Source: Bdellovibrionales bacterium (lineage in GTDB: Bacteria > Bdellovibrionota > Bdellovibrionia > Bdellovibrionales > UBA1609). From it: 64,000 nucleotides of DNA. A model generated the notes under the pieces. The model did no database searches. It worked only from the letters and a program-made list of their open reading frames with translations, and was not told the origin of the DNA. This document shows, piece after piece, positions 1 through 64,000 of this stretch (position 1 is the stretch's first letter; each line of letters opens with the position of its first letter). Both the position numbers and the translations under genes were made by a program. The stretch lies in contig CBDBBW010000007.1 in assembly GCA_965203225.1 (NCBI GenBank), positions 7,122 through 71,121 of the forward strand. Direction: 5' to 3'.

Positions 1-73
1 CCCCGGAGGCTAAAATCAGCAAGCGGGTTTTTTTGTGGGAAATATTTTGATTCAGGTCAGATGCTTTGTTCAT
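1..73 (-). CDS. 5' end of an unidentified gene running off the window (MNKASDLNQNISHKKTRLLILASG...)
   Basis: ATG on minus strand at 73-71 preceded by an AAGGGGG Shine-Dalgarno-like run. Open to the window edge and too short to identify. Confidence 0.35.
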   Translation of the reverse strand, partial: MNKASDLNQNISHKKTRLLILASG

Positions 74-390
74 GTTCACTTGCCCCCTTTTCATTGATGA
101 TATTGTAAGTTATAGCGCTTGTGAAAAGCGATCGTAAAGTCTTTATCCGCTAACCGCTCTTTGGAGTCCATTTCACCACTTTCTGCCTGATTGTTCAGAT
201 GCTTTGTTCATGTTCATTTTCCCCCTTTTTCGGGAAATATTTTGATTCAGGTCAGATGCTTTGTTCATGTTCACTTGCCACCTTTTCATTGATGATATTG
301 TAAGTGATAGCGCTTGTGAAAAGCAATCGTAAAGTCTTTACCCACTAACCGCTCTTTGGAGTCCATTTCACCACTTTCTGCCTGATTGTT
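37..390. repeat. Tandem duplication, period ~195 bp (copies 37-195 and 232-390, plus a partial unit at 196-231)
   Basis: Read directly. The unit holds the last 46 nt of the FAH-family gene (345-390 = 150-195, exact), the whole intergenic region, and the RBS, ATG and first codons of the gene at 1-73. Confidence 0.9.
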
Positions 391-1337
391 CCGAAAATAT
401 TTTCACCGGGTTTGCCTCTCATTTCCACTTCTATTTTGTCTCCCACCTTCATGAAATCGGTTTGTATATTACCTGTGTCGATTTTTTCCAACATTCTTTT
501 TTCCGCTATACAACTACAACCAACGGAAGTATCTTGGTTGGAAATAGTGCCGCTTCCAATGATAGTGCCTGCGCTCAAACTGCGAGTTTTGGCGGCATGG
601 GAAATAATCTGTCCGAAATGAAAGTGCATTTGACCGGAATCGGCCCGCCCGAAAGATTGATCGTTGAAATTAACCAACATAGGCAGATGAACGCGCCCGT
701 TTCTCCATGCCTCTCCCAACTCTTCTTTTGTCACGGCAAAAGGAGCAAAACTGCTGGAGGGTTTTCCTTGAAAAAATCCAAAACCCCTTTTTAGTTCATC
801 CGGGATAAGACCTCTGAGGGAAATATCATTTATAAGCACAAATAAAATAATATGGCTCAAAGCCTCTTCGGAAGATACACCCATATTAATATCGTCCACA
901 ATCACACCCACTTCCGCCTCGAAGTCCGTTCCATGAGAAAAATCCTCCTGTGGAATGTCATCCAAGGGGCCTAAAAAGGTGTCACTGCCGCCCTGGTAAA
1001 CAAGTGGAATGGTCTCCAATGTTTCAGGTAAAGGGGCGTTTCGAGCTTTGCGCACCAGTTTAATGTGTTGAATATAGGCGGAAGCATCTATCCATGAAAA
1101 ACTTCTGGGTAAAGGGGCAGTTAGTTTTTCAGGATTTATGGCAAAAGAAGAAGCCGCCTGTGAGTTATTTAACTGTTCATATAATGTCTCTAAAGCGGGT
1201 TTAACAACAGCCCAGTTTTCAATTGCCTCCCTCATAGAGCGGGCGATTTGTGTGGCGAACACTCCGGTTTTATTGTCTGAGGAAACCACAATCAGACTGG
1301 AGTCCCGGCAGGCGGATTTAACACTGGCTAATTTCAT
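345..1337 (-). CDS. Fumarylacetoacetate hydrolase (FAH) family protein
   Basis: 330-aa ORF. The C-terminal half shows an FAH-fold pattern (DFEAEVGVIV acidic metal-site run, GKPSSSFAPF, GTIIGSGT). Confidence 0.8.
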   Translation of the reverse strand: MKLASVKSACRDSSLIVVSSDNKTGVFATQIARSMREAIENWAVVKPALETLYEQLNNSQAASSFAINPEKLTAPLPRSFSWIDASAYIQHIKLVRKARNAPLPETLETIPLVYQGGSDTFLGPLDDIPQEDFSHGTDFEAEVGVIVDDINMGVSSEEALSHIILFVLINDISLRGLIPDELKRGFGFFQGKPSSSFAPFAVTKEELGEAWRNGRVHLPMLVNFNDQSFGRADSGQMHFHFGQIISHAAKTRSLSAGTIIGSGTISNQDTSVGCSCIAEKRMLEKIDTGNIQTDFMKVGDKIEVEMRGKPGENIFGTIRQKVVKWTPKSG

Positions 1338-1434
1338 TTTTTCCCTTTTTGTTATTATTAAAGATATTGCACATACACAATTATTTTACTTTTATCGACA
1401 ATTTTTTTATCCGCTTTAGTTAAAAAATGAGAAT

Positions 1435-2568
1435 TTATCCATGTCCCTGCATTAAAGAGGGTTCGTAAGCTATTTTCTTTTTATTTTTAAAATCAATTTG
1501 ACTGAAATAATCCTGCACCAGAGTTAAAACTTCATTTTTATTTCTGCTTTGGAAAACCATTTGACGAAAACGAGCTGAACCAGGGTAGCCGGAGGAATAC
1601 CAAGAGGAAAACTTTTTATATTGCAGTAAAAACATTTTCTCATCGTAAAAATTTTCCAAATGATATTTAAGCCGATTCAGTATATCCATATAATTTTTTT
1701 TGGTTTCATTTTGTTTATCAAATGAAAAGAAGTTTGTATTGTTATTATTGCCCTCGGAAGGAAATATGTCATATTCCATTACATTTTTTTGCAGATTGTT
1801 TTTGTCGGTTTGTTTTTTTTTATTTGAAATTTCAACGATTCTTTTTTTTACATCCTGAAAAATCCAGGGGTTTTTCAGACAACCTCGTCCAATCATCATC
1901 CCATCGCATCCGCTTTCTTTTTTTAGTTTTAAAATTTGTTTTGGATTTGTCAGATCCCCGTTGCCAATGACGGGTATGGAGCTTTGCTTTTTTACTGTTG
2001 CTATATAGGGCCAATCCGCCTGACCTGAATAAGCCTGTATTCGTGTACGGCCGTGAATGGTGAGCCAGATGATTCCTTCGTCACCAGCTATTTTCGCTAC
2101 TGCATCTGTGTTGCGGGAATGTTGATCCCAGCCTGTTCTTACTTTAATGGACACAGGGATGGAAACAGCCTGTTTTACCGTTTTAAGTATTTTTTGCAGA
2201 AAAATTAAATCTTTCAAAATAGCGGACCCCGCCCCTTTTTTAACAATTTTAGGGACGGGACATCCAAAATTGAGATCAATAAAATCCGCGCCGGATTGTT
2301 CAATCATTCCCGCCGCATCCACCAAGGCGCTTAATTCCTCACCGAAAATTTGCACACCGACAGGTCTTTGATTTTCATCAAAGGACATTAATGCTTTACT
2401 TCTTTCATTTCCCAATTGCAGGGATTTTGCAGACACCAGTTCTGTTGTAACAATACCGCAATCCATTTCCCTCATAAAAGAGCGAAAAGGGCAGTCGGTG
2501 ATCCCGGCCATAGGCGCTAAAAAAAAAGTATTGTTTCTTAATTCCTTTAGAAGATTTTCCGCATTCAT
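1435..2568 (-). CDS. dus: tRNA-dihydrouridine synthase with a ~50-aa low-complexity insertion
   Basis: Dus TIM-barrel motifs LAPMAGITD, NFGCPV, HGRT, IGNGD. An N/K-rich insert (aa ~243-292) makes it 377 aa. Confidence 0.85.
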   Translation of the reverse strand: MNAENLLKELRNNTFFLAPMAGITDCPFRSFMREMDCGIVTTELVSAKSLQLGNERSKALMSFDENQRPVGVQIFGEELSALVDAAGMIEQSGADFIDLNFGCPVPKIVKKGAGSAILKDLIFLQKILKTVKQAVSIPVSIKVRTGWDQHSRNTDAVAKIAGDEGIIWLTIHGRTRIQAYSGQADWPYIATVKKQSSIPVIGNGDLTNPKQILKLKKESGCDGMMIGRGCLKNPWIFQDVKKRIVEISNKKKQTDKNNLQKNVMEYDIFPSEGNNNNTNFFSFDKQNETKKNYMDILNRLKYHLENFYDEKMFLLQYKKFSSWYSSGYPGSARFRQMVFQSRNKNEVLTLVQDYFSQIDFKNKKKIAYEPSLMQGHG

Positions 2569-2998
2569 TTTTAAAACCTTAAAGATTTTTAATTTTATAC
2601 CATGATATTATATATGTTCAAAATATTACTTTTTTGTGTGCTTATAAAACAATCTATTTTAGTTAAATGTGATTTCCTCTTCCCAAAAAAAGGGAGGACA
2701 GAGGCTGAGGCACAAGATATGTTTGTACAGGGACAGAGGATGAGAAACAGGGTATTTCTCGTACAGAGGCTGAGGATGAGAAGCAGGTTGCAAATAGGAC
2801 AATCCTTTGGATACACTGTCAACGATGTGTCCGGTATAAAGTGTCAATGATGTGTTAGTTTGCACGAAAGAGTATAGGGCACAGGATGAGGCAAGGTGTT
2901 TTTTTGAAAATGGATCATGATGATAAAGTGGTTATACAGTCAAAAATCTCTGATAACATTGGTATTTCGGACAACAATGCAAGAGGATTATAATTTTT

Positions 2999-3075
2999 CG
3001 GGGTGTAGCGCAGTCCGGTAGCGTGTCTCGTTCGGGACGAGAAGGTCGCTGGTTCAAATCCAGTCACCCCGACCA
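2999..3075 (+). tRNA. tRNA-Pro (anticodon CGG)
   Basis: Hand-folded cloverleaf: acceptor CGGGGTG/CACCCCG, anticodon stem TCTCG/CGAGA, loop TTCGGGA, T-arm GCTGG-TTCAAAT-CCAGT. Discriminator A and CCA are encoded. Confidence 0.9.
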
Positions 3076-3181
3076 TTTCAGTAAATTGACCCTATTACGG
3101 CATTTTTTACTAACTCTACCGGCTTTGTCATAAACTCTAAGCTCAAAAAAGGGAAAGGGAATATTATTTTCAGGGTTGAGG

Positions 3182-3288
3182 AGTAAACTTATCATTAACT
3201 ATAACCATACCAGTAACTGATTGTGGGGCGGGCTTTGACGGATGTGCGCGAAGTAAATTTATCATTAACTATAACCATACCAGTAACT
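3182..3288. repeat. Direct repeat of a 37-bp unit, period 70 bp
   Basis: agtaaaYttatcattaactataaccataccagtaact occurs at 3182-3218 and 3252-3288. Confidence 0.85.
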
Positions 3289-3313
3289 CCAGCATGGCCA
3301 CGAACTTGAGCAT

Positions 3314-3387
3314 CTCCGCTTTTTAATTTTGTCAAACAAATTTCCTATATGTGAAAATTGTTCATAGCGACTAACTTAATCTGAATT
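3314..3387. repeat. Copy A of a ~75-bp direct repeat bracketing msrA
   Basis: Near-identical to 4324-4401 (gtcaaacaaatttcctatatRtgaaaattgttcatag...ctaacttaatctg). Includes the msrA stop codon. Confidence 0.85.
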
Positions 3388-4092
3388 GAACATATTACGG
3401 CATTTACGAACTAAATTCCTTGTTTTTCGTAAAGGTTGGTTTCTTCCTGAGGCGAAGCTGTAAAACCAGTAACGAACAGGATTTTTTTTATGATAACCCT
3501 GATGGTATTCTTCCGCCTTGAAAAAAGTGGAATATTGAGTGATTTCTGTTGTGACGGGCTTTTTGAATATTTCTTTTTTTGGTAATTCTTCTTTTGATTT
3601 TTCCGCCAGCTTTTTTTGTTTTTCGTCGTGATAAAAGATGACCGGTCGATATTGGGGGCCTCTGTCCACAAACTGCCCTTTGGAATCAGTGGGATCAGTA
3701 TTTTTCCAGTAAATATCCAACAGAGTTTCGTAACTGACTTCTGCCGGATAAAATGTGATTTGAACAACTTCAACATGGTCTGTCCATCCGCTGGAAACTT
3801 CTTCGTATGAGGGGTTCTGCTGTTTTCCTCCGGCAAAACCGGATATAACATTTTTCACCCCTTTTACTTTTTCGAAAGCCGCCTCCATACACCAAAAACA
3901 GCCGCCGGCAAAAGTCGCTATCTCCATTTTGGTTTCATTTGGTTTGTTTATCGGCAGAGGATCTTGATTTGGTTTAGTGTTTTCAGGTTGTTTTTCAGTC
4001 TGTGTTTCTTTTGGATTTATTTGTTCAGAAGAAAAAGAAAAAGGTAAAGGTAAAAATAAAAAAACCATCATTAAAAGAATTATTTGTTTCAT
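3376..4092 (-). CDS. msrA: Peptide-methionine (S)-S-oxide reductase with N-terminal signal peptide and extension
   Basis: GGCFWCMEA active-site motif. N-terminus MKQIILLMMVFLFLPLPFSFS looks like an export signal. Confidence 0.9.
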   Translation of the reverse strand: MKQIILLMMVFLFLPLPFSFSSEQINPKETQTEKQPENTKPNQDPLPINKPNETKMEIATFAGGCFWCMEAAFEKVKGVKNVISGFAGGKQQNPSYEEVSSGWTDHVEVVQITFYPAEVSYETLLDIYWKNTDPTDSKGQFVDRGPQYRPVIFYHDEKQKKLAEKSKEELPKKEIFKKPVTTEITQYSTFFKAEEYHQGYHKKNPVRYWFYSFASGRNQPLRKTRNLVRKCRNMFNSD

Positions 4093-4323
4093 TGCACTCT
4101 CCTTTTATGAGTTTTTACTTTGAGAGAAAATCAACAAAAAGAAAATGTACCATATATAAATCCGAGGAATCAAACGGATTCAACAAATCAGCGAAAATAT
4201 TAAAACTGGTTTATATAAGAACCCTCTACCCCTATGCCTTCAAGAAAAACAAGTCCAAAAACTTGAACTGAAAACAAAATACCAATACATAAAATAGCAA
4301 ATTTCACCTTGTCCTTAATTTAT

Positions 4324-4401
4324 CTCTGCTTTTTATTGTGTCAAACAAATTTCCTATATATGAAAATTGTTCATAGAGGCTAACTTAATCTGGTCTGAAT
4401 T
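4324..4401. repeat. Copy B of the msrA-bracketing direct repeat
   Basis: See 3314-3387. Lies upstream of msrA. Confidence 0.85.
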
Positions 4402-4594
4402 ATTTATTTTGGTTGGACCCGATGAGAGAGCTGTGTAAGCAACAACTTGAAAGAATAAAATTTGTTAATCCTGTATATACCATAGAGGATTACTAACTTG
4501 TTGGGATTGGTTTTTCACTTTTTTTAATAAACATATTTTTACTGTGTCTGCAAGGGTATAAAAAGTGAAAGTATATTGGTGTCTCTGAATTATA

Positions 4595-5965
4595 TTATAT
4601 AAAAAGGCTTAAAGGGTTTTCTATTTTTTGAATAAAAAACTTAAGCGCCCGCGCCGACACCGCACCGTCAATCAACCGATGATCGCAGGTCAGGGAAAAA
4701 TTCATTGTCTTTTTGGGTATAAAAGCGGAACCATCCCAGCAGGGTTTCACATAAATACGATACATGCCCAAAATAGCGGACTCCGGCGCATTGATAATGG
4801 GAGTGGCGTATTCTCCCCCCAAACTGCCAATATTGGTGATGGTGACAGTGCCTTCACTCATCTCCTCCGGGGAAATACTCCCCGCTCGGGCTTTCTCCGC
4901 CAGAGTTTGAATTTCAAAACTCAGCTCCACCAGGGATTTTTCATCCACATTCTTTATCACCGGAACCAACAGGCCACGGGGAGTATCCACGGCAAAACCA
5001 AAATTATAATATTTTTTAATTACAATTTCTTTTGCAAAATCGTCAATACCAGCATTCAGTTCGGGAAACTCCCGCACCGCCTGTAAAAGACACTTCATTA
5101 CAAAAGAAAGATAGGTAACTTTTATGTTCCTTTCCTTGAGCATATCTTTAACGGAATTTTTCAGTTGGTCCAATCGCTCCACTTCTGCCGACTCCAGCAA
5201 GGTAAAATGAGGAATGACCACTTTGGAGGCTTGCATTTTTTCCGCTATTTTTTTTCTCACCCCTTTAAGAGGTCTTCGTTCCTGCCGGTCCTTCGCCGGA
5301 ATGAAAAACCCGTAATTTGTATCACTTTCCCGTGCTCTATCCGCCCCACCTCTGTCCACAGTGTCCGAAGAGAAATAAGGTACATCATTCAATGTACCGG
5401 CTGAAGACCGGCCGGAATATTTCAAAACATCTTCCTTGGTAACCCGACCGGATAAGCCAGAACCCACAATTTGGCTTAAGTTAACACCCAGCTCTCTTGC
5501 CAGCCGCCGGGTAAAAGGGGTCGCCAACACAGAAGAGTCCTCCGCCGATATATCCTCATCCATTGATTGCAGTTTTGGATCCGCACTAAGAGGCTTTACC
5601 GGATGAATGGATTTTAAAACCGGGCGGACAGACTGCTCGGAAACAGAAAGTTTTGAAATATTTTCCTCTTTATTTTCCTCTTTAGAACTTGTTTCTTTAT
5701 CAAGGCTTTTTATCATTAAAAGCCTTTGCCCCACCTGAACTGTCTCCCCCTCCCTGGCTGAAAAGGATTCTACGATTCCATCAAAAGGGGAGGGCACCTC
5801 CATAGAAGCTTTGTCGGTCATCACCTCCGCCACCGGTTGGTCAATCTGAACTGAATCCCCTTCGGAAACCAGCCACTTAACCAATTCCCCCTCCGTGACC
5901 CCTTCCCCCAGTTCCGGTAGTGTTATTTCCTGACTGTCCTCGGCAGATTTGTTTTTCATAACCAT
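4595..5965 (-). CDS. 2-oxoacid dehydrogenase E2 component (dihydrolipoamide acyltransferase)
   Basis: Lipoyl-attachment motif VMTDKASMEV, a peripheral subunit-binding region, and catalytic DHRLIDG near the C-terminus. Confidence 0.9.
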   Translation of the reverse strand: MVMKNKSAEDSQEITLPELGEGVTEGELVKWLVSEGDSVQIDQPVAEVMTDKASMEVPSPFDGIVESFSAREGETVQVGQRLLMIKSLDKETSSKEENKEENISKLSVSEQSVRPVLKSIHPVKPLSADPKLQSMDEDISAEDSSVLATPFTRRLARELGVNLSQIVGSGLSGRVTKEDVLKYSGRSSAGTLNDVPYFSSDTVDRGGADRARESDTNYGFFIPAKDRQERRPLKGVRKKIAEKMQASKVVIPHFTLLESAEVERLDQLKNSVKDMLKERNIKVTYLSFVMKCLLQAVREFPELNAGIDDFAKEIVIKKYYNFGFAVDTPRGLLVPVIKNVDEKSLVELSFEIQTLAEKARAGSISPEEMSEGTVTITNIGSLGGEYATPIINAPESAILGMYRIYVKPCWDGSAFIPKKTMNFSLTCDHRLIDGAVSARALKFFIQKIENPLSLFI

Positions 5966-6001
5966 TCACTTTTCCTGGTTTAAGTCTTTTCCCTGTCAGG
6001 T

Positions 6002-6934
6002 TTATTTACCGTTCACTTTTAACAAAGCCTTCATAAAAAGCTCCCCGGCCCTGTAAGAGCTTCTCACCAAAGGACCACTGGCCACATAGAGAAAACCCTG
6101 TTGCAAAGCGTATTCCTTCCATTCATCAAATTTTCGGGGAGTAACATACTCCTCCACTGGCAAATGCCGTTTCCCAGGACGCAGATACTGACCAAATGTC
6201 ACAACATCACAACCCACCGAACGCAAGTCCCTTAAAGTGTCTTTTACCTCCACATCCCGCTCCCCCAAGCCCAGCATAATAGAGCTTTTTGTATAAATCC
6301 GCGCAGTCCTGCCGTTGCCAGCCTCTGTATGAAATTCCCTTTCTTTTTTAATCATCTCTAATATATTCAGGGATTGCCGGTAGCCAGCCCGGCGATCGCG
6401 CACCCGAGGAGTAAGACGCTGAACTGTCTCCACATTATGAGCAAATACATTCGGGCCAGCAGATACAATAGTTTTCACACAATCCCGCCGGCCTTTAAAA
6501 TCCGGAGTCAAAACCTCCACCAATAAATCCGGCGCTTTCTCCTTTAAGCACCGAATGGTCTTCGCGAAGTGACCGGCACCTTCGTCCGGCAAGTCATCCC
6601 GATCCACAGAAGTTAATACAACATACTCCAAACCCATTTGAGATACCGCTGTCGCCACTTTGACAGGCTCTTCTTCATCCAACCAAGCTTTAGGATTGCC
6701 TGTCTTGACATTACAAAAACGACATCCTCTGGTACAAATATCCCCCATTAACATAATAGTGGCCGTACCCCCGCCCCAACACTCCGCCATATTAGGGCAA
6801 CGCGCCTCCTGGCAAACAGTAACCAAATCCAGGGACTTCAGCAAACGACGAATACGAAAATATTTCTCCCCTGAAGGAAGCGGAACCTTTAGCCACTGAG
6901 GTTTTATCTTTTGTGCAGAGGAGATATGAGACAT
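6002..6934 (-). CDS. lipA: Lipoyl synthase
   Basis: [13 protein letters not shown] and radical-SAM CTRGCRFC cysteine clusters. 310 aa. Confidence 0.95.
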
Positions 6935-7069
6935 AGAATTCGTTTTAACACAAACAAGAAAAATATTTTATGATTTTTTGGACTTTGTTTTATTTCCTTG
7001 CTTCAAGCAAGCTGGTATCCCCCATGGACTCCCATTTTCTTTTATTGAAAATCAAGCCTTGTTTCAAGG

Positions 7070-7098
7070 CAACAAAAAGGGCCTGAAATTTCAGGCCC
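7070..7098 (-). terminator. Rho-independent terminator candidate downstream of the DsbA-like gene
   Basis: Perfect palindrome gggcctgaaatttcaggccc (7079-7098), followed on the minus strand by TTTTTGTT. A second small hairpin gccttgtttcaaggc sits just downstream. Confidence 0.55.
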
Positions 7099-7163
7099 TC
7101 AAAGTGCAATCAACTCTATCGGAAAATATTTATACTCTGGATTTTATTTTACGCTTAAGGTTT

Positions 7164-8105
7164 TCACTCCTTTTCATCCTCTGCTTTCTCTTCATCCTCT
7201 GCTTTCTCTTCATCCTCTGCTTTCTCTTTATCCTCTGCTTTCTCTTTATCCTCTGCTTTCTCTTTATCCTCTGCTTTCTCTTCTTCTTCTTCTTCTTCTT
7301 CTTCTTCTTCTTTCTCTTTCTTCATCTTAGCGACGTTTTTCAGCTTAGGCAGATGACAGTTTTCCAGAATTTTTTTAAATTCAGAAAAAGGCACGGCCCC
7401 CGGAACGGTTACACCTCCCACCAGGAAACCCGGAGTGCCGGAGAAGCCGAATTTTTCCGCTTCTTTCTTATCTGCTTCAATGATTCCTCCCACCAGGTTT
7501 AAATCCGTTTCCAATTTATTCATATCCACTTTCAAGGCTTTGGCCAATTCTTTGAAAAACTTATCTCCGTTTTTCACTTCACTTCTTCTTTTAAAAACCA
7601 TGTCATGAAAATCCTGGGCTGATTTTGAGTCCTGCATACCAATAGCTTCATAATATTCCGCCGCTTTGGCAGAACCAGGGAAAAGAGGCTTATGTTTATA
7701 AAGCACCCTCACCTGATCGGGGTATTTTTTTAAAACTTGCTTAATTGTGGGAGCCACTTTGGCGCAGTACCCACACTGAAAATCAGAGTATTCCACAATA
7801 GTGATAGGCGCGTCTTTGTTCCCAAAATATACACGGGAGTCTTTCATTTCCGGCTTTTTAGGATTTTTGCACTCAGCTTCTCGAGCGGCGATTTCTTTTT
7901 CCTGCTGTTTCTTTCTTCTGTTTACCATATACTCGCGCTGAGCTTCCGCCAAAGCATCCATATATAATACAGGATTACTCTTGATGGATTCCGTAATAAT
8001 TTCAGGATTATCCTTCAGCAGTTTCTTTAAAAAAGCCGGGCCACAGGAGGCTAAAAACGGCACGATACACATTATGAACAATAATTGAAAGTTTGTTTTT
8101 TTCAT
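7164..8105 (-). CDS. DsbA-family thiol:disulfide oxidoreductase lipoprotein with a long acidic repeat tail
   Basis: Lipobox LASC in the signal peptide and CXXC site FQCGYC. The C-terminal ~60 aa is poly-E plus (EKAEDK/E)n. Confidence 0.8.
   Translation of the reverse strand: MKKTNFQLLFIMCIVPFLASCGPAFLKKLLKDNPEIITESIKSNPVLYMDALAEAQREYMVNRRKKQQEKEIAAREAECKNPKKPEMKDSRVYFGNKDAPITIVEYSDFQCGYCAKVAPTIKQVLKKYPDQVRVLYKHKPLFPGSAKAAEYYEAIGMQDSKSAQDFHDMVFKRRSEVKNGDKFFKELAKALKVDMNKLETDLNLVGGIIEADKKEAEKFGFSGTPGFLVGGVTVPGAVPFSEFKKILENCHLPKLKNVAKMKKEKEEEEEEEEEEEKAEDKEKAEDKEKAEDKEKAEDEEKAEDEEKAEDEKE
7173..7312. repeat. Coding repeats: six 18-bp units, then a (TTC/GAA)n run of about a dozen copies
   Basis: tt[c/t]atcctctgctttctc x6, followed by ttcttcttc... 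Encodes the acidic tail of the DsbA-like protein. Confidence 0.9.
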
Positions 8106-8299
8106 TTTAATCCCCTTTGTTAGTGTTAATATTATCGCATTAAGATCACTAAAAATGTAAACATTTTCTATAGATGTAAGTTTTTTCCTCAGCTCTTAGC
8201 ATTATAAGCATATTATTGTAAATAAGCTAAAATCAAAAAGCAAATAGAAAAACTAAAGACCGTTGACTCTCACTCCTTCACCCCATAAGCATATATGTT

Positions 8300-9346
8300 A
8301 TGAATATAGCTATCGTCGGCGCCACTGGCATGGTGGGTCAAAAATTTCTTCAACTGATACAGGAAAGAGATTTTCCAGTAAATGAATTAAGACTTTTTGC
8401 CAGTCAAAAAAATGCAGGTAAAAAACTCATTTTTCGCAACAGGGAATACATAATTCAATCCTTAAAGGAGGATTGCTTTAACAAACTGCAAATCGCCTTT
8501 TTTTCCGCCGGGGAAACAATCAGTCGGCAATGGGCGCCTAAAGCGGCGCAGGCCGGATTGGTAGTCATTGACAATTCCTCCGCTTTTCGGATGGAAAAAA
8601 AAGTGCCCCTCATTGTACCGGAAGTAAACGCAGACTGTATAAAAAATTTAAACCCACAAGACAAAGGCAGAATTATAGCCAATCCCAACTGCTCCACTAT
8701 ACAGCTGGTTGTGGCTTTACACCCTTTGCACTTGCAGTTTGGACTTAAATTCGCCCATATTTCCTCTTATCAATCCTTAAGCGGCGCAGGCCGGGCGGCT
8801 CTGGACCTTTTGAAACAAGAATCACAGGTTATTTTGAAAAATCAAAAGACCGGGGGACAATCCCCCGTTCAAGAGGACCTGTCCCTTCCTTCAAACGAAA
8901 AATCATCGGCTTTTAACTGCATTCCGCAGATAGGCGACATAAACGAAGAGGGATTTTCCACGGAGGAAGTCAAGCTTATGCACGAAACAAAAAAAATTTT
9001 AAGGCTACCGGACTTGAAAATCACCGCCACGGCGGTTCGGGTGCCCACCTTTAACGGCCACGGGGAAGCTGTAATAGTCGGTTTAAAAAAGCTGGCTAAA
9101 TTGAAGGAAATCACAGGCGCTTTAGAACAACAGGAAGGTTTGACAGTCCTTCAGGGAGAAAACCTGCCCCATCAGCGGTTCGTAAGTAACAGGGATCAAG
9201 TGTATGTGGGGCGGATCCGCGCAGTACCGGAGGAAAACGGAAAAAGTTGGATTATATGGGTGGCGGCGGATAACTTGAGAAAAGGAGCCGCCCTCAATGG
9301 CCTGCAAATAGCCGAAACTCTTCTGCCTAACTTTCAGCCAAGCTAA
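8300..9346 (+). CDS. asd: Aspartate-semialdehyde dehydrogenase
   Basis: N-terminal IVGATGMVGQ Rossmann motif and active-site NPNCSTIQL. 348 aa (short type). Confidence 0.95.
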   Translation: MNIAIVGATGMVGQKFLQLIQERDFPVNELRLFASQKNAGKKLIFRNREYIIQSLKEDCFNKLQIAFFSAGETISRQWAPKAAQAGLVVIDNSSAFRMEKKVPLIVPEVNADCIKNLNPQDKGRIIANPNCSTIQLVVALHPLHLQFGLKFAHISSYQSLSGAGRAALDLLKQESQVILKNQKTGGQSPVQEDLSLPSNEKSSAFNCIPQIGDINEEGFSTEEVKLMHETKKILRLPDLKITATAVRVPTFNGHGEAVIVGLKKLAKLKEITGALEQQEGLTVLQGENLPHQRFVSNRDQVYVGRIRAVPEENGKSWIIWVAADNLRKGAALNGLQIAETLLPNFQPS

Positions 9347-9354
9347 ATACCCCC

Positions 9355-9467
9355 CTACCCCCCCCCTCTTTACACCTCAAAAAACCGCATCAGGTTGTTT
9401 CATAGCCGCTGTAGACAGACATGGCTACCCCCCCTCTTTACACACCTCAAAAAACCGCAACAGGGTT
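9355..9467. repeat. Direct duplication (~41 bp, period ~71 bp) of the 5' end of the next gene
   Basis: tacccccc(c)ctctttacac(ac)ctcaaaaaaccgcaWcagg occurs upstream of, and again at, codons 2-15 of the ORF starting at 9421. Confidence 0.85.
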
Positions 9468-10503
9468 ATCATCCAGTATAAAAACGGCCGGGGCTTCTCA
9501 TAAGGCCCAAAAAATTGCACCTCAAAAAAACCTCACCAGGGCATCATTAGTTGACCTCACCCCAATTTTCCGAAACTATAAACCATCAGAAAATCCACAT
9601 CCCACAAGACGGGATATGGGAGAGGATATTTTGGAGGGCTTTTTGAAAAAAGGAGCAGGTTTAGTTTTGTTTTTCATTTTGGCCGGGCCGGTTAAGGCCG
9701 GTTCAGTTCTCCCTCTTTTTCCCAAATATCTCCCCAACACTTTTTCTAAAGAAAAAAAACAAGCTTTTTCTAAAATAAAAAATCCGAGGTTTCCCGGTAT
9801 GCAGAAATTTAAACTGCTGGCGGAATCGCCGAAAGTTCCCATTCCAAAGCCGGATTCCATGACGACTCCACCTGAAAAACTAATTAAAACACCACGAAGT
9901 TCATCCTCCATGCCGGACACCTCCAGAAATTCCCTGGTTTTATTTCAATGGCTTAATGAACAATATGCTTCCTTTCAATGGGCTTATGGCTTTTTACAGG
10001 AGGACAATCAATATGCCCCGGATCTACTTAAAGAAAAAATCACCGAAAAGTTTAAAAATGACACTTTACTGTATCTGAATTTTCATCAAAATATTATTCA
10101 ATTTCCCTATGTTTTAAAATGGGGGATCAGAGGAAGCGTGGGAAGGACCCGCAACGCAGATTTTGAAAGGAGCTCTTTTTTCCCTTTGAGTGTGTCCGTA
10201 ATCACCAGCCTTCAGATTTTTAAGCGCCAGATTATAGTTCCTTTTTTTGAATTAGGTTACTCGGTATGGAATGTTAACTTTTCCGATTTTTCCAAGTGGT
10301 TTCCTTTCTACGGAGCGGGGATGCTTATCAGTTTTTCCCTTTTCAAAAACTCCCTTTACCATACTCTGTTCGATGAATATGGAATAAGGGACACTGGAAT
10401 CATTGTGGAACTGAGAAATAATGCCAGCCCTTTGGATTTTCCTGAAAAAGATCGAGGGTATTTTTTACGCTCTTTGCATCTTGGTGTCTATCTCCAATTT
10501 TAA
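9421..10503 (+). CDS. Hypothetical protein; Pro-rich N-terminal half, possible outer-membrane beta-barrel C-terminal half
   Basis: 360-aa ORF with no antisense competitor. The C-terminus alternates aromatic and polar residues and ends in ...GVYLQF (OMP-like terminal Phe). Confidence 0.5.
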   Translation: MATPPLYTPQKTATGLSSSIKTAGASHKAQKIAPQKNLTRASLVDLTPIFRNYKPSENPHPTRRDMGEDILEGFLKKGAGLVLFFILAGPVKAGSVLPLFPKYLPNTFSKEKKQAFSKIKNPRFPGMQKFKLLAESPKVPIPKPDSMTTPPEKLIKTPRSSSSMPDTSRNSLVLFQWLNEQYASFQWAYGFLQEDNQYAPDLLKEKITEKFKNDTLLYLNFHQNIIQFPYVLKWGIRGSVGRTRNADFERSSFFPLSVSVITSLQIFKRQIIVPFFELGYSVWNVNFSDFSKWFPFYGAGMLISFSLFKNSLYHTLFDEYGIRDTGIIVELRNNASPLDFPEKDRGYFLRSLHLGVYLQF

Positions 10504-10525
10504 ACCTTTTGAAATATAGCAGGAA

Positions 10526-11308
10526 ATGCCCAAAGTAAAACACCGGATCCGCCTTCTTATCAGTTATAACGGCCTTAAATATTATGGATGGCAAAAACAA
10601 ACTTCCCTGCCCACAATCCAAGGCCGTATTGAACAGGCTTTAAAAAATATTTTTCAGGAAGACATTTCCGTGGTAGGAGCCGGACGAACGGATACTGGAG
10701 CGCACGCTCTGGGGCAAAACGCGCACTTTGACATACCTGTTTTTCCTCGACCGAATTTGCGAAAAGCCTTAAACAGCTTTTTAGTGCCGGAGGGTATTTG
10801 TATCTGTCAAATATGGAAAGCCCCTGATGATTTTCATGCTCTGCACTCGGCCACAGAAAAGCACTATGCATATTTTATATTAAACCGCCCCTTTCCCTGC
10901 GTATTCAGAAAAGGACAGATTCATTTGCATCCCCACCCCATAAAAATCAAAATCCTCCAGAGCCTGGGCCAAAAGATTCAGGGGCGGCATGATTTTAAAA
11001 GCTTCCAAAACACCGGAACTTCCGTTAAAAGCACAATCAGAACCGTCACTTCCGCCCGCTGGCTGTGGATGAAAAAAGACCTTCTAGCCTTTCATATTAA
11101 AGGAGAGGGATTTTTAAAACAAATGATAAGAAATCTGGTTGGGACACAAATTGAGCTTTTAAAGGAAAAAGACCCTATAAAAAAATGGAATGCGATCCTG
11201 TCCGCCAAAGACAGAAAAGCCGCTTACGCCACCATCCCCGCCAAGGGGCTTTACCTTTATCAGGTTTCCTACCCGTTAGAGCTTGACAGAAAATGCCAAA
11301 AAATTTAA
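10526..11308 (+). CDS. truA: tRNA pseudouridine(38-40) synthase
   Basis: YNGLKYYGWQKQ and catalytic GAGRTDTGAHA motif. Confidence 0.9.
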   Translation: MPKVKHRIRLLISYNGLKYYGWQKQTSLPTIQGRIEQALKNIFQEDISVVGAGRTDTGAHALGQNAHFDIPVFPRPNLRKALNSFLVPEGICICQIWKAPDDFHALHSATEKHYAYFILNRPFPCVFRKGQIHLHPHPIKIKILQSLGQKIQGRHDFKSFQNTGTSVKSTIRTVTSARWLWMKKDLLAFHIKGEGFLKQMIRNLVGTQIELLKEKDPIKKWNAILSAKDRKAAYATIPAKGLYLYQVSYPLELDRKCQKI

Positions 11309-11321
11309 CAATCAATACCTT

Positions 11322-11780
11322 ATGAAAACATGGAACGCAAAGGAACAGGAAATTCAAAAAAACTGGTGGCTTATAGATGCCAAAGGATGCTCTTTGGGTC
11401 GTCTGGCCAGTGAGGTGGCTGTTTTGCTCAGGGGAAAGCATAAACCGGAGTTTACACCTCATGTAGACACCGGTGACTTTGTCGTGATTATCAACGCCAA
11501 AGAAATCCATCTTACCGGGAAAAAATGGACTGATAAAAAATATTTCTCCCACTCCGGATCTTTTGGTTCCCTAAAGGAAAAAAAAGCCAAGGAGCTTTCC
11601 AGAAAACAACTCATCAACCAAGCCGTATCCGGTATGTTGGCTAAAAACAAAATGAGAAAACGACTTATGAAAAAACTAAAAGTGTATGAAACAGCGGAAC
11701 ACCCACATCAACCCCAAAAGCCTTCAGCCTATTTTTGCCGGGGACAAAAAGAGACAAAAACAACAGCCGGCTTGATTTAA
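11322..11780 (+). CDS. rplM: 50S ribosomal protein L13
   Basis: MKTWNAKEQEIQKNWWLIDAKG matches the L13 N-terminus. The tracked ORF starts 13 codons earlier and overlaps truA. Confidence 0.9.
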   Translation: MKTWNAKEQEIQKNWWLIDAKGCSLGRLASEVAVLLRGKHKPEFTPHVDTGDFVVIINAKEIHLTGKKWTDKKYFSHSGSFGSLKEKKAKELSRKQLINQAVSGMLAKNKMRKRLMKKLKVYETAEHPHQPQKPSAYFCRGQKETKTTAGLI

Positions 11781-11818
11781 ACCTGTCGGTGCTTACGAAA
11801 TAAAAAAAAGGAATTAGA

Positions 11819-12205
11819 ATGAAAGTATATTACAGCACAGGAAGAAGAAAAACCTCTTCTGCCCGAGTGTTCTTAAAACCGGGAACGGGAAAAATCACCA
11901 TTAACGGAAAAGACCCTAAGGTGTTTCTTCCCTATACCTCGAAAAGAATAGAAGCCTTAAGACCCCTGCACATCACAAAAGAAAGCAATTCCGTGGATCT
12001 TTACATCACCGTCAAAGGAGGAGGAATCACAGGGCAGTCCGAAGCCATTCGTCACGGTCTGGCCCGTGCCCTTACTGAATATTCTGCCGACCATCGCTCC
12101 ATCTTAAAAAAAGAGGGCCTGCTAACAAGAGACTCCCGAATGGTGGAGCGGAAAAAAGCCGGCTTTCACAAAGCCAGAAAAAGCACTCAGTTCACCAAAC
12201 GGTAA
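11819..12205 (+). CDS. rpsI: 30S ribosomal protein S9
   Basis: GRRKTSSARV..., GGGITGQSEAIRHGLARAL, C-terminal ...QFTKR. Confidence 0.95.
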   Translation: MKVYYSTGRRKTSSARVFLKPGTGKITINGKDPKVFLPYTSKRIEALRPLHITKESNSVDLYITVKGGGITGQSEAIRHGLARALTEYSADHRSILKKEGLLTRDSRMVERKKAGFHKARKSTQFTKR

Positions 12206-12225
12206 TACACAAAATTGATTCAAAA

Positions 12226-12462
12226 CGGACACAAAAATGCTTGTTCCAACAAGCAAGGCACTTAGAAACACAGAAAAAACAAGGGATTTCAACTGAAGGG
12301 GCATAAAAATGCCTGCTCCAACGAGCAAGACACTTAGAAACACAGAAAAAACAAGGGATTTCAACTGAACGAACAAGGGATTCCAACTGAACGGACACAA
12401 AAATGCCTGCTCCAACGAGCAAGACACTTAGAAACACAGAAAAAACAAGGGATTTCAACTGA
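12226..12462. repeat. Tandem repeat: three ~72-bp units plus one 22-bp partial unit in the rpsI/ribD convergent spacer
   Basis: Units at 12226-12296, 12297-12368 and 12391-12462. Each ends in caagggatttcaactga, which is copied from the ribD 3' coding end (12546-12564), and each contains a hairpin plus T-run on the minus strand. Confidence 0.9.
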
Positions 12463-12507
12463 AGGGAAGAGACAGCATTATCTTCCAAACAGAACCGAGT
12501 ATCCGCT

Positions 12508-13644
12508 TTACAGATTAAACAAAGCTTCCACAAGCAAATCGTCCCCAAGGGATTTCAACTGAACCGAATCCACAATCAAACTTTCAGAAAGACCTTGAAT
12601 CGTGAAATCCCTTGACCAATAAAGGCCCTCCCCCATAATCCGCGGAGCTATGTACAAGTAAAGTCTTTGAGCCGCTTTCTCCTTGAGAAACTGAGACCAG
12701 CAAAAAGCGCCTCCCTCTACCAGCACAGACTGGATTTGCTCTTCCTGATAGAGTCTTTTTAAAACAGCGGCCAAAGAAAAATTTTGCCGGGCCATTTTAA
12801 AGAATTTCAGCCGGACACCTAAGGCGGACAATACCATTGATTTTTTATTTGCCTTTTTCTCATGGGAACAGCAAAGAATCACCTGATCGGGAGAACGCGC
12901 CTGTAATACCCTGGACTGGAGCAAAAAGGAAAAACTTTTTCCCTTCGGATCCAAAATAACCACTTTATTTTCTTTACCCTTAAATGAATCCAAACGAATA
13001 TCCAAACGGGGGTTGTCTTTTAATAAAGTATCCGACCCGATCAGTACCGCCGAGTGGGCGGATCTTAAAAAGTGCGCATGCCGGCGAGCCAGCCATCCGG
13101 TAATCCACCGGCTTTCCCCTTTTTTTGTGGCAACCACTCCGTCCAAACTGGAAGCCACTTTTAAACTGACAAAAGATTTTTTATGTAAAAAAGAGAACTT
13201 AAAAGGCCTTATCAGGTTTTCCATCTCTTCCTGAAAGTCCGAGTTGTAAATAATTTCCACTCCTTTTCTGCGTAAATACTCCAAACCTTTTTTATCAGTA
13301 AAAGGATCCTCCGCTCCATAAGTGAGAGACCGGATAGGGTACCGTGCCAGCTCCTTTGAACAAGGGGAGGTTTTTCCCGTATGATGACAGGGTTCCAGGG
13401 TGAGAAAAACCCGCGCGCCGGTTAATTTTTTCTTATCCTTTATTTTTTTTAAAGCGCAGACCTCGGCATGATCGCTCCCATACGCTTTATGATAACCCTC
13501 AGCCAATAACCTGCCGTCAGAATCCAAAATCACACAACCCACAGGAGGGTTAGGTTCCACTCGACCTATGCCTTTTTTTGCCAACCGCAGGGCCAGGCGC
13601 AAGGCCTTTTTCGGAGAAAAACTTATTTCTGACACAATTTTCAA
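12508..13644 (-). CDS. ribD: Bifunctional riboflavin biosynthesis protein RibD (deaminase/reductase)
   Basis: Zinc deaminase motifs HAEVCAL and PCHHTGKTSPC, followed by a reductase domain. Confidence 0.9.
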   Translation of the reverse strand: MKIVSEISFSPKKALRLALRLAKKGIGRVEPNPPVGCVILDSDGRLLAEGYHKAYGSDHAEVCALKKIKDKKKLTGARVFLTLEPCHHTGKTSPCSKELARYPIRSLTYGAEDPFTDKKGLEYLRRKGVEIIYNSDFQEEMENLIRPFKFSFLHKKSFVSLKVASSLDGVVATKKGESRWITGWLARRHAHFLRSAHSAVLIGSDTLLKDNPRLDIRLDSFKGKENKVVILDPKGKSFSFLLQSRVLQARSPDQVILCCSHEKKANKKSMVLSALGVRLKFFKMARQNFSLAAVLKRLYQEEQIQSVLVEGGAFCWSQFLKEKAAQRLYLYIAPRIMGEGLYWSRDFTIQGLSESLIVDSVQLKSLGDDLLVEALFNL

Positions 13645-13690
13645 ACTCCAAAGGAGGCCATAACACCATAACTGTTAAAGTGAAATACAC

Positions 13691-14800
13691 TTAAGTTAAA
13701 AAACCTCTTTGTATTTGATCTCTTTCAATAGCGTCAAAGAGAGCTTGAAAATTTCCCTCTCCAAAACCATCATGTCCCCGACGCCGAATGACCTCATAAA
13801 ACACAGGACCTATAACATTCTTTGTAAAAATCTGAAGCAGGTAACCTTGTTCATCTCCGTCTGCCAGAATTTTATTTTCCCGCAAATCATTCAAATTCTC
13901 TTTCACCTGAGGAACTCTTTTGGACAAATCCTCATAATAAGTATCCGGCACATTCAAAAAATCAATCCCGGCAGAGCGCAATTTTTTTACCGAAGACACA
14001 ATATCCTGGGTTGTTAAAGCAATATGCTGGATGCCAGAGCCTTTGTACTCCTCTAAAAACTCCTGAATTTGTGATTTTTTCCCTTTTTCCCCTTCAGCCG
14101 GTTCGTTAATGGGAATAGTGATGGTGTTGCATGGAGAGCGCATGACTTTTGAAATGAGGCCGGTTTTGCTTCCCTGAATATCAAAATAGCGTCTTTCCGT
14201 GAAATTAAAAATCTCCTGATAAAAGTCACACCATTTTTGCATATCCCCCTGAGGGACATTGTGGGTCAGGTGGTCCACCGCAAGCAGTCCGGCCGAAGAA
14301 CCAACCAGCTTCCCCGAATTTTCAGAAACAGAAGGCGAAATACCAAACTCTGTTTCGAAATGAGAAACATCTTCTTCCACAAAATAAATCAACGAACAGC
14401 CTACACCGTATATGGCGGGAAAGCTATGGCTTTGCTTATCCGGGGGCACTGCCTCCGCTCCTTTGGATAAAACATACTCAAAAGCTTTTTTGGAGGAATG
14501 CACTCGAAAAGCCAAAGCGCATATTGAAGGACCATGTTGATCAGAAAAATTTTCAGCAAAGGTGTTCTTCTCCCGATTTAAAATAAAATAGGTATAACCC
14601 TGTAGAAACAAATCCACTTCTTTACTTTTATGCTTACCTTTGTGAATAAAGCCCATTGATTTCCAAAGCTGAACCAGCTTTTCAGGGTGAGGACTGCTAT
14701 ATTCTATAAAATCAATTCCCTTTAAACCAACCGGGTTTTCTTTTGAAGACATAACTGTTTTCTCCCAAAGCCCATTAGAAAAGAATAGCTCAATGGCCAT
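13691..14800 (-). CDS. hppD: 4-hydroxyphenylpyruvate dioxygenase
   Basis: Two-VOC-domain architecture, NEP...SQIQEFL and GIQHIAL iron-site region, C-terminal FGEGNFQALFDAIE. An alternative start at 14752 (MSSKENP...) has a GGGAG RBS. Confidence 0.9.
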   Translation of the reverse strand: MAIELFFSNGLWEKTVMSSKENPVGLKGIDFIEYSSPHPEKLVQLWKSMGFIHKGKHKSKEVDLFLQGYTYFILNREKNTFAENFSDQHGPSICALAFRVHSSKKAFEYVLSKGAEAVPPDKQSHSFPAIYGVGCSLIYFVEEDVSHFETEFGISPSVSENSGKLVGSSAGLLAVDHLTHNVPQGDMQKWCDFYQEIFNFTERRYFDIQGSKTGLISKVMRSPCNTITIPINEPAEGEKGKKSQIQEFLEEYKGSGIQHIALTTQDIVSSVKKLRSAGIDFLNVPDTYYEDLSKRVPQVKENLNDLRENKILADGDEQGYLLQIFTKNVIGPVFYEVIRRRGHDGFGEGNFQALFDAIERDQIQRGFLT

Positions 14801-14942
14801 GATTTTTACTGACCCTTCCTCCCCTTTTCCGGCTTTGGTATTTTTTTATCAAAATTCATATTGAAAAGCAATAAAGTGTCAGGTTTTATATTTTTCACCA
14901 TTATTTAAAAAAAACCGCCGGCGAATATAATGTTAAACCGGT

Positions 14943-15851
14943 TCAATAAACACCGGGAACAGAGAGCTTTGCGGGCAGGCAATGATTGAGTCTTTTCTCA
15001 AGAAAACGAGTGGTTTTTATCAACTCCGGTATTTGCACCCCGGTTTGAAATTTCATTTTCTCCAGCATATAAGTCAGGTCCTCCGTGGCCACATTGCCGC
15101 TTGCCCCCGGGGCGTAAGGACAGCCCCCCATGCCTCCAATACTGGCATCAAACACTCTCACTCCGCTTTGTAAGCCCCCGGCCACATTGGCTAAAGCCAT
15201 TCCCCGGGTATTATGAAAATGTAAAGCCACCTTCTTCACCGGAATTTTTTTCCCAAGAATATTCATCAAGTTCAACACATCTGTGTAAACCGCCGCCCCG
15301 ATAGTATCACTCACGGACAATTCAAACGCCCCTGCTTCCATAATCCGTGCCGCCAAAACAGTCACGCTAGAAGGGCGTATTTTTCCTTCATACGGGCAGA
15401 CAAAAGCAACGCTCAAGTAAACTCGCACTTTTATTTTTAACCGCCGTGCTCTTCGACAAATAATCCGGAGGTTTTTTATACTGGCTTTGACACTCATATT
15501 GATATTTTGTTCCGAAAAAGACTCTGTACAGGAAACAAAAAAAGAAACCTCCTTTAACCCGCACTCCACCGCTTTTTCAAAACCGATTTGATTGGGAACA
15601 AAAGCGGAGTACACTATATCATGTGGAAGAATACCTTTTTCCTGAGAACGCAAAACTTTTTTCACCAGAAAAGGCACGCACTGCATTTGAGGAATGGCTT
15701 TAGGAGATACAAAAGAACCCAGCTCCATTCTTTTCAAACCAGCCCTGGACAGCTTTTTCACTGTCTGATAACGATTTATAAGAGACAAGCCATTTTTTTC
15801 GTTTTGCAAGCCATCTCTTAAACCCACTTCCACAATTTGAACTGTGGGCAT
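14943..15851 (-). CDS. liuE: Hydroxymethylglutaryl-CoA lyase
   Basis: VEVGLRDGLQNE, HFHNTRGMALANV, GGCPYAPGASGNV. Start placed at 15851 because GGAGGAG lies 7 nt upstream. Confidence 0.9.
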   Translation of the reverse strand: MPTVQIVEVGLRDGLQNEKNGLSLINRYQTVKKLSRAGLKRMELGSFVSPKAIPQMQCVPFLVKKVLRSQEKGILPHDIVYSAFVPNQIGFEKAVECGLKEVSFFVSCTESFSEQNINMSVKASIKNLRIICRRARRLKIKVRVYLSVAFVCPYEGKIRPSSVTVLAARIMEAGAFELSVSDTIGAAVYTDVLNLMNILGKKIPVKKVALHFHNTRGMALANVAGGLQSGVRVFDASIGGMGGCPYAPGASGNVATEDLTYMLEKMKFQTGVQIPELIKTTRFLEKRLNHCLPAKLSVPGVY

Positions 15852-16052
15852 AAAATACTCCTCCATAACCGGAACATTCTTCGCTTAATAAATAAACCAG
15901 CGGGAGTGAAAAATCAATTTCCACCTGGCAAAAATATTTCATTTAAACCACATCCCTATTTTATTTTCCGACACTGTTGGGATTTTGTTCTCCCTTCATC
16001 ACCTTTTATCATCTGGCTGTGAACCAACATATTTAAACCGGCTGGAAAAAAA

Positions 16053-16430
16053 TTACTTCCTTGCTATTTCCACCAACTCCTGATCGGCAGACACCCTTTC
16101 CCCTTCCCGCACATTTACTGACTTCACCACTCCTTTTCCAGGGGATTTTACAGTGTATTCCATTTTCATAGAGGAGAGAATCAATAAAGTCTGATTATCC
16201 CTCACTTTATCATTTTGTTGAACCAAAACCCTGACAATCTGCCCGGGCATGGGAGACAAAACCAAATGCTCGTCAATCTCTTCATTTTTTTGACCAACAG
16301 CAGAGGATGATTTTTTTTGTTTATCCAAAACAAATATTTTTCCATTGAAATGAAACCATATTTGGTTTTTCAACTTCTGCGCTTTTATCAAAAACACCTT
16401 GTCTTTTACCACCACTTCAATACGTTTCAT
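16053..16430 (-). CDS. liuD: Biotin carboxyl carrier (BCCP) portion of methylcrotonyl-CoA carboxylase alpha, as a separate ORF
   Basis: Biotinyl-lysine motif SSMKMEY in a C-terminal lipoyl/biotinyl fold. The N-terminal ~45 aa resemble the end of a BT domain. Confidence 0.75.
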   Translation of the reverse strand: MKRIEVVVKDKVFLIKAQKLKNQIWFHFNGKIFVLDKQKKSSSAVGQKNEEIDEHLVLSPMPGQIVRVLVQQNDKVRDNQTLLILSSMKMEYTVKSPGKGVVKSVNVREGERVSADQELVEIARK

Positions 16431-16489
16431 TGTCTTTTACCACCACTGTTTTTATCTTAATTTTTACCAACCACCCCGGTCTTTATCTT

Positions 16490-18007
16490 TCAAGTGACTT
16501 TTTTTGAAAAATGCGTCCAGGGATTAAAATGTTTTTTCCCCATTTGCTGACTTATATATGAATCAGATACAGGGGGGAAAAAAGACTGACGAAGAGAGGA
16601 GAGAATCACCGGATCCAAGGACTCCACATTTTCGTCTTTCCAGGATTTTAAAAACACTTCTTCCACAAAACGGGTATAAACCTCCCCATTAATAAAACGC
16701 TCATGGGAAAGCAAATCCTGCAAAAAAGACAGATTGACTTTCAAACCAAAAATAATTGTGTCGCTGAGCGCCTGTTTCATTTTCTCCACTGCCCGCGGGC
16801 GGTTTTCGTCCCACACAATCAATTTGCCTAACATAGCGTCGTAAAACCCGGGGACTTCATCTCCGGATTCATAGCCCATATCGAAGCGGCGATGAACCCC
16901 TTGAGGAAAAGAGCAGGCTCCCAAGGTGCCAAAAACCGGCGCCTGTTTTTGCATATCCTCTGCATAAATTCGGCACTGAATACTGTGACCACGCGGTTTA
17001 AATTCCTTTTGAATAAATGGGGCAAATGGGGCATAGCCTTGAGCTGTCAAAAGCTGTGCCCGGATTAAGTCCACCCCTAATATCATTTCCGTTACGGGAC
17101 ACTCCACTTGAATACGAGGATTGACTTCCATAAAGTAAAACTCTCCGTTGTGATACAAAAACTCTACCGTGCCGGCCTGCAAATAACCCACTGATTTTAA
17201 AAGCTTTATGGCCAAGGATCTCATCTCCTGTTGAACAGACAAAGGCAATAAAGCCGGCGCCTCCTCAATGATTTTTTGATGTTTTCTTTGAAGGGAACAA
17301 TCCCGATCAAACAGATGAAACACCCGCCCCGAAACATCCGCAAAAACCTGCACTTCTATATGCCGGGCGGAAGACAAATATTTTTCAATAAATATTTCAG
17401 AAGAACCAAATGCGGATTGGCATTCCCTTTGAGCGGACGCAAAAGCCTCCGACCATTGTTCCCTGGAGAAAACAATTCTAAGTCCGCGCCCCCCTCCTCC
17501 TCTTGCAGATTTAATCATAACCGGAAATCCTATTTTACAAGCCTCCGATAATAATTGAGCTTCGTGTTCTTTCGCCTCCCCCTTCGGAAACCCGGTATAA
17601 GCGGGCAATACGGGAAGGCCGCATTTGATTGCCTGTGCGTGAGCCAGTTTTTTATTTCCAAAAATTTCAAGACAGTTTTCAGGAGGGCCGACAAAAATAA
17701 TATTGTTTTCCCGACAGGCTTTGGCCAGCCCGGCATTTTCAGACAAAAATCCGTAACCGGGATGAAGAGCGTCTGCCCCCATGCTTAAAGCGCCTTCCAA
17801 CACAGAAGGGATATTCAGGTAGCTTTTTTCCGCTTCCGACGGGCCTATGCACACTTTTTCGTGGCTCATACGGCAAGGCAGACTGTTCCGGTCTGCGGAA
17901 GAATAAAGCAACACCGGTGTTATTCCCATCTCCCGGCAAGTGGAAATCAACCGAACCGCTATTTCCCCCCTATTGGCGATAGCTATTCTTTTTATTGTTT
18001 TGTACAT
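16490..18007 (-). CDS. liuD: Biotin carboxylase portion of methylcrotonyl-CoA carboxylase alpha
   Basis: IAIANRGEIAVR, ATP-grasp GGGGRGLR, EVNPRIQVE. 505 aa, ending before the BCCP domain. Confidence 0.9.
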   Translation of the reverse strand: MYKTIKRIAIANRGEIAVRLISTCREMGITPVLLYSSADRNSLPCRMSHEKVCIGPSEAEKSYLNIPSVLEGALSMGADALHPGYGFLSENAGLAKACRENNIIFVGPPENCLEIFGNKKLAHAQAIKCGLPVLPAYTGFPKGEAKEHEAQLLSEACKIGFPVMIKSARGGGGRGLRIVFSREQWSEAFASAQRECQSAFGSSEIFIEKYLSSARHIEVQVFADVSGRVFHLFDRDCSLQRKHQKIIEEAPALLPLSVQQEMRSLAIKLLKSVGYLQAGTVEFLYHNGEFYFMEVNPRIQVECPVTEMILGVDLIRAQLLTAQGYAPFAPFIQKEFKPRGHSIQCRIYAEDMQKQAPVFGTLGACSFPQGVHRRFDMGYESGDEVPGFYDAMLGKLIVWDENRPRAVEKMKQALSDTIIFGLKVNLSFLQDLLSHERFINGEVYTRFVEEVFLKSWKDENVESLDPVILSSLRQSFFPPVSDSYISQQMGKKHFNPWTHFSKKVT

Positions 18008-18245
18008 ATTTGCTCTTTACCATTTCATATCCAATGTTTGTGGAAATCAACCGAACCGCTATTTCCCCCCTATTGGCGATAGCTATTCTTTTTATTGTTT
18101 TGTACATATTTGCTCTTTACCATTTCATATCCAATGTTTGTGGAAATCAACCGAACCGCTATTTCCCCCCTATTGGCCGATAGCTATTCTCTTTATTGTT
18201 TTGTACATATATATTGCTCTTTACCATTTCATGTGCAATCTTTGT
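17941..18245. repeat. Tandem repeat of exactly 100 bp x3 covering the RBS, ATG and first 23 codons of the biotin carboxylase gene
   Basis: tggaaatcaaccgaaccgctatttcccccctattggcgatagc... begins at 17941, 18041 and 18141. The third copy is slightly diverged. Confidence 0.95.
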
Positions 18246-18340
18246 GGACGAACTTCTTAATAAAGAAGTTCAGTGTCACTTTTATTATAAGCTCTTCCAA
18301 TATCAAGAACAAAATACACGAGCAAGACATTATATTACCC

Positions 18341-19114
18341 TTAATTTTGATTTAAAAGATTTTTGATTCTTTGTCTGGCGGATTTGCTTTTTCTAAACTC
18401 ACTGATAATACGCACACATTCTTTTTTTACCTCCCCGGACAAGTCCGCACCGGAAGAGCGGGTGGAAAGAAAGTTGAGCCATTTTTTTGTTTTGGCCACA
18501 GCGGAAGAATCCAACTCTTTAAAATTCTTCAACAGTATTTCAAGAAAATCGTCGCACTCTTTTTTTGAACCCGTAAAGTGTACTAAATTCATTTCCCGCG
18601 CCTGCCGGGCAGAAAAAGGAAGCGCGCTCAACATTAAAAATCTGGCTTGAGACAAACCGATTTTTTTTAAAACAAACGGGCTTATAATGGAAGGAACTAA
18701 CCCCAGTCTGGTCTCACTAAAGCAAAATCGGGAGTCCTCCTCCGCGATAACCACATCCGCAACAGAAAGCAATCCCAATCCCCCTCCCACAGCAAAGCCA
18801 TGAACCAAAGCCAGCACCGGCAGGGGACAGGACTCTACAGCCTCCAACAACAAAAACAAGCTTTTCAGTTTCTCCTCTGTAAAAAGAGACTCTTCCGCCA
18901 TCCACTTTAAGTCTGCTCCACTGCAAAAGGATTTTCCCGCTCCCGACAACACAATAGTTTTTATGGAAGAATCCCATTGCTTTTCTTCAAAAAAAACCAG
19001 CAATTCGCCAATGAGCTGAGGATCGAGTGCGTTTCTTTTTTCAGGGCGGTTCAGCGTGACAAAAACAACTCCCTTTCCTGTTTTAATTTTTAAAATTGCG
19101 TTTTTTTGATCCAT
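18341..19114 (-). CDS. liuC: Enoyl-CoA hydratase family protein (probable methylglutaconyl-CoA hydratase)
   Basis: VTLNRPEKRNAL and GAGKSFCSGADL crotonase motifs. Start trimmed to MDQKNAILK (19114; alternative 19138) to avoid overlapping liuB. Confidence 0.8.
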   Translation of the reverse strand: MDQKNAILKIKTGKGVVFVTLNRPEKRNALDPQLIGELLVFFEEKQWDSSIKTIVLSGAGKSFCSGADLKWMAEESLFTEEKLKSLFLLLEAVESCPLPVLALVHGFAVGGGLGLLSVADVVIAEEDSRFCFSETRLGLVPSIISPFVLKKIGLSQARFLMLSALPFSARQAREMNLVHFTGSKKECDDFLEILLKNFKELDSSAVAKTKKWLNFLSTRSSGADLSGEVKKECVRIISEFRKSKSARQRIKNLLNQN

Positions 19115-19151
19115 AAAACAACTTTCTCCGAGTTCCATCCCCTTAAAAAAA

Positions 19152-20735
19152 TCACATTCGATAAACACCTTTAGACTTGTCCTCCAGGGGAGCGTAAAGG
19201 GAGGCATCCAGACCCAAAGCCAACACCTTTCTGGTATCCAAAGGATCAATAATACCATCATCCCACAAACGGGCGGTGGAGTAGTAAGCTGAACTTTGTT
19301 TATCGTATTGTTCCTTTAAACTACCTTGCTCATCCTCTTTTTTTTGCTCCTTATGACCTGCTTTGCCGGCTGAAATGGACTGAAGCACTTTTTTCGCCTG
19401 CGGCCCACCCATCACCGCAATACGGGCTGAAGGCCACATCCAGAGCTGACGGGGTTGATAAGCTCGCCCACACATCCCGTAATTGCCGGCTCCATAGGAA
19501 GCGCCCACAACAACTGTAAACTTAGGCACCCGCGCCAGACTGACCGCGGTCACCATTTTTGCCCCCTGTTTTGTAATGCCTGCGCTCTCATACTGCCTGC
19601 CCACCATAAAGCCCACAATGTTTTGCAGAAACAAAAGAGAAATACCCCGTTGATCACATAAATCAATAAAATGAGCCGCTTTTAAAGCGGATTCACTGAA
19701 CAAAACTCCGTTGTTGGCCAGTATCCCCACCGGGTGCCCGCACAGATGCGCCCATCCTGTCACCAAAGTGGTTCCGTAGTTTTTTTTAAACTCATGCAGT
19801 TCAGAACCATCCACCAAGCGCGCTATAACTTCCTTTATATCAAAAGCTGTTTTCAAATCCGATGAAACAATGCCGTACATCTCCTCAGCTGGATAAAGAG
19901 GGGGGACACTCTTTCGCAAAACTTGTGTTCGCCTATGGAAAAAACCCAAATGTGATATAATATCGCGCGCCTTTTCCAAAGCCTGATCCTCGTCATTGAC
20001 TACATGATCACTCACTCCGGACTGCGAACTGTGTAACACGGCTCCTCCCAGCTCTTCCGCACTGACCTTTTCCCCGGTAGCGGCCTCCACTAAAGGAGGA
20101 CCTCCCAAAAAAATAGTGCCAGCTCCTTTGACGATAACATTTTCATCAGACATGGCAGGCACATAAGCCCCCCCTGCCGTACAGTACCCCAAAACCACAG
20201 CGACCTGGGAAATCCCCCTGGCCGTCATACGAGCCTGATTGAAAAAAATTCTTCCAAAATGATCCCGATCGGGAAAAACCTCATCCTGATAATGCAAATA
20301 GGCTCCACCGCTATCCACCAGATAAATACAAGGAAGATGATTTTCCAAAGCAATTTCCTGTGCGCGCAAATGTTTTTTAATCGTAATGGGGAAATAGGCA
20401 CCGCCTTTCACTCTTGCATCATTAGCCACCACCACAACAGGACGACCATGCACAACAATCACCCCTGTCACTATACCGGCAGAGGGTATATTCTCCCTGT
20501 AAAGCCCTCTCCCGGCCAGAGCGGAAAACTCCAAAAAGCAGGTGCCGGGATCCTTCAGCTTTTCAATTCTTTCTCTAACCAAATATTTTTTATTTTGAAT
20601 CCGAGCACTTTGCCGACTGGCACCGGTTTTGGCCAACTCCATCACTTTTTTCAGTTCCTCAACCTTTTGTTTCATAAATTGAAAGTTATGTTTAAAAGTT
20701 TCCGACTGACTGTCTATATGTGTTTTTAAAATCAA
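19152..20735 (-). CDS. liuB: Methylcrotonyl-CoA carboxylase beta (carboxyltransferase) subunit
   Basis: 527-aa carboxyltransferase with two crotonase-like halves ([37 protein letters not shown]). Sits in liuB-C-D-E order. Confidence 0.9.
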
Positions 20736-20905
20736 AAGTCATTCCCCCTTTTCCAAGGCTCATTTATTTTTGCATAAAATATCCCGGCAGACCTCTGGTA
20801 AAACCGGATAAATGGTTTTCACCTTTGCTGATGGTATCAAGCGCAGATCTGACTTAAATTTTCCCCCAAAGAGTTGTACATTTTGTTTTCAAGCTCAATC
20901 CTTTT

Positions 20906-21892
20906 TTGATTTTTCATAATAATACTGGCTTGATTTGGCCTTTAAAACAAGCCATACTATTTTATATGAACAAAGAATTTTTACTAAAACTGAAAACTTA
21001 TCGTTTTCGCATCCTGGCCGGAGCACTTTTTTGCGTTTTTTTAATCAGCACCTGGTTTATACTACATAAACGACCCACTTACCCGGAAGAATTACATATC
21101 AGCCTGCAAAATCAGTTAAAAGTCATCATACAGGAAGCCCTTATTCAGAAGACACCACAAATTCAGAATTTTCAGTTTCAAAAAATGTGGACACAATCCA
21201 CGAACAAGCGAAATCAAATCAGCGCCCATTTCAAATACTCCTTTAATGACGAAACGGATACAAAACTCTCCATAGAAGGCCTGGCCCTGATGAATCAACA
21301 AAGTTTAAATTCCTCCACGGAACAGGAATTATGGAGCGTGGATCACATCGAAATCAACCACACCAAACTGGATTTTAAGGAGCCTGTTCTTTTGTTTTCA
21401 GGTAAAAGCTCCGGGGAGTCCCTGGAGAAACCGGAGTCAACAGAAGAGACAAGCGATTCCACTGACTTTCCCGCTGACACAAAGGAAATGAAAGAAAGAA
21501 CAGAAACAAAAAAGACAGAAAACAAAAAAGCAAAACCGGATAAAACTGAAAACAAACAGGAAAACAAACAAGCAAAAGACATAAAAAAAGACGACTTACA
21601 AGAAGTCGATTCACAAAGGCCGGAGCGGAAAAAAGAAAAAAAACCGGATCAAAAAGAAGAGCAGGCCCAAGAGCAAAAAACAGATCAAAAAGAAGAACAG
21701 GCTCAAAAGCAAAAACCGGATCAAAAAGAAGAGCAAGCCCAAAAGCAAAAACCGGATCAAAAAGAACCTCGGGATCAATCGAACCAGTCGGGACAGGAAC
21801 AAGCTACTGAAAAATCAGAAAAGCCGGCCATTCAAAATACCGATGAATCCCCAAAAAAATCCACTGACTCCGACGATAAAGAAAAAAAATGA
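20906..21892 (+). CDS. Hypothetical membrane-anchored protein with a K/E/Q-rich repetitive tail
   Basis: One N-terminal TM (ILAGALFCVFLISTWFIL). The C-terminus carries 36-bp repeats (21644-21766) encoding PDQKEEQAQKQK. The likely start is ATG 20966. Confidence 0.5.
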   Translation: MIFHNNTGLIWPLKQAILFYMNKEFLLKLKTYRFRILAGALFCVFLISTWFILHKRPTYPEELHISLQNQLKVIIQEALIQKTPQIQNFQFQKMWTQSTNKRNQISAHFKYSFNDETDTKLSIEGLALMNQQSLNSSTEQELWSVDHIEINHTKLDFKEPVLLFSGKSSGESLEKPESTEETSDSTDFPADTKEMKERTETKKTENKKAKPDKTENKQENKQAKDIKKDDLQEVDSQRPERKKEKKPDQKEEQAQEQKTDQKEEQAQKQKPDQKEEQAQKQKPDQKEPRDQSNQSGQEQATEKSEKPAIQNTDESPKKSTDSDDKEKK

Positions 21893-22341
21893 CAATTCAT
21901 AAAAAAATTCAACAGGGAAAAGCCACTGACTGGCCAAAAGAAGTTTTAATCTATACTGATGGCGCTTCCCGCGGAAACCCAGGGGCCGCCGGGGCAGGAT
22001 TGGTGGTCTACAACATGAACAAAGTGTGTCTATATGAAGAAGCTTTTTTTCTGGGAGTGAAGACCAATAATTTTGCGGAATATTCAGCTGTTTTAAGAGC
22101 TTTGCAACTAAGCGCTGAAAATAAAGTTAACAATCTGCTCTTAAAAAGCGACAGTGAATTTTTAGTAAAACAACTATCCGGTCTTTACAAGGTAAAATCC
22201 TCAAACATAAAAACCCTTTATGAGAAATGCAAACAACAGGAAAGCCAGATGCAAAAAGTGAAATTTCAACATATCCGCCGGGAAAAAAACAAAAGAGCTG
22301 ACAAACTGGCCAATATGATTTTGGACAACGCGGATTTTTAA
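21889..22341 (+). CDS. rnhA: Ribonuclease H (type 1 fold)
   Basis: YTDGASRGNPGAAGAG, then SDSEFLVKQ, then NKRADKLAN catalytic-acid pattern. ATGA overlap with the upstream ORF. Confidence 0.85.
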   Translation: MTIHKKIQQGKATDWPKEVLIYTDGASRGNPGAAGAGLVVYNMNKVCLYEEAFFLGVKTNNFAEYSAVLRALQLSAENKVNNLLLKSDSEFLVKQLSGLYKVKSSNIKTLYEKCKQQESQMQKVKFQHIRREKNKRADKLANMILDNADF

Positions 22342-22510
22342 TCCTCATTAAACCTTTAGATTCATGGTGATTTAAGCTAAATATTAGAGTAGTTCACTTA
22401 TTGTAATTAATATGAAAAACAAGTGTTTTTGAAACCAAATTCAAAATTATTGAACCCATTTTTTTAAAACATAAATACTTTACCAAAACAAACAAACAGC
22501 CTATATTATA

Positions 22511-22925
22511 AAGAGGGGATTGCCGGGTGATCGCTGAACTTTTCCCTGTAAATACCGATCACGGTATAAGCGGGTGCCAAAGCCAATTTGTCAATCACGA
22601 ACTGGCTATAAAAATTCAGAGGAAAGTCCGGACTCCAATATGGCAGCGTAAAAGGTGAAAACCTTTCCACTCTGAAGACAGCTTTTGCCGTCTCCAAGGT
22701 GAGGACAAGTGGAACAGAAAGTATATCCGGATTTTTTTCATCAAGATGGAAAAAATTGCTGGAGTGAAATCAGCTAAACTCTGCGCGGAGCAAGGTCAAA
22801 TAGGAAAGCGTCTGAGTCAAGCCATGACAAGCTTTCGGGTTGACCGCAAAGATAAATGCTCACCTCCTCCCGCTTGAACCGGTTGAGCGGGAGCAGACAG
22901 AATCCGGCTTACAGCAATCCCCTTC
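22511..22925 (+). ncRNA. rnpB: RNase P RNA (bacterial type A)
   Basis: Conserved blocks GAGGAAAGTCCGGACTCC, AAACTCTGCGCGGAGCAAGGTCAAATAGG and ACAGAATCCGGCTTAC. P1 pairing: gaggggattgc (5') with gcaatcccctt (3'). Confidence 0.88.
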
Positions 22926-22947
22926 AACCGGTTTTATATTTAAAAAC

Positions 22948-23021
22948 TGATGGCGGTAGGATTCGAACCTACGACCTACAGCTTAGAAGGCTGTTGCTCT
23001 ATCCAGCTAAGCTACGCCACC
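22948..23021 (-). tRNA. tRNA-Arg (anticodon UCU)
   Basis: Hand-folded: acceptor GGTGGCG/CGCCATC, D-arm GCTT-AGCTGGATA-GAGC, anticodon stem ACAGC/GCTGT with loop CTTCTAA, T-arm GTAGG-TTCGAAT-CCTAC. CCA is not encoded. Confidence 0.9.
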
Positions 23022-23154
23022 ATCTTTAATTTATGTACAAAATCAAGATACATTCACTATTCCCGCTTTATCCCTCTCCCTCCAATTTTTAATAAAAAAA
23101 GTATAATTGCGTTCACCGTTTTTACAAGAGGATGTGTTTAATTGATTCATATCA

Positions 23155-24552
23155 TTAAGTTATTTTCTTTATAATATCACCACTTTTTACATTATTACCT
23201 TCTTCTGCGTTCGATTCCGCTCCCGACTCCACCTCTGATGCCCTTAACAACTTTTGCTCCTGTAAATAATTACCGGAAAACAAAAGACATACCAGACCTA
23301 TTAACATGGCCAATAAAGAGGCAATCAAAATACTCAATTTAGAGTACATAGCCAACTCCGGTTGAGTAAGAAAACCGAGGTGAGAAATAAACAAGGCCAT
23401 AGTAAACCCAATCCCAGCCAAAAAGCCGACGCCGGTTAATCTCCTCCAGTTAAACCCGGAAGGCCAAACAGCCAGATTCAAACGAACAGCTAAAAAGGAA
23501 AACAGCAAAATACCAATGGGTTTACCCAATAAAAGACCGAACAAAACACCCAGGAAGACAGGATGAGAACTAAATTCCGCAAAGGATAATCCAGTTTTAA
23601 ACTCCACGCCCGCATTACAAAACGCAAATACCGGCATAACAATCCAAGCGACATAAGGATGCAAAACTTCAATCAACCGATGAGCGGGGGTGTAAAGGGA
23701 CTGGACTGAATCCATCAGCTGTCTTGATTTTTTATAGTGAGGAACCGATACAGAAAGTTTTCTGACATTCTTCCATTTTTGCTCTCTATTATCTATTCTC
23801 CGGGCTGGACACATCAAGCCCAGAATCACTCCAGCCACTGTAGAATGCACTCCGCTGTTCAACATAAAAAACCAAAGACCAACTCCGCAAATAACATAAA
23901 AAGTGATACTTTTAATGGCTATTTTCTCAGCACAGACAATAACAAAAACAACCATGGTTCCCAAACCCAAAAACCGGCCGGCAATTTCCTGAGAATAAAA
24001 AACAGCTATGACCAGCACTGCACCCAAGTCATCTACAATAGCCAAACCCAAAAGAAACACCTTTAATGAAACCGGCACTCTTTTGGATATAAGGCTTAAA
24101 ACCCCCACCGCAAAAGCAATATCTGTCGCCATAGGGATAGCCCACCCGACCTGAGTAACACCCTGAGAATTAAAAAACAGATAAAATAACGCCGGCATGA
24201 TCATACCACCCAAAGCGGCAAAAAGCGGCAAGGCCGCTTTCTTAGGAGAGGCCAACTCACCCACAGTTAACTCTCTTTTTATCTCCAAACCCACAACAAA
24301 AAAGAAAATCACCATTAAAGCGTCATTCACCCAATGATGAAGAGACAAAGAAAGAGAATAGCCTCCAAAGTGAAAACCCAGGGGGTAGTGTAAAATTTTA
24401 TGGTATAAGCCAGACCAAGGGGAATTGGCCCACAACAAAGCCAACAAAGTGGAAATCAATAAAAAAATTCCCGTGCTGGCTTCCAGATTAAAAAATCTTC
24501 CAAAAGGAGTGACAAACCTTTTCACCATTTGTCTGGATTTAGTCTTCAACAT
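23155..24552 (-). CDS. nhaA: Na+/H+ antiporter NhaA with a ~45-aa C-terminal tail
   Basis: 12-TM profile, including the NhaA LAIVDDLGAV motif (conserved DD pair). Confidence 0.9.
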   Translation of the reverse strand: MLKTKSRQMVKRFVTPFGRFFNLEASTGIFLLISTLLALLWANSPWSGLYHKILHYPLGFHFGGYSLSLSLHHWVNDALMVIFFFVVGLEIKRELTVGELASPKKAALPLFAALGGMIMPALFYLFFNSQGVTQVGWAIPMATDIAFAVGVLSLISKRVPVSLKVFLLGLAIVDDLGAVLVIAVFYSQEIAGRFLGLGTMVVFVIVCAEKIAIKSITFYVICGVGLWFFMLNSGVHSTVAGVILGLMCPARRIDNREQKWKNVRKLSVSVPHYKKSRQLMDSVQSLYTPAHRLIEVLHPYVAWIVMPVFAFCNAGVEFKTGLSFAEFSSHPVFLGVLFGLLLGKPIGILLFSFLAVRLNLAVWPSGFNWRRLTGVGFLAGIGFTMALFISHLGFLTQPELAMYSKLSILIASLLAMLIGLVCLLFSGNYLQEQKLLRASEVESGAESNAEEGNNVKSGDIIKKIT

Positions 24553-24859
24553 ATCAGATTATCCTTTTTTGAATATTAAATTAAAAACTTATCTTCTACC
24601 CTTTTCAGTTCTTTTTATTTTGAGCACGGAGGAAGCAAAAATACGAATTTCATAAAATAAGCCCCTGCAGTCAAACAAAAATCCACTCCTTCATCCCCAG
24701 ATAATCACTAATAACCGCTAACCGGAGTATTTCATAAAAATCCTATAAATTTTCGGCAAAGAATGTCATTTTTTTTCAAGAATAAGGCCAAAAAACTTTA
24801 CTTCTATTAAAGCAACTAATAAAAAGTATATATCACTTTTATCTCAAATGGCAAGTTGA

Positions 24860-24969
24860 GGCTAACTTCGAGTGACCTTCTTTAGATTATTATGAGTTAA
24901 AGTAATCTACTTGTGTTTTTTTGCGACCGGGGGCTAACCTGCGAGTGGCCTTCTTTAGATTATTATGAG
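24860..24969. repeat. Direct duplication (37/38 bp, period 72 bp) of the leader and start codon of the NYN pseudogene
   Basis: ggctaac..gagtgRccttctttagattattatgag occurs at 24860-24896 and 24932-24969. Confidence 0.85.
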
Positions 24970-25502
24970 AGCAATCGCCTATATTGACAGTTTTAATCTT
25001 TTTTACGATACTTTAAAAAAGAGTCCTATAAATTAACTTGGAAGCTCTGATAAAAAATATCTCTTCTGACTATTATTTGTATTAAATACTTTTACAGCCC
25101 GCATATCTTCGTTATCACAAAACTAAAAAACTCCCATAAAAAATATCTCTTCTGACTATTATTTGTATTAAATACTTTTACAGCCCGCATATCTTCGTTA
25201 TCACAAAATTAGAAAGCTCCCATTCACCAAGCACTTTATCTTAGAGCTTTAAAAACTCTGAAAAATATTCAAACTTATGACGGTCATTTTTTAGCTCATA
25301 TAGTCTTATGCCTTTAATCACAAAAGACTATTCTATGTCCGTCGTTCAGGCCCGTCTCGAATATGCAGAACAGAAAACAACTCAAGTGTACGCACAGACT
25401 GTGGCTTTCTTGAGTTCAAAGACAGGAGAAAAAACAGCTTCTATTGTTTTCAAAGACAGTCGTCTTATAAATCGGTTTTTTTTAGTGTACAGGAGTTTTT
25501 AA
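24965..25502 (+). pseudogene. Degraded NYN-domain protein gene (extent approximate)
   Basis: MRAIAYIDSFNLFYDTLKKSP matches the MRxAxYIDGFNLYY start of NYN-domain proteins. Frame-shifted pieces IKYF(T)AR... and YLRALKTLKNIQTYDGHFLAH follow. Contains stops, frameshifts and an 86-bp internal duplication. Confidence 0.55.
25050..25208. repeat. Tandem duplication, 73-bp unit, period 86 bp, inside the NYN pseudogene
   Basis: ataaaaaatatctcttctgactattatttgtattaaatacttttacagcccgcatatcttcgttatcacaaaa occurs at 25050-25122 and 25136-25208. Confidence 0.9.
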
Positions 25503-25569
25503 TAAAACCCTTGTAAAAGTTGATTTTTTTTAAAAATAACTTTTGTGATTTTAGTAAATTACAAAACTA

Positions 25570-25586
25570 TTGGTGCCCGCGGAGGG
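25570..25586. repeat. Left copy of an exact 17-bp GC-rich direct repeat (att-like)
   Basis: ttggtgcccgcggaggg, identical to 36912-36928. The reverse complement CCCTC-CGCGGGC-A-CCA reads like a tRNA T-stem 3' half, acceptor 3' strand, discriminator and CCA. Confidence 0.7.
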
Positions 25587-25838
25587 CTAAAAGATAGAGA
25601 TATTAAAATGCTGAAAAAACTAACAAACTCCACTCCTTTTTTTTCTATCATAACAGCTAATAACATCTCCTAACTGGAAGATCACTTAAATTTCATGCAA
25701 AAATTTGTCAAAAAAAGTCTAAAACCTTCTCTTTTTCCTAAAATAAGCTTATAAAGAGCATGATCATGCTTATCTCAAATGACAAGTTTAGGCTACCTCA
25801 GATGTTCTTTTTTATAGGGTTTAGAAATATGTACAATA

Positions 25839-26039
25839 ATGATAGAAGAAGATGAATGGGATACTGTATCTGAAAGTGATACGGTTGTAGAATGTAGGAA
25901 ACCTTTTGATGATACATCAACTTATTTTGTTGAATGGGATAAAAATACACTACTAAAAAATATGTTTTCAGAAGATTATTTAATAGTAGAAAATTATTCA
26001 TTCCTATTAAGTGTTAATGGTCTATTACTTGATCTTTAA
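25839..26039 (+). CDS. Small acidic hypothetical protein (66 aa) upstream of mod
   Basis: ORF only, with no clear RBS. About 15 D/E versus 4 K/R residues. May be non-coding. Confidence 0.3.
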   Translation: MIEEDEWDTVSESDTVVECRKPFDDTSTYFVEWDKNTLLKNMFSEDYLIVENYSFLLSVNGLLLDL

Positions 26040-26162
26040 GAGGTGAGAAAATAGAATAATATAGTTCAAGGAAACATGATTTGATATTTATGTTACTACA
26101 CTTGAGAAGAAAATATAAATATCATTTTTTTATAATTTAGATACATAAAGTTAGGATTAAGA

Positions 26163-27791
26163 ATGCCAATTTTAGATTTTAAAGGAAAGTCTGTTATCTA
26201 TTCGCATCATTTGAGAGTTCCTTTTCGTTCTTTAAATATAGATAAAAAAAGGTCTTTTTCAAGTCCAAAAAGCAATGGAAAAAAGTCAGAGCCTTCTTTA
26301 GATAATAACCTGATTATTCATGGGGATAATCTTCATGCCTTAAAAGCTTTAATTCCAAAATACCATGGAAGAATAAAATGTATCTATATTGATCCACCCT
26401 ATAACACAGGAAACGAGGGTTGGATATATAACGACAAAGTCAATAATCCTATCATAAAAGAGTGGCTGAAACAAAATGGCATTGGAAAAGATGATTTGGA
26501 AAGACATGATAAATGGCTTTGTATGATGTGGCCTCGTCTTCAATTATTAAAAGAACTATTATCTGAAGATGGAGTCATTTTTGTCAGTATTGATGATAAC
26601 GAGCAATTTAGACTTATGGCTATCATGGAAGAAATTTTTGGTGAAGAGAATTTTATTGGAGGATTTGTATGGAGAAAAAAAGCAGGGGCAGGAGCAGACA
26701 GCAAATTATTTTTTAGACAACATGAACATATATTATTTTATGGTAAGAATGTTAAAAACTTAACAAATTTATTTCAACCTTTAACAGAAAAACAAAAAAA
26801 GGAATATAAAAATCCTGATAATGATCCTCGTGGCTTATGGGCAAGCACTGATCTGACACGAACAGATGACAATGATCCAAAGAGAACTTATGAAGTAATA
26901 TCACCCTGTGGAAAAAAATATAAAAATTGTTGGACTTACACGGAAGAAAAATTCTATAAACTAATAGATGAAAATTTAATATGGTGGGGTAAAAATGAAG
27001 ATCAGAAACCAAAAAGAAAAAGATTTTTTAATAATAAAAAAGGATTGATACCTCGTTCTTGGATAGATTCGTTTCTTACTTCAGATGGAAAAAAAGATCT
27101 GGAATCCATTAATTTCAACTGCTTTCAATATCCTAAACCAAAAAAATTAATTAAATTATTGTTGCAAATAGCGAGTGATAAAAATTCAATTATATTAGAT
27201 TCCTTTGCAGGTTCAGGAACAACAGCTCACGCTGTTCTGGATTTGAATAAAGAAGACGGAGGCAATCGTAAGTTTATCCTTGTAGAGTGTGAAGATTATG
27301 CTGATACAATCACAGCTGAGCGTGTCCGGCGGGTCATAAAGGGAGTTCCTAAAGCCAAAGAAGGGAGATTAAAAAAAGGCTTAGGGGGTTCTTTCACTTA
27401 CTGCACTCTTGGAAAAGAAATCAATACAGAAAATCTTTTGAAAGGAAAAGATCTTCCTGATTACAAACAACTTGCAGAATATGTTTTTTATACAGCAACA
27501 GGAGAGAGTTTAAGCAAAGTTTATAAGGCTAATTCCGCTTGGTTTATTGGTGAAAGCTCAGCTTATAGACTGCATCTTGTTTATAAACCGGATTTAGATT
27601 TTCTAAGGAGCAAAGATAGTGCTTTGCATGAAGGCTTAGCAGAAACAATTAAGAATTTTAATGAACAATCAAAAAAAATAAGCCTTGTTTTTGCTCCAGC
27701 AAAATATATCACACAAAAAGAGCTTTTGAAGGACTATGGCATTCAGTTTTGCCAGCTTCCTTATGACATTCATAAAATTATGGGGGCTTAA
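26163..27791 (+). CDS. mod: Type III restriction-modification DNA methyltransferase (Mod, beta-class N6A/N4C)
   Basis: Motif IV DPPYNTG lies N-terminal to motif I FAGSGTTAHAV, with a variable region between them. Followed immediately by res. Confidence 0.9.
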   Translation: MPILDFKGKSVIYSHHLRVPFRSLNIDKKRSFSSPKSNGKKSEPSLDNNLIIHGDNLHALKALIPKYHGRIKCIYIDPPYNTGNEGWIYNDKVNNPIIKEWLKQNGIGKDDLERHDKWLCMMWPRLQLLKELLSEDGVIFVSIDDNEQFRLMAIMEEIFGEENFIGGFVWRKKAGAGADSKLFFRQHEHILFYGKNVKNLTNLFQPLTEKQKKEYKNPDNDPRGLWASTDLTRTDDNDPKRTYEVISPCGKKYKNCWTYTEEKFYKLIDENLIWWGKNEDQKPKRKRFFNNKKGLIPRSWIDSFLTSDGKKDLESINFNCFQYPKPKKLIKLLLQIASDKNSIILDSFAGSGTTAHAVLDLNKEDGGNRKFILVECEDYADTITAERVRRVIKGVPKAKEGRLKKGLGGSFTYCTLGKEINTENLLKGKDLPDYKQLAEYVFYTATGESLSKVYKANSAWFIGESSAYRLHLVYKPDLDFLRSKDSALHEGLAETIKNFNEQSKKISLVFAPAKYITQKELLKDYGIQFCQLPYDIHKIMGA

Positions 27792-30428
27792 TTGGAATTA
27801 AAAAATTATCAAGAAGGCGTGCTTGAAAGACTGTCTCTTTATCTTAAAACTTTAAAAGAAAAAAAACAAGACAGTCTAGCATTAGCAAAGTTCCAAAAAG
27901 AAAACAAAAAACCTGTTAATTGGACCTCAGGAGACTTTAACTTTTGCCAAAGAGCGTGGGAGGAAATGAATGAAAAAAGACTGCTCCCTCTTATTTCAAG
28001 AAAAATTATTGATAAAAATGATGCTCTATTTATACCTAAAAACCAAGAACAAACTATAGCTTCTTATAAAAATCGTTTTAGCGGAATGGATCAACCGGTT
28101 CCCAATATATGTCTTAAAGTTCCAACAGGAGGAGGGAAAACTCTATTAGGGGCGGGAGCTATAGAGCAAATTAACATTGATTTTTTTGAACAAAATAGAG
28201 GTTTTGTTTTATGGGTTGTCCCCAGTGATTCTATCTATAAGCAAACACTAAAAGCCCTATCTGATCGAGAAAGCCTTTATAGACAGATTTTAGATCGAGC
28301 TTCTCTAGGTAAAGTTAAAATTTTACAAAAAACAGATCGCTTCCATCCCCAAGACATAAAAGATTATTTGTGTGTCATGCTTTTAATGCTTCAATCTGCC
28401 GGCAGACAAACAAAAGAGACCTTAAGAATGTTCAAAGATTCTGGAAAGTTTCCCTATTTTTTTCCTGAAATAGATGATTACCCTGCGAATAAAAGACTGC
28501 TTAATCTATGTTCCAATTTAGACCATTATAATCTAGCTCTTCAAGATAATACTTCTATAAAACACAGTTTAGGAAATGTTTTAAAGCTTATACAGCCTTT
28601 AATTGTTATTGATGAAGGACATAGAGCTTATACAGAAAAGGCAAAAAATACTTTGCTGGATTTTAATCCAAGGTTTATTTTAGAGCTTTCAGCTACTCCT
28701 AATAAGAAAAAACATCATAGCAATATCCTGGTTTCAGTTTCAGGCAGTGAACTTAAAAAAGAAGAAATGATAAAGCTCCCTATAAACATTTTTAACTTAG
28801 AAAGCAGGGACTGGAAAAAGGCTTTGGCAAAAGGCTTTGAAATACAAAAAAATCTTTCAAAAGATACAAAGAAACTTCAAACAAAAGAAAACCGCTACAT
28901 TCGTCCTATTATGCTGGTTAGAGTAGAGCGGACAGGAACCGATCAAAGAGAAAAAAAATTCATTCATTCCGAAGATGTAAAAGAGTATCTAATAAAAAAT
29001 TTTAATGCAGACACAGATGAAGTGAGAATTAAATCTTCTGCAAAAGATGAATTAGGAAATGAAGATTTGCTTTCTGAATATTCTCGTGTGAAATACATTA
29101 TTACCAAAGAAGCTTTAAAAGAGGGTTGGGACTGCTCTTTTGCCTATATCTTGGTCATCTTGTCTAAAACAAAAGCTCCTATTGCGATTGAACAAATGAT
29201 AGGGCGGGTTTTAAGACAACCTCAAACTAGAAAGACAGGTTTTACATCTTTAAATGAATGTTATGTTGTCTGTATGGATCAAGATGTGGCTGGAGCTGTG
29301 GAAGGTGTCAAAAAAGGACTCCAAAATGAAGGAATGGATGGACTGGCGGGAGATATAAAACTTTTAGAAGACAATAACCAGAGATTTAAAAGAGAAGTTA
29401 AAATAAAAAGAAGATCAGCTTTTAGAGGTTTAAAAATTTTCTTGCCAAGAGTGCTGTATCGATCAGGAAAGCAATTAAGATCCCTTAGTTATGAAAGAGA
29501 TTTACTTTATAATATTGATTGGTCAAAATTAAGATTTAATAAAGATATAGGTTTAAATGATAGAATCCCTGATATGACTCATACACAGATAGATATAAAA
29601 GAACAAATGGAGTTGATTTCTTCTTATCAAGGAAGTAATGAAGAACGTTCTAAAGATTTAGATATGGATTTTGGGTTTATGTGCCAAAGGCTTTCCGACA
29701 TTATACCTAATCCTTGGAATGCCAGTCTCACAGTAGGGAAGGCTTTATCTATTTTAAAGCAGAAAAACGAAACAAAAAATATATGGGCAAATAGATTTTC
29801 CATTTTGGATTCTCTAAGAAATAATTTACAAGATCAGATAAGTCAGAAGACAGAGCAAATTTTTAGAGAGAAGCTCAAGAACAATAAGATTTTATTCAAA
29901 TTAGTAAGTGCCGGTGATCCTAAACTGAACTGGGAAATGGCTGAAACTTTAAACCTTTCTATATCAGAAGAAAGTGATCTTTTAAGACAGAGAAACAGCA
30001 GAGATTTACAGCTTTCACTTTTTGAAGATATTTATAAAGAGGAATTTAAGTTTAATGACTTAGAAAAGAAGGTGGCCTGGTATTTAGATGAAGATTCAGC
30101 TATAAAATGGTGGCATAGAATTATAGAAAAGCAAGATTGGCATTTACAAGGCTGGCAAAAAAATAAAATCTATCCTGATTTTTTAGTTTGCTTAAAATCT
30201 TCTAAAAACGGCACAGCTCATTTTTCCATTCTTGAGACAAAAGGAGAGCATCTTATAGGAAATCCTGATACAGAATACAAGAAAAAACTTTTTGATCTAT
30301 TTACAAAATATTCTAAAAAATCTACACCGGCGGGAGATATTGAAATACAAGATCAAAAAATGACTTTTGATCTTGTTGTGCAAAGTGAATGGCGAGAAGC
30401 GTTAAATAAACTTTTTAAAATCGGATAA
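27792..30428 (+). CDS. res: Type III restriction enzyme Res subunit (SF2 helicase plus C-terminal PD-(D/E)xK nuclease)
   Basis: Motif I VPTGGGKTLLG, motif II VIDEGHRAY, motif VI QMIGRVLRQP. C-terminal YPDF...ILETKGEHL nuclease signature. TTG start abuts the mod stop. Confidence 0.9.
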   Translation: MELKNYQEGVLERLSLYLKTLKEKKQDSLALAKFQKENKKPVNWTSGDFNFCQRAWEEMNEKRLLPLISRKIIDKNDALFIPKNQEQTIASYKNRFSGMDQPVPNICLKVPTGGGKTLLGAGAIEQINIDFFEQNRGFVLWVVPSDSIYKQTLKALSDRESLYRQILDRASLGKVKILQKTDRFHPQDIKDYLCVMLLMLQSAGRQTKETLRMFKDSGKFPYFFPEIDDYPANKRLLNLCSNLDHYNLALQDNTSIKHSLGNVLKLIQPLIVIDEGHRAYTEKAKNTLLDFNPRFILELSATPNKKKHHSNILVSVSGSELKKEEMIKLPINIFNLESRDWKKALAKGFEIQKNLSKDTKKLQTKENRYIRPIMLVRVERTGTDQREKKFIHSEDVKEYLIKNFNADTDEVRIKSSAKDELGNEDLLSEYSRVKYIITKEALKEGWDCSFAYILVILSKTKAPIAIEQMIGRVLRQPQTRKTGFTSLNECYVVCMDQDVAGAVEGVKKGLQNEGMDGLAGDIKLLEDNNQRFKREVKIKRRSAFRGLKIFLPRVLYRSGKQLRSLSYERDLLYNIDWSKLRFNKDIGLNDRIPDMTHTQIDIKEQMELISSYQGSNEERSKDLDMDFGFMCQRLSDIIPNPWNASLTVGKALSILKQKNETKNIWANRFSILDSLRNNLQDQISQKTEQIFREKLKNNKILFKLVSAGDPKLNWEMAETLNLSISEESDLLRQRNSRDLQLSLFEDIYKEEFKFNDLEKKVAWYLDEDSAIKWWHRIIEKQDWHLQGWQKNKIYPDFLVCLKSSKNGTAHFSILETKGEHLIGNPDTEYKKKLFDLFTKYSKKSTPAGDIEIQDQKMTFDLVVQSEWREALNKLFKIG

Positions 30429-31232
30429 TTGGATTTTACAATGAGTACTAAAATATTCTCAATAGCCCGATTAACAATAGGTGATGAAAATTTTACTTTA
30501 CAGGATTTTTCATCTATTAAAGAGTTGTATAATAATGAGCAGGGAGAACAAAATAGGATTATCCAAAAAAAACTCTTTGATAATAATAGATTTATTTCTC
30601 TATATTTTGAAGAAGGAAATGTTTTTCCCAGACCTGACACTGTTTATAATAAGAAAATTCATACTGAAGAAGAAAACCCAAGGACTACTGATCAAATAGA
30701 GAGAGATTCACAAAAATTTTTCCTAATTGATATAAAAGAACAAAAAATATTCATTTCTGATTTTAGAAAAAAAAAGATGCTAGAGGAGTGGCTGACTGAA
30801 AAGATAAAAAAACAAGTGTTAATTAGGAATATAATAGATAGAGAATATTTTTTTAATGAACTTCAGAGCATCAATACAATATATTTATCCGCTGTTCCTA
30901 ATTTATTAACACAAGAAGGAATACTTAGTAAAGAACTAACTTCTGATCACCATAATTATGGACAGAGTATAAAACATATAGGTGTTAAAATTACTTTTGA
31001 AGAAACAAAATTATTGTCAAAAAAAATTAAAGATAAAGTTACAAATTTATGGAATCAGAAAGCTAATTATGAAATTGATAAATTAGAAGTTTCTGGTCGT
31101 TATGATAATAAATTCGAGAGGGTATTTAATGCAGAAGGAATCATTGATAAGATTGAAATAAAAATAGATCCTAAAAAAAATGGTTTGTTTGATCAAGAGA
31201 GTGTTTTTAACAAATTGATTAAAAATATGTAA
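30429..31232 (+). CDS. Hypothetical soluble protein (267 aa; 263 aa from ATG 30441), family not recognised
   Basis: Long ORF abutting the res stop in very AT-rich DNA, with no hydrophobic segments. The only motif is a weak RPD-x30-FFLIDIKEQK pattern (possible PD-(D/E)xK). Confidence 0.7.
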   Translation: MDFTMSTKIFSIARLTIGDENFTLQDFSSIKELYNNEQGEQNRIIQKKLFDNNRFISLYFEEGNVFPRPDTVYNKKIHTEEENPRTTDQIERDSQKFFLIDIKEQKIFISDFRKKKMLEEWLTEKIKKQVLIRNIIDREYFFNELQSINTIYLSAVPNLLTQEGILSKELTSDHHNYGQSIKHIGVKITFEETKLLSKKIKDKVTNLWNQKANYEIDKLEVSGRYDNKFERVFNAEGIIDKIEIKIDPKKNGLFDQESVFNKLIKNM

Positions 31233-31666
31233 TGAAAAAAATTGTTATACTTTTATCTTTTTTAGTTTCCATTTTGTTACAATGGTACTTTGAACTTGCT
31301 ATTAACAAGGATTTTATATCCTCTTTACTAATAGTTTTTTCTATGTTTTTTGGATTTTATATTACCAGTCTTGCTGTTTTTTCAACTTCAAAATATCTAC
31401 ACAAATTATACAAAATAGAAGATCAAAAAGATAATCGAAAAACTCTATTGGATAATCTTATAGAAGAATTCAAATGGCCGGCATACTTTCTTTTATTTTC
31501 TATAGTATATCTGATTGCTGTATATATTATCATAGAAAACAAGTTTCCTAAATTTATATACTATTGCTTTTACATTTTATGGGGGATTATCGTATTAAAT
31601 ATTTTTTATATTTTTAGAACAATAGATATTTTTATAAAAATCACTCGTCAGTCTGTAAAAGAGTAG
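31232..31666 (+). CDS. Hypothetical small integral membrane protein (144 aa, four predicted TM helices)
   Basis: TAATG stop/start overlap with the upstream ORF. Hydrophobic stretches at aa 4-20, 29-50, 83-101 and 107-127, with a charged loop between TM2 and TM3. Confidence 0.7.
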   Translation: MKKIVILLSFLVSILLQWYFELAINKDFISSLLIVFSMFFGFYITSLAVFSTSKYLHKLYKIEDQKDNRKTLLDNLIEEFKWPAYFLLFSIVYLIAVYIIIENKFPKFIYYCFYILWGIIVLNIFYIFRTIDIFIKITRQSVKE

Positions 31667-31742
31667 CAGATACATAAGTATATTTTTTTAAAAAACTATA
31701 AATACTTCTTTTTATTCGACTTGAAGCAAAACTTGATCAGAA

Positions 31743-33308
31743 TCATATGGTTTTTAAGAAAGCCTGAGCCTGAGCATCACCTTGTTTAGCCGCTTTTTCA
31801 AACAACTCTATTCCTCGCTGTATATCTTGCTCCACTCCTTCTCCCTTACAATACATCGCAGCTAAGAAAGTCTGAGCTGGAGCAAAACCTTTTTCAGCCG
31901 CTTTTTCAAACAACTCTCTTGCTCGATGTCTATCCTGCTCCACTCCTTTTCCATCAAAATACATCACAGCTAAGGCATGCTGAGCTGGAGCAAAACCTTG
32001 TTTAGCTGCTTTTTCATACCACTCTCTTGCTCGATTTATATCTTGCTCCACTCCCTCTCCCTTATAATACATCACAGCTAAGTTACTCTGAGCTGGAGCA
32101 TCACCTTGTTTAGCTGCTTTTTCAAACAACTCTATTCCTCGATTTATATCTTGCTCCACTCCTTCTCCCTCATAATACATCACAGCTAAGGCATGCTGAG
32201 CTGGAGCATCACCTTGTTTAGCCGCTTTTTCATACCACTCTATTCCTCGATTTATATCTTGCTCCACTCCTTCTCCCTCATAATACATCACAGCTAAGGC
32301 ATGCTGAGCCAGAGCAAAACCTTGTTTAGCCGCTTTTTCAAACAACTCTATTCCTCGCTGTATATCTTGCTCCACTCCTTCTCCCTTACAATACATCACA
32401 GCTAAGGCATGCTGAGCCAGAGCAAAACCTTTTTCAGCCGCTTTTTCAAACAACTCTATTCCTCGCTGTATATCTTGCTTCACTCCTTCTCCCTTACAAT
32501 ACATCACAGCTAAGGCATGCTGAGCTGGAGCAACATCTTGTTTAGCCGCTTTTTCATACCACTCTCTTGCTCGATGTATATCTTGCTCCACTCCTTCTCC
32601 ATTAGAATATATATCAGCTAAGTTATACTGAGCTGGAGCAAAACCTCGTTTAGCCGCTTTTTCATACCACTTTATTCCTCGATGTCTATCTTGCTCCACT
32701 CCTTTTCCATCAAAATATATCACAGCTAAGGCATGCTGAGCTGGAGCAACACCTTGTTTAGCCGCTTTTTCAAACAACTCTATTCCTCGATGTATATCTT
32801 GCTCCACTCCTTCTCCCTTAGAATACATCTGAGCTAAGTTATACTGAGCTGGAGCAAAACCTCGTTTAGCCGCTTTTTCATACCACTCTCTTGCTCGATG
32901 TATATCTTGCTCCACTCCTTCTCCATTAGAATATATATCAGCTAAGTTAAACTGAGCTGGAGCAAAACCTTGTTTAGCCGCTTTTTCCAACCACTCTATT
33001 CCTCGATGTCTATCTTGCTCCCCTCCTTCTCCCAGATAATACATCGCAGCTAAGGCATGCTGAGCTGGAGCAACACCTTTTTCAGCCGCTTTTTCAAACA
33101 ACTTTCTTTTTCTTGCTCTACGATGTCTATCTTGCTCCCCTCCTTTACTGTGGATTAAGTTACAGAGACTCACTCCATTATAATGTATCAAAGCAGTGTT
33201 ATACTGATACTGAGCATAACGTTGTTTAGCCAATCTTTTAGAGTTGCACAGAAAAAGCTTAACAGCTCTTAACAAGGATTTTAATGCGCTTGGTTTTTTT
33301 ATCATCAT
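31743..33308 (-). CDS. Sel1-like repeat (SLR) protein, 12 full 36-aa repeats plus degenerate flanking repeats
   Basis: Repeating APAQxxLAxMYxxGEGVEQDxxRxxEWYEKAAKQG consensus. DNA repeats of 108 bp are near-identical. Confidence 0.9.
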   Translation of the reverse strand: MMIKKPSALKSLLRAVKLFLCNSKRLAKQRYAQYQYNTALIHYNGVSLCNLIHSKGGEQDRHRRARKRKLFEKAAEKGVAPAQHALAAMYYLGEGGEQDRHRGIEWLEKAAKQGFAPAQFNLADIYSNGEGVEQDIHRAREWYEKAAKRGFAPAQYNLAQMYSKGEGVEQDIHRGIELFEKAAKQGVAPAQHALAVIYFDGKGVEQDRHRGIKWYEKAAKRGFAPAQYNLADIYSNGEGVEQDIHRAREWYEKAAKQDVAPAQHALAVMYCKGEGVKQDIQRGIELFEKAAEKGFALAQHALAVMYCKGEGVEQDIQRGIELFEKAAKQGFALAQHALAVMYYEGEGVEQDINRGIEWYEKAAKQGDAPAQHALAVMYYEGEGVEQDINRGIELFEKAAKQGDAPAQSNLAVMYYKGEGVEQDINRAREWYEKAAKQGFAPAQHALAVMYFDGKGVEQDRHRARELFEKAAEKGFAPAQTFLAAMYCKGEGVEQDIQRGIELFEKAAKQGDAQAQAFLKTI

Positions 33309-33416
33309 TACCTCCGATTCTTATTCAAACTATGATTTGTTTTTACCATAATTTGCTAATTCATTCCAGCTATTTATAAAATTATGAAAAAATTATACAC
33401 CACTGTTTAAACTTTA

Positions 33417-33552
33417 TGGGAATCCGTTTTTTATCTTTGTTCAACTCCGGCTTTAAATGAATAGTTCCTGTTAAACGAGGCAGAGCAGGTCCATAAACAT
33501 CTCCGTCCAGCAGACCGATTTTTAAACCCAGATTGGATAAAGCGGATGACAT
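33417..33552 (-). pseudogene. Fragment of an Mrp/ApbC-type Fe-S cluster carrier ATPase gene
   Basis: Translates to MSSALSNLGLKIGLLDGDVYGPALPRLTG..., matching the xNLAxALAxxGxKVGLLDADIYGPS region. The P-loop and C-terminal parts are absent. Confidence 0.5.
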
Positions 33553-33636
33553 GTTTAAAAGAATAAAAGAGGTATATTATGTCTTATTTAAAAAAAATCT
33601 TGTTTTTTGGGAGCAAATTTAATCTCGGTTTCTGCA

Positions 33637-34307
33637 TTAGCTGTTCCCTTCTTGAAAGCAGAAAGAGATGGAAAGCATCTCTAAAGGTTTTTTCAATGAT
33701 TTATATTTTTCGGTAATCTTATACTTAACGGTTTTACGAGCACCTTCAAAATAAATAAGATTATTGTCTTTTAAAAACCTTATATAATTTTCTATTGTTC
33801 TTAATGTAATACCTTCTTTTTTTGAAAAAGAAACAGAAGAAAACTCCTCTTGTTTATCTATTACATTTAATAATTTTAATAAATTGTCTCTTTTTTTCCT
33901 TTTACTCCGAAATTTATACCGAAATTTTTATCTTCTGAAATAAACTGTTCAGTAAGTAAAAGCTTGCGAAAAAATGTCACAGTTGTAAAGCCATCAAATT
34001 CAAACTTTATCGGACGCAATCCTTCTGCTTTAACTAAATCTCTCATCTTTTTAATCCCTATTCCCATTCTTTCAATGTATCCAGAGCCGTCCATCAAATC
34101 TGCTAAAAGCAGGTTGGGGCGAACACTTTTTTTTCCAAATTTTTCTTTAGACAGTCCTGCGGGTAATCCGCCAAAATTAGAAATTTCTACTCTATCGTCA
34201 TAAATCTCAACAGTCACAGATGTTCCGTCCTCCAAATAATTTGTATGAATGACAGCATGGAAACGAAAAACCTCTCTGCAGTTCACAGGCCAGCCTTGGA
34301 CATACAC
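33637..34307 (-). pseudogene. 5'-truncated, frameshifted gene for an AlbA_2/HATPase_c_4-type putative regulator ('RecG-like C-terminal' family)
   Basis: AVIHTNYLEDGTSVTVEIYDDRVEISNFGGLP...YIERMGIGIKKM matches the HATPase_c_4 core. A wHTH-like tail (ITLRTIENYIRFLKDNNLIYFEG) continues in another frame after the T7/A7 run at 33891-33897. The N-terminal domain is missing. Confidence 0.6.
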
Positions 34308-34485
34308 ACAAACCCACAGTGACTCAAAGGTATGCTAAGACTATCGCTATCTTATTTGTTCTGTTGCAGGCGGAGATGAGTTTTTAGTTTTTTTGAGTTC
34401 AGTCATTTTATATTTTGAGATGGAAAAGAATTTTTTAGATTGTGTTTGCATGAGAAAAACGGATATGATAACTTCTAAAAAAGAA

Positions 34486-35082
34486 ATGAAATATTTTATA
34501 TTTATTTTATTTTTCTCTTTTGCGGCACTTATAGCATCTTCAGCCTTCTCAAAGCCTTATTTGTATCCCGGCTATCTTAATGATGGGGTTTCACCGTCCT
34601 GGGGGATCACCGCTTATAAGTGGTCTGTTTCTATTGACAAAAAAAAATCAAATGTGTTTTTTGAGCCATTCTTATATATAACCTGTCATCCGGCGCAAAC
34701 ACCACAAGAAAATTCAAAAATAGAGATAAGCCTCTCCTTTAAAGCGCATCCTAGAGATCCTAAGCCCTCTTATGCCTATGGACCAATAGGGTGGTTGAAA
34801 CTGTGGGGAATTCTTGAATCAAAATTTATAGACAGGCCTGTCAAGGCAATTTCAAACAATGTGTCTATCGGCAGTAATTTGGTAAGATTGGCTTTGTCAG
34901 TATTAGTAAACGAAAGTTATCGGATGATTTTGGATCGATCTCCTGATACTAGAAAATGGCTTAGCGGCTTTTTGCAGTCAAAACAATTAAAAGTTCAAGG
35001 GGAAGGAATAGATATTACAGTCTTATTTTACCACCAAGACCTTGATAAATGGCTCAAAGATACTCTAAACAGATGTCCTTAA
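34486..35082 (+). CDS. Hypothetical secreted protein
   Basis: Signal peptide MKYFIFILFFSFAALIASSAFS. No recognisable domain. The tracked ORF begins upstream at 34393. Confidence 0.55.
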   Translation: MKYFIFILFFSFAALIASSAFSKPYLYPGYLNDGVSPSWGITAYKWSVSIDKKKSNVFFEPFLYITCHPAQTPQENSKIEISLSFKAHPRDPKPSYAYGPIGWLKLWGILESKFIDRPVKAISNNVSIGSNLVRLALSVLVNESYRMILDRSPDTRKWLSGFLQSKQLKVQGEGIDITVLFYHQDLDKWLKDTLNRCP

Positions 35083-35182
35083 CACAAATATATCCAGCAA
35101 TTCGCTTAAGAAAGAAGTTAAACAAAACTTCATTGCTGGTGAACTGTCTATAAAAAAATAGCTCTCAAAGCTGACTCCTTGC

Positions 35183-35341
35183 TTATCTAAGTCTCAACCA
35201 AAAGATTGGAAAAGCTTTTAAATGAGAAAGTTTGTTTGAAACAGAAGGGGTAAAAGGATATTTATGACTGGATAAAAAAAAGCCAGCTGAAACAGCCGGT
35301 GTTGCATAAAAAACCAAAATTAGTTTTAATATAAAAATCAT
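35183..35341 (-). pseudogene. Truncated paralog (first ~35 codons conserved) of the secreted protein gene at 35804-36508
   Basis: Same GGGAGGAG RBS and MIFILKLILVFYATPAVSA signal peptide as the full copy. Diverges and stops after 52 codons. Confidence 0.5.
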
Positions 35342-35514
35342 AATAACTCCTCCCAGATTGTTTAGGGCTTTATAATACACAATAATAAGTTTAGTATAGA
35401 TAATTTGTCTGAGTCGGAAAATTTTACCAATTTTTCACATAGCGGCTTATTTAATGAACCTTTTTAGTTTTCTTCCAAAGATTTTTTTTTGGCAGGCAAA
35501 AGCCTTACAATTGA
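35239..35514. repeat. Copy 1 of a ~276-bp direct repeat
   Basis: Near-identical to 36406-36682. Covers the promoter/RBS and 5' coding region of the secreted-protein gene family. Confidence 0.9.
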
Positions 35515-35803
35515 AAAAATACAAAAATAAAAAAGGCATTATTTCTGTTAAAAGTAAAGTGGGTTTTAGAGGGCTTCTTCTTAAAAAGAAATTTTTGCCA
35601 AAAATTCAATTGGATATAACAGCTAGTGAAATCTTGGTTTTAAAACCTGTGAAACGGAGAGTGCATCACCCTTACTCAGATGATTTTAAACAGTGGACAC
35701 TAGGCAGAAATGGGATTGTAATATATTTTACTTTCTTTTTATTAGCTTTCTTTCTAAATTATCTAAACAGTCAGTACAGTCTAAATGCAAGCTTCCATTT
35801 ACA

Positions 35804-36508
35804 CTAATGCCTTTTTCTCATTCTATTTCTCTGATATTTTTCATCATAGAGGACACCACTACTCAGAGATAGGATTTTAGTATATTTTACTTTCTTTTTA
35901 GGTAGCTTTCTGCTTACTAAAGCATCTAAACAATCATCACAGCCTAAGTGCAATTTTCCATTTACACCAATGCCTTTTTCACATTCTCCGGTTTGGATTG
36001 TCTCTGATATTTTCTCGCTCATATATTCATCTCTTTCACCATCATCAATACTACCAGGTTTATCAACCGCAAAAATAGACCACTTGTTTTTTATAGCTGT
36101 ATTGATTAAAAAATAATGAGAGCGACCTTCATGGAAGCCGTTGAGCCATTTATTAAGTTTAGTAGAATTATCTGTGTATTCCAAATAGAGGCATTTTTTA
36201 TGATTCGGATATATTTCTGAAAACTTCTTTATTAAATTAAAATAAATATTTTCTTGATCGTAAGAATTTTGTCTTCCTACTTCGTTTCCGCCTCTTTCCC
36301 CTCTTCTTGTTTCAAGCAGATAAGCAGAGACAATATGAGTTTCCCCTACAAATAGAATATCCACTCTTTTAATTAGGGTATTTTGACGATATTCTAAGAT
36401 GGGCAAAACAGAAGGGGTAAAAGGATATTTATGACTGGATAAAAAAAAGTCAGCTGAAACAGCCGGTGTTGCATAAAAAACCAAAATTAGTTTTAATATA
36501 AAAATCAT
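35804..36508 (-). CDS. Hypothetical secreted protein (possible ChaN/Tiki-like fold, very tentative)
   Basis: Strong RBS GGGAGGAG 5 nt before ATG 36508, plus a signal peptide. The ILFVGETH motif is reminiscent of GExH in ChaN-like proteins. The 3' end is tandemly duplicated (35722-35850 vs 35882-36015), so the stop position is uncertain. Confidence 0.6.
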   Translation of the reverse strand: MIFILKLILVFYATPAVSADFFLSSHKYPFTPSVLPILEYRQNTLIKRVDILFVGETHIVSAYLLETRRGERGGNEVGRQNSYDQENIYFNLIKKFSEIYPNHKKCLYLEYTDNSTKLNKWLNGFHEGRSHYFLINTAIKNKWSIFAVDKPGSIDDGERDEYMSEKISETIQTGECEKGIGVNGKLHLGCDDCLDALVSRKLPKKKVKYTKILSLSSGVLYDEKYQRNRMRKRH

Positions 36509-36682
36509 AATAACTCCTCCCAGATTGTTTAGGGCTTTATAATACACAATAATAAGTTTTAGTATAGATAATTTGTCTGAGTCGGAAAATTTTACCAATT
36601 TTTCACATAGCGGCTTATTTAATGAACCTTTTTAGTTTTCTCCCATAAGATTTTTTTTGGCCGGCAAAAGCCTTACAATTGA
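36406..36682. repeat. Copy 2 of the ~276-bp direct repeat
   Basis: See 35239-35514. Confidence 0.9.
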
Positions 36683-36962
36683 CTGGATGAAAACAAAGCC
36701 AACAACTCAATTCCAAAAGAAAAAAAGTTTTATTCAGGAGTTAAAAATTTTAAAAACAGTTTTAAACTGGTATAAAAATTTTCTGAATGAAGACTTTAAT
36801 GTGCCTATAAAAGAAAAGCATAAACAGCTTTTCATTCTTAGACTTAAAACCCTTAGGGGGCCGGATTATTTTATTCAGCCTGAAGATGTTAAAAAAATGG
36901 GTGGAAAAGATTTGGTGCCCGCGGAGGGAGTCTGTTTGAAAAACAAAAAAAATTTTAAATAA
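36657..36962 (+). pseudogene. Possible N-terminal remnant of a tyrosine recombinase/integrase (weak call)
   Basis: 101-aa ORF abutting the right att-like repeat. ELKILKTVLNWYKNFLNEDFNVPI ... RGPDYFIQPEDVKKM loosely resembles an integrase SAM-like N-domain and linker. There is no catalytic domain. Confidence 0.3.
36912..36928. repeat. Right copy of the exact 17-bp direct repeat (att-like)
   Basis: ttggtgcccgcggaggg, identical to 25570-25586. Confidence 0.7.
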
Positions 36963-36967
36963 CTTCC

Positions 36968-37711
36968 TCATCTTCCCTGTGATTTTTGTCTTCGTTTTAA
37001 GCGATCAAACTTTTTTTCCACTTTCTCTGTCCATTTTTTATAATTATTGAAAATAGTATCCGTATCCCCCGGCTCCTGGACAGGCCCTATATGGAGATAC
37101 ATTTTCCCCGGCAGAGGAAACTTTTTTCCCTTTGGCCATAACCGCCTGGTTTTTCTCAAATAAAGAAATAAAACCGGTGTATTGGTTTTGGTGGAAAAAA
37201 GACCTACTCCGTTTTTAAAGCGTCTGAGAGAACCGTCCGTCGATCGGGTTCCTTCGGGAAACATAACTATCCATATTCTCTTCAAATCAGTTAATAAATT
37301 AATGCACTTTTTAACTGAATCGGTTTTTTTAGCTGACCGATCAAGAGGAATAGCCCCTAAAAAATATTTGGAAAAAAAACGCAAAAACCGGGTATTGAAC
37401 CAATAATCCCTGGCGGCCAGGATATAAAGATCCATCCAGTGAGAAAAAGGAATGGAAGTCAAAATAGCCGGGCCGTCCAAATGACTGGCATGATTGGATA
37501 TAATAATCAGCTTGGGATACTTTTTATAAAAGCCTTTGAACTTGCCCTTGACCTTCAGTCGTATGTAAAACTTAAAAACCAGCCGCAAAAAAAAGGCCCA
37601 TAAACCTCTAGTAAATAAATGACCTGATATTTTTTCATAATCAAACATATCCCAAATATTAGGCTCATCCAACAGGTCCTGTTCCATTTTATCGTCTTTT
37701 ACTTCCGGCAT
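36968..37711 (-). CDS. plsC: 1-acyl-sn-glycerol-3-phosphate acyltransferase family protein
   Basis: Acyltransferase motifs NHASHLDG (HX4D) and FPEGTRS. Confidence 0.85.
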   Translation of the reverse strand: MPEVKDDKMEQDLLDEPNIWDMFDYEKISGHLFTRGLWAFFLRLVFKFYIRLKVKGKFKGFYKKYPKLIIISNHASHLDGPAILTSIPFSHWMDLYILAARDYWFNTRFLRFFSKYFLGAIPLDRSAKKTDSVKKCINLLTDLKRIWIVMFPEGTRSTDGSLRRFKNGVGLFSTKTNTPVLFLYLRKTRRLWPKGKKFPLPGKMYLHIGPVQEPGDTDTIFNNYKKWTEKVEKKFDRLKRRQKSQGR

Positions 37712-37825
37712 ATTTTTCTCTTTGGTTTTTTTCCTTATATATCATATCTATGTAATTCACTCAAAATACACAACCACTAAAAGTTTATCTTGAGCTTGAA
37801 TCCATTTAGTTTTAAAAGAACCTAT

Positions 37826-39046
37826 ATGAAATGTTTATTATTGGAAGGCATTCATACTACGGCCGGAGAGAAGTTAAACACTCAAGGGCTACAGGTGGAA
37901 TTGGCCAAGTCCGATCTCAGCGGGGAAGAGCTTTTAAAAAAAAGCTGTACTGCTTTGGGTGTCCGCTCCCGCACCTTCATCACAAAGGAGACCCTAAAAG
38001 CCCTTTGCCCCTCTCTCAGGGTGATTGGAGCTTTTTGCATCGGTACGGATCAAATTGATTTGAAGACAGCCAGTCAAATGGGAGTGCCGGTTTTTAACGC
38101 CCCTTATGGAAATACAAGAAGCGTCGCGGAGTTGGTGATTTCACATATCATTGCCCTTTCCCGTCAAAGCTACAGCTTTAATCAGATAATGCACCAGGGA
38201 ATATGGAATAAAACCGCTAAAGGAAGCCGGGAAGTCAGGGGAAAAACACTGGGTATTGTGGGATACGGGCATATAGGCACACAAGTCAGCATACTGGCGG
38301 AATCCATAGGAATGAAAGTTCTTTATTTTGATATTATTGAAACCCTGCCCATAGGAAACGCCCAACCGGTAAAAAACCTCAAGGAGCTAATGAGCCTTTC
38401 TGACTTTGTGACATTACATATCCCCAAAACCACCGCGACAACAAACATGATACAGAAAAAACAGCTAAAATGGATGAAAAAAGGCTCTTTCCTCATTAAT
38501 ACCAGCCGTGGCACGGTGGTCAGCTTGGAGGATCTGAAGAATGCACTTTTGGAAAACGAATTGGCTGGCGCCGCACTGGATGTGTTCGCAGAAGAACCGC
38601 AAAAAAAACAAAGCATTTTTACCTGCCCCCTACAAGGGATGAAACAGGTGATCCTCACTCCCCATGTGGCCGGCAGTACGGAGGAAGCACAGGAAAATAT
38701 CGCCCGACAGGTCAGCTCCTCTATCACAAAATATCTTTTTCACGGAATATCCGAGGGCGCAGTCAACTTTCCTGTGCTAAATCCCCCCCCTTTGAGTTCT
38801 ATGAGCAAATGCCAAAGGTTAGTGAATATACATAAAAATATTCCCGGGGTGTTAGGGAATATCAATGGTTTGGTATCCCGGCTGAAAATCAATATTCAAA
38901 GCCAGTATCTGGCAACCAAAGAGAATATAGGCTATTTAATTATGGATATGGAACATAAAAACACAAACCAGCTTTTTAAGGCCATTGACTCGTTGGATAC
39001 TTCCATTCGCACTTATACTCTGCCGGCTGAAGGCAAATCCATATAA
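37826..39046 (+). CDS. serA: D-3-phosphoglycerate dehydrogenase with C-terminal ACT domain
   Basis: NAD-binding GIVGYGHIGTQV, catalytic-region TPHVAGST, ~80-aa C-terminal regulatory domain. ATG 37826 is preferred over the upstream TTG. Confidence 0.9.
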   Translation: MKCLLLEGIHTTAGEKLNTQGLQVELAKSDLSGEELLKKSCTALGVRSRTFITKETLKALCPSLRVIGAFCIGTDQIDLKTASQMGVPVFNAPYGNTRSVAELVISHIIALSRQSYSFNQIMHQGIWNKTAKGSREVRGKTLGIVGYGHIGTQVSILAESIGMKVLYFDIIETLPIGNAQPVKNLKELMSLSDFVTLHIPKTTATTNMIQKKQLKWMKKGSFLINTSRGTVVSLEDLKNALLENELAGAALDVFAEEPQKKQSIFTCPLQGMKQVILTPHVAGSTEEAQENIARQVSSSITKYLFHGISEGAVNFPVLNPPPLSSMSKCQRLVNIHKNIPGVLGNINGLVSRLKINIQSQYLATKENIGYLIMDMEHKNTNQLFKAIDSLDTSIRTYTLPAEGKSI

Positions 39047-39132
39047 CCGGGCCAAAATAAAAAACCTCTCACCGGCTGAAGGCAACATCAAATCCATATA
39101 ACCGGGCCAAAATAAAAAACCTCTTGCCGGCT
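39022..39132. repeat. Tandem duplication (49/54-bp units) of the serA 3' end, filling the serA/recombinase convergent spacer
   Basis: ccggctgaaggcaa(catca)atccatataaccgggccaaaataaaaaacctct x2, plus a third partial start (tgccggct). Confidence 0.9.
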
Positions 39133-40200
39133 TTACTTTTCAGAACTTCCAAAAGGGTGGCGTGTCTCCAGGAGCCGGCTCAAATGAGATATATGCAGAT
39201 GAGTGTATTTTTGAGTGGCAGAAAGAGATTCATGTCCCAGTAATTCCTGAAGGGATCGCAAATCAGCACCGCTATTCAATAGGTGCGTGGCAAAACTATG
39301 CCTCAAAACATGAGGGCTTAAAGGTTTGTTCAAGCCGGCTTTCCGCCCCCAGTATCTAACTCTGTCATAAGCTTTTCTAAGAGAAAGCCGGGGCTTAAAT
39401 ACAAAACCAACCTGACCCTGTAACGGCCTTAACTGGGTCAGAACCACCTTTGGTAAAGCGCATAACCTCTGCTTTCCCCCTTTTCCCTTGATCCGTAAAG
39501 TGTGTTTTACAAAATCCACCTGCTCCCATCTCAATAAACAAGCTTCACTGATCCTCAAGCCTCCTCCATAAAGAAGCAAAATTAAAATCAAATCCCTTCG
39601 ATCCTCTGCTTTTTTACTGACTTTCAAGCTTTTTTGAATTGTCCGCACCAGACAAAGAGCCTCATCCACAGACAGATAATGAGGCAGGCGGTAAGGAAGC
39701 CGGGGAAGTTTGATCCCCGCTTGTAAATCTCTGCTTATCAAATCCTCCATAAACAGCCATTTAAGAAAAGATTTCACACAGGCGTATTTACGATTTCGGG
39801 TGGCCGGGGAAAAAGAAACCCATTTTTTAAAACTCAATTTAATGCGCTTTTCCAACAAATGATCCAAAAAAGGGAGACTGACTGGATATGAAACACTTAC
39901 CTTTGAAAAATCCGGCTCATCCCGGAGCAGATCAGAGAAGCTGTTTTTATACTTTGTCGAAAAAAGAGACAAGAAGACAGGTGTATCAGAAAGTAAAAAC
40001 TGTCTTAAATCTATACAATAAGATTTAATGGTATTAAATGAATATAATTTATTAAATTCCAAATATTTTAAATAGTTATAAGTATATTGTTTAATTTTTA
40101 TACAATGTATAAATACTTTATAATCATGTTTTTTTATTTTTTTTGTAAAAAAATTACATCTTTTCATTGAAAAATTTTCAAGACTTTGATATAGAAACAA
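39133..40200 (-). CDS. Site-specific tyrosine recombinase, XerC/XerD-like
   Basis: C-terminal HVLRHSFATHLLNSGADLRSLQELLGHESLSATQKYTH signature. The N-terminal region is AT-rich and divergent, so the start is uncertain. Confidence 0.85.
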   Translation of the reverse strand: MFLYQSLENFSMKRCNFFTKKIKKHDYKVFIHCIKIKQYTYNYLKYLEFNKLYSFNTIKSYCIDLRQFLLSDTPVFLSLFSTKYKNSFSDLLRDEPDFSKVSVSYPVSLPFLDHLLEKRIKLSFKKWVSFSPATRNRKYACVKSFLKWLFMEDLISRDLQAGIKLPRLPYRLPHYLSVDEALCLVRTIQKSLKVSKKAEDRRDLILILLLYGGGLRISEACLLRWEQVDFVKHTLRIKGKGGKQRLCALPKVVLTQLRPLQGQVGFVFKPRLSLRKAYDRVRYWGRKAGLNKPLSPHVLRHSFATHLLNSGADLRSLQELLGHESLSATQKYTHLHISHLSRLLETRHPFGSSEK

Positions 40201-40255
40201 TGCGCTGTCTCATAATGAGACGCATCATATTTAACCACGGAAGGAGAAAAGGGAA

Positions 40256-41278
40256 ATGATTCCATACTTAAGCACAGGACAAGGTAACATTTTAATGAGC
40301 GATATAAAAGAAAAAGACTCAGAGAGTAATAAAGATGAATTGATATATTGCTCTGAGGCAATGGAAAAACTGCTTAAAATGACAGACAAAGTGGCTAGAA
40401 CTAGCTCATCTGTACTGATTTCGGGTAATAGCGGAACCGGCAAGGAGATGGTCGCCAGAAGAATACATAATAAAAGTGACAGGAAAAACAAGGAATTTGT
40501 TGTTATCAACTGCAGTTGTTTAAATGAAAACACCATTGAAAGTGAGCTTTTTGGCCATGAAAAAGGCGCTTTTACGGGAGCGGACCGGGAAAAACCGGGT
40601 TTATTGGAAAAAGCCAATGGCGGCACGGTAGTCTTGGATGAAATTGGCGATTTGAAATTAAACTCCCAGACAAAATTACTAAGGCTTTTACAGGAAAATG
40701 AAATATACAAGGTGGGTGGCCGCACTCCCATACGGCTGAATATACGAATTATATGTTGCACGAATAAAAATCTGGCCGAAGAAGTGATTAAAGGTTCTTT
40801 CAGAGAGGACTTGTACTACCGGATCAACACCATTTCTATCATCGTACCTTCTTTGTTCGAGAGGTCAGAGGATATTCCTGTCCTGTTAAAACATTTTCTC
40901 GGCGCGAATGTAGAAATTGAAAAACCGGCGATGGCCGCTTTGATTAATTACAACTGGCCGGGAAATGTCAGAGAGTTAAAAAATCTCTGTGAAAGACTGC
41001 GCATTCTGCAGGATAAAAATATCATCACACAGAATCATTTGCCGGAAGAATTTTTAATGAAAAAAAAGCAATCCGCCATTCCCTACAACCCCAGCATGAC
41101 TCTGGCGGAACTGAACAAGCTGTATATACTGAATGCTCTTGAACACTTTCCCTCCAAAAAACAGGCGGCTAAAGCTTTGGGGATCACGGTAAAAACACTT
41201 TACAACCGCCTGCATGAATACGGCGCTTTTGAAAATTATTCTCTTCATTCATCAGTGCAGATCTCTGCGGAGGCATAA
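40256..41278 (+). CDS. Sigma-54-dependent transcriptional activator lacking an N-terminal sensory domain (PspF-like architecture)
   Basis: Walker A GNSGTGKE, GAFTGA loop, Walker B VVLDEIG, C-terminal HTH KKQAAKALGITVKTLYNRL. Only ~30 aa precede the AAA+ core. Confidence 0.85.
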   Translation: MIPYLSTGQGNILMSDIKEKDSESNKDELIYCSEAMEKLLKMTDKVARTSSSVLISGNSGTGKEMVARRIHNKSDRKNKEFVVINCSCLNENTIESELFGHEKGAFTGADREKPGLLEKANGGTVVLDEIGDLKLNSQTKLLRLLQENEIYKVGGRTPIRLNIRIICCTNKNLAEEVIKGSFREDLYYRINTISIIVPSLFERSEDIPVLLKHFLGANVEIEKPAMAALINYNWPGNVRELKNLCERLRILQDKNIITQNHLPEEFLMKKKQSAIPYNPSMTLAELNKLYILNALEHFPSKKQAAKALGITVKTLYNRLHEYGAFENYSLHSSVQISAEA

Positions 41279-41766
41279 GGACGAATTTTACACCTGCGGA
41301 TGGGACTGAGCAGACACCCTTCACCTTCCATCCGTGGAATGAATGTCGAACAAATAAGCTCTATAATCCGCAAAAGAAATAAAATCCCCGGGAGCAGACG
41401 ATGCAAAGGCCGCCTCCCCCTTTGTGGAACTGATCCAAAGGGCGCCTGGCGGGGTTAAATTTTATCAAGCAGACGATGCAGAGTTTGGCCTCCTCACTTT
41501 GTGAAATTTTCTAATCCACAACAAAAGAAGAAAATCCCCGGAAGCGGATAGCACAAAAATAAGAGAGAACAATTCCCATGAATTGGAGAGTTTATTTTTA
41601 ATTGAAGTTTTCATCCGCTTAAAAACTTTCCGACACAGCAATAGCAGTAAATCAGAAAAACACACAGCCAATCAGATAAAGACATTGCTTCAATTCTAAG
41701 TGGATAAAATATTAAACTAGTTTAAAAATACGAGATTCTCTTATCAATATTGGTTTTAAAAAATAG

Positions 41767-42618
41767 TTACGCTTTCGGATCCAAAGTATCCCTTAAAATC
41801 CCTCCGAAAATATTAAAGCATAACACCACAAACAAAATACAAAGGCCGGGGAAGACCACTAACCACCAAGAATCTGTCATTAAGTCTCTTCCGTCATTTA
41901 TCATCGTGCCCCATTCGGGAAGAGGAGGACTGGCCCCTAAACCCAAAAAACCCAAAGCAGCGATATTCAAAATCCCCTCACTAAAGCCCAACACACCCTG
42001 TACAATCAAAGGTCCGAAAATATTGGGTAAAATATTTTTAAACACCACACGAAAAGGACTCGCGCCAAAACCTCTTAAAGCGGACACATAATCCTTACTT
42101 TTTTCCCTAATGGTCTCTCCGCGGACAATACGAATCACTGCCGGCCAGGCCATAATGTTTACAGCCATCACTGTATTAAAAAGCCCGGAACCCAAAATAG
42201 CTACAATCACAATAGCCAATAAAATACTGGGAAAAGACATCATAATATCCACCACAGCGACCACAACACGATCCAAAAGCCCCCCGCAGTAACCGGCCAA
42301 CAAACCGATTACTGTGCCTGTTACAACAGACAAAAACACCACCATAAAACCCAAGCTTATGGAAATACGAGCGCCATATATCAAACGGGATAAAAAATCC
42401 CTACCCAGATCGTCTGTTCCCAACAAAAATTCCGATTGCCCCCCTTTCATCCAAAAGGGAGGGATTTTCAAAAAATCAGGATGCACTTCAGAAAAAGAAT
42501 AAGGTGCAATCCAGTCTGCCAGTAAAGCCACAATAGAAAAGAACAGCAGAAAAACGAAACTGATTAAAGCCAATTTCCTCGTTTTTATTATAAAAAACAA
42601 TCTCTTCAAAAAAAACAT
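41767..42618 (-). CDS. dppC: Peptide ABC transporter permease (DppC/OppC type)
   Basis: 6-TM BPD-transport permease with N-terminal OppC-like segment and EAA-loop region. Confidence 0.85.
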   Translation of the reverse strand: MFFLKRLFFIIKTRKLALISFVFLLFFSIVALLADWIAPYSFSEVHPDFLKIPPFWMKGGQSEFLLGTDDLGRDFLSRLIYGARISISLGFMVVFLSVVTGTVIGLLAGYCGGLLDRVVVAVVDIMMSFPSILLAIVIVAILGSGLFNTVMAVNIMAWPAVIRIVRGETIREKSKDYVSALRGFGASPFRVVFKNILPNIFGPLIVQGVLGFSEGILNIAALGFLGLGASPPLPEWGTMINDGRDLMTDSWWLVVFPGLCILFVVLCFNIFGGILRDTLDPKA

Positions 42619-43647
42619 TTACACCTTTTCATAATTCAACCCTCCGCTTATACGCGGATCCACTTTTAAATAAAGAACATCCACCAGAAGATTTACCATA
42701 ATAATAATTAAGGCAATTAATAAAATGCCTCCTTGTAAGACAGGATAATCCCTGGCCAGTACTGCCTGCACGAGCCACTTTCCCACACCCGGCCAGGAAA
42801 ACACGGTCTCCGTCAAAACCGCACCAGCCAATAGAGAACCCATCATTAAACCTGTCACTGTAACAATGGAAATCAAGGCATTCCTGAAAGCATGGACAAA
42901 ATAAACCCGATAAAACCCCAGACCTTTTCCCTTGGCTGTACGAATAAAATCCTCTTTAAACACCTCTAACAAACTAAAGCGGGTCATGCGGGTAATATAG
43001 GCTAAAGGAATCGTCCCCAAAGTTAACACAGGCAATATCAAATGTTTTAACCCACTTTTAAAAGCCGACCATTTTTCCGGGCCGAACCAGACATCCACCA
43101 GCATTAAACCCGTAAACAATTCCACTTCATATAAAACATCCATCCGGCCGGAAACGGGAGTCAGGCCCAGATAAACAGAAAACAAAAGAATTAAAATCAA
43201 GCCCCACCAGAAAACCGACATGGAATAACCAAGCAAAGAAAAACCGGTGCCAACAAAATCCCAAAAGGAGTTCACCTTATAGGCTGATAAAAAACCCAAA
43301 GGAATGCCTACAAACAAAGCAAATAGCAAAGCAAAAAAAGAAAGCTCTACGGTGGCAGGGAAGTGATGCTTAAACTCCTCCCACACCGGTTGACCGGAAA
43401 TAAGAGAATGGCCAAGGTCTCCTGTCATTCCATGAGAGATAAAAAGAAAATATTGCTCATACCAGGGACGATCCAAACCCCACTTGGCCATAAGCTCCTT
43501 TTTTAACTTCGGGTCCACCCCTCTTTCCCCGAGGAGATGGTCCACTGAATCCCCTGGAATCAAACGAACAATAAAAAAAACTAAAAGAGTGCAAATCAGT
43601 AAAGTGGGAACAATGAACAGAAGACGATGATACAAAAAATAAAGCAT
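42619..43647 (-). CDS. dppB: Peptide ABC transporter permease (DppB/OppB type)
   Basis: N-terminal RLIPGD motif and permease core. Abuts dppC with no gap. Confidence 0.85.
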   Translation of the reverse strand: MLYFLYHRLLFIVPTLLICTLLVFFIVRLIPGDSVDHLLGERGVDPKLKKELMAKWGLDRPWYEQYFLFISHGMTGDLGHSLISGQPVWEEFKHHFPATVELSFFALLFALFVGIPLGFLSAYKVNSFWDFVGTGFSLLGYSMSVFWWGLILILLFSVYLGLTPVSGRMDVLYEVELFTGLMLVDVWFGPEKWSAFKSGLKHLILPVLTLGTIPLAYITRMTRFSLLEVFKEDFIRTAKGKGLGFYRVYFVHAFRNALISIVTVTGLMMGSLLAGAVLTETVFSWPGVGKWLVQAVLARDYPVLQGGILLIALIIIMVNLLVDVLYLKVDPRISGGLNYEKV

Positions 43648-43826
43648 AAAAACCGGTCTTCCTTACAAGGATCTATAGGGTGGTAGCGGAGGAATTATCA
43701 ATGACGCAAAAGAGCGATTATTACTCTATGTAAAGTTAAATTAATTGGATTATACATTTTACCATCTGTCAACTCGGCTTGCGCCGCTATTCTCTGAATG
43801 ATAAAATATTCCTTTTACAAGGAAAA

Positions 43827-44021
43827 ATGAGCATTAAACAAAAAACTTCAAAAGACTTTTTAATATTTATTATTATTATTGTCATAATATTGTTTGTGAT
43901 ATTTTTATATATTAATTGCAATACAACAAGAATTATAAGAGCGCCCGGACTGGTTCCAAATCCCGATGGGTGTAAAATAACATTTGAAAACGGGGAGTGC
44001 GCCGAGCCTGGTTCTTTTTGA
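43827..44021 (+). CDS. Small hypothetical single-TM protein (64 aa)
   Basis: AAGGA RBS 4 nt before the ATG. One poly-Ile TM segment and a Cys-containing C-terminus. Lies on the opposite strand between dppA and dppB. Confidence 0.35.
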   Translation: MSIKQKTSKDFLIFIIIIVIILFVIFLYINCNTTRIIRAPGLVPNPDGCKITFENGECAEPGSF

Positions 44022-44031
44022 TTGCATTGCT

Positions 44032-44275
44032 CTGTTCCGAATAAATACTCAGCAATTTAATTACTATTTTCAATAACTAAAAAACTCTTTGAACCGGAAT
44101 AAACTTTATAAATAATCCGCTGTTCAATATAAATACTCAGCAATTTAATTACTATTTTCAATAACTAAAAAACTCTTTGAACCGGAATAAACTTTATAAA
44201 TAATCCGCTGTTTAATTACTATTTTCAATAACTAAAAAACTCTTTGAACCGGAATAAACTTTATAAATAATCCGC
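44032..44275. repeat. Tandem repeat (units ~89, 89 and 66 bp) immediately downstream of dppA
   Basis: Each unit ends ...aataatccg and the next begins ctgtt, copying the junction at the dppA stop codon (ctgttcaattttta...). Confidence 0.9.
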
Positions 44276-44278
44276 TGT

Positions 44279-45937
44279 TCAATTTTTATTTTCAAAATAA
44301 ATGTTATAAAAAGATTTGGATCCAAAAGGTGCATGAATGTAACCTTTCACTTTTTTCAACATGGCCGTATAATCGTAAGTGTGCGCCAAAGTGACCCAAG
44401 GGGCTTCCTTTTTAAAAAGAACCTGTGCTTTTTTATACAAATCACTTCTTATTGCCCGGCGATTTATCTGAAGAGCCTTCGTAATTAAACGATCAAACGG
44501 AGGATAGCACCAACGAGCCACATTCACTCCTGAAGAAATGGAATTACAGCTTAACAACACTCTTAAAAAATTATCCGGATCCCCGTTGTCGCTGGTCCAG
44601 CCCATTTGAATCATCTCATGCTCCCCTTTGCCGGCCCTGCTGATATAAGTGGGCCAGTCATAACTGACAAGCTGAACTTGAATACCCACTTTCGACAGAT
44701 CTGCCTGCATCAACTCTCCCATTTTTTTTCCATTTGGATTATAGGGCCGGGCAATAGGCAAGGTCCATATAGTAGTTTTAAAACCCTTTTCATAACCGGC
44801 TGACTTTAAAAGCCGACGGGCTTTCATAACGGAATATTCATAATCTTTCACTTGATGATTATAAGACCATAAATTGGCCGGGTACGGATTTTTGGCCAAT
44901 GCCGCCTGCCCCTGATAAATAGCCCGAATATAAAGCGGTCGGTTAAGAGCATGATGAACAGCCTGACGCACTTTCCGATTTTTAAAAGGACCTTTTTGCA
45001 CATTCATAGCCAAGTAAGCAATATTATATCTTTTTCCACCAGCCAATTTAATACGCGGATGCTTTTTCATCGCCGGCAAATCCACAGGGGAAGGCTGGGA
45101 CACCATATCGCATTCTCCGGTTTTTAACTTTTGAAATCGCACATTGCTGTCCAACACAATAGAGGAGATAATTCCTTTTAACCGCGAAGGTCCTCGAAAA
45201 TAGTTTTGATTTTTTTCCAGACGAACTACACTGTCCTTAATGTACTGCTTAAATACAAAAGGGCCTGTCCCCACAGGACGAAAGTCCAAAGCGGACGGAT
45301 TGTTTATCTTCAAAAGATGGTCTGCGTATTCCTGTGATAGAATACTGGAAAATTCCATTGCCAGACTAATTAAAAAAGTGGCGTTTGTTCTGTTTAAAAC
45401 AAATTTGATCGTATAAAGATCCTCCTTGATAATTTTCTTAATCAAGTCCCCCATATTGAGAGAATTAAAATAAGGATAATTTCCACCATTTACCAAGTGA
45501 TAAGAATGCGCTTTGTTTCTTTGCCTCTCAAAAGAGAAAACCACATCATCGGCATTAAAAAAACGGGTAGGTTGAAAATAAGCAGTGGAGTGAAAGGAAA
45601 TATTCTTTCGCAGTTTGAAAGTGTAAGTCAATTTATCCTTCGAGACGGACCAAGAGCGCGCCAGTCCCGGTCTGAGACGGCCATTTTGTTTTTCAAACTC
45701 CAATAGACGATCGTAAATTTCCGTACTGATATCAAAAGAAGGACCATCCGAAGCCAACTGGGGATTAAAAAAACTGGGACTTCCTTCAGCACAATAAATA
45801 AGTTTTTTTTCTTTTGCAAAACAAACAGAAGAAAAAAAGAAAAACATCAACCCGCCGGAATACAAAAAATATTTACATTTACACCTGTCTGATATGAATT
45901 GGAAAAGCTCCTCTTTTATCAGTTTAAGGTTATTCAT
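44279..45937 (-). CDS. dppA: Peptide/nickel ABC transporter substrate-binding protein (family 5, DppA/OppA-like)
   Basis: 552-aa SBP_bac_5-type sequence with an N-terminal signal anchor. Confidence 0.85.
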   Translation of the reverse strand: MNNLKLIKEELFQFISDRCKCKYFLYSGGLMFFFFSSVCFAKEKKLIYCAEGSPSFFNPQLASDGPSFDISTEIYDRLLEFEKQNGRLRPGLARSWSVSKDKLTYTFKLRKNISFHSTAYFQPTRFFNADDVVFSFERQRNKAHSYHLVNGGNYPYFNSLNMGDLIKKIIKEDLYTIKFVLNRTNATFLISLAMEFSSILSQEYADHLLKINNPSALDFRPVGTGPFVFKQYIKDSVVRLEKNQNYFRGPSRLKGIISSIVLDSNVRFQKLKTGECDMVSQPSPVDLPAMKKHPRIKLAGGKRYNIAYLAMNVQKGPFKNRKVRQAVHHALNRPLYIRAIYQGQAALAKNPYPANLWSYNHQVKDYEYSVMKARRLLKSAGYEKGFKTTIWTLPIARPYNPNGKKMGELMQADLSKVGIQVQLVSYDWPTYISRAGKGEHEMIQMGWTSDNGDPDNFLRVLLSCNSISSGVNVARWCYPPFDRLITKALQINRRAIRSDLYKKAQVLFKKEAPWVTLAHTYDYTAMLKKVKGYIHAPFGSKSFYNIYFENKN

Positions 45938-46622
45938 CGTCCGTCACACTCCAGTCAATTTCCTCTTTCCCGTGTACTTTTAGATAAGCATTGGCTTTGG
46001 AAAAATGAGCGCAACCGAAAAAACCCCGATCAGCAGAAAAAGGGGACGGGTGAGGAGCTTTTAATACAAGGTGCTTTTCCATATCAACAAAAGCGCCTTT
46101 TTTTTGAGCAAAACTGCCCCACAACATAAATACCAGATGTTTTCTCTTCTTATTCAACAAATCAATAACCCGATCCGTAAAAATCTCCCAGCCCTTATTT
46201 TGATGAGAACCGGCCCGGCCCGCCTCCACTGTCAAAGCGGCGTTTAAAAGCAACACCCCCTGTCTGGCCCAGGAAGTTAAACAGCCGTGCCGGGGCTGTG
46301 GAATGCTTAAGTCTGTTTGCAGTTCCTTAAAAATATTCACCAAAGAGGGAGGGATTGCCACAGAAGGCCGAACAGAAAAACAAAGGCCATGCGCCTGACG
46401 AGGGCCATGATAAGGGTCCTGACCCAAAATCACCACTTTTACCTGTTCAAACGCTACAGCATCAAAAGCGGAAAAATATTCTTCAGGACGAGGATAAATA
46501 TTTTTTTTTGATTTAAGCTCCCGAACCAAAAAGCTCTTCAATTCCCGCATATAAGGTTCACTAAATTCAGGAAGTAAATGCTTTTTCCAGCTTTCAGATA
46601 AACGAATTGGAGTTTTTTGCAT
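45930..46622 (-). CDS. ung: Uracil-DNA glycosylase
   Basis: GQDPYH water-activating loop and HPSPFSA. 8-nt ATGAATAA overlap with dppA. Confidence 0.95.
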   Translation of the reverse strand: MQKTPIRLSESWKKHLLPEFSEPYMRELKSFLVRELKSKKNIYPRPEEYFSAFDAVAFEQVKVVILGQDPYHGPRQAHGLCFSVRPSVAIPPSLVNIFKELQTDLSIPQPRHGCLTSWARQGVLLLNAALTVEAGRAGSHQNKGWEIFTDRVIDLLNKKRKHLVFMLWGSFAQKKGAFVDMEKHLVLKAPHPSPFSADRGFFGCAHFSKANAYLKVHGKEEIDWSVTDDE

Positions 46623-46740
46623 AAAATCTTATATTATGTATTAAAATTTGTTTTTGCATGTAATATTTATACAATTACCTATCAAAAATAAATAATATTG
46701 TCATTAGTATTATGATCCCTCATTTAAACCCGGCGAACAC

Positions 46741-47133
46741 TTGACAAAACAGACACAAATCACCACTCTATATGATATATTTATGAAAAATAAAAAAGAA
46801 AACACCTTTTTAGAGCCATCAGGAGAAGAAAAAGCTTTTGTATATCAACAAGCTTTGGAGTTGAGTCCTTTATTAAATAAAAAAGCGGGGCCTATTGCCG
46901 TTATTCTGGAAAAAAATAAAAATAAAACCGGTTCCATATATGCCGTCACTTTTATTCTCATTCCCAAAACTTTGAACATAAAAATTCAATCTAAAGGAAA
47001 CAACTTGTTTGATGTTTGTATCAACGCAAAAAATAAAGCTAAAAAAACCATCAGTCAATTAATGAATCAAGTGGAATCTCCCATAAGAGCCCTCCAAATG
47101 GAGCATTTCAAAAAATTTCCCTATCTGCAATAA
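46741..47133 (+). CDS. Hypothetical protein
   Basis: 130-aa ORF with a TTG start (alternative ATG at 46783). No confident family assignment. Confidence 0.45.
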   Translation: MTKQTQITTLYDIFMKNKKENTFLEPSGEEKAFVYQQALELSPLLNKKAGPIAVILEKNKNKTGSIYAVTFILIPKTLNIKIQSKGNNLFDVCINAKNKAKKTISQLMNQVESPIRALQMEHFKKFPYLQ

Positions 47134-47146
47134 CAGCCCCTGCTTC

Positions 47147-47554
47147 TCAATATAATTTTCTTGTGATAGGAGCCTTTCCTGTGTCCGGGGTTTCCTCTCC
47201 GGAAAATTCCTCTCCTATAGGTTCCGTACTATCACCATCTGTATTATCATCTTCCGTACTATCACCATCTGTATTATCATCTTCCGTACTATCACCATCC
47301 GGATTATCATCTTCCGTACTATCACCATCCGGATTATCATCTTCCGTACTGTCGCCGGCCGGATTATCATCGTCCGTGCTATCGCCATCCTTACTGCCGC
47401 CGGTTGTGCTTTGCCCTGACGAGGATTGTGAATGAGATATACTGATACCGGGATCCTTAAACTCCCCTTTCAAAGCTATAGGGGTGCAATTATAAAACAA
47501 AGAAACAATCAGAAAATTCAGGAAAAAAAAGAAAACTGTTTTTATTCTCCACAT
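47147..47554 (-). CDS. Secreted or membrane-anchored acidic repeat protein
   Basis: N-terminal hydrophobic signal. Six 30-bp repeats (47222-47401) encode DGDSTEDDNP-type decapeptides. Confidence 0.6.
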   Translation of the reverse strand: MWRIKTVFFFFLNFLIVSLFYNCTPIALKGEFKDPGISISHSQSSSGQSTTGGSKDGDSTDDDNPAGDSTEDDNPDGDSTEDDNPDGDSTEDDNTDGDSTEDDNTDGDSTEPIGEEFSGEETPDTGKAPITRKLY

Positions 47555-47982
47555 TATGTTTTACCATCCTTAAAAAAAGTTCATTGTCCGGTTTTTCGTA
47601 TTGCTTCGGCGAATCCTTTTTTTTGCAACAAAAAAAAGGAACCAGCACAGCAACTGAAAGAAACCGATAATCTCTTATCGGACTGAATTTACCGGGAATT
47701 AAGTTCTGAACTCTCCTTTTTACAAGGATCCGGGAGTTTAAAAAAACCACTATCTGATTTTAAATACTTAAAATCACTTTGTTTATCCTTAACAGAGAAA
47801 AAAGCTGATAAAAGGGCTCAGCTTTAAAATTTTATCTTTTTAAGAGATTTGTTATATTTTCTCTGACCGGTTGTGCTTTCAACGAAAAGCCTTTAAAAGA
47901 ACCTTATTATAAAAGGACTGCTTTTTTACGACATCGGCTAACGAAGAGGGACAACAAACAATAAAAAAACAAAAGGTAAAAT

Positions 47983-48927
47983 ATGTACACCAACGACAAA
48001 ACAATATGGACAAAAATAAGCGGGGCCGGAAACAGTTTTTGGATTGCCCATTTTCCTCCTCCTATTTCCCCGTCTTTAATTAAAAAGGACTGGCCTCGGG
48101 CGGCCCGGGAGCTTTGCCGTAAAAAAGCGGATGGTCTGGTCGTTTTACTCCCCTCGAAGCTTTGCGATTTCAAGTGGCTTTTTTACAATTCCGACGGCTC
48201 CCCGGCGGAAATGTGCGGCAACGCCGCCTGCTGTGTAACAGACTATGTTTTTAAAAAACAATTGGTGACTTCCGATCGCTCTTCTTTCACTTTTGAAACC
48301 ATTGCACAAAAAATAACCGGAAAACGGGTTAAAGGCTGTACACGCATTTTTCTCCAACAAGATCAAGACATTCAAGGCCCCTTTGAAGCCTCTTTTAACA
48401 AGGAAAGATTTGTCTATATGTTTATCAACAGCGGGGTGCCTCATGCCGTTATTGAAATACCCGAGTGGCCAAAGGATTTAAAAGAATGGAAAAACAAAAA
48501 AGATCAAGCAAAAACTTTAAGAAAAGAAAGCTTCCATCATAAAAATGGAATGAATGTGTCTTTTTACTGCCAAAAAAAAACCGGCAGATATGTTTCCACT
48601 GCTTCACCTTTACAAAACAACAAAGAAAGCCAGGCTGGTGCTTCACCGCCACAAGCAGATAAAGAAAAAAGTGAGCGTCAAAATCCCTTTCACACAGTCC
48701 AATTACGCGCACGAAGTTTTGAAAGAGGAGTGGAGGACTTCACCCCAGCGTGTGGGACCGGTGCTCTGGCGGTGGCCCAAGTATATCGTCACCAATGCGG
48801 TTTCCACTGTCCGGCCATTGAAGTGCAAATGCCAGGCGGATTATTGGAAATAGGTTTTCATCCTGATAAAACCATCTCTCTTATGTCCCCGGTGAAATGG
48901 CTACAGGAAATAAGCACTCCGACATAA
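47983..48927 (+). CDS. dapF: Diaminopimelate epimerase with a ~40-aa low-complexity insertion
   Basis: Both catalytic Cys motifs are present (NSDGSPAEMCGNA and ACGTGALAVA). The insert is at aa ~197-236. Confidence 0.9.
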   Translation: MYTNDKTIWTKISGAGNSFWIAHFPPPISPSLIKKDWPRAARELCRKKADGLVVLLPSKLCDFKWLFYNSDGSPAEMCGNAACCVTDYVFKKQLVTSDRSSFTFETIAQKITGKRVKGCTRIFLQQDQDIQGPFEASFNKERFVYMFINSGVPHAVIEIPEWPKDLKEWKNKKDQAKTLRKESFHHKNGMNVSFYCQKKTGRYVSTASPLQNNKESQAGASPPQADKEKSERQNPFHTVQLRARSFERGVEDFTPACGTGALAVAQVYRHQCGFHCPAIEVQMPGGLLEIGFHPDKTISLMSPVKWLQEISTPT

Positions 48928-49006
48928 AGGTTTTTTTTCCATATCAAACAAGTTAAAATAGAAATTATGATATATCCTCCGCTGGAGAAAAAGGAGAAAA
49001 TAACTG

Positions 49007-50257
49007 ATGAAACACACAAGTAAGGCTCTTCGACCCGCTTTAAAAACCTATCCTTTGAAAATTAAAAAAAAAACTCAGGAAACCAAAGACAGTGTCTCCT
49101 TTGTATTTGAAGTACCTAATGAGTATAAACAGCTATTTCATTATACTCCCGCCCAGTTTCTCACCTTTGATTTTCAAATCAAAGATGAATCTTTTTTAAG
49201 AAGTTATTCCCTTTCCTCCTGCCCTCTTTCAAATGAGGAGCTGAAAACCACAGTGAAAAGAGTGAAAGACGGCGTGGTTTCCAACTATATGATAGACTCT
49301 TTAAAAGAAGGGGACATGCTTCTATCTCGCAAACCCGCCGGTCGGTTTTTCAAACCTCCAAAAGATCTGAAGCCAAAACACTATTTTCTTTTTGCCGGAG
49401 GAAGCGGCATTACCCCTTTGTTTTCCATTATCAAGACAGTGCTTTTAAGTGATGCAGAAAACCAGGTCAGTTTATTCTACGCCAACCGGGACGAGACCTC
49501 CATTATCTATCACAAGCAACTACAGGTTTTGGCCCTTCGGCATAAGCCTCGGCTTCATACCTTACATATTTTAAGCCAGCCAAAAAAAAATGAATACGAT
49601 ATCGTCGGACGGCTCAAAAAAGAACATTTAAAAAAGCTTTTTTCAAACATCACAGTCTCCCATCCCGATCACTTGTATTACTTATGCGGCCCCTTGGGTT
49701 TTATGCAAACCGTACAGGATTTTTTAACTGAAAAAAAAGCCGGTAAAACACAAATACGAAAAGAAAGTTTCTTCTCCAGTACACAAAAAAAACTTTCCGG
49801 CCAATCCTCGGCTCAAAAGAATGTGTCCTCCCCCGCTCCCTTCGAGGCCAACTCTTCCTTCTCCTCCATGTCAGACACAAAACTTTCCACAAAACAGGAA
49901 ACAGATACTCTGAGCCTCCCAAACTCACAGCCGGAAATTCTCCTCACCGGGAAGGAGGGGGAAAGCGAAAAAGCTTCCCCGAAATTCATAAGAGCTTTCA
50001 TCAATGAGGAAACCATTGAAATTGAGGCTCAAGCTGATATTCCCATATTGGAACAACTGCTGTCCGCAGGGCATTCTCCTCCTTTTTCCTGCCTCTCCGG
50101 TTCTTGTATGTCCTGTCTTGCTGTCTTAAAAAAAGGACGGATCAGTCAGGAGGAAAGAGGTATTCTGGAGGAGGAAAATCTAAAAAACCATGAAATGCTA
50201 ACCTGTCAGGCCAAACCGGAATCCCGATTGGTGGAAGTGGATTATGATAATATGTGA
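49007..50257 (+). CDS. Ferredoxin-NAD(P)+ reductase-type oxidoreductase fused to a plant-type 2Fe-2S ferredoxin domain
   Basis: FAD motif RSYSLSS, NAD motif GGSGITP, C-terminal CLSGSCMSC...C cluster. A ~70-aa Ser-rich linker sits between the domains. Confidence 0.8.
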   Translation: MKHTSKALRPALKTYPLKIKKKTQETKDSVSFVFEVPNEYKQLFHYTPAQFLTFDFQIKDESFLRSYSLSSCPLSNEELKTTVKRVKDGVVSNYMIDSLKEGDMLLSRKPAGRFFKPPKDLKPKHYFLFAGGSGITPLFSIIKTVLLSDAENQVSLFYANRDETSIIYHKQLQVLALRHKPRLHTLHILSQPKKNEYDIVGRLKKEHLKKLFSNITVSHPDHLYYLCGPLGFMQTVQDFLTEKKAGKTQIRKESFFSSTQKKLSGQSSAQKNVSSPAPFEANSSFSSMSDTKLSTKQETDTLSLPNSQPEILLTGKEGESEKASPKFIRAFINEETIEIEAQADIPILEQLLSAGHSPPFSCLSGSCMSCLAVLKKGRISQEERGILEEENLKNHEMLTCQAKPESRLVEVDYDNM

Positions 50258-50907
50258 CTCATAAAGTCCTGAATTTGAAGTAAAACGGCGTGAGGAATTT
50301 CATGCCCTCCATCAAAAGAAACAAAGCGCCCTTTCCATCGCAAGGCTTGCAAAAAGTCACACACCTTTTTGGATTCAGGATACAAAAGCAGAGGATCCTC
50401 TTTTCCATGACACTGGAAAAAAGAACCTCCTTGCGAAAAGCCCTGTTTTTCTTTTTCCAGAATTTCCAAAGGAAATAAAGCCCCGGACATCAGCACTAAA
50501 GCACGGGGGGGAGGTTGCATCCTTAAAGCCATATTTAACGCCATAATGGCCCCTTGGGAAAACCCTCCCAAGATAATTTGATCGGAATTCAAATTAAAAG
50601 ACTTTACAAACTCAAGCAGTTGTTGACAGTGTTTCTCTAAATAATAAAGTGATTTTTTATCTGTATGCAACCGATTGTCTTGCGGATTCATTTGCATAGG
50701 AAACCAGGCCCTGCTTCCAAGAACATTATAAGAAGCTTCCAGCTCCAAGGGACTATTAGGAAAAATCCAACGACAGGGAACTGGTAAGGTATGAAAGCCG
50801 CTTAAATCGTTTGCGTTGGCTCCATACCCGTGAAGAAACACGGCACAGGAAGAGAATTTCTTATCCTGATTTTTATCTATGTACTCCACTGCCTGCACTT
50901 TTTTCAA
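50242..50907 (-). CDS. Alpha/beta-hydrolase (carboxylesterase/phospholipase family)
   Basis: GFSQGA nucleophile elbow and C-terminal His region. 16-nt convergent overlap with the upstream reductase gene. Confidence 0.8.
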   Translation of the reverse strand: MKKVQAVEYIDKNQDKKFSSCAVFLHGYGANANDLSGFHTLPVPCRWIFPNSPLELEASYNVLGSRAWFPMQMNPQDNRLHTDKKSLYYLEKHCQQLLEFVKSFNLNSDQIILGGFSQGAIMALNMALRMQPPPRALVLMSGALFPLEILEKEKQGFSQGGSFFQCHGKEDPLLLYPESKKVCDFLQALRWKGRFVSFDGGHEIPHAVLLQIQDFMSHILS

Positions 50908-51140
50908 GTCCCACCTCTCTAAAAAGTTAATTTATAACAACAATAAAACAGAAAAAAGGCAAACTTCAACAGCCTTTCTTTGTCTTCTCTATTCGAAAAA
51001 AATTACCTTGATTATAAAATAAGGTTTTATATAATAACCTGAGTTTGAATTGGCGCTATCAAATTCACTTGCTGAAGACAAGATCAAACACTTTTTTAAA
51101 TCCTGATACAACAAATTTAAACGAAAGGAACACTCACAAT

Positions 51141-52571
51141 ATGTCCCATTTAGTACCTGTAACAGTAGCTTATGGAAACGGCATAGGACCGGAAATCATG
51201 AGGGCTGTACTGCAAATCATATCAGAAGCGGGCGCCCGTATACAGCCGGAGGTGATTGAGATTGGAGAAATCGTCTACAATAAAGGTGTCCCCACCGGCA
51301 TTGAGGAATCCTCCTGGAACTCCCTTTACAAAACAAAAGTGTTTTTAAAAGCTCCTATCACCACTCCCCAGGGCGGCGGATTCAGAAGCTTAAATGTCAC
51401 CGTTCGCCGAAAACTGGGTCTTTACGCCAATATACGCCCCTGTATTTCCTATCATCCCTTTGTTTCAACCAAACATCCTAAAATGAATGTCATCATCATC
51501 AGGGAAAATGAGGAGGATCTTTACACAGGAATGGAATACCGGCAAACCAATGAAATGGTTCAATGTTTGAAACTCATTTCCAAATCCGGTTCCAGAAGAA
51601 TAAACCGCTTTGCCTTTGAGTACGCTCTCAAACACAACCGCCGGAAAGTGACTTGTTTCACAAAAGACAATATTATGAAAAAAACGGATGGGCTTTTCAG
51701 AAAAATTTTTGAAGAAGTGGGGCAACAGTACACAAAACTGGAAAAAGAACACTGGATCGTGGATATTGGTTCAGCCAAGCTGGCGAACTCGCCGGAAAAC
51801 TTTGATGTACTGGTCCTGCCCAATCTGTATGGGGATATTTTATCCGATGTGGCGGCTCAAATCAGCGGTTCTGTGGGCATGGCGGGTTCAGCCAACATCG
51901 GAGAGAAATACGCCATGTTTGAAGCGATTCATGGTTCCGCCCCCCGCCGGGCAAATCAAAACCTTGCCAATCCCTCCGGCCTCCTGCAAGCAGGGATTTT
52001 AATGCTCCTCCACATAGAACAATCCGAGGTAGCGGAGAAAATACAAAACGCCTGGCTGAAAACACTGGAAGACGGTATACACACCTATGATATGTATCAA
52101 GAAAACATAAGCCGGCAAAAAGTGGGTACTTGGGAATTTGCCCAAGCCGTAATTGAACGGCTTGGTGAAAAACCGGAAAAATTAAACCCCGTCTCCTATC
52201 AACAGCAAAATGTGCAAAAGCCACGGGTATTGGAAACGGACTCACCGGAGAAAAAACAACTGGTGGGCGTGGATGTGTTTATTGACAACCCTCACATTTC
52301 TGTCTCCACACTGGCGAAAAATCTACAAAACATAAACACCGGCCTCTTGACACTAAAGTCCATCTCCTCCAGAGGGGTCAATGTCTGGCCGGTCAATTCC
52401 CCTAATGTGCTGTTATCGGATCATTGGTGCTGTCGCTTCATGCATAAAGAGGAATTGTCTCCCATCCAACACCCGGATATTGTCAGGTTGTTGTCCCAAA
52501 TCCAAACAAAAAATCTGGACTTCACTAAAACAGAAAACTTATATTTATTTAATGAAAAACCGGGTTTTTAA
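51141..52571 (+). CDS. icd: Isocitrate dehydrogenase (isocitrate/isopropylmalate dehydrogenase family, long form)
   Basis: NGIGPEIM, SLNVTVRRKLGLYANIRP, LPNLYGDILSD, AIHGSAP. Start taken at MSHLVPV. Confidence 0.88.
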   Translation: MSHLVPVTVAYGNGIGPEIMRAVLQIISEAGARIQPEVIEIGEIVYNKGVPTGIEESSWNSLYKTKVFLKAPITTPQGGGFRSLNVTVRRKLGLYANIRPCISYHPFVSTKHPKMNVIIIRENEEDLYTGMEYRQTNEMVQCLKLISKSGSRRINRFAFEYALKHNRRKVTCFTKDNIMKKTDGLFRKIFEEVGQQYTKLEKEHWIVDIGSAKLANSPENFDVLVLPNLYGDILSDVAAQISGSVGMAGSANIGEKYAMFEAIHGSAPRRANQNLANPSGLLQAGILMLLHIEQSEVAEKIQNAWLKTLEDGIHTYDMYQENISRQKVGTWEFAQAVIERLGEKPEKLNPVSYQQQNVQKPRVLETDSPEKKQLVGVDVFIDNPHISVSTLAKNLQNINTGLLTLKSISSRGVNVWPVNSPNVLLSDHWCCRFMHKEELSPIQHPDIVRLLSQIQTKNLDFTKTENLYLFNEKPGF

Positions 52572-52573
52572 TA

Positions 52574-53077
52574 TTGTTGATTGCCCATCGATCAGGAAAA
52601 AAAGTGAATCTCTTATTTGTCTGCCTTGGAAACATCTGCCGATCCCCTGCCGCGGAAGCTATTATGAACAAGCTCATTGACGAAGCGAGCTTGACGGATC
52701 AAATTACTTGTGACTCCGCCGGCACCTCCCAATATCACGCCGGCCGGCCGGCGGATTTCAGGATGAAAAAAGAGGCTCAAGCCAAAGGATACAATATTAA
52801 TAGCATCAGCCGAGCTTTTGAAATGAAGGATTTTGATGATTTTGACTGGATTATCACAATGGATGATTCTAATTATGAAAATATTATGTCTTTGGCAAAA
52901 AAAACAGAACACAGAAAAAAAATTTTAAAAATGGCCGGCTTTTGCAAAACAAAAACCTGCCACTTTATCCCCGACCCTTATCATGGGGAGTCTCAAAGCT
53001 TTGCGAATGTTATTTCCCTGATGGAAGACAGTTGTTTAAACCTGTTAAAAAAAATCAAATCAGAACAAAATGTATAA
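52574..53077 (+). CDS. Low-molecular-weight protein-tyrosine phosphatase
   Basis: CLGNICRS P-loop (CX5R-S) and DPY motif near the C-terminus. The start is uncertain (TTG 52574 or GTG 52604). Confidence 0.85.
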   Translation: MLIAHRSGKKVNLLFVCLGNICRSPAAEAIMNKLIDEASLTDQITCDSAGTSQYHAGRPADFRMKKEAQAKGYNINSISRAFEMKDFDDFDWIITMDDSNYENIMSLAKKTEHRKKILKMAGFCKTKTCHFIPDPYHGESQSFANVISLMEDSCLNLLKKIKSEQNV

Positions 53078-53092
53078 AATGAAACAGCATTG

Positions 53093-53977
53093 CTATAACT
53101 TGCTTCTTCGTAAAGATATTTTCTCATCATAGGATTCATAGCGGCCTTTATTGTTTTTTCGGATACGTGTGCAGGCTCTGTCTTTATCATGCGTGAAAAA
53201 AACCAGCCAGTTTTCCTTTTCCGCTCTTTCATATATATTTTGCTTTTCGTCTATCAGCTTTTCCGGCCAACGATCGTAACCCATAGTAACCGGCAGATGC
53301 ACCCAGGCTTTACCCGGGATTAGATCCCCGGCAAAAAAAATTTTTCTTCCTTTTTCATCCTGAAACAAAGTGTGCATTTGTCCCGGAGTATGCCCTTCCG
53401 TAAAAACAAAAGATATATATTTGTCCAAAACCCCATGCAGTTTATCCTCTTCCACAATAATCAAGCGACTGCTTTGCTTCAACTGATCAGTCAAACCGGG
53501 AATAAAAGAGGCTCGATCTCTTAAATGCGGACGACAGGCTCTCTCAAAAGCCTCTCTCCCCACCACATAACGAGCTTTTGGAAAACAAAGAGTTGTCCTG
53601 CCTTTACTGATCTCCGTATAAGAGGGCAAAAGACCTCCGGCGTGATCAAAGTGCAGATGCGACAAAATCACATAATCAATTTCCTCTTCCCTTATATTTA
53701 AGTCGGCCAGATTTTTCAACAGTTCATGGCTTTCCGGGTTCTGAACACCGTACCGCCTGGATAGTTCAGGCTCAAAAAAAGCCCCTATGCCGGTCTCACA
53801 CAAAATTTTCCATTCTCCCACTTCCACTAACAAAGACCGACAAGCCAAATGAATACGTCCTTCAACATCCGGCGCTTGCCAACGGGACCAAAGCGCCCTT
53901 GGAACATGGCCAAACATGGCGCCCCCGTCTAAACGCTGGCTGTTTCCCTCCACAGAGGAAAATAAAACCGCTTCCAT
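53093..53977 (-). CDS. MBL-fold metallo-hydrolase
   Basis: HLHFDHAGG (HxHxDH) motif plus downstream His/Asp ligands. Confidence 0.85.
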   Translation of the reverse strand: MEAVLFSSVEGNSQRLDGGAMFGHVPRALWSRWQAPDVEGRIHLACRSLLVEVGEWKILCETGIGAFFEPELSRRYGVQNPESHELLKNLADLNIREEEIDYVILSHLHFDHAGGLLPSYTEISKGRTTLCFPKARYVVGREAFERACRPHLRDRASFIPGLTDQLKQSSRLIIVEEDKLHGVLDKYISFVFTEGHTPGQMHTLFQDEKGRKIFFAGDLIPGKAWVHLPVTMGYDRWPEKLIDEKQNIYERAEKENWLVFFTHDKDRACTRIRKNNKGRYESYDEKISLRRSKL

Positions 53978-54257
53978 ATTTTATACCCGCTTACCTGTAA
54001 AGTTTTTTTACTGTGTAAAAAAACCACCTTTTTTGATAATCCACTGATACAAATAAATTTAGTTAAAATAACAGGAAAAAGCAAACTGTAAAAATATTAA
54101 TTTTAAAGTGATTCTTCTGGAAAAATCCAGAAATGACATTTTTTTCAAAAAGGCAGGAAAGCATTATTTTTAAAGTAGTGTCATTTTACTATTTTTTTGA
54201 CTCTCCTCCCATAGAAGTTTAAAAAGCTCATAAGCTAAAACAAAATAAACTTAAGTT

Positions 54258-54944
54258 GTGAAAACCATGTTTGAAAATATTGAACAGTCCATATTGCATT
54301 TTCTTACTTCCTTTGCCTATGATCCATTTGCGTTTTATGGAATCATTACTGTTATTATGATCTTAACCACCTTTGGTTTTCCTATTTCAGAAGAAGTGGT
54401 GATTATCTCCGCCGCTTTAGTCACCTACATGGGGATGCATCCTGAGCTGCACCCTCCTCCTCTTTTTGCTGTTGAAAATGGACAAAGCCCTGTGCAGGCT
54501 TCCACCACCGCCGTGGTGTGTTTCCTCTCTGTTTTCCTCAGTGATTTGTTTGTCTATATGATTGGCTTTATTTTCAGAGACAAAATCATCAATCACCCGA
54601 TAATCAAAAAATACATACCTCAGAAAAGAAAGGAAAAAATCAATAACTGGGTGTCCCGATACGGGTGCTTTGTCGCAGGAATGTTCCGCTTCACCCCCGG
54701 ACTGCGATTTATCGGCTATCTCACCTGCGGAGTGATTCGCATCCCTATCCACAAATTTATTTTCATCACTGGAGGGGTGGCTTTATTGGTTGTTCCCTCT
54801 CAGGTATTCATTATTTCCATTTACGGAGAAACCATTATAGCGAATTTGAAGCTGGTTTCCTCCGTGCTACTTATTTTGTGTTTAATCTTTATATTTACCA
54901 TGTTGTCCACTCATATTTATAAATTCACAAAACAAAAAGACTGA
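54258..54944 (+). CDS. DedA/VTT-domain family membrane protein
   Basis: Multi-TM protein with a DedA-like re-entrant region (FRFTPGLR). GTG start, or ATG at 54267. Confidence 0.75.
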   Translation: MKTMFENIEQSILHFLTSFAYDPFAFYGIITVIMILTTFGFPISEEVVIISAALVTYMGMHPELHPPPLFAVENGQSPVQASTTAVVCFLSVFLSDLFVYMIGFIFRDKIINHPIIKKYIPQKRKEKINNWVSRYGCFVAGMFRFTPGLRFIGYLTCGVIRIPIHKFIFITGGVALLVVPSQVFIISIYGETIIANLKLVSSVLLILCLIFIFTMLSTHIYKFTKQKD

Positions 54945-54948
54945 ACTT

Positions 54949-55941
54949 GTGAAACCAAAATATATTTCTTTTACAACCGCTTGCCGCCTTATCCAAAAAG
55001 GGGAAATTGTAGCTGTTCCTACGGAAACTGTATACGGTTTGGCGGGATCCGTATTTAGTGAGTCTGCTTTAAAAAAAATTTTTCACATAAAAAAAAGACC
55101 TTTGTTCAATCCCCTGATTGTTCATTGCGCGGATATTAAACAGATGAACTGTTTTCATAAGGTAAAAAACTCTGTGTTACAGAAAATGATTACTCACTTT
55201 TCCCCGGGGCCCTTGACTTTTATTCTGAACAAAACCAACTCCGTTCATCCTCTTATCACCGGAGGACAAGACAAAGTAGCATTAAGAATCCCCCGGCACC
55301 CTGTAACTTTGCGATTGATAAAAGAGACGACAGCTCTTTGCGCTCCCAGCGCCAATTTGTTCGGCCAACTCAGTCCCACCCGGGCAAACCATGTTTATTC
55401 TGTTTTTGAAGAAACCGTTCCTATACTGGATGGAGGAGAATGCAAAGGAGGAATAGAGTCCACTGTTTTGGAACCAGACTTCGAAAACAAGCAACTTAAA
55501 ATACTCAGACCGGGGCTGGTCTCAAAAGGGGATTTACAAAAATGGCTAAAAAAAGAACGAATGGAAATTTGGGAAGTAATTACCTCCCACTCCTCCGTAA
55601 GTCCCGGACAATCAGAAAAACACTATAGGCCTGCCGTCCCGATGGTGTTAATCGAGGTTTACAAAGCGCCCATTCCAACACAAAAAGAAGTAACAAAACA
55701 TCTTCAACGGCTGTTTCCCGAAAGCCTTTTTAGGAAATTGACATTAAAATCCTCCGCCATACTGAGCGCGCGAATACTGTATCATGAAATAAATATTTTA
55801 TCCCAAAATCCTAACCATGTAATTTATGTAATTAAAAACAACAAGAATAAAGACGGCGCCTGGACAGCGATATGGAATCGCTTAAACAAAGCCTGCTCCA
55901 AAAGAATAAAATGGCCCTTAAATCCCGATCAGGAAACATAA
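54949..55941 (+). CDS. L-threonylcarbamoyladenylate synthase (Sua5/YwlC type)
   Basis: YrdC-domain motifs VPTETVYGLAG, KKRP, SANLFG, plus a Sua5-type C-terminal domain. 330 aa. Confidence 0.85.
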   Translation: MKPKYISFTTACRLIQKGEIVAVPTETVYGLAGSVFSESALKKIFHIKKRPLFNPLIVHCADIKQMNCFHKVKNSVLQKMITHFSPGPLTFILNKTNSVHPLITGGQDKVALRIPRHPVTLRLIKETTALCAPSANLFGQLSPTRANHVYSVFEETVPILDGGECKGGIESTVLEPDFENKQLKILRPGLVSKGDLQKWLKKERMEIWEVITSHSSVSPGQSEKHYRPAVPMVLIEVYKAPIPTQKEVTKHLQRLFPESLFRKLTLKSSAILSARILYHEINILSQNPNHVIYVIKNNKNKDGAWTAIWNRLNKACSKRIKWPLNPDQET

Positions 55942-56078
55942 ACCCCTGACAGAATCACTTTCTCTTTCTTTGCATTGTAATATTATAAAAGATATGTCAA
56001 AAATAACAACACACTCCAAGCTGGAAAGATAAGAAGACGGGAATAAATAAAAACAACCTAACCGGATTTAAAAAAAAA

Positions 56079-56735
56079 TTGAAAAATAAAATTCAACTGT
56101 ACAGCTATTACCGCAGTTCCTGCTCTTGGCGGGTGCGAATCGCACTTTATCTTAAAAGAATCCCTTTTGAATACATTTCCATTCATCTTTTGAAAGGAGA
56201 GCAAAACAACAGCCGGTACAAACAATTAAACCCCGAAGGACAAGTCCCCTGCCTGACACATAACAATCAGGTAATCACGCAATCCATAGCCATATTACAG
56301 TATTTGGAGGAGATATGTCCTCGTCCGGTTTTATTTCCAAAGACAAGTAAAATTCAAATCATCAGCCTTTGTGAAATGATTAACAGCAGTATACAGCCTT
56401 TACAAAACTTAAAAGCAATTCAATATTTAAAAAATCAATGGCAAACAAGACAATTAAAAGGATGGCTGAATTTTTGGATCCGGGAAGGTCTTCTTTCAGT
56501 GGAAAAAAAAACACAGGAAAACAAACAAAGCCCTTTTGCCGTGGGGCGAAGTTTGACGGCGGCAGAGCTTTTTATTATTCCACAGATTTATAACGCCAGA
56601 AGATTCCATGTCAACTTAAAACAATTTCCAAGGCTTTTGGAAATAGAGGCTTTATGTAAAAATCTGCCGGCCTTTAAAAAAGCTCACCCAGACGCGCAAC
56701 CTGATAAACCATTCAATTCAACACAAACACAATAA
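56079..56735 (+). CDS. maiA: Maleylacetoacetate isomerase (zeta-class GST)
   Basis: Zeta-class signature SSCSWRVRIAL and NPEGQVPCL. Confidence 0.85.
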   Translation: MKNKIQLYSYYRSSCSWRVRIALYLKRIPFEYISIHLLKGEQNNSRYKQLNPEGQVPCLTHNNQVITQSIAILQYLEEICPRPVLFPKTSKIQIISLCEMINSSIQPLQNLKAIQYLKNQWQTRQLKGWLNFWIREGLLSVEKKTQENKQSPFAVGRSLTAAELFIIPQIYNARRFHVNLKQFPRLLEIEALCKNLPAFKKAHPDAQPDKPFNSTQTQ

Positions 56736-58024
56736 TGCATCCTTCCTCCCTCTTATTAAATAGAAAATTCTGGCCCTTGTGTTTCACCCAGTTTTTTGGC
56801 GCTTTTAATGACAACTTTTTCAAAAACACATTGATTATTTTAATCACTTTTCAATCCTTAAGCTTAAGTGGACAGAGTCCGGAAAAACTAATTGCTTTGT
56901 GCGGCGGGATTTTTATTTTTCCTTTTTTCCTGTTTTCCGCTCTGGCTGGACATATTGCGGATAAATACGAAAAATCCCAGGTTATAATTTACATAAAAAT
57001 ATTGGAAGTTTTTATAATGCTCTTGGCAGTCCTGGGATTTGCAATAAACAATCTCATCGTGTTATTGCTGGCTTTGTTTCTCATGGGTTTCCAGTCCGCT
57101 TTGTTCAGTCCTTTGAAGTACAGTTATATGCCCCAACAAGTACAAATAAACAGGCTGGTGGAAGCCAACGCTTTACTTCAATCTTTTACCTTTTTGGCTA
57201 TTTTACTTGGCACGGTATCCGGAGGTCTTATCTCAACTATTCCCGGCCGGGGGATTTTGTACGCCAGTTTCGGAGTGATCTCCCTATCTGTCATTGGACT
57301 GCTGTTCAGCCTTTTAATTCCGAAAACCCCTCCTGCGGCGCCTTCTTTGCCCCTTTTTTATAACCCGTTTGTCTCCACTTGGAATTTAATCCGTTATGTC
57401 CTGCCAAAGAAGAACATTCGATGGACTATTTTGAGCCTCACCTGGTTTTGGGTTTATGGAACGATCCTCCTTTCTTTACTACCCGGATATGGAAAAAAAA
57501 TACTGGGCGGCAATGAACAGGTGGTGACTTTACTACTGACCTTACTCGCCGTCGGCATTGGAATAGGTTGCACAATTTGTAAAAAACTCTCCCGCAACAA
57601 ATTAAAAATCGAGCTGGCAAGAGCAGGAGCCTTGGGGATGACTGTGTTCTTATTTGATTTGTTTTTTTATTCTTTATCCATACCTCCCCACACAGAAGCT
57701 GTTTCTTTTATGCAATTTATCAAAAACCCACAAAATTTTAGAGTGATATTTGACCTCAGCTTGATCGCCTTCTCTGGAGGATTGTTCTTCGTGCCTTTAA
57801 TGACCTTTTTACAACAAATTTCCCCCAAAGAACGGCTGTCCCGAATCATCTCCACCGGGAACATTGTAGATGCTTTCTTTGTGGTGTTGGCTACGACTGT
57901 TCTGATTATCCTCTTTAGTCTGGGCTTAAACGAACTTGAAATTTTTCTCTTTTTGGCTTTACTTAATTTAATAGTAGCCGGTCTCATTTATAAATTTTCA
58001 AAAATGATCCAAAAGGACGAATAA
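56735..58024 (+). CDS. MFS transporter, lysophospholipid transporter (LplT)-like
   Basis: 12-TM MFS. N-terminal FTQFFGAFNDNFFKN is typical of LplT. TAATG overlap with maiA. Confidence 0.75.
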   Translation: MHPSSLLLNRKFWPLCFTQFFGAFNDNFFKNTLIILITFQSLSLSGQSPEKLIALCGGIFIFPFFLFSALAGHIADKYEKSQVIIYIKILEVFIMLLAVLGFAINNLIVLLLALFLMGFQSALFSPLKYSYMPQQVQINRLVEANALLQSFTFLAILLGTVSGGLISTIPGRGILYASFGVISLSVIGLLFSLLIPKTPPAAPSLPLFYNPFVSTWNLIRYVLPKKNIRWTILSLTWFWVYGTILLSLLPGYGKKILGGNEQVVTLLLTLLAVGIGIGCTICKKLSRNKLKIELARAGALGMTVFLFDLFFYSLSIPPHTEAVSFMQFIKNPQNFRVIFDLSLIAFSGGLFFVPLMTFLQQISPKERLSRIISTGNIVDAFFVVLATTVLIILFSLGLNELEIFLFLALLNLIVAGLIYKFSKMIQKDE

Positions 58025-58080
58025 CAAAAAAATTTCAGGAGATTTTTGTCTTCCTTGTCCTGAACCACAATGGAAAAATA

Positions 58081-58989
58081 TTACCGGATAACGGAGTAAA
58101 TCCAAAGATCACAAACCGGCGCCCAAAGAAAAAGCAAAACACTAAAATTCAACCACATAAAAAAAGGCTTCCATTTTAGTCTCTTTGAAAATTTTATAAA
58201 TTCCAAAAATACTTTCACACAAAAAGGCACAAGCAAAAAAACATAAACAACATTCATTTTAAAAAACAAAGGGGAAATTAAAGCCAGCCCAAGATAAGAC
58301 AACAAATAAAACCCCATATAATAAATAGTTTTATCCAAACCCAAACGAAGAGGAGGAACAGGGATACCGGCGCTTTGATAATCTTTTTTGTAGTGCAAAG
58401 CTAAAGACCAAAAATGAGGCATTTGCCATAAAAAAAGGAGAAAAAACAAATAAAGACACTCTATTGAAAAAATGGAAGAGGAGGGGACGGAATAACCTAT
58501 CATCACCGGCAAAGCTCCGGGAAGAGCGCCTGGAACTGCCGCAAAAACCCACTTTCTTTTCCAAAAAACAGTATAAAAAAAATTATAAAGCAAGACTGCC
58601 AATAAAGCGAGACCGGCTGTTAAAGGCTTTAGCGCCAACAATATAAATAAACCCATAATCATTTGAGTGATTCCCAGAGAAAAAACCTGAAAAGCAGTGA
58701 GTTTTCCACAAGGTATCGGACGGTTTTTTGTGCGTTCCATTAAAAAATCCAACCGCCATTCATAAGCCTGATTGAGAGCAAAACTGCCGCTCACCACCAA
58801 ATACAAACCGGCCAAGAGCCAAAGCAAAGGAAAATCAAGAGAAGCAAAAGAATTCTTTTCGCTGTTATTTAAAAGGACAGCCAGAGCGTAGCCCGCACCC
58901 GCACTCAGAAGAGCAAACAGCCCGATTCCCGCTTTGGTCAGTTGAAAGTACTCCTTCAACAAGGATCGAATGAAATTTTGCAAATGCAT
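58081..58989 (-). CDS. ctaB: Protoheme IX farnesyltransferase (heme O synthase)
   Basis: UbiA-family polytopic protein. Has a NQAYEWRLDFLMERTKNRP motif region and is adjacent to the cox genes. Confidence 0.9.
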   Translation of the reverse strand: MHLQNFIRSLLKEYFQLTKAGIGLFALLSAGAGYALAVLLNNSEKNSFASLDFPLLWLLAGLYLVVSGSFALNQAYEWRLDFLMERTKNRPIPCGKLTAFQVFSLGITQMIMGLFILLALKPLTAGLALLAVLLYNFFYTVFWKRKWVFAAVPGALPGALPVMIGYSVPSSSIFSIECLYLFFLLFLWQMPHFWSLALHYKKDYQSAGIPVPPLRLGLDKTIYYMGFYLLSYLGLALISPLFFKMNVVYVFLLVPFCVKVFLEFIKFSKRLKWKPFFMWLNFSVLLFLWAPVCDLWIYSVIR

Positions 58990-59081
58990 TTCCCCTTAAG
59001 TTTTGAGCAAGTGAGGCTTCCAGATTCAAATTTTTTCAGAATCTCAGCTTTTTGGTTTTTTGTAAAACGCCTTTTCCTCAT
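58990..59081 (-). pseudogene. Short transposase-like HTH N-terminal remnant
   Basis: MRKRRFTKNQKAEILKKFESGSLT... resembles the N-termini of IS3-type OrfA proteins. The 41-codon reading frame continues to its stop about 30 nt past the listed left coordinate, inside the 5' end of ctaB. Confidence 0.3.
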
Positions 59082-59355
59082 ATTTCCCATATCCAAGCTC
59101 GCCGGCTAAAAGTATGTAGGAAATTTGGGTCACAGACTAGCAGATCCTACAGAAGCTGATCTATCAATATAGGCCAAGAATAATGAGAATATCTCAAAAG
59201 ACCATGTTTTTTATAAAAAAATCCAGTTTCTTTTAAAAAATCGCCAAAAAATTCTTATATGATATACAAAAGTTGGATAATTAAAATTCTTGAAAATAAA
59301 AATACCGCTTTATTTGGCGGCAGAGGACACAGTAAAACAGCCCTTTTAAAGCGAC

Positions 59356-59430
59356 TCATTCCCCGGCTCGGGCCTGACCAGCCTCCTTTTTGAACTCCTC
59401 TAAGTAGTGTTTTCCGGTGGTGTTTTGCAT
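59356..59430 (-). pseudogene. IS3-family OrfA-like N-terminal remnant
   Basis: MQNTTGKHYLEEFKKEAGQARAGE* carries the (S/T)xEFKxEA signature of IS3 OrfA HTH proteins, then terminates. Confidence 0.35.
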
Positions 59431-59727
59431 TGTCTTTCGTCCCCTTGTATTATCAACTTTTAACACATAGCTCCAAGCCCTACAACTGTTCCTATTCGAG
59501 GGACATATCACTTGCTTTCCGACTGAGCATCTCCTCAGAAAGTTGAAAGCCCTCAAATATTTAAAGGCTGAAGCGGACAGAGGAGTTAACCAGAAATAAA
59601 AAGTCACTTATGAGCTATGGCTTAAGTGGTATTTCGATTTATCTCAAATATATCTACTGATTCTGACCAAAGAGTTTGAAAACTTAACATTTTTCACAGG
59701 AAGAAACACTAAGGAACACACACACTT

Positions 59728-60030
59728 TTACAAAACGGAAGATTCGGGAATACGGGTGAGAATATCCAATTCACAAAATAAAAATATGACTATCAAACAA
59801 AACACTCCGGTTAAAAAAATCACCGGAAACAATTTATTATCGTATTTCAAGTGCATAAAAAAAAGCAATACCAATACGGCCTTGATGGTGGCAATCCCCA
59901 TCGCTATCAGCACATTAAAAATACCGAAATCCATCTGCGCCACTGCCACAGTGAGCACTGTTAAAACCAGCAAAGCGGACAGCACTCTAATATAAATATA
60001 AAAAGGAACAATATGATGGTTTGCTGACAT
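59728..60030 (-). CDS. Cytochrome oxidase subunit IV (CyoD/CtaF-like small 3-TM subunit)
   Basis: 100 aa, three TM helices, positioned after subunit III. Confidence 0.7.
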   Translation of the reverse strand: MSANHHIVPFYIYIRVLSALLVLTVLTVAVAQMDFGIFNVLIAMGIATIKAVLVLLFFMHLKYDNKLFPVIFLTGVFCLIVIFLFCELDILTRIPESSVL

Positions 60031-60150
60031 CGGGTTTATTTCCTTTCCAAGCTCAAAATTTTTTACTTTTTATCCTGTACTGTTTTCTTTTTGTTGTTTT
60101 TTGCGTTTTTACAACCAGCCTGGGTTTTTTTCAAAATTCAGCAAAAAAAA

Positions 60151-60807
60151 TCACTCCACCAAGTATAATAAAGGAAACAGATAAATCCAAATCAAATCCA
60201 CTAAGTGCCAAAAAAGCCCCACACACTCAAGAGGGATATAATAAGCCGGCCCGAAATGTTTTTTATGGGAACGGACAATCAACCAGAAAATAGCAATCAT
60301 CCCGGCCAGAACATGAGATCCGTGAAGACCTGTCATGCAATAATAAAAAGAAAAGTACAACGGAAGCTGTGTTAAAGTGGTGGTTTCCGTATAAGAAAAA
60401 AAAGATCCCGGAGCCAAACCCAGATGCAATTTATGAGAGTATTCAACATACTTGACCCCCATAAAAATAAAGCCGCAAAGTAAAGTGAGCCATAAGCAGG
60501 AAGTGGACTTGGAGTTTTGGTTTTTTTGCGCGTAATAAATACTTAAGGCCATAGTAAGGGAGCTGATGAGCAGGACCACTGTATTCAAAGCACCCAGTTT
60601 CCAATCCAAAAAAGTGGAGCCTTGAAGAAAAACCTCCGGGTACATTCTCTTGTAAATAACGTAACTGACGAACAGCCCTCCAAACATGAGAATTTCCGTG
60701 CAGAGAAAAAGCCACATTCCCAATTTACAAGCGGACACTTCCTGTTCCGTGCTCTCAAAATGATGGGCCGGATGATGTGTTTTAACTTGTGTGCTCACCG
60801 TACTCAT
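60151..60807 (-). CDS. coxC: Cytochrome c oxidase subunit III
   Basis: Typical subunit III helices with conserved GLHGSHVLAG and FWHLVDLIW motifs. Confidence 0.9.
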   Translation of the reverse strand: MSTVSTQVKTHHPAHHFESTEQEVSACKLGMWLFLCTEILMFGGLFVSYVIYKRMYPEVFLQGSTFLDWKLGALNTVVLLISSLTMALSIYYAQKNQNSKSTSCLWLTLLCGFIFMGVKYVEYSHKLHLGLAPGSFFSYTETTTLTQLPLYFSFYYCMTGLHGSHVLAGMIAIFWLIVRSHKKHFGPAYYIPLECVGLFWHLVDLIWIYLFPLLYLVE

Positions 60808-60939
60808 TGCAAACTCCTCTTATTTTTGCTCTCGGAAACAAAAAACCTCCAGAGGTTTTCAGTCCCGCCAAACCACCTTCTACAAACAAACCCGTATAAA
60901 GGAAAAACCCCCGTCGCAAACAAACACAAGCAGGTTACT

Positions 60940-62514
60940 TTAACTGTATTCATAAGGCTTTTTTGTCACTATCGGCGCGGTGTGAAAGTTTTCATGAGGA
61001 GGAGGGGAGTCTGTTTGCCATTCCAAGGTAGTGGCGCCCCAGGGGTTGGGGCCGGCTTTCTTTCCTTTTAAAAGAGCGTGAAGAACCACAAAAAACACTA
61101 TTACAAATCCGGCACCTATCATCCAGGAGCCTACAGTGGAAAGTTGATTTAAAGGCTGATAAACGGGAGTGTAATCATGGTAACGGCGAGGCATTCCCAT
61201 AAAACCTAAAATAAATTGCGGAAAAAAAGTGACATTAAAACCTACAAAGACAAGAACAAAACTGATCCGCGCCCAAAACTCATCGTACATACGGCCAAAC
61301 ATTTTCGGAAGCCAGTAAAAAAGCCCGCCCGTGATGGCCATAAGGGTTCCCCCCACCATCACATAATGGAAATGCGCCACTACAAAATAAGTATCATGAA
61401 CATGAACATCAAAAGCCAAAGTGGCCAGCATAATACCCGTCACCCCTCCAATGACAAATAAAAATAAAAATCCGTTGGCGTAAAGCATGGGAGTGTCAAA
61501 CTTAATGGAGCCTTTGTACATGGTGGCTACCCAGTTAAAGACCTTAATAGCCGTGGGCACCCCCACCAACATGGTCAGAAAAGAAAATAAAATTCCCAGC
61601 CATTCAGATTGACCGCTGACAAACATATGATGACCCCAAACAAAAAAGCTAACCGCCGCAATTCCCACACTGGAAAATGCGATCGCTTTATAACCAAATA
61701 TGGTTTTACGGGAAAAAGTGGTAATTAGCTCACTGATGATTCCCATCGCCGGCAGAATCATAATATAAACCGCCGGATGAGAATAAAACCAAAAGAAGTG
61801 CTGAAACAACACAGGATCCCCCCCCAACTTGGGATCAAAAATTCCTATACCTATAATTCTTTCGGCGGAAAGCAAAAGCAAAGTGATAGCCAGAATAGGG
61901 GTGGCCAGCACCTGTATAATGGCGGTGGAGTAAAGCGACCAGACAAAAAGAGGCATACGAAAAAATCCCATACCTTTGGCTCTGAGCTTATGAACCGTCA
62001 CAATAAAATTCAGCCCTGTCAGGATAGAGGAAAAACCCATAATAAAAGCACCCAACACCACCCAGACCGTTCCATTGTCTGTTCGGACACTATAAGGGGT
62101 ATAGAAGGTCCAGCCGGTATCCACTCCGTTAAAAAACAAAGAACACAGGGCGACCGCCGCACCCACAATCAAACAATACCAGGAAAGCAGGTTTATCCTT
62201 GGAAAAGCCACATCCTTGGCTCCAATCTGCAAAGGCAAAAAAAAGTTTCCCAAAAAAGCTGGAATTCCGGGGATAATCACCATAAACACCATAATGGCTC
62301 CATGAAAAGTCATAAACTGATTGTAAACACCGGCCGGAATAAGAGTTTCACCCGACTTAAACAGTTCAAGACGCATCAACAGGGCGAATACCCCTCCCAC
62401 CAAGAAAAAGGTAAAGACCGTAATCATATAGAGAATGCCGATTCTCTTATGATCCAAAGTGAAAAGCCATGAAGCCAGGCCCTTTTTTTCGTTTAAATAA
62501 TTTTTTGCGGACAT
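60940..62514 (-). CDS. coxA: Cytochrome c oxidase subunit I
   Basis: Heme-copper oxidase signatures [30 protein letters not shown]. Confidence 0.95.
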
Positions 62515-62565
62515 AATATTTCCTTACTTTATATCTTTATGACACTTTTTTCCCAAAGGGAAAAA

Positions 62566-63546
62566 CTATTTTATTATCGTCTCTTCTCCGTTTTGAGCCT
62601 CCTTTAAAGACTTAATATATTCAATCAAACCTGTCATTTCCTCCTCTGTTAAAAGACCGGCAAAAGGAGTCATTTGATTTGGATATCCTTTCACAACCCG
62701 AACGGAGGGGTTTAAAATGGACTCCCTAATATAATTAGCGTCCGCCCGCAGACTTTTTCCATCTTCAAATTCCCGTTGCGCCCCGAAAAGGCCGGCCAAC
62801 CCCGGGCCGATTCTTCTTTCTTTTGTGGCGGTATGGCAGGCCGTACAAGTTTTCTGAAACACTTTTTCCCCTATCTGAGAAAGACTCATTCCTTTATAAG
62901 GATCTGTGGTCAGCCACTTCTCCCATTCCTCAAGACCCATGACATGAACAGTGGCCAACATACTGGAATGCCCCGCTCCACAAAGCTCAGTGCAAAACAC
63001 AGGAAATTTTCCTTTTTTATCAGCCGTAAAAGACAAGGCTGTATAAACACCCGGAAGCACATCCTGTTTAATACGAAAAGAGGGAATAAAGAAACTGTGA
63101 ATAACATCCCGGGAGCTCATCACCAGTTTGACCGGTCTATTCACCGGTACGGTAAGAACACCGGCACTCTTCCTTCCGTTCTTATAAACAAAGTCCCAGT
63201 TCCACATCTGCCCGTAAACATGAATCTCCAACGCGCCTTCAGGATGATCTCTCATTTTATCGTACAACAGCCAGCCCCATCCAAACACAAACATAAAAAT
63301 CAAAAAAGGAATAAAGCTCCACAAAAACTCCAGCAAATAATTATGAGTGATTGCCGGGGTCTTGTCTTTGTCCGATTTTCTGCGAAAAAAAATGGAAAAA
63401 TAAACAAAGCCCCCTATAACCAACAAGGAAGCCACAGCACTTATCTCCACCAAAAAATAAATAAGCTGATCCACCTCTTCAGCCAATTTTGTGGCAGGGA
63501 CCGGCAACCAACGGGCTTCGGCGGAGTGTATCAATAAACCTAACAC
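62566..63546 (-). CDS. coxB: Cytochrome c oxidase subunit II with fused C-terminal cytochrome c domain (caa3 type)
   Basis: CuA site CTELCGAGHSSM and heme-binding CTACH. Confidence 0.9.
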   Translation of the reverse strand: MLGLLIHSAEARWLPVPATKLAEEVDQLIYFLVEISAVASLLVIGGFVYFSIFFRRKSDKDKTPAITHNYLLEFLWSFIPFLIFMFVFGWGWLLYDKMRDHPEGALEIHVYGQMWNWDFVYKNGRKSAGVLTVPVNRPVKLVMSSRDVIHSFFIPSFRIKQDVLPGVYTALSFTADKKGKFPVFCTELCGAGHSSMLATVHVMGLEEWEKWLTTDPYKGMSLSQIGEKVFQKTCTACHTATKERRIGPGLAGLFGAQREFEDGKSLRADANYIRESILNPSVRVVKGYPNQMTPFAGLLTEEEMTGLIEYIKSLKEAQNGEETIIK

Positions 63547-63547
63547 T

Positions 63548-64000
63548 TCAGGACTCTCCTTTTCGGATTTTTTTATTTTCCCTGATCCAAACAGGAAGTA
63601 AAAAACACAATAGCAGGCAAAAGGTGATCACCCCCCCTGCTCTCATAATATTGTAGGCGTACCAGGCGTATCGTCTCCTCCTGGGATCAAACTGAAAACA
63701 AAATAACAACACCCGATCCATAACGGAACCTATTTTCCCCTGACTAGCTTCCACCAAAGACAAGCGCAGAGTCCGCGCCGGAAACATCAGGCCATACAAA
63801 TACCGGGAGATCTTAGCTTGAGGAGTGACAACATAAGCCACCGGCAGATGAGCAAATATTTTTTGACTGTCATCCCACCTGAAGCGAAAACCCGTTTGTT
63901 CACTTAAAGCTTTGATGTTTTTCTTATCACCGGTCAAAAAATGCGTCTTATCAACGGAAAGGGAATATTTTTTAACATAATTTCTTTTTTTTTCCTGAGC
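63548..64000 (-). CDS. SCO1/SenC-family copper chaperone (C-terminal part; gene continues beyond the window)
   Basis: Thioredoxin-like C-terminal region plus a C-terminal TM. Reading frame is open to the window edge. Sits immediately upstream of coxB. Confidence 0.65.
   Translation of the reverse strand, partial: AQEKKRNYVKKYSLSVDKTHFLTGDKKNIKALSEQTGFRFRWDDSQKIFAHLPVAYVVTPQAKISRYLYGLMFPARTLRLSLVEASQGKIGSVMDRVLLFCFQFDPRRRRYAWYAYNIMRAGGVITFCLLLCFLLPVWIRENKKIRKGES

Follow-up and report, generated by a model that had tools for sequence, protein, structure and literature searches.

Several genes of the 64-kb window (the whole stretch of DNA analysed) have their first or last codons repeated in neighbouring DNA, which raises the question of whether gene ends are the target of a duplication process or are copied because of where duplications can persist. 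The window belongs to a metagenome-derived genome consisting of a single contig of ~1.27 Mb. A preliminary description had listed 13 duplication loci; all were recovered, with essentially the same coordinates, by TRF, repeat search and self-BLAST of the window (Table 1), and the gene identities given by Pfam agreed with those proposed there. Self-BLAST also revealed a fourteenth locus, absent from that description, a 278-nt direct repeat (98%). The near-tandem repeat loci of the window amount to 15, of which 11 are non-coding and 4 are coding and in frame, as against 29 in 2,134,762 bp of control bacterial loci, so that the density judged unusual at first is ~17 times that of the controls (15 per 64 kb vs 29 per 2.13 Mb; Poisson P ~4e-14). 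Units of different loci showed no mutual sequence similarity in self-BLAST of the window and are therefore not copies of a dispersed element, each being of local origin. The spread of identities between copies (83-100%), together with the nesting or mixed periods (72/94, 88/67) of some arrays, indicates successive events; recurrent, genuine duplications of differing ages are thus present, but "recent", as they had been called, holds only as a relative age. Nor are all periods other than multiples of three, since 6 of 15 are such multiples (195, 72, 33, 72, 159 and 1167). These data show that a small-genome, uncultured Bdellovibrio-like bacterium carries unusually many young, locus-specific intergenic tandem duplications.

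Table 1. Repeat loci of the window and the genes beside them (percentages are identities between copies)
Feature	Coordinates	Strand	Structure and content	Found by
FAH locus	37-196 / 232-391		two 160-nt copies, offset 195 nt, 96.9%, E 3e-75; last ~15 codons of FAH, spacer, RBS and first ~13 codons of next gene	TRF, repeat search, self-BLAST
FAH locus, third copy	195-229		35 nt, from start of neighbouring gene	
FAH gene	345-1337	-		
Gene next to FAH	true ATG at 73	-		
tRNA-Pro/msrA spacer repeat	3182-3218 / 3252-3288		37-nt direct repeat, offset 70 nt, 97.3%	self-BLAST
msrA-flanking repeat, left copy	3312-3383		72 nt; covers msrA stop and 2 codons; 91.7% to right copy, E 8e-21, 1010 nt apart	repeat search, self-BLAST
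msrA-flanking repeat, right copy	4322-4392		spacer upstream of msrA	repeat search, self-BLAST
msrA	3376-4092	-		
asd/orf9421 repeat	9355-9464 (9360-9394 / 9428-9464)		40-nt direct repeat, offset 70 nt, 92%	
rpsI/ribD array	12224-12466		three units (72 and 94 nt), 94-96%	TRF, repeat search, self-BLAST
ribD 3'-region motif	12545-12563		19 nt, CAAGGGATTTCAACTGAAC; same as motif at unit boundaries of downstream array	
BCCP repeat	16399-16416 / 16432-16449		exact 18-nt direct repeat, 33 nt apart	
Biotin carboxylase (accC) array	17940-18248		100-nt unit x 3	TRF, repeat search, self-BLAST
NYN pseudogene 5' repeat	24860-24896 / 24932-24969		37-nt direct repeat, offset 72 nt, 92%	self-BLAST
NYN pseudogene internal array	25050-25223		86-nt unit x 2, 96.6%, within decayed NYN pseudogene	
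278-nt repeat, left copy	35239-35514		relic of secreted-protein gene promoter region, signal peptide and first codons; 97.8% to right copy, E 1e-136, 1167 nt apart	self-BLAST
278-nt repeat, right copy	36406-36682	-	live 5' end of secreted-protein ORF (ATG 36508)	self-BLAST
Secreted-protein ORF 3' duplication	35698-35824 / 35857-35987		offset 159 nt, 83%	repeat search, self-BLAST
serA array	39023-39132		two units (49 and 55 nt) and terminal CCGGCT, 95%	
Phage_integrase-family recombinase gene	39133-40200		abuts serA 3'-end duplication	
Degenerate repeats	41373-41550		old direct repeats, offsets ~75-150 nt, in 488-nt spacer after sigma-54 activator gene	
dppA array	44041-44295		three units (88, 67, 67+ nt)	TRF, repeat search, self-BLAST
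dppA	44279-45937	-		

The reading frame distinguishes where these arrays lie. None of the 7 arrays with periods that are not multiples of three (70, 70, 94, 100, 86, 55 and 88/67) falls in the interior of a live gene (joint probability ~4e-5, from placement fractions), all 4 coding arrays have periods that are such multiples (18, 36, 108 and 30; TRF), and the one out-of-frame array inside a gene, of 86 nt, is in the dead NYN gene. This pattern points to real events filtered by selection and not to assembly errors. With a metagenome-derived single contig as source, copies made by the assembler or collapsed strain variants have to be considered, but an assembler is blind to reading frame, the copies diverge by substitutions and indels to varying degrees and form nested structures, and close relatives, assembled independently, behave alike at other sites, whereas the more distant relatives L007, L008, L010 and L011 and unrelated genomes with the same style of record name (L060, L062, L068 and L072) do not behave in this way. 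We therefore regard an artefact as very improbable.

The content of the units varies. The accC unit comprises biotin carboxylase codons 1-22 (ATG at 18007, minus strand) and 32 nt upstream, with units 1 and 2 identical and unit 3 ~92% identical. The serA unit carries the last 7 codons, the stop codon and a short spacer to the stop codon of the convergent recombinase gene (39133), and that of dppA the last 5 codons, the stop codon and the ~60 nt that follow. The two dppA units of 88 nt are identical. One copy of the asd/orf9421 repeat lies just past the asd stop codon (9346) and the other forms codons 2-15 of orf9421; similarly, one BCCP copy lies in codons 5-10 and the other immediately upstream of the ATG (16430, minus strand), exact 18-mer pairs being expected by chance at ~4e-4 by our own estimate. 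The left 278-nt copy retains a relic ATG (35341) with a 52-aa ORF, and one copy of the neighbouring 3' duplication is coding while the other spans the secreted-protein stop codon (35804). The NYN 5' repeat takes in the upstream region and start codon (ATG 24965) of the pseudogene; the 86-nt array sits inside the pseudogene and holds no terminus of a live gene. The ribD array, which fills the spacer between convergent rpsI and ribD, had been described as a duplicated ribD 3' end; a 19-nt piece of the 3' region is indeed copied (score 38 vs a shuffle maximum of 24), but the array does not abut ribD. Although a gene end had been ascribed to every listed locus, none was demonstrable at 3182-3288, where a small ORF has no family match, and none is involved at 41373-41550 (alignment score 35 vs a shuffle maximum of 25). 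Gene splitting, which had also been suggested, was not shown for any live gene of the window.

When units were placed at random positions and kept unless entirely within one gene, 7.9 of 13 were expected to touch a gene end, compared with about 9 of 14 observed. Since this null comes close to the observed share, targeting of gene ends is unnecessary, and the special tie to gene termini proposed at first does not hold: the gene-end copies are a by-product, not the target. Transcription or translation boundaries might still act as hotspots, for example through terminator hairpins or stalled transcription-replication encounters. Many arrays, in the window and in relatives, begin or end a few bases from a stop codon (that of the recombinase, nhaA in L161, glyoxalase in L162 and CT in L002), perfect palindromes lie 0-2 nt from the ends of the accC (18250-18271), FAH (393-404) and dppA (44285-44301) arrays, and every ribD unit has a terminator hairpin. 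However, the null already accounts for placement, the hairpin-boundary test was marginal and 3 loci have no live gene end, so that we consider such targeting unlikely.

The duplications are probably independent, local products of microhomology-mediated replication slippage in a lineage with reduced genomes. A search at unit junctions, which the preliminary description had advised, found microhomologies of 5-19 nt: GTGGA at accC, CCGGCT at serA, CTGTTC at dppA, the imperfect AAATATTTT (about 9 nt) at FAH and the 19-nt motif at ribD, each run of at least 5 nt having a chance probability of ~1e-3 or less. In Escherichia coli, RecA-independent slipped misalignment and template switching use short junction homologies, depend strongly on proximity and yield both duplications and deletions. 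Both the microhomologies (5-19 nt) and the units (33-195 nt) fit that mechanism, although it was defined by experiment and is here inferred from the sequence. We propose that i) slippage or template switching between direct repeats of 5-19 nt, tens to hundreds of bases apart, would copy a stretch of 33-195 nt (~1 kb in two cases), ii) further slippage or unequal exchange between units would make some arrays grow or shrink, iii) selection would purge events entirely within a live gene unless in frame, and iv) events that place no more than one end in any gene would spare all genes and persist, and because they persist, gene starts and ends would accumulate in spacers, along with the RBS and the promoter-like and terminator-like signals that accompany them. 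Two observations count against slippage. The A-spacer-A layout (about 1.5 copies) at 3182, 9355, 16399 and 24860 is beyond one simple slippage event and requires two switches, or duplication followed by deletion. Array boundaries coincide with hairpins in 2 of 24 cases (1.4% under the null, P ~0.045), so that the link expected if stalled forks trigger slippage is weak.

Comparison with relatives bears out the suggestion that intergenic regions have been enlarged. The ECH-accC spacer is 333 nt long vs 39-176 nt in relatives, the ribD-rpsI spacer 302 nt vs 47 nt in L161, and the serA-recombinase spacer 86 nt vs 51 nt in L161, the genes overlapping in L162; the excess of these three spacers is about the size of their extra units. 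The accC-BCCP spacer is 59 nt vs 14-36 nt in 5 of the 8 relatives measured, but measures 82 nt in L010 and ~330-340 nt in both L002 and L007, and in L161 the two genes overlap. Enrichment extends to the eight relatives nearest to the window's genome (accC identity of at least 67%), which have 18 repeat loci in 145 kb (1.24 per 10 kb, P = 5e-12). Their arrays lie elsewhere within the same operon and in many cases adjoin stop codons, whereas repeat density in five more distant relatives is at the control level. The rate of slippage, or tolerance of it, is probably elevated in this lineage, a subclade of uncultured Bdellovibrionales/Oligoflexia-like bacteria, with a raised rate or drift as the putative cause, the genome-wide rate being extrapolated from a 64-kb window.

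Start codons have been multiplied along with the sequence just before them, and so have promoter-like sites and terminator-like hairpins, much as had been anticipated for promoters and terminators. Each ribD unit carries one terminator-like hairpin on the minus strand (12423-12406, 12329-12312 and 12255-12238) and the 19-22-nt motif; the FAH locus has a promoter-like TTCACA-17-TATCAT twice (320-292 and 125-97), upstream of the gene at 73, and decoy ATGs at 268 and 211; and accC has decoys at 18107 and 18208, the former giving a 45-aa ORF (end 17970) that runs across the real start in a different frame. The decoys come with intact RBSs. Such signals could have been selected to tune the expression of neighbouring genes. 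Yet like repeats occur in inert DNA (the NYN pseudogene and the degenerate 41373-41550), the content is mixed, some units holding 5' ends, others 3' ends and others spacer only, a neutral null fits the placement, and relatives have their arrays in different spacers of the same operon; we consider adaptive amplification unlikely.

A Phage_integrase-family gene adjoins the serA 3'-end duplication, 4 or 5 loci lie within a 12.4-kb low-GC island and msrA is flanked by a 72-nt direct repeat, as might be left by att duplication by the tyrosine recombinase at serA or by a dispersed MITE/REP/MIRU-type element. However, synteny of the recombinase gene with serA and the sigma-54 activator gene is conserved in relatives, which marks the recombinase gene as a resident of the chromosome, the serA copies are tandem and flank no element, and conserved core operons harbour most of the loci. 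MIRUs are tandem units of 40-100 nt in intra-operon spacers that touch the flanking stop and start codons, a layout shared by the spacer units here, but they form one dispersed family of related units, in contrast to the lack of similarity between the present loci. Scars of mobile elements or of site-specific recombination are, in our judgement, a very improbable origin.

The duplications have parallels elsewhere. Collins et al. in 2005 reportedly described truncated gene fragments alongside the repeats of Ehrlichia ruminantium. This species has non-coding tandem repeats with "actively variable copy number" and "genome size plasticity" (PMC3287509, PMC10710844, PMC7343930). Like the bacterium studied here, it combines a small genome with many locus-specific, mostly non-coding repeats of long period (tens to hundreds of nt) and enlarged spacers; TRF coverage at the same settings is 5.1% of the window vs 6.3% of that genome (PMC3287509 Table 4), so that the likeness noted at first extends to a density in the published range. 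It differs in belonging to the Anaplasmataceae, another phylum from the Bdellovibrionales/Oligoflexia-like lineage, and in GC content (~27.5-29% vs ~40% here), coding density (63-65% vs 84% in the window) and copy number (mean 4.8 vs mostly 2-3 here, with smaller periods). In Wolbachia, VNTR-141 and VNTR-105 are intergenic repeats of 105-141 nt with hairpins in a 1.27-Mb genome, explained by the authors by slipped-strand mispairing (PMC3287509), and are likewise intergenic tandem repeats containing hairpins in a small genome. Repeats of E. ruminantium are defined by copy-number change between strains and the Wolbachia loci by allelic copy-number variation, whereas the window is known from one assembly. 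A process resembling those of E. ruminantium and Wolbachia, operating in a new phylum, would best explain the data, at a density in the window several-fold higher than that of Wolbachia wMel (93 TRF arrays per 1.27 Mb, 1.6%).

All 13 repeat loci reported in the preliminary description were recovered by Tandem Repeats Finder (TRF), a repeat search and self-BLAST of the window, with essentially unchanged coordinates, and the gene names given there (FAH, msrA, ribD, BCCP, biotin carboxylase, serA and family-5 solute-binding protein) agree with Pfam. Self-BLAST revealed an additional locus, a 278-nt direct repeat. Eleven of the 15 BLAST-defined repeat loci are non-coding. Non-coding DNA totals 10.4 kb in the window, and recognisable extra copies, summed from the coordinates, account for ~1.7 kb of it. 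Beside the repeats are relics of the 5' or 3' end of FAH, its neighbour (the gene at 73), accC (biotin carboxylase), BCCP, serA, dppA (family-5 solute-binding protein) and the secreted ORF. The small ORFs near 3182-3288, 2602-2850, 35454-35807, 36657-36962 and 43779-44021 are without family support.

Repeat loci and other features of the window
Feature	Coordinates	Description
FAH-locus repeat	37-391	two 160-nt copies, 96.9%, E 3e-75; third 35-nt copy 195-229
Closely spaced direct repeats	3182-3288, 9355-9464, 24860-24969, 35698-35987	
msrA-flanking repeat	3312-3383 / 4322-4392	copies 1010 nt apart
ribD-downstream array	12224-12466	72- and 94-nt units
BCCP-locus exact 18-mer pair	16399-16449	33 nt apart; among the two weakest loci
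accC array	17940-18248	100 nt x 3; units 1 and 2 identical
NYN pseudogene array	25050-25223	86 nt x 2
Additional direct repeat	35239-35514 / 36406-36682	98% identity
serA array	39023-39132	55 nt x 2
Degenerate repeat	41373-41550	alignment score 35 vs shuffle maximum 25; among the two weakest loci
dppA array	44041-44295	88- and 67-nt units
In-frame coding arrays	7173-7328, 21639-21766, 47222-47390	18, 36 and 30 nt
DsbA-like protein gene	7164-8105	
RNase P RNA, bacterial class A	22515-22926 (+)	adjoins tRNA-Arg(TCT)
Low-GC insertion	24553-36967	12.4 kb, 29-35% GC
Type III Mod	26163-27791	within insertion
Type III Res	27792-30428	within insertion
Sel1-repeat protein gene	31743-33308 (-)	12 repeats from a 108-nt tandem array, ~87% DNA identity
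Tyrosine recombinase gene	39133-40200 (-)	beside serA

Units of different loci share no similarity with each other (self-BLAST, E <= 1e-3), indicating that they are local duplications and not copies of a dispersed element; a MIRU, REP or MITE family was rejected on the same result. A CRISPR array was also rejected, as the 'spacers' of the ribD units are themselves repeated and the repeats differ between loci, and as the loci with unique spacers (3182, 9355, 16399 and 24860) have two repeat copies apiece. A known structured RNA was rejected as well: the only Rfam matches in the window are RNase P RNA and two tRNAs, none of which overlaps the repeats.

The density of repeats had been called unusual, and this was borne out: the 15 loci of the window correspond to 2.3 per 10 kb, compared with 0.136 per 10 kb (29 loci, with paralogues and one CRISPR array counted in) in 149 unrelated bacterial loci totalling 2.13 Mb and analysed under the same self-BLAST criteria (Poisson P = 4e-14). 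TRF run with the parameters of Riegler et al. (2/7/7/50/500) gave 21 rows covering 3,262 nt, or 5.1% of this single 64-kb window, including ~1.3 kb of an in-frame Sel1 coding array; the corresponding values are 6.3% of the genome (201 arrays) for Ehrlichia ruminantium (Table 4, PMC3287509) and 1.6% for Wolbachia wMel (PMC3287509). Arrays were also enriched in eight loci of related bacteria whose accC identity is 67% or more (18 arrays in 145 kb, 1.24 per 10 kb, P = 5e-12), whereas five more distant relatives (accC 53-61% identity) had 2 arrays in 107 kb, or 0.19 per 10 kb, which is the control level. The array-rich behaviour is thus a trait of a subclade.

The CT-ECH-accC-BCCP-...-ribD/rpsI region is syntenic in the relatives, and comparison with their loci (handles beginning with L) showed larger spacers in the window. 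The ECH-accC spacer is 333 nt in the window and 39-176 nt in relatives, the ribD-rpsI spacer 302 nt (47 nt in L161), and the serA-recombinase spacer 86 nt (51 nt in L161, genes overlapping in L162); for these three the excess is approximately that of the extra units. The accC-BCCP spacer, 59 nt in the window, is 14-36 nt in five relatives, 82 nt in L010 and ~330-340 nt in L002 and L007, with the genes overlapping in L161. Relatives carry arrays of their own elsewhere, between CT and ECH (L002 and L004), 3' of nhaA (L161) and 3' of a glyoxalase gene (L162), and these frequently begin at a stop codon. In L162, positions 1821-5001 contain many short ORFs and a 66-aa biotinyl-domain gene, which is the only BCCP-like ORF of that locus and is displaced from accC, and the nhaA upstream region is copied 9 kb from the gene (3803-3869 vs 13043-13107), which suggests wider rearrangement in the clade.

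Several units contain gene termini: the accC unit consists of 32 nt of upstream sequence and the first 22 codons, the serA and dppA units of the stop codon with the last 7 and 5 codons, respectively, and the FAH unit of the last ~15 FAH codons, a ribosome-binding site and the first ~13 codons of the next gene. One end of each duplication had been described as lying inside the first or last codons of a gene, and targeting of gene ends was considered as a rival reading. About 9 of 14 units touch a gene end. Genes stay intact as long as no gene holds more than one endpoint of a tandem duplication, and only wholly intragenic events are disruptive. Units of the observed sizes were moved through all positions of the window, and placements wholly inside one gene were discarded. 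Larger units then touched a gene end more often (27% for 33-nt units, 49% for 70-nt, 60% for 100-nt and 79% for 195-nt units), and contact was expected for 7.9 of 13 units. Since this null matches the observed share and explains the data without targeting, the gene-end copies in spacers are a survivorship effect, not a mechanism. According to consensus scans, each ribD unit has one terminator-like hairpin and each FAH unit one promoter-like site, but adaptive amplification of regulatory signals is opposed by repeats of the same kind in inert DNA. Decoy start codons with intact upstream context lie on the - strand, at 18107 and 18208 for accC and at 268 and 211 for the gene at 73. That at 18107 opens a 45-codon ORF in another frame, which extends past the real accC ATG at 18007 and could depress or couple accC translation.

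The periods had been described as not being multiples of three, but 6 of the 15 non-coding periods are, near the chance expectation of one-third. It is the location of the arrays that respects the frame: all four coding arrays found by TRF are in frame (18, 36, 108 and 30 nt), and all seven arrays with periods other than 3n lie outside the interiors of live genes (joint probability ~4e-5 from window placement fractions). The sole out-of-frame array in former coding DNA is within the thoroughly decayed NYN pseudogene, whose ORF is not restored by deleting one 86-nt unit, the gene being decayed in all frames. This dependence of placement on the reading frame argues strongly for an origin of the duplications in vivo. 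An assembly artefact is contradicted by it, as well as by the divergence of copies from each other and by the presence of arrays in independent assemblies of relatives. The duplication tendency of the window is also expressed within genes, only where the frame is kept. The three shorter in-frame arrays encode charged low-complexity tails, such as that of the DsbA-like protein, and the Sel1 array is a recently expanded coding array.

Short homologies, sought at the unit junctions, were found at five arrays. The accC array has GTGGA following its third unit, the serA array ends in CCGGCT, and the dppA array has CTGTTC on its left edge; the FAH locus shows an imperfect AAATATTTT, and the fifth is the 19-nt CAAGGGATTTCAACTGAAC, which bounds the ribD-downstream units and occurs again within ribD (12545-12563). 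Palindromes adjoin several array ends, but a systematic count of hairpins at boundaries gave a marginal result, 2 of 24 against a null of 1.4%. Copies are 83%-100% identical and several arrays are nested or of mixed period, indicating successive events of different ages. We infer microhomology-mediated replication slippage or template switching as the best-supported reading. Such events would create local duplications, within-array expansion or partial deletion would come later, and purifying selection would filter the products, with a reduced-genome lineage tolerating or fixing the changes. A difficulty for slippage is the 'A-spacer-A' form of ~1.5 copies at four loci (3182, 9355, 16399 and 24860), which needs two switches, or duplication followed by deletion. 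The offsets are 67-72 nt in five loci of the window (3182, 9355, 12233, 24860 and 44128) and 62-70 nt in relatives (70 in L001, 62-63 in L002, 66 in L006 and L162), a cluster that may represent a preferred slippage distance.

Scars of mobile elements or att sites were considered, and a recombinase gene does stand beside the serA duplication. This explanation was rejected: L161 and L162 have the recombinase in synteny with serA too, the copies at serA are adjacent to each other instead of flanking an element, and the repeat loci have no homology to one another. The synteny of this tyrosine recombinase with serA and a sigma-54 activator is kept in relatives, and it is a resident gene (Xer-like?), not an island integrase.

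Among known cases E. ruminantium is the closest, and the likeness claimed for it holds in part. High TRF coverage, mainly non-coding and locus-specific repeats, and gene fragments beside the repeats are shared. The last is reportedly a defining feature of E. ruminantium (Collins et al. 2005). The likeness fails in coding ratio, since coding DNA makes up 83.7% of the window and its median spacer is 132 nt, whereas E. ruminantium is ~63-65% coding with long spacers (PMC10710844, PMC7343930). The two cases also differ in phylum, GC content and array length, and the E. ruminantium type is defined by copy numbers that vary from strain to strain or between passages through active expansion and contraction, whereas the repeats of the window are known from one assembly. 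The VNTRs of Wolbachia, ascribed to slipped-strand mispairing (PMC3287509), are a milder version.

The biotin carboxylase of the window has one 100% database match, which lies on a single contig of 1,265,094 bp; the second-best match is 75% (protein search). MAGs of uncultured 'Bdellovibrionales'/'Oligoflexia', 1.3-2.3 Mb in size, are the nearest genomes, and the GC content of the window is ~40%. Exact-protein look-ups of rpsI, asd, accC and P0001 gave no conspecific sequence, and metagenome contigs, scanned for exact 25-mers and at the protein level, gave nothing closer than 50%. We tentatively consider, as a possibility that we would not favour over its negation, that an uncultured, small-genome Bdellovibrionales/Oligoflexia-like subclade independently gained a genome-wide, heritable rise in microhomology-mediated tandem duplication, as in E. 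ruminantium. The window's genome would be a second, phylogenetically independent reduced bacterial genome with spacers inflated by tandem duplication. The main interest of the case is that array-rich and array-poor relatives form a natural contrast for finding the cause. Besides the window's own genome, OZ241967.1 (L001), CBDETO010000005.1 (L002), OZ241921.1 (L006) and ERZ25070748 contig_8 (L162) are array-rich, and OZ245336.1, OZ241911.1, OZ251448.1 and OZ242172.1 are array-poor. If the subclade reading is true, comparing the replication and repair genes of the two groups, and those of the Anaplasmataceae, could reveal a genetic cause.

The low-GC insertion lies between nhaA and an acyltransferase gene, which are adjacent in L161 and L162. 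It contains the NYN pseudogene, the Sel1-repeat protein, a RecG-C-like fragment, the secreted ORF and a Type III restriction-modification pair (Mod and Res), and four or five repeat loci fall within it. A 38-nt inverted match of 89%, the sole long-range one in the window (self-BLAST), links the island edge (24895-24932) to a gene junction 36 kb away (60908-60945). Decoy starts, duplicated terminators and gene-end relics in such genomes mislead gene callers, and the spurious ORFs 12192-12548 (-) and 17940-18260 (+), of 118 and 106 aa, which traverse tandem arrays, could be annotated as hypothetical proteins.

Follow-up and report, generated by a model that had tools for sequence, protein, structure and literature searches.

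The biotin carboxylase gene of a liu-type operon in this Bdellovibrionales bacterium is preceded by extra tandem copies of its own translation start, and we consider the resulting array to be a young, locally generated minisatellite that reflects mutation pressure and a selective filter rather than design (probability about 0.7). The evidence comes from the structure of the array itself, from the same gene in relatives, and from the density of similar arrays in the window, by which we mean the whole 64-kb stretch of DNA that was analysed.

Structure of the array and its genomic setting

The array and the genes that flank it comprise the following features.

16490..18007, minus strand: intact biotin carboxylase gene, 505 aa (NCBIfam biotin-carboxylase models, E 1e-152)
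17940..18248, minus strand: whole tandem array, three head-to-tail units of ~100 bp plus a 5-bp terminal microhomology
17941..18040, minus strand: unit 1, the functional copy: a 33-nt leader, then codons 1-22 beginning with the genuine ATG (18007-18005)
18041..18140, minus strand: unit 2, a decoy initiation region, 100% identical to unit 1
18141..18244, minus strand: unit 3, an older degenerate copy of 104 nt (MAFFT alignment)
18244..18248, minus strand: TCCAC microhomology at the upstream border (MAFFT unit alignment)
18250..18271, no strand: perfect palindrome with 9-bp arms, GAACTTCTT-AATA-AAGAAGTTC, abutting the upstream border of the array
18341..19261, minus strand: enoyl-CoA (methylglutaconyl-CoA-type) hydratase, the upstream operon gene (NCBIfam match)

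NCBIfam matches were obtained for all five genes of the operon, which run in the order carboxyltransferase, enoyl-CoA hydratase, biotin carboxylase, BCCP and HMG-CoA lyase and together make up the gene set of a liu-type operon, of the kind used in leucine catabolism. These matches and the gene order bear out the first-pass annotation, which had placed the biotin carboxylase in such an operon; an identical order is found in the relative L161. The HMG-CoA lyase scores 328.5 against a curated cut-off of 246. The biotin carboxylase scores under the accC equivalog cut-offs, and its homologues carry the JGI name 3-methylcrotonyl-CoA carboxylase alpha (subunit). The gene encodes the alpha-subunit biotin-carboxylase part of an acyl-CoA carboxylase, whose substrate, judging by homologue names and operon context, is probably 3-methylcrotonyl-CoA.

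Tandem Repeats Finder reports the array at 17940-18248 with a period of 100, 3.0 copies, 96% matches and a score of 554, that is, as direct copies arranged head to tail with a constant period. No base differs between unit 1 (minus strand, 18040..17941) and unit 2 (minus strand, 18140..18041), whereas the MAFFT alignment places four substitutions and two indels between these and unit 3; the indels are a 3-nt TAT insertion directly 5' of the unit 3 ATG and, in codon 11, a single inserted G. The array had been described as an exact 100-bp repeat in three copies, each with the ribosome-binding site, the ATG and 23 codons; the array is real, its first two units are exact and the initiation region is indeed multiplied, but the third unit is longer and diverged, and a unit is made up of a 33-nt leader followed by 67 coding nucleotides, which amount to 22 full codons and one further base. 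The shared TCCAC makes codon 23 a Thr codon in either context. Three of the substitutions and the 3-nt indel of unit 3 fall in the leader part, against one substitution and the 1-nt indel in the coding part, a leader bias that may point to selection acting on the functional leader, although the numbers are too small to say.

Unit 1 continues into the remainder of the biotin carboxylase reading frame, and the N-terminus that it encodes, MYKTIKRIAIANRGEIAVRLIST, matches that of single-copy relatives. The proposed genuine start at 18007 also stands, the upstream limit of its open frame being 18016. Besides the upstream border, TCCAC occurs at both junctions (18144-18140 and 18044-18040) and at the downstream border (17944-17940), and thus at both outer edges of the array and wherever two units meet. 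Such a short direct repeat at borders and junctions is the signature of slipped-strand duplication. Across the window, a 58-nt core of the unit was found at only two places, both in the array, against 0.00 expected in shuffles; the repeat is therefore not due to chance, and the same search found no dispersed copies of the unit elsewhere in the window.

Single-copy relatives and a lineage rich in arrays

Relatives with 57-77% protein identity have a single copy of the unit, and the N-terminal codons of the biotin carboxylase are likewise single-copy in the relatives L001-L011 and L161. The unit consists of the gene's own conserved N-terminal codons, as expected of a local origin. Between the hydratase stop codon and the biotin carboxylase ATG lie 333 nt, compared with ~35-170 nt in relatives that have the hydratase directly upstream (47 nt by called genes in L161), and these short gaps hold no duplicated start from which an upstream reading frame could have been conserved. 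An origin from a mobile element, MITE or REP sequence was considered and rejected, the unit being the conserved 5' end of the gene itself with no other copies in the window.

Closer relatives were sought by several routes. Exact-protein look-ups of the biotin carboxylase and BCCP gave no match, no relative exceeding 77% identity turned up when genome and metagenome collections were scanned with the protein, and a 33-mer spanning a junction was not present in metagenome contigs. In a search of 5.8 billion proteins the exact protein was found in one 1,265,094-bp contig only, the next relative being 75% identical.

Arrays of this kind are frequent in the lineage. The window contains seven with a period of at least 40 bp, the present one included, and the other six differ in period and show 86-98% identity; periods range from 40 to 195 bp. 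Taking the window together with close Bdellovibrionales relatives, we counted 14 arrays (period at least 40 bp) over 198 kb, while control loci totalling 1.36 Mb had 5, which gives a rate ratio of ~19 (binomial p = 2e-9). The comparison draws on 13-kb loci around a single gene rather than on whole genomes, and the controls are the surroundings of that gene in other taxa. Independent arrays also occur in this operon in two relatives. In L001, three ~64-bp copies take in the 3' end of the hydratase; in L002, a 62-bp x4.6 array lies directly 3' of the carboxyltransferase stop codon, and the BCCP gene contains an exact 81-bp duplication that keeps the frame. The TCCAC at the junctions, the six other arrays and the operon arrays of relatives therefore argue for a lineage-wide mutational process and not for a device specific to this gene. 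Arrays lying wholly in long open frames have a period divisible by 3 in six cases out of six, as opposed to one in ten for intergenic or gene-edge arrays (Fisher p = 9e-4), which is the footprint expected of random duplication filtered by selection.

Similar arrays are also seen at functionally unrelated places, namely at 3' gene ends and in convergent intergenic regions. The location of the present array therefore needs no functional explanation.

Proposed origin of the array

We propose that replication slippage, or unequal exchange, took place between two TCCAC pentamers lying 100 bp apart, of which one is situated in the leader and the second at codons 22-23 of the biotin carboxylase gene, and that the segment so duplicated covered the leader and codons 1-22. 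This event may have been aided by the 22-bp palindrome next to the array. The first duplication would be the older, because copy 3 has since gained its four substitutions and two indels, and the identity of copies 1 and 2 would make the second expansion of the 100-bp repeat very recent. Since a duplication with one end in a gene and the other outside it always leaves one intact copy, the array could persist; here the intact copy would be the 3'-most unit, fused to the complete reading frame. The lineage in which this happened, Bdellovibrionales with small genomes, would be one where tandem duplications of 40-200 bp arise unusually often, and we infer that the array itself is neutral.

Upstream reading frames and their predicted effect on translation

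Two additional reading frames arise from the duplicated starts.

17970..18107, minus strand: upstream reading frame of unit 2, 45 codons (MYKTIKRIAIANRGEIAVRLISTNIGYEMVKSKYVQNNKKNSYRQ, then a stop), out of frame across the genuine ribosome-binding site
18170..18208, minus strand: upstream reading frame of unit 3, 12 codons (MYKTIKRIAIGQ, then a stop), shortened by the 1-nt insertion

Both had been predicted in the first-pass annotation, and both were recovered as described: the frame of unit 2 starts at 18107, runs past the genuine start and stops at 17970, overlapping the genuine reading frame by 38 nt, while that of unit 3, with its ATG at 18208, ends after 12 codons at 18170. The extra copies leave the predicted accessibility of the genuine start unchanged, at 0.67 in the three-unit array and 0.70 when a single-copy version is reconstructed; the start of unit 2 scores 0.68. 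For unit 3, the prediction has most of the start region paired (P(unpaired) 0.25).

All three units would be present on the operon mRNA, where unit 2 would offer a full-strength decoy start, from which ribosomes would make a 45-aa junk peptide, traverse the genuine start out of frame and terminate 38 nt into the gene. On the basis of these predictions, the decoy is more likely to cause a mild drop in biotin carboxylase initiation than a rise, and unit 3 is likely to be almost silent. It is plausible that the upstream frames have a regulatory effect, most likely as mild interference, and the strong translational effect suggested earlier is at this point a conjecture.

An alternative that we regard as unlikely is that the array works as a translational regulator, its upstream frames tuning biotin carboxylase, BCCP and lyase relative to the carboxyltransferase by occlusion or by termination-reinitiation, with the gain and loss of units acting as a heritable rheostat. 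The start of unit 2 has a context identical to that of the genuine start and an equal predicted accessibility, its reading frame overlaps the genuine start, and exact 100-bp repeats are inherently unstable, so that the copy number probably varies. Upstream reading frames and ribosome-binding sites can, moreover, couple to or occlude a downstream gene (PMC12548453, PMC13285730), in the latter case when ribosomes at a nearby upstream site block the main one (PMC13285730). Coupling, however, drops steeply with overlap and is absent at -25 nt (work reviewed in PMC12548453). We took stop-start spacings of about -4 to +25 nt as compatible with termination-reinitiation, and the frame of unit 2, at -38 nt, lies beyond this working range, which speaks against the re-initiation that had been envisaged (PMC12548453). 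Furthermore, the arrangement is kept in no relative examined, copy 3 is decaying, as its frameshift and predicted-paired start indicate, and comparable arrays occur at functionally unrelated places.

Two further candidates were discarded. A phase-variable contingency locus does not fit, as the genuine ATG and reading frame lie in and beyond the last unit and the number of units leaves the frame unchanged. Nor does a programmed frameshift from the unit 2 frame into the main one: from our reading of the sequence, only a +1 shift at the AAA-AAG run would lead into the main frame, and slippery sites of this type promote a -1 shift.

Integrity of the assembled array

It is rather improbable that the array is an artefact of assembly or consensus calling, in which the true number of units would be one or some other, or the diverged copy would be a stitched strain variant. 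The assembly is that of an uncultured organism, for which only MAG relatives were found, two perfectly identical copies are the hardest case for resolving copy number, and the 1-nt G insertion of copy 3 resembles a long-read indel error. Yet the junction that joins TTTCCAC to AAACATTGG must be present in reads in order to be assembled, and the single 1,265,094-bp contig suggests long reads that would span the 305-bp array. The substitutions that separate copy 3 from copies 1 and 2 are unlike typical assembly noise, the six other arrays of the window differ from one another in period at 86-98% identity, and comparable arrays are present in megabase-scale assemblies of relatives.

Promoter, palindrome and leader

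One further feature lies upstream of the array.

18329..18356, minus strand: sigma-70-like promoter match TTTAAA-16-TATAAT (promoter scan)

This match (18356..18329) is the sole one in the area, lies upstream of all three units and overlaps the hydratase stop codon; with one found against 2.2 expected in shuffles, it is weak evidence. Neither strand of the array gave a promoter-like site in the scan, and only 33 nt precede the ATG of each unit, so a promoter carried in the unit was rejected and the triplicated promoter raised in the first-pass annotation is unlikely. Two hand-read candidates, TTGTTC-17-TATAAT and a junction TTGATT/TATGAA, are weak and fail the scan criteria, and phase-variable promoter spacing was dismissed because no promoter was found within the array. 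The palindrome lacks a T-run and was not called as an intrinsic terminator between hydratase and carboxylase, and its single occurrence in the window, outside the repeated unit, does not suit a recurring operator motif. A riboswitch or other structured leader was likewise set aside, since there is no Rfam match here and the leader fold is not unusual (z = -1.22).

That the array serves to multiply a promoter, operator or regulator-binding site is thus very improbable: a perfect palindrome, possibly an operator, abuts the array and the junctions create new sequence, but the palindrome is single-copy and outside the unit, promoter-like sites are lacking from the array on both strands, two-thirds of the unit codes for a conserved N-terminus, and the genes of relatives lie as close together (35-170 nt; 47 nt in L161) as those of one operon would.

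Implications and comparison with known systems

Taken alone, the minisatellite proposed here is an ordinary type of mutation in an unusual place. It shows that tandem duplication can multiply a complete translation start while leaving the gene intact, and can turn the gene's own codons into out-of-frame decoy reading frames. Its wider value lies in the lineage pattern of ~19 times more minisatellite arrays than in the comparison loci; if whole genomes confirm this, the clade would offer a natural system for studying the origin, the decay and the effects on operon expression of short tandem duplications. Genome annotators should also be aware that such arrays generate spurious reading frames and ambiguous start sites. 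A more speculative idea, to which we attach little weight, is that a clade of small-genome, probably host-associated Bdellovibrionales duplicates segments of 40-200 bp in tandem unusually often, for instance because a replication or repair function that suppresses slippage has been lost, and that start-multiplying arrays act there as fast, reversible copy-number rheostats for the stoichiometry of operon subunits.

Slipped-strand or microhomology-mediated tandem duplications, which arise by RecA-independent slipped misalignment, are known in bacteria as minisatellites or VNTR loci, and copy-number polymorphism is their practical hallmark. The present array resembles them in its head-to-tail order, constant period, TCCAC at borders and junctions, locally derived unit and mixture of exact and decayed copies. 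It differs in that its unit spans a complete translation-initiation region with 22 codons, so that each extra copy is a decoy start.

Regulatory upstream reading frames of bacteria (PMC13285730, PMC12548453) share with this locus an upstream start whose frame runs over the main start, but those known are conserved and specific, whereas this one is an accidental out-of-frame copy confined to the present genome among the relatives compared. Mycobacterial MIRUs are likewise tandem units of ~50-100 bp between operon genes, with small reading frames that meet the downstream start. They form a dispersed, apparently mobile family in which the reading frame is coupled at -4 nt (PMC12548453), whereas the unit described here was copied locally from the 5' end of its own gene and is unique across the 64 kb searched, and the unit 2 frame overlaps the start by 38 nt instead of showing the -4 nt spacing.

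In Portiera, a whitefly endosymbiont, intergenic tandem repeats have proliferated, a change that has been linked to lost genes for replication and repair (Sloan and Moran 2013, PMC3673631). The repeats that spread there are described as short tandem repeats, or microsatellites (PMC3673631). The periods here are 40-195 bp, and the taxon here is represented by Bdellovibrionales MAGs. The two cases are alike in that the genome is small and its enlarged intergenic regions show, across the lineage, an excess of tandem repeats of young age.

Structure of the array and its operon

A single array of three head-to-tail units lies at 17940-18248 (period 100, 3.0 copies, 96% matches, score 554 in Tandem Repeats Finder, TRF) and is real, far beyond chance: the unit core has no copies in the window outside the array, and shuffled sequence would be expected to yield 0.00 matches. 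Written on the coding (minus) strand, the unit reads AAACATTGGATATGAAATGGTAAAGAGCAAAT-ATG-TACAAAACAATAAAAAGAATAGCTATCGCCAATAGGGGGGAAATAGCGGTTCGGTTGATTTCCAC and comprises the 33-nt leader of the biotin carboxylase gene together with its first 67 coding bases. The first-pass annotation, which had described an exact threefold repeat with 23 codons per unit, is correct in most details; three copies do exist, but only two are exact, and each contains 22 complete codons plus one base. Unit 1 (18040..17941, gene-proximal) and unit 2 (18140..18041) are identical, whereas unit 3 (18244..18141, farthest upstream) is 104 nt long, differs from them by four substitutions and carries two insertions, TAT immediately 5' of its ATG and a single G in codon 11. 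The upstream open reading frames were likewise found as described: the unit 2 ATG at 18107 opens a 45-codon ORF that ends beyond the genuine start at 18007, with its stop at 17970, 38 nt into the gene, and the 1-nt insertion leaves unit 3 with a frameshifted ORF of 12 codons (18208-18170) beginning at its ATG, now placed at 18208.

The longest ORF beginning in unit 1 (16490-18007, minus strand, 505 aa) encodes biotin carboxylase (NCBIfam biotin-carboxylase models, E 1e-152), and 18007 is its first possible ATG, because the open frame cannot reach beyond 18016.

Operon containing the array, in order of position
19152-20735, minus: carboxyltransferase (position 1)
18341-19261, minus: enoyl-CoA hydratase (position 2)
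17940-18248, minus: the array, between hydratase and biotin carboxylase (position 3)
16490-18007, minus: biotin carboxylase (position 4)
16053-16430, minus: separate biotin carboxyl carrier protein (BCCP), 125 aa (position 5)
14943-15866, minus: HMG-CoA lyase (position 6)
13691-14800, minus: 4-hydroxyphenylpyruvate dioxygenase (position 7)

Across the clade, two genes rather than one fused gene encode the carboxylase alpha subunit, one for biotin carboxylase and the other for BCCP (window 16053-18007; relative loci L161, 3001-4873, and L002, 6001-8083); the biotin carboxylase has about 500 aa and extends about 50 aa at its C-terminus past the accC models, and the BCCP has about 125 aa. The longest hydratase ORF (18341-19261, minus, 306 aa) shares 110 nt with the carboxyltransferase gene; hydratases of relatives have 249-250 aa, family matches start near residue 51-62, and translation probably begins at the ATG near 19114 (MDQKNAIL...). 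Divergent from the operon start, a plus-strand ORF (20906-21892) encodes a low-complexity K/E/Q-rich protein with an in-frame 36-bp x3.6 repeat of KPDQKEEQAQKQ units at 21639-21766. In addition, tyrosine/homogentisate catabolism genes flank this leucine-catabolism operon, namely 4-hydroxyphenylpyruvate dioxygenase (13691-14800) and fumarylacetoacetate hydrolase (345-1337) in the window and HgmA in L161 (6110-7491), which suggests that amino-acid degradation has been kept as a lifestyle in this genome of about 1.3 Mb.

Tandem arrays in the window and in relatives

Bdellovibrionales metagenome-assembled genomes are the closest relatives (57-77% protein identity), and their proteins begin MYKTIKK(I/L)AIANRGEIAVRLIST or near variants. 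Since these proteins share the N-terminus and the start region is single-copy in these relatives, the unit is a local copy of the gene's own 5' end and not an imported element. Where the hydratase gene lies directly upstream, relatives have about 35-170 nt between it and the carboxylase start (47 nt between called genes in L161), compared with 333 nt in the window. The same operon carries arrays of its own in relatives, independent of the one in the window: three copies of about 64 bp multiply the hydratase 3' end at the same intergenic spot in L001 (5800-5961), while L002 has a 62-bp x4.6 array directly after the carboxyltransferase stop codon (4854-5143) and an exact in-frame 81-bp duplication within its BCCP gene (7765-7963), whose product has 194 aa versus the usual 125-129 aa or so.

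The seven tandem arrays with a period of at least 40 bp in the window (TRF)
37-391: 195 bp x1.8, 96% identity; second copy over the last 47 nt of the fumarylacetoacetate hydrolase gene (345-1337, minus)
12233-12463: nested, 72, 94 and 22 bp; convergent gap between rpsI (11819-12205) and a ribD-like gene (12508-13644)
17940-18248: 100 bp x3.0; biotin carboxylase gene start
25050-25223: 86 bp x2; intergenic
31764-33103: 108 bp x12.4, DNA units 87% identical; within the Sel1-repeat protein gene
39023-39132: 55 bp x2.1; 24-nt overlap with the 2-hydroxyacid dehydrogenase gene 3' end
44041-44295: nested, 88 and 67 bp; 17-nt overlap with the family-5 solute-binding protein gene 3' end

The arrays at 25050-25223, 39023-39132 and 44041-44295 are young intergenic duplications. 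At 37-391 the 3' end of a gene is duplicated into the intergenic region, and the nested arrays at 12233-12463 create spurious repeat-encoded ORFs on the minus strand (12122-12548). The 108-bp array encodes a 521-aa protein of 12 Sel1 repeats (31743-33308, minus; Pfam E 1e-147), a protein type frequent among bacteria interacting with eukaryotic hosts. The sole Rfam matches in the window are bacterial class A RNase P RNA (152.9 bits; 22515-22926) and two tRNA genes (22948-23021 and 2999-3072).

Array density under identical TRF settings for the window and all fetched loci
Window: 7 arrays in 64 kb, 10.9 per 100 kb
Eleven closest relatives (loci L001-L011, around the homologous gene): 7 in 134 kb, 5.2 per 100 kb
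More distant Bdellovibrionales loci: 0 in 106 kb, 0 per 100 kb
All other loci around homologous genes: 5 in 1.25 Mb, 0.40 per 100 kb

Counting these loci only, the window and close relatives show an approximately 19-fold excess over both control sets taken together (binomial p = 2e-9). Furthermore, the period is divisible by three in all six arrays lying wholly within long open frames versus one of ten intergenic or gene-edge arrays (Fisher p = 9e-4), in a set of sixteen that differs slightly from that of the density comparison because two were added by hand. A high rate of duplication, blind to position and then screened by purifying selection, would be expected to produce this pattern.

Origin of the array

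A TCCAC pentamer directly precedes unit 3, marks both internal junctions and closes unit 1, and two such direct repeats, in the leader and at codons 22-23, lie exactly one period apart. Short direct repeats so spaced are classically what slipped-strand or microhomology-mediated tandem duplication acts on and leaves behind (RecA-independent slipped misalignment). Given that unit 3 has diverged and units 1 and 2 are identical, at least two events are implied: an older tandem duplication, and then a very recent expansion (or homogenisation) of the two units nearest the gene.

A perfect palindrome, GAACTTCTT-AATA-AAGAAGTTC (9-bp arms, 18250-18271), lies in the gap after the hydratase stop codon and abuts the upstream border of the array; it has no T-run and no second copy within the window. 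Its role could be that of an operator or of a hairpin promoting slippage, and in the latter case it may have favoured stalling or misalignment.

We favour, with a probability of roughly 0.7, a recent tandem duplication mediated by microhomology in a lineage prone to repeats, tolerated because the biotin carboxylase gene stays intact and with at most a modest predicted effect on translation. Whenever one end of a duplication falls outside a gene, an intact copy of that gene is kept, as is the case here.

Predicted consequences and alternative explanations

The sole promoter-like match (18356..18329) lies upstream of all units and is no better than chance; as relatives also space these genes like a single operon, all three units should be present on any transcript that extends to the carboxylase gene. 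The possibility that these form a genuine translational regulator or copy-number rheostat gains from the unit 2 initiation region, which matches that of the gene exactly from -33 to +67, and from the equal predicted accessibility of the two starts (mean unpaired probability 0.68 and 0.67). Ribosomes initiating at 18107 would produce a 45-residue peptide and cross the genuine ribosome-binding site in a different frame. Termination-reinitiation coupling, however, falls steeply with overlap and is absent at -25 nt (work summarised by Brown and Wade, PMC12548453), and upstream initiation is reported to occlude a main ribosome-binding site (PMC13285730). With an overlap of 38 nt, our best estimate is therefore mild interference with carboxylase translation, or none, rather than activation. 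The extra copies are not predicted to mask the genuine start by RNA structure, as a reconstructed single-copy leader gives 0.70, and the whole leader has no unusual structure (fold z = -1.22). Unit 3 probably contributes little, given its frameshift and a start predicted to be mostly base-paired (0.25). A regulatory role seems unlikely.

An assembly artefact is somewhat less likely still. The least secure details are how many copies are exact and the one-base insertion of unit 3, but the junction sequence must be present in reads to be assembled, substitutions set the third copy apart, the window's other arrays vary in period and age, and megabase-scale assemblies of relatives hold comparable arrays; moreover, the exact protein is on one 1,265,094-bp contig, suggesting long reads that would span the 305-bp array. 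Multiplication of a promoter or operator is highly improbable, the only promoter-like match being outside the units.

Comparison with known systems

On the points that can be tested, the array behaves as a slippage-derived minisatellite. A conserved leader peptide is ruled out by its absence from relatives, and a contingency locus by the gene frame, which is independent of unit number. Mycobacterial MIRUs are alike in size and in position in an operon gap, but the array has neither their defining dispersal nor their -4 nt coupling. Its value lies mostly in the clade-level minisatellite pattern. The excess of young intergenic tandem repeats across the lineage recalls Portiera of Bemisia tabaci, in which a proliferation of tandem repeats accompanied the loss of genes for replication and repair (PMC3673631).

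Follow-up and report, generated by a model that had tools for sequence, protein, structure and literature searches.

Tyrosine-integrase islands, prophages and integrative elements that enter the 3′ ends of tRNA genes follow a P4-like or ICEclc-like logic, and Williams is said to have defined in 2002 sublocation classes for integration into tRNA genes. When its primary site is unavailable, phage lambda integrates at secondary (pseudo-attB) sites. In Bordetella petrii, tRNA-targeting islands accrete in tandem at tRNA-Gly (GI1-GI3), their repeats being re-used as targets (PMC2717098).

The locus described here lies in a 64-kb window, the whole stretch of DNA that was analysed. As in other tRNA-targeting islands, it has direct repeats corresponding to a tRNA 3′ end, integrase sequence beside the tRNA-proximal att site, a deviant GC content, defence cargo and a segment missing from relatives. 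It differs from them in that the site carries no tRNA gene, the integrases are all fragments and the target is the intergenic spacer of two housekeeping genes, plsC and nhaA. As in GI1-GI3, related elements stand head to tail with tRNA-derived repeats between them, some of them imperfect, and a later insertion appears to have used the repeat made by an earlier one. GI1-GI3 are large ICEs that are active and whose circular forms can be detected (PMC2717098), whereas the elements of the window are small, lack conjugation genes and are decayed beyond autonomy. With a probability of roughly 0.8, the 17-bp repeat of this locus is the att core of tyrosine-integrase islands which normally target the 3′ end of tRNA-Leu(UAG), and positions 24617-36932 are a decayed tandem array of such elements in the plsC-nhaA spacer. 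A tRNA-Leu integrase island with restriction cargo is a further case of a known island type.

The 17-bp repeat and its tRNA-Leu counterpart in relatives

As reported in the earlier note, the sequence TTGGTGCCCGCGGAGGG was present in two exact copies in the same orientation on the plus strand, at 25570-25586 (copy 1) and 36912-36928 (copy 2). A dispersed repeat, a concern raised with the original claim, was not seen: no further match was found on either strand of the 64-kb window with up to two mismatches allowed. The 17-mer had 0 matches in 100 dinucleotide shuffles, and the chance of a second exact copy of a 17-mer with 13 G/C, estimated from composition, is about 4e-7 in 64 kb. Its reverse complement reads as the 3′ end of tRNA-Leu(UAG) with the acceptor GCCCGCG, instead of the tRNA-Phe-like end proposed before, and comprises the 3′ half of the T-stem, the 3′ strand of the acceptor, the discriminator, CCA and one more base.

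The best-preserved relative found was L016 (ENA ERZ25070884 contig_19), from a related member of the Oligoflexia/Bdellovibrionales. There the identical 17-mer forms the end of an intact tRNA-Leu(tag) (last 16 nt of the tRNA plus one flanking nt). This tRNA is located 115 bp downstream of an integrase gene whose DNA is 86% identical to the fragment in the window, and a second 17-mer copy is located 8.7 kb from it. The proposal that a tRNA 3′ end was duplicated by integrase-mediated insertion of an island was supported by this arrangement. The L016 integrase gene is of complete length, interrupted once, ends 115 bp before the core and is preceded by an HTH_17 excisionase-like gene. In L019, where the gene order is gcvT-gcvH-tRNA-Leu(tag), the tRNA 3′ end is the same (16/16 nt), so a tRNA with the expected 3′ end was present in both relatives, in each adjoining gcvH. 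Every 17-mer copy of L016 and L019 is either a tRNA-Leu end or adjoins an integrase arm. L016, L019 and the NhaA relatives used below all come from metagenome assemblies of Oligoflexia/Bdellovibrionales; they have about 70% protein identity or no distance figure, and are not conspecific strains. The L016 element shares with the window the 17-mer core, the integrase fragment DNA, homologous P and P′ arms, a tandem layout in which what is left of an integrase C-terminus precedes the distal core, and cargo of the defence type. It differs in that its proximal core sits in the intact tRNA-Leu(tag) next to gcvH, and its cargo consists of NYN, GmrSD and PLD-type nucleases, in contrast to Type III restriction-modification (R-M) in the window.

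No tRNA was predicted beside either 17-mer copy. ARAGORN detected only tRNA-Pro (2999-3075) and tRNA-Arg(tct) (22947-23022) in the window, and Rfam (E≤10, positions 22500-40500) only tRNA-Arg(tct) and RNase P RNA. The rest of a tRNA was thus lacking beside both copies, as had been stated, and an intact tRNA was found at neither end of the insertion. Copy 2 is directly followed by AGTC, so that a 21-nt stub (36912-36932, minus strand) agrees at 21/21 bases with the 3′ part of the tRNA-Leu(tag) gene of relatives. The stub forms the right end of the insertion, at a distance of 36 nt from the stop codon of plsC.

Extent and parts of the insertion

In three relatives plsC and nhaA were adjacent with no tRNA between them: the two genes overlap in L001 and are separated by spacers of 52 bp in L002 and 73 bp in L020. 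None of the three gave a match to window positions 24560-37010, and in L002 synteny was kept on both sides of the junction. It follows that the 12.4 kb of low-GC DNA at window 24553-36967 are an insertion. The empty site which the earlier note had proposed to look for was thus found in relatives of about 70% identity, and a look-alike of the core was absent from these sites. The closest relative by NhaA was P0048 (97%). GC content was 0.327 in 24617-36932, against 0.418 in the left flank and 0.404 in the right flank, in agreement with the impression that the enclosed DNA was more AT-rich.

Decayed elements in tandem make up the insertion: a remnant of about 1 kb, E1 (24617-25569), and an 11.3-kb island, E2 (25587-36911). 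An attP-like internal junction and more than two att-type sites were both present. The two exact 17-mers had been taken to bracket the island; this is correct for E2 but leaves out the ∼1 kb at the left, which is the older remnant.

What is left of E1 is a core in degenerate form, an arm and the C-terminus of an integrase. The core, ATTTTGAGCACGGAGGA (24617-24633, minus strand), is the outermost att site; it closes the insertion on the left and lies 64 nt upstream of the ATG of nhaA. It matches the 17-mer at 10/17 positions (6/7 in the right 7 nt). Such a match alone is not significant, with 77 sites of this kind on the plus strand, and the core counts because of its position only: its alignment with the 17-mer is in register, and a P′-arm homologue follows directly. 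This P′ (left) arm (24634-24900, plus strand) has a conserved CCACTCC motif with matching spacing and shares 63% identity with the arm on the right side of copy 1 and 60% with the L016 arm; 24832-24867 and 25763-25798 form repeat D16 (83% identical). The integrase is represented by a decayed and frameshifted C-terminal fragment of a tyrosine integrase (25281-25460, plus strand; residues ∼321-383 of ∼390), which was detected by tblastn with full-length homologues (E 4.5e-7, P0013) and is 80% identical in nucleotides to the 3′ end of the L016 integrase. The compared translations of the integrase C-terminus read ...VVQARLEYAEQKTTQVYAQTVAFLSSKTGEKTASIVFKDS in the window and ...VQASLGHSEQKTTQVYAKTVALLSSETGEKTSSLIFKDS in L016. 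Between this fragment and copy 1 lies the P (right) arm of E1 (25461-25569, plus strand), a stop-to-core spacer of ∼110 bp that resembles L016 in layout and length; there the integrase stop is followed by 115 bp and then by the 17-mer/tRNA-Leu.

Copy 1 (minus strand) marks the junction of E1 and E2. Blastn aligned L016 2337-2658 with window 25363-25678 collinearly at 76% identity, in the order integrase 3′ end, core, P′ arm; the collinearity extends over window 25281-25680 and L016 2300-2658. This order is attP-like, as expected between tandem elements. The flanks of the two 17-mers, described before as unrelated, each have an att arm of this element family in L016 as a homologue.

E2 begins with its P′ (left) arm (25587-25680, plus strand), which is 67-76% identical to L016 2559-2658 and 85% to L016 3948-4011. 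The arm is followed by a full-length Type III R-M methyltransferase gene, mod (26163-27791, plus strand; Pfam N6_N4_Mtase 2.3e-38; PADLOC MTase_III 1.7e-150, protein 1-537 against 1-540 of a 542-position profile), and by a full-length Type III restriction enzyme gene, res (27792-30428, plus strand; Pfam ResIII 5.5e-16; PADLOC REase_III 6.3e-257, protein 1-869 against 1-876 of an 883-position profile). Adjacent and full length, the two genes are predicted to form an intact Type III R-M system. Two cargo ORFs of 267 aa and 144 aa abut res (30429-31666, plus strand) and gave no match in Pfam, PHROGs, PADLOC or NCBIfam. Further cargo is a Sel1-repeat protein with 12 repeats (31743-33308, minus strand; Pfam Sel1 1e-147; repeat family D1, with a 108-nt period in the DNA), and a truncated gene fragment retains only a HATPase_c_4 domain (33876-34307, minus strand; Pfam 6.9e-18). 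A possible third integrase C-terminal fragment (residues ∼333-366) with a core-like site occupies 34245-34377 (plus strand). The fragment (34245-34360) was found by tblastn, in which seven homologues matched it at identical residues (E 0.002-0.01), and the core-like site (34361-34377) matches at 11/17 positions, which is weakly unusual (13 such sites on the plus strand) and not significant alone. With this candidate fragment followed by a core-like site, E2 may itself be composite.

The right part of E2 is a rearranged zone (35239-36682) containing a 280-bp direct repeat (35239-35514 and 36406-36682, 95-99% identical; repeats D3, D4, D9 and D11). The two copies flank a 264-aa gene (35804-36598, minus strand), and the right copy stands in place of the first ∼112 integrase codons. 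Integrase homology by tblastn begins at 36669-36678, at residue ∼113, and the fragment at 36669-36905 (plus strand) covers residues ∼113-190 of ∼390, the catalytic domain being deleted. Phmmer found 45 homologues of this fragment with E down to 6.8e-22, of which the full-length ones carry PF00589, and it is 85.7% identical in nucleotides to L016 10352-10576. The integrase-like N-terminal remnant proposed at 36657-36962 is thus a tyrosine-integrase fragment as supposed, and an internal core-binding domain instead of an N-terminus.

Near the att sites the integrase is present as these fragments only, the third of them being possible, and its assignment to the PF00589 family is secure. All integrase copies in the array are dead. 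No intact integrase or excisionase of this element family was found in the 64-kb window, in which a XerC/XerD-like protein (39133-40200), syntenic in L002, is the sole tyrosine recombinase that is complete. With no intact integrase, excisionase or target tRNA in the window, the mechanism was therefore reconstructed from fossils and one well-preserved relative, L016.

Proposed history and the first landing site

We infer the following order of events around the observed tRNA-end identity, integrase fragments, arm homologies, insertion and R-M genes. The older element E1 would have integrated first. Its right junction, made up of the P arm, a perfect core and AGTC, would then have been the landing site for the 11.3-kb E2, which may already have been composite on arrival. 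Recombination between the attP of E2 and the right junction of E1 would have given the exact 17-mers at 25570 and 36912. By later deletions and duplications nearly all of E1 would have been lost, and the E2 integrase would have lost its first ∼112 codons and its whole catalytic domain (∼660 bp; a short microhomology may have been involved). The outcome would be a fixed, non-autonomous fossil which still bears the Type III R-M system, the Sel1-repeat protein and a few other genes.

We lean towards a first integration at a secondary site, reconstructed as ...GACTCCCTCCG|TGCTCAAAA..., and not in a real tRNA gene. As at the secondary sites of lambda, one junction has a perfect core and the other a hybrid that matches on the element side only, and the reconstructed target agrees with the true attB over 11 contiguous bases; unlike the lambda sites, this one is a proposal read from sequence, beside which a truncated real tRNA is possible. 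The tRNA-Leu(tag) linked to gcvH in two relatives and the tRNA-free plsC-nhaA spacer in three argue for a secondary site. The earlier suggestion that the target tRNA was deleted or lies elsewhere thus appears right for its second half, in that the gene is next to gcvH in relatives; it was probably never at this locus, and so not deleted from it. The left outer core shows the hybrid pattern, with 6/7 matches on the P′ side and 4/10 on the chromosomal side. This pattern has P of ∼0.006 to 0.04 if decay did not exceed that of the neighbouring integrase fragment (80% to L016), while a 10/17 core is unremarkable (P ∼0.45) if the E1 arms diverge by ∼37% by ancestry.

Unlikely, but the strongest of the alternatives, is that in this lineage the true attB was a real tRNA-Leu(UAG) gene which formerly stood in the plsC-nhaA spacer. 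After the islands had accumulated, its 5′ 65 nt would have been deleted, so that a 21-nt 3′ stub was left, while the leftmost core decayed. Two observations count both for this gene and against a secondary site. The exact 11-mer CGGAGGGAGTC is expected only ∼0.18 times in a 1.27-Mb genome, and AGTC after copy 2, which completes the 21/21 match, is what a truncated real tRNA gene leaves and cannot derive from attP (CTAA or TTTA after the core). The degenerate left core is also compatible with the ∼37% divergence. A former tRNA gene is nevertheless at odds with the tRNA-free adjacency of plsC and nhaA and with the gcvH-linked tRNA-Leu(tag) of relatives. The core genes of the window use CTA 9 times and CTG 45 times in 1830 codons, so that a functional tRNA must presumably exist elsewhere, and the lost gene would have been a second tRNA-Leu(UAG) copy within a contig of no more than 1.27 Mb. 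Moreover, the deletion would end merely 4 nt from the core, and a tRNA of 86 nt with its end at 36912 would reach into plsC over the final ∼10 codons, so that an extra spacer would have to have been lost as well. An empty plsC-nhaA spacer reading ...GACTCCCTCCGTGCTCAAAA..., if present in a close relative, would contradict a former tRNA gene at this site.

Mobility and the origin of the repeat

There is a small chance that E2 is still mobile as a non-autonomous element, excised and re-integrated in trans by an intact member of the integrase family encoded at another place in the genome, which would keep the 17-mers perfect. Both 17-mers are perfect despite the degraded integrase sequence next to them, and the arms beside both cores are still recognisable. 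A recent integration, however, explains two perfect cores equally well, and the ∼660-bp deletion took away most of the right-end P arm. The window offers only the XerC/XerD-like recombinase in place of an intact integrase of the family, and the attP-type junction of an excised form was absent from the viral and metagenome collections searched.

An SSV-type integrase, in which attP lies inside the integrase ORF and integration splits the gene, would explain why the ORF at 36657-36962 reads in frame through copy 2 and why the integrase fragment stops 6-15 bp before it; it is highly improbable, being contradicted by the L016 layout, with its 115 bp between integrase and core, and by a stop codon directly after copy 1 where integrase homology is absent, and the C-terminal fragment lies upstream and not downstream of copy 1, while an alignment with the P arm still covers ∼20 nt to the left of copy 2. 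A chance or dispersed (REP-like) repeat unrelated to integration would fit the lack of an attached tRNA at both copies in the window, but it has next to no likelihood against the ∼4e-7 expectation, the shuffles and the two-copy count, and is contradicted by the 17-mer copies of L016, which like those of L019 are all tRNA-Leu ends or lie beside an integrase arm.

The array is an ordinary, now probably immobile genomic island, odd solely by the absence of a tRNA gene at its site. A fuller version of the secondary-site reading, to which we give a little less than an even chance, is that the spacer never held a tRNA, that an integrase specific for tRNA-Leu(UAG) used the 11-bp look-alike CGGAGGGAGTC between two genes of a small genome, that the new perfect core then recruited the R-M island and that the cores are perhaps still substrates in trans for a related integrase. 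If this is true, an integration hotspot would have arisen here de novo, at a distance from any tRNA gene.

Identity of the 17-bp repeat

The 17-mer TTGGTGCCCGCGGAGGG occurs exactly twice in the 64-kb window, on the forward strand at 25570-25586 (copy 1) and 36912-36928 (copy 2), and no additional match with two or fewer mismatches was found on either strand. It was not matched in 100 dinucleotide shuffles, and the chance of a second exact copy of a word with 13 G/C in 64 kb is ~4e-7 from base composition. Degenerate matches were rejected as stand-alone evidence, since 10/17 and 11/17 matches are common. ARAGORN predicted only tRNA-Pro (2999-3075) and tRNA-Arg(tct) (22947-23022) in the window, and an Rfam search of 22500-40500 (E≤10) gave nothing beyond tRNA-Arg and RNase P RNA. 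The GC content was 0.327 in 24617-36932, compared with 0.418 in the left flank and 0.404 in the right flank. The repeat pair, the AT-rich enclosed DNA and the lack of a tRNA beside either copy, all described in the earlier note, were thus borne out.

One close integrase homologue, P0046 (81% identical), is encoded on L016 (ENA ERZ25070884 contig_19). The identical 17-mer is present twice in L016, at 11255-11271 and 2542-2558, 8.7 kb apart. An intact tRNA-Leu(tag) (11256-11341, minus strand) has the former copy as its 3' end. It follows the integrase gene at a distance of 115 bp, the order being HTH_17 excisionase-like gene, integrase, tRNA-Leu(tag), gcvH and gcvT. In a second relative, L019 (1.89-Mb contig), the order is gcvT-gcvH-tRNA-Leu(tag), and the 16-nt 3' end of the tRNA is identical to that in L016; the P0172 contigs L017 and L018 stop short of gcvH and the tRNA. 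Both the GcvT group and the relatives of the window's NhaA are named Oligoflexia or Bdellovibrionales in their sources. Because the 17-mer or its 16-nt end matches tRNA-Leu(tag) in L016 and L019, the reading of the repeat as a tRNA 3' end is right. The layout proposed earlier (T-stem 3' half, acceptor 3' strand complementary to GCCCGCG, discriminator A and CCA) is the one seen in these two genes, which also supply the tRNA sought in relatives. It is tRNA-Leu(UAG), not the tRNA-Phe-like gene that had been suggested.

Scanning viral contigs with the 16-mer gave 12 matches. Four are tRNA 3' ends, namely phage tRNA-Leu(tag) in L007 and L011 and an ARAGORN-called Arg(tcg) in L004 and L014. The remaining eight, in GC-rich (coding) DNA where no tRNA is predicted, appear to be chance matches.

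Insertion, integrase fragments and attachment-site arms

In three relatives whose NhaA is 70-73% identical (L001, L002 and L020), the gene order is serA, plsC, nhaA and then tRNA-Arg(tct) (3/3). No tRNA lies between plsC and nhaA, which overlap in L001 and are 52 bp apart in L002 and 73 bp apart in L020. A closer NhaA homologue, P0048, is 97% identical and encoded on a 16.5-kb ENA contig. By tblastx, the NhaA loci of the three relatives are collinear with the window to either side of its gap and have no counterpart to window 24560-37010. Judged by this gene order, the 12.4 kb from the nhaA start (24552) to the plsC stop (36968) is an insertion, because plsC and nhaA adjoin in relatives, the flanks are collinear and 24560-37010 is unmatched; relatives without the island, which the earlier note had proposed to look for, are thereby found. 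At the right end, the match of copy 2 to tRNA-Leu continues through four more bases, AGTC (21/21), and the plsC stop codon lies 36 nt beyond. At the left end, ATTTTGAGCACGGAGGA (24617-24633), 64 nt upstream of the nhaA ATG, matches the core at 10/17 positions. An insertion that starts and finishes at att-type cores points to site-specific recombination, not to illegitimate insertion. Outside the insertion, a class A RNase P RNA (22515-22926, plus strand, 152.9 bits) directly adjoins tRNA-Arg(tct) on the minus strand, and the order nhaA, tRNA-Arg, rnpB is kept in L001 and L002. In L020, cas1 (12417-13305) lies ~5 kb past nhaA, where the window has other genes.

Pfam, PHROGs and NCBIfam searches of the integrase fragments gave no match, even at E≤10. 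The sole search that recognised them was exhaustive phmmer, which returned 45 homologues for the ORF at 36657-36962 over copy 2. Its residues 8-80 align to ~113-190 of PF00589 Phage_integrase proteins of 375-410 aa; the remnant is indeed integrase-derived, as noticed earlier, but is not N-terminal. Three fragments, all on the plus strand, were located by tblastn with full-length integrases: 36669-36905 (residues ~113-190), 25281-25460 (residues ~321-383, E 4.5e-7) and a weak one at 34262-34354 (residues ~333-366, E 0.002-0.01). Window 36678-36905 is 85.7% identical to the L016 integrase at the DNA level, and 25336-25459 is 79.8% identical to its 3' end. No intact integrase of the tRNA-Leu island family is present within the 64-kb window; the recombinase at 39133-40200, which is syntenic in L002, resembles XerC/XerD.

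Window 25363-25678 shares 76% DNA identity with L016 2337-2658. It contains an integrase C-terminal remnant, the 17-mer and a conserved 'left arm' of ~90 bp with CCACTCC. The order integrase 3' end, ~110 bp, core and P' arm is that of attP, and L016 has the same arrangement. By its order, such a stretch is what separates two tandemly integrated elements. A third P'-arm homologue (24634-24900) shares 63% identity with the arm at 25587 and is preceded in register by the degenerate left core in two alignments. In L016, a second P'-arm copy (3925-4011) is 85% identical to window 25614-25678 and near-identical to L016 2559-2658. This copy starts right at the boundary with the core, yet the 17-mer is missing there and unrelated sequence stands in its place; a further rearrangement, or secondary recombination at the edge of the core, is suggested.

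We read the array as two elements. The older remnant, E1 (24617-25569), would comprise a core, P' arm, tandem-repeat debris, integrase C-terminus and P arm, and E2 (25587-36911) would be an 11.3-kb island bounded by the two exact 17-mers. Tandem duplications are seen in E1 at 25035-25206 (86 nt, two copies, 93%) and 24866-24969 (73-nt spacing, two copies, 94%). E2 may itself be composite, because of the third integrase fragment and a core-like site at 34361, whose 11/17 match is weakly unusual; no P' arm was found after this possible third core. The E2 integrase has one copy of a 280-bp direct repeat (35239-35514, 36406-36682) in place of its first ~112 codons, and all beyond residue ~190 is lost by a deletion of ~660 bp that ends ~0-20 nt from the core; the junction 36895-36911 is alignable to both integrase and P arm. 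Region 35183-36682 carries this repeat (95-99% identical) and partial duplications (35698-35824 and 35857-35987, 84-86% identical) around a 264-aa gene without a family match. It looks like a tandem paralogue duplication followed by partial deletion, and the ORF at 35454-35807 (plus strand) is probably spurious. The array has probably decayed to immobility. The core and P'-arm junction had no match in metagenome and viral scans, nor did the right junction or empty site TTCAAACAGACTCCCTCCG in the metagenome scan.

Origin of an attachment site without a tRNA

We favour, at a probability of roughly 0.55, a secondary site used by the first element, reconstructed (tRNA sense) as ...caaacaGACTCCCTCCG followed directly by TGCTCAAAAtaaaaag... 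and sharing 11 contiguous bases with the real attB. The empty plsC-nhaA spacer would then read ...CAAACAGACTCCCTCCGTGCTCAAAATAAAAAG... Less probable, and in our view doubtful, is a tRNA-Leu(UAG) copy that once lay between plsC and nhaA and was later cut to 21 nt. Truncation of a gene would leave just such an AGTC stub, and an exact 11-mer look-alike is expected only ~0.18 times per genome. However, the junction lacks a tRNA in all three relatives, and tRNA-Leu(tag) is kept beside gcvH in two others. The window's core genes use CTA and CTG codons, so a functional tRNA must, by inference, exist elsewhere, and a truncated gene would therefore require a second tRNA-Leu(UAG) copy in a genome with a contig of just 1.27 Mb. 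With its end at 36912, a tRNA of 86 nt would also run into plsC. The left outer core matches at 6/7 positions on the element side versus 4/10 on the chromosomal side, a pattern with P 0.006-0.04 if decay did not exceed that of the adjacent integrase fragment; the 10/17 core is unremarkable (P 0.45) if E1 differs by ~37%, like its arms. The L016 layout excludes an SSV-type split integrase, L016 likewise excludes a dispersed repeat, and the neighbouring tRNA-Arg(tct) was rejected as the repeat source on its mismatched 3' end.

The contig carrying window ORF P0001 measures 1,265,094 bp, small for Bdellovibrionota relatives. It contributed no GcvT to the 120 listed homologues of L016 GcvT, so this genome may lack the glycine-cleavage genes.

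The array is of the same kind as the classical tRNA-3'-end integrase island, in tandem-accretion form and decayed, probably to immobility, and its non-tRNA location is the sole mildly unusual feature. Tandem accretion of such islands is documented in Bordetella petrii (PMC2717098).

Cargo and its meaning for the lineage

E2 carries full-length Type III R-M mod (26163-27791) and res (27792-30428) genes. A 267-aa ORF and a 144-aa multi-pass membrane-like ORF (30429-31666, plus strand) follow res without a gap and overlap by one base. Neither had a match in Pfam, PHROGs, PADLOC or NCBIfam, and the pair may serve the Type III R-M system as an accessory module. The minus strand encodes a Sel1-repeat protein (31647-33242) with 12 repeats in near-identical 108-nt units (80-91% identical); at 0.42, its GC content far exceeds the 0.30 seen elsewhere in the island. 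Sponge symbionts typically have eukaryote-like repeat proteins, and the L018 sample (label prefix ROBB21) is presumably a sponge metagenome. A truncated HATPase_c_4 gene and two more genes of unassigned function complete the cargo.

The L016 element carries NYN, GmrSD and PLD-type nucleases, and TIR-nSTAND and MmeI-type genes lie downstream of the L019 tRNA-Leu. Because this cargo is also defence-type, the tRNA-Leu att site is a defence-gene hotspot in the clade. L019 11936-21071 runs tRNA-Leu(tag), P-arm-like TAATGCCTTGTAATTACT, rve transposase, TIR-nSTAND NTPase, MmeI-type R-M gene and IS1595 transposase, with neither an integrase nor a further 17-mer in 9 kb; it looks like another decayed defence island at this att site.

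Since the 12-kb low-GC segment was horizontally acquired, its cargo should not be counted among the core functions of this uncultured Oligoflexia/Bdellovibrionales lineage; this applies to the Type III R-M system, the Sel1-repeat protein and several unassigned ORFs. The comparison defines an integrase family with an att core (the tRNA-Leu(UAG) 3' end) and conserved arms, and these features can serve to mark out defence islands in metagenome-assembled genomes of relatives such as L016 and L019. If the secondary-site event is true, the array would be a natural example of a new integration hotspot arising.
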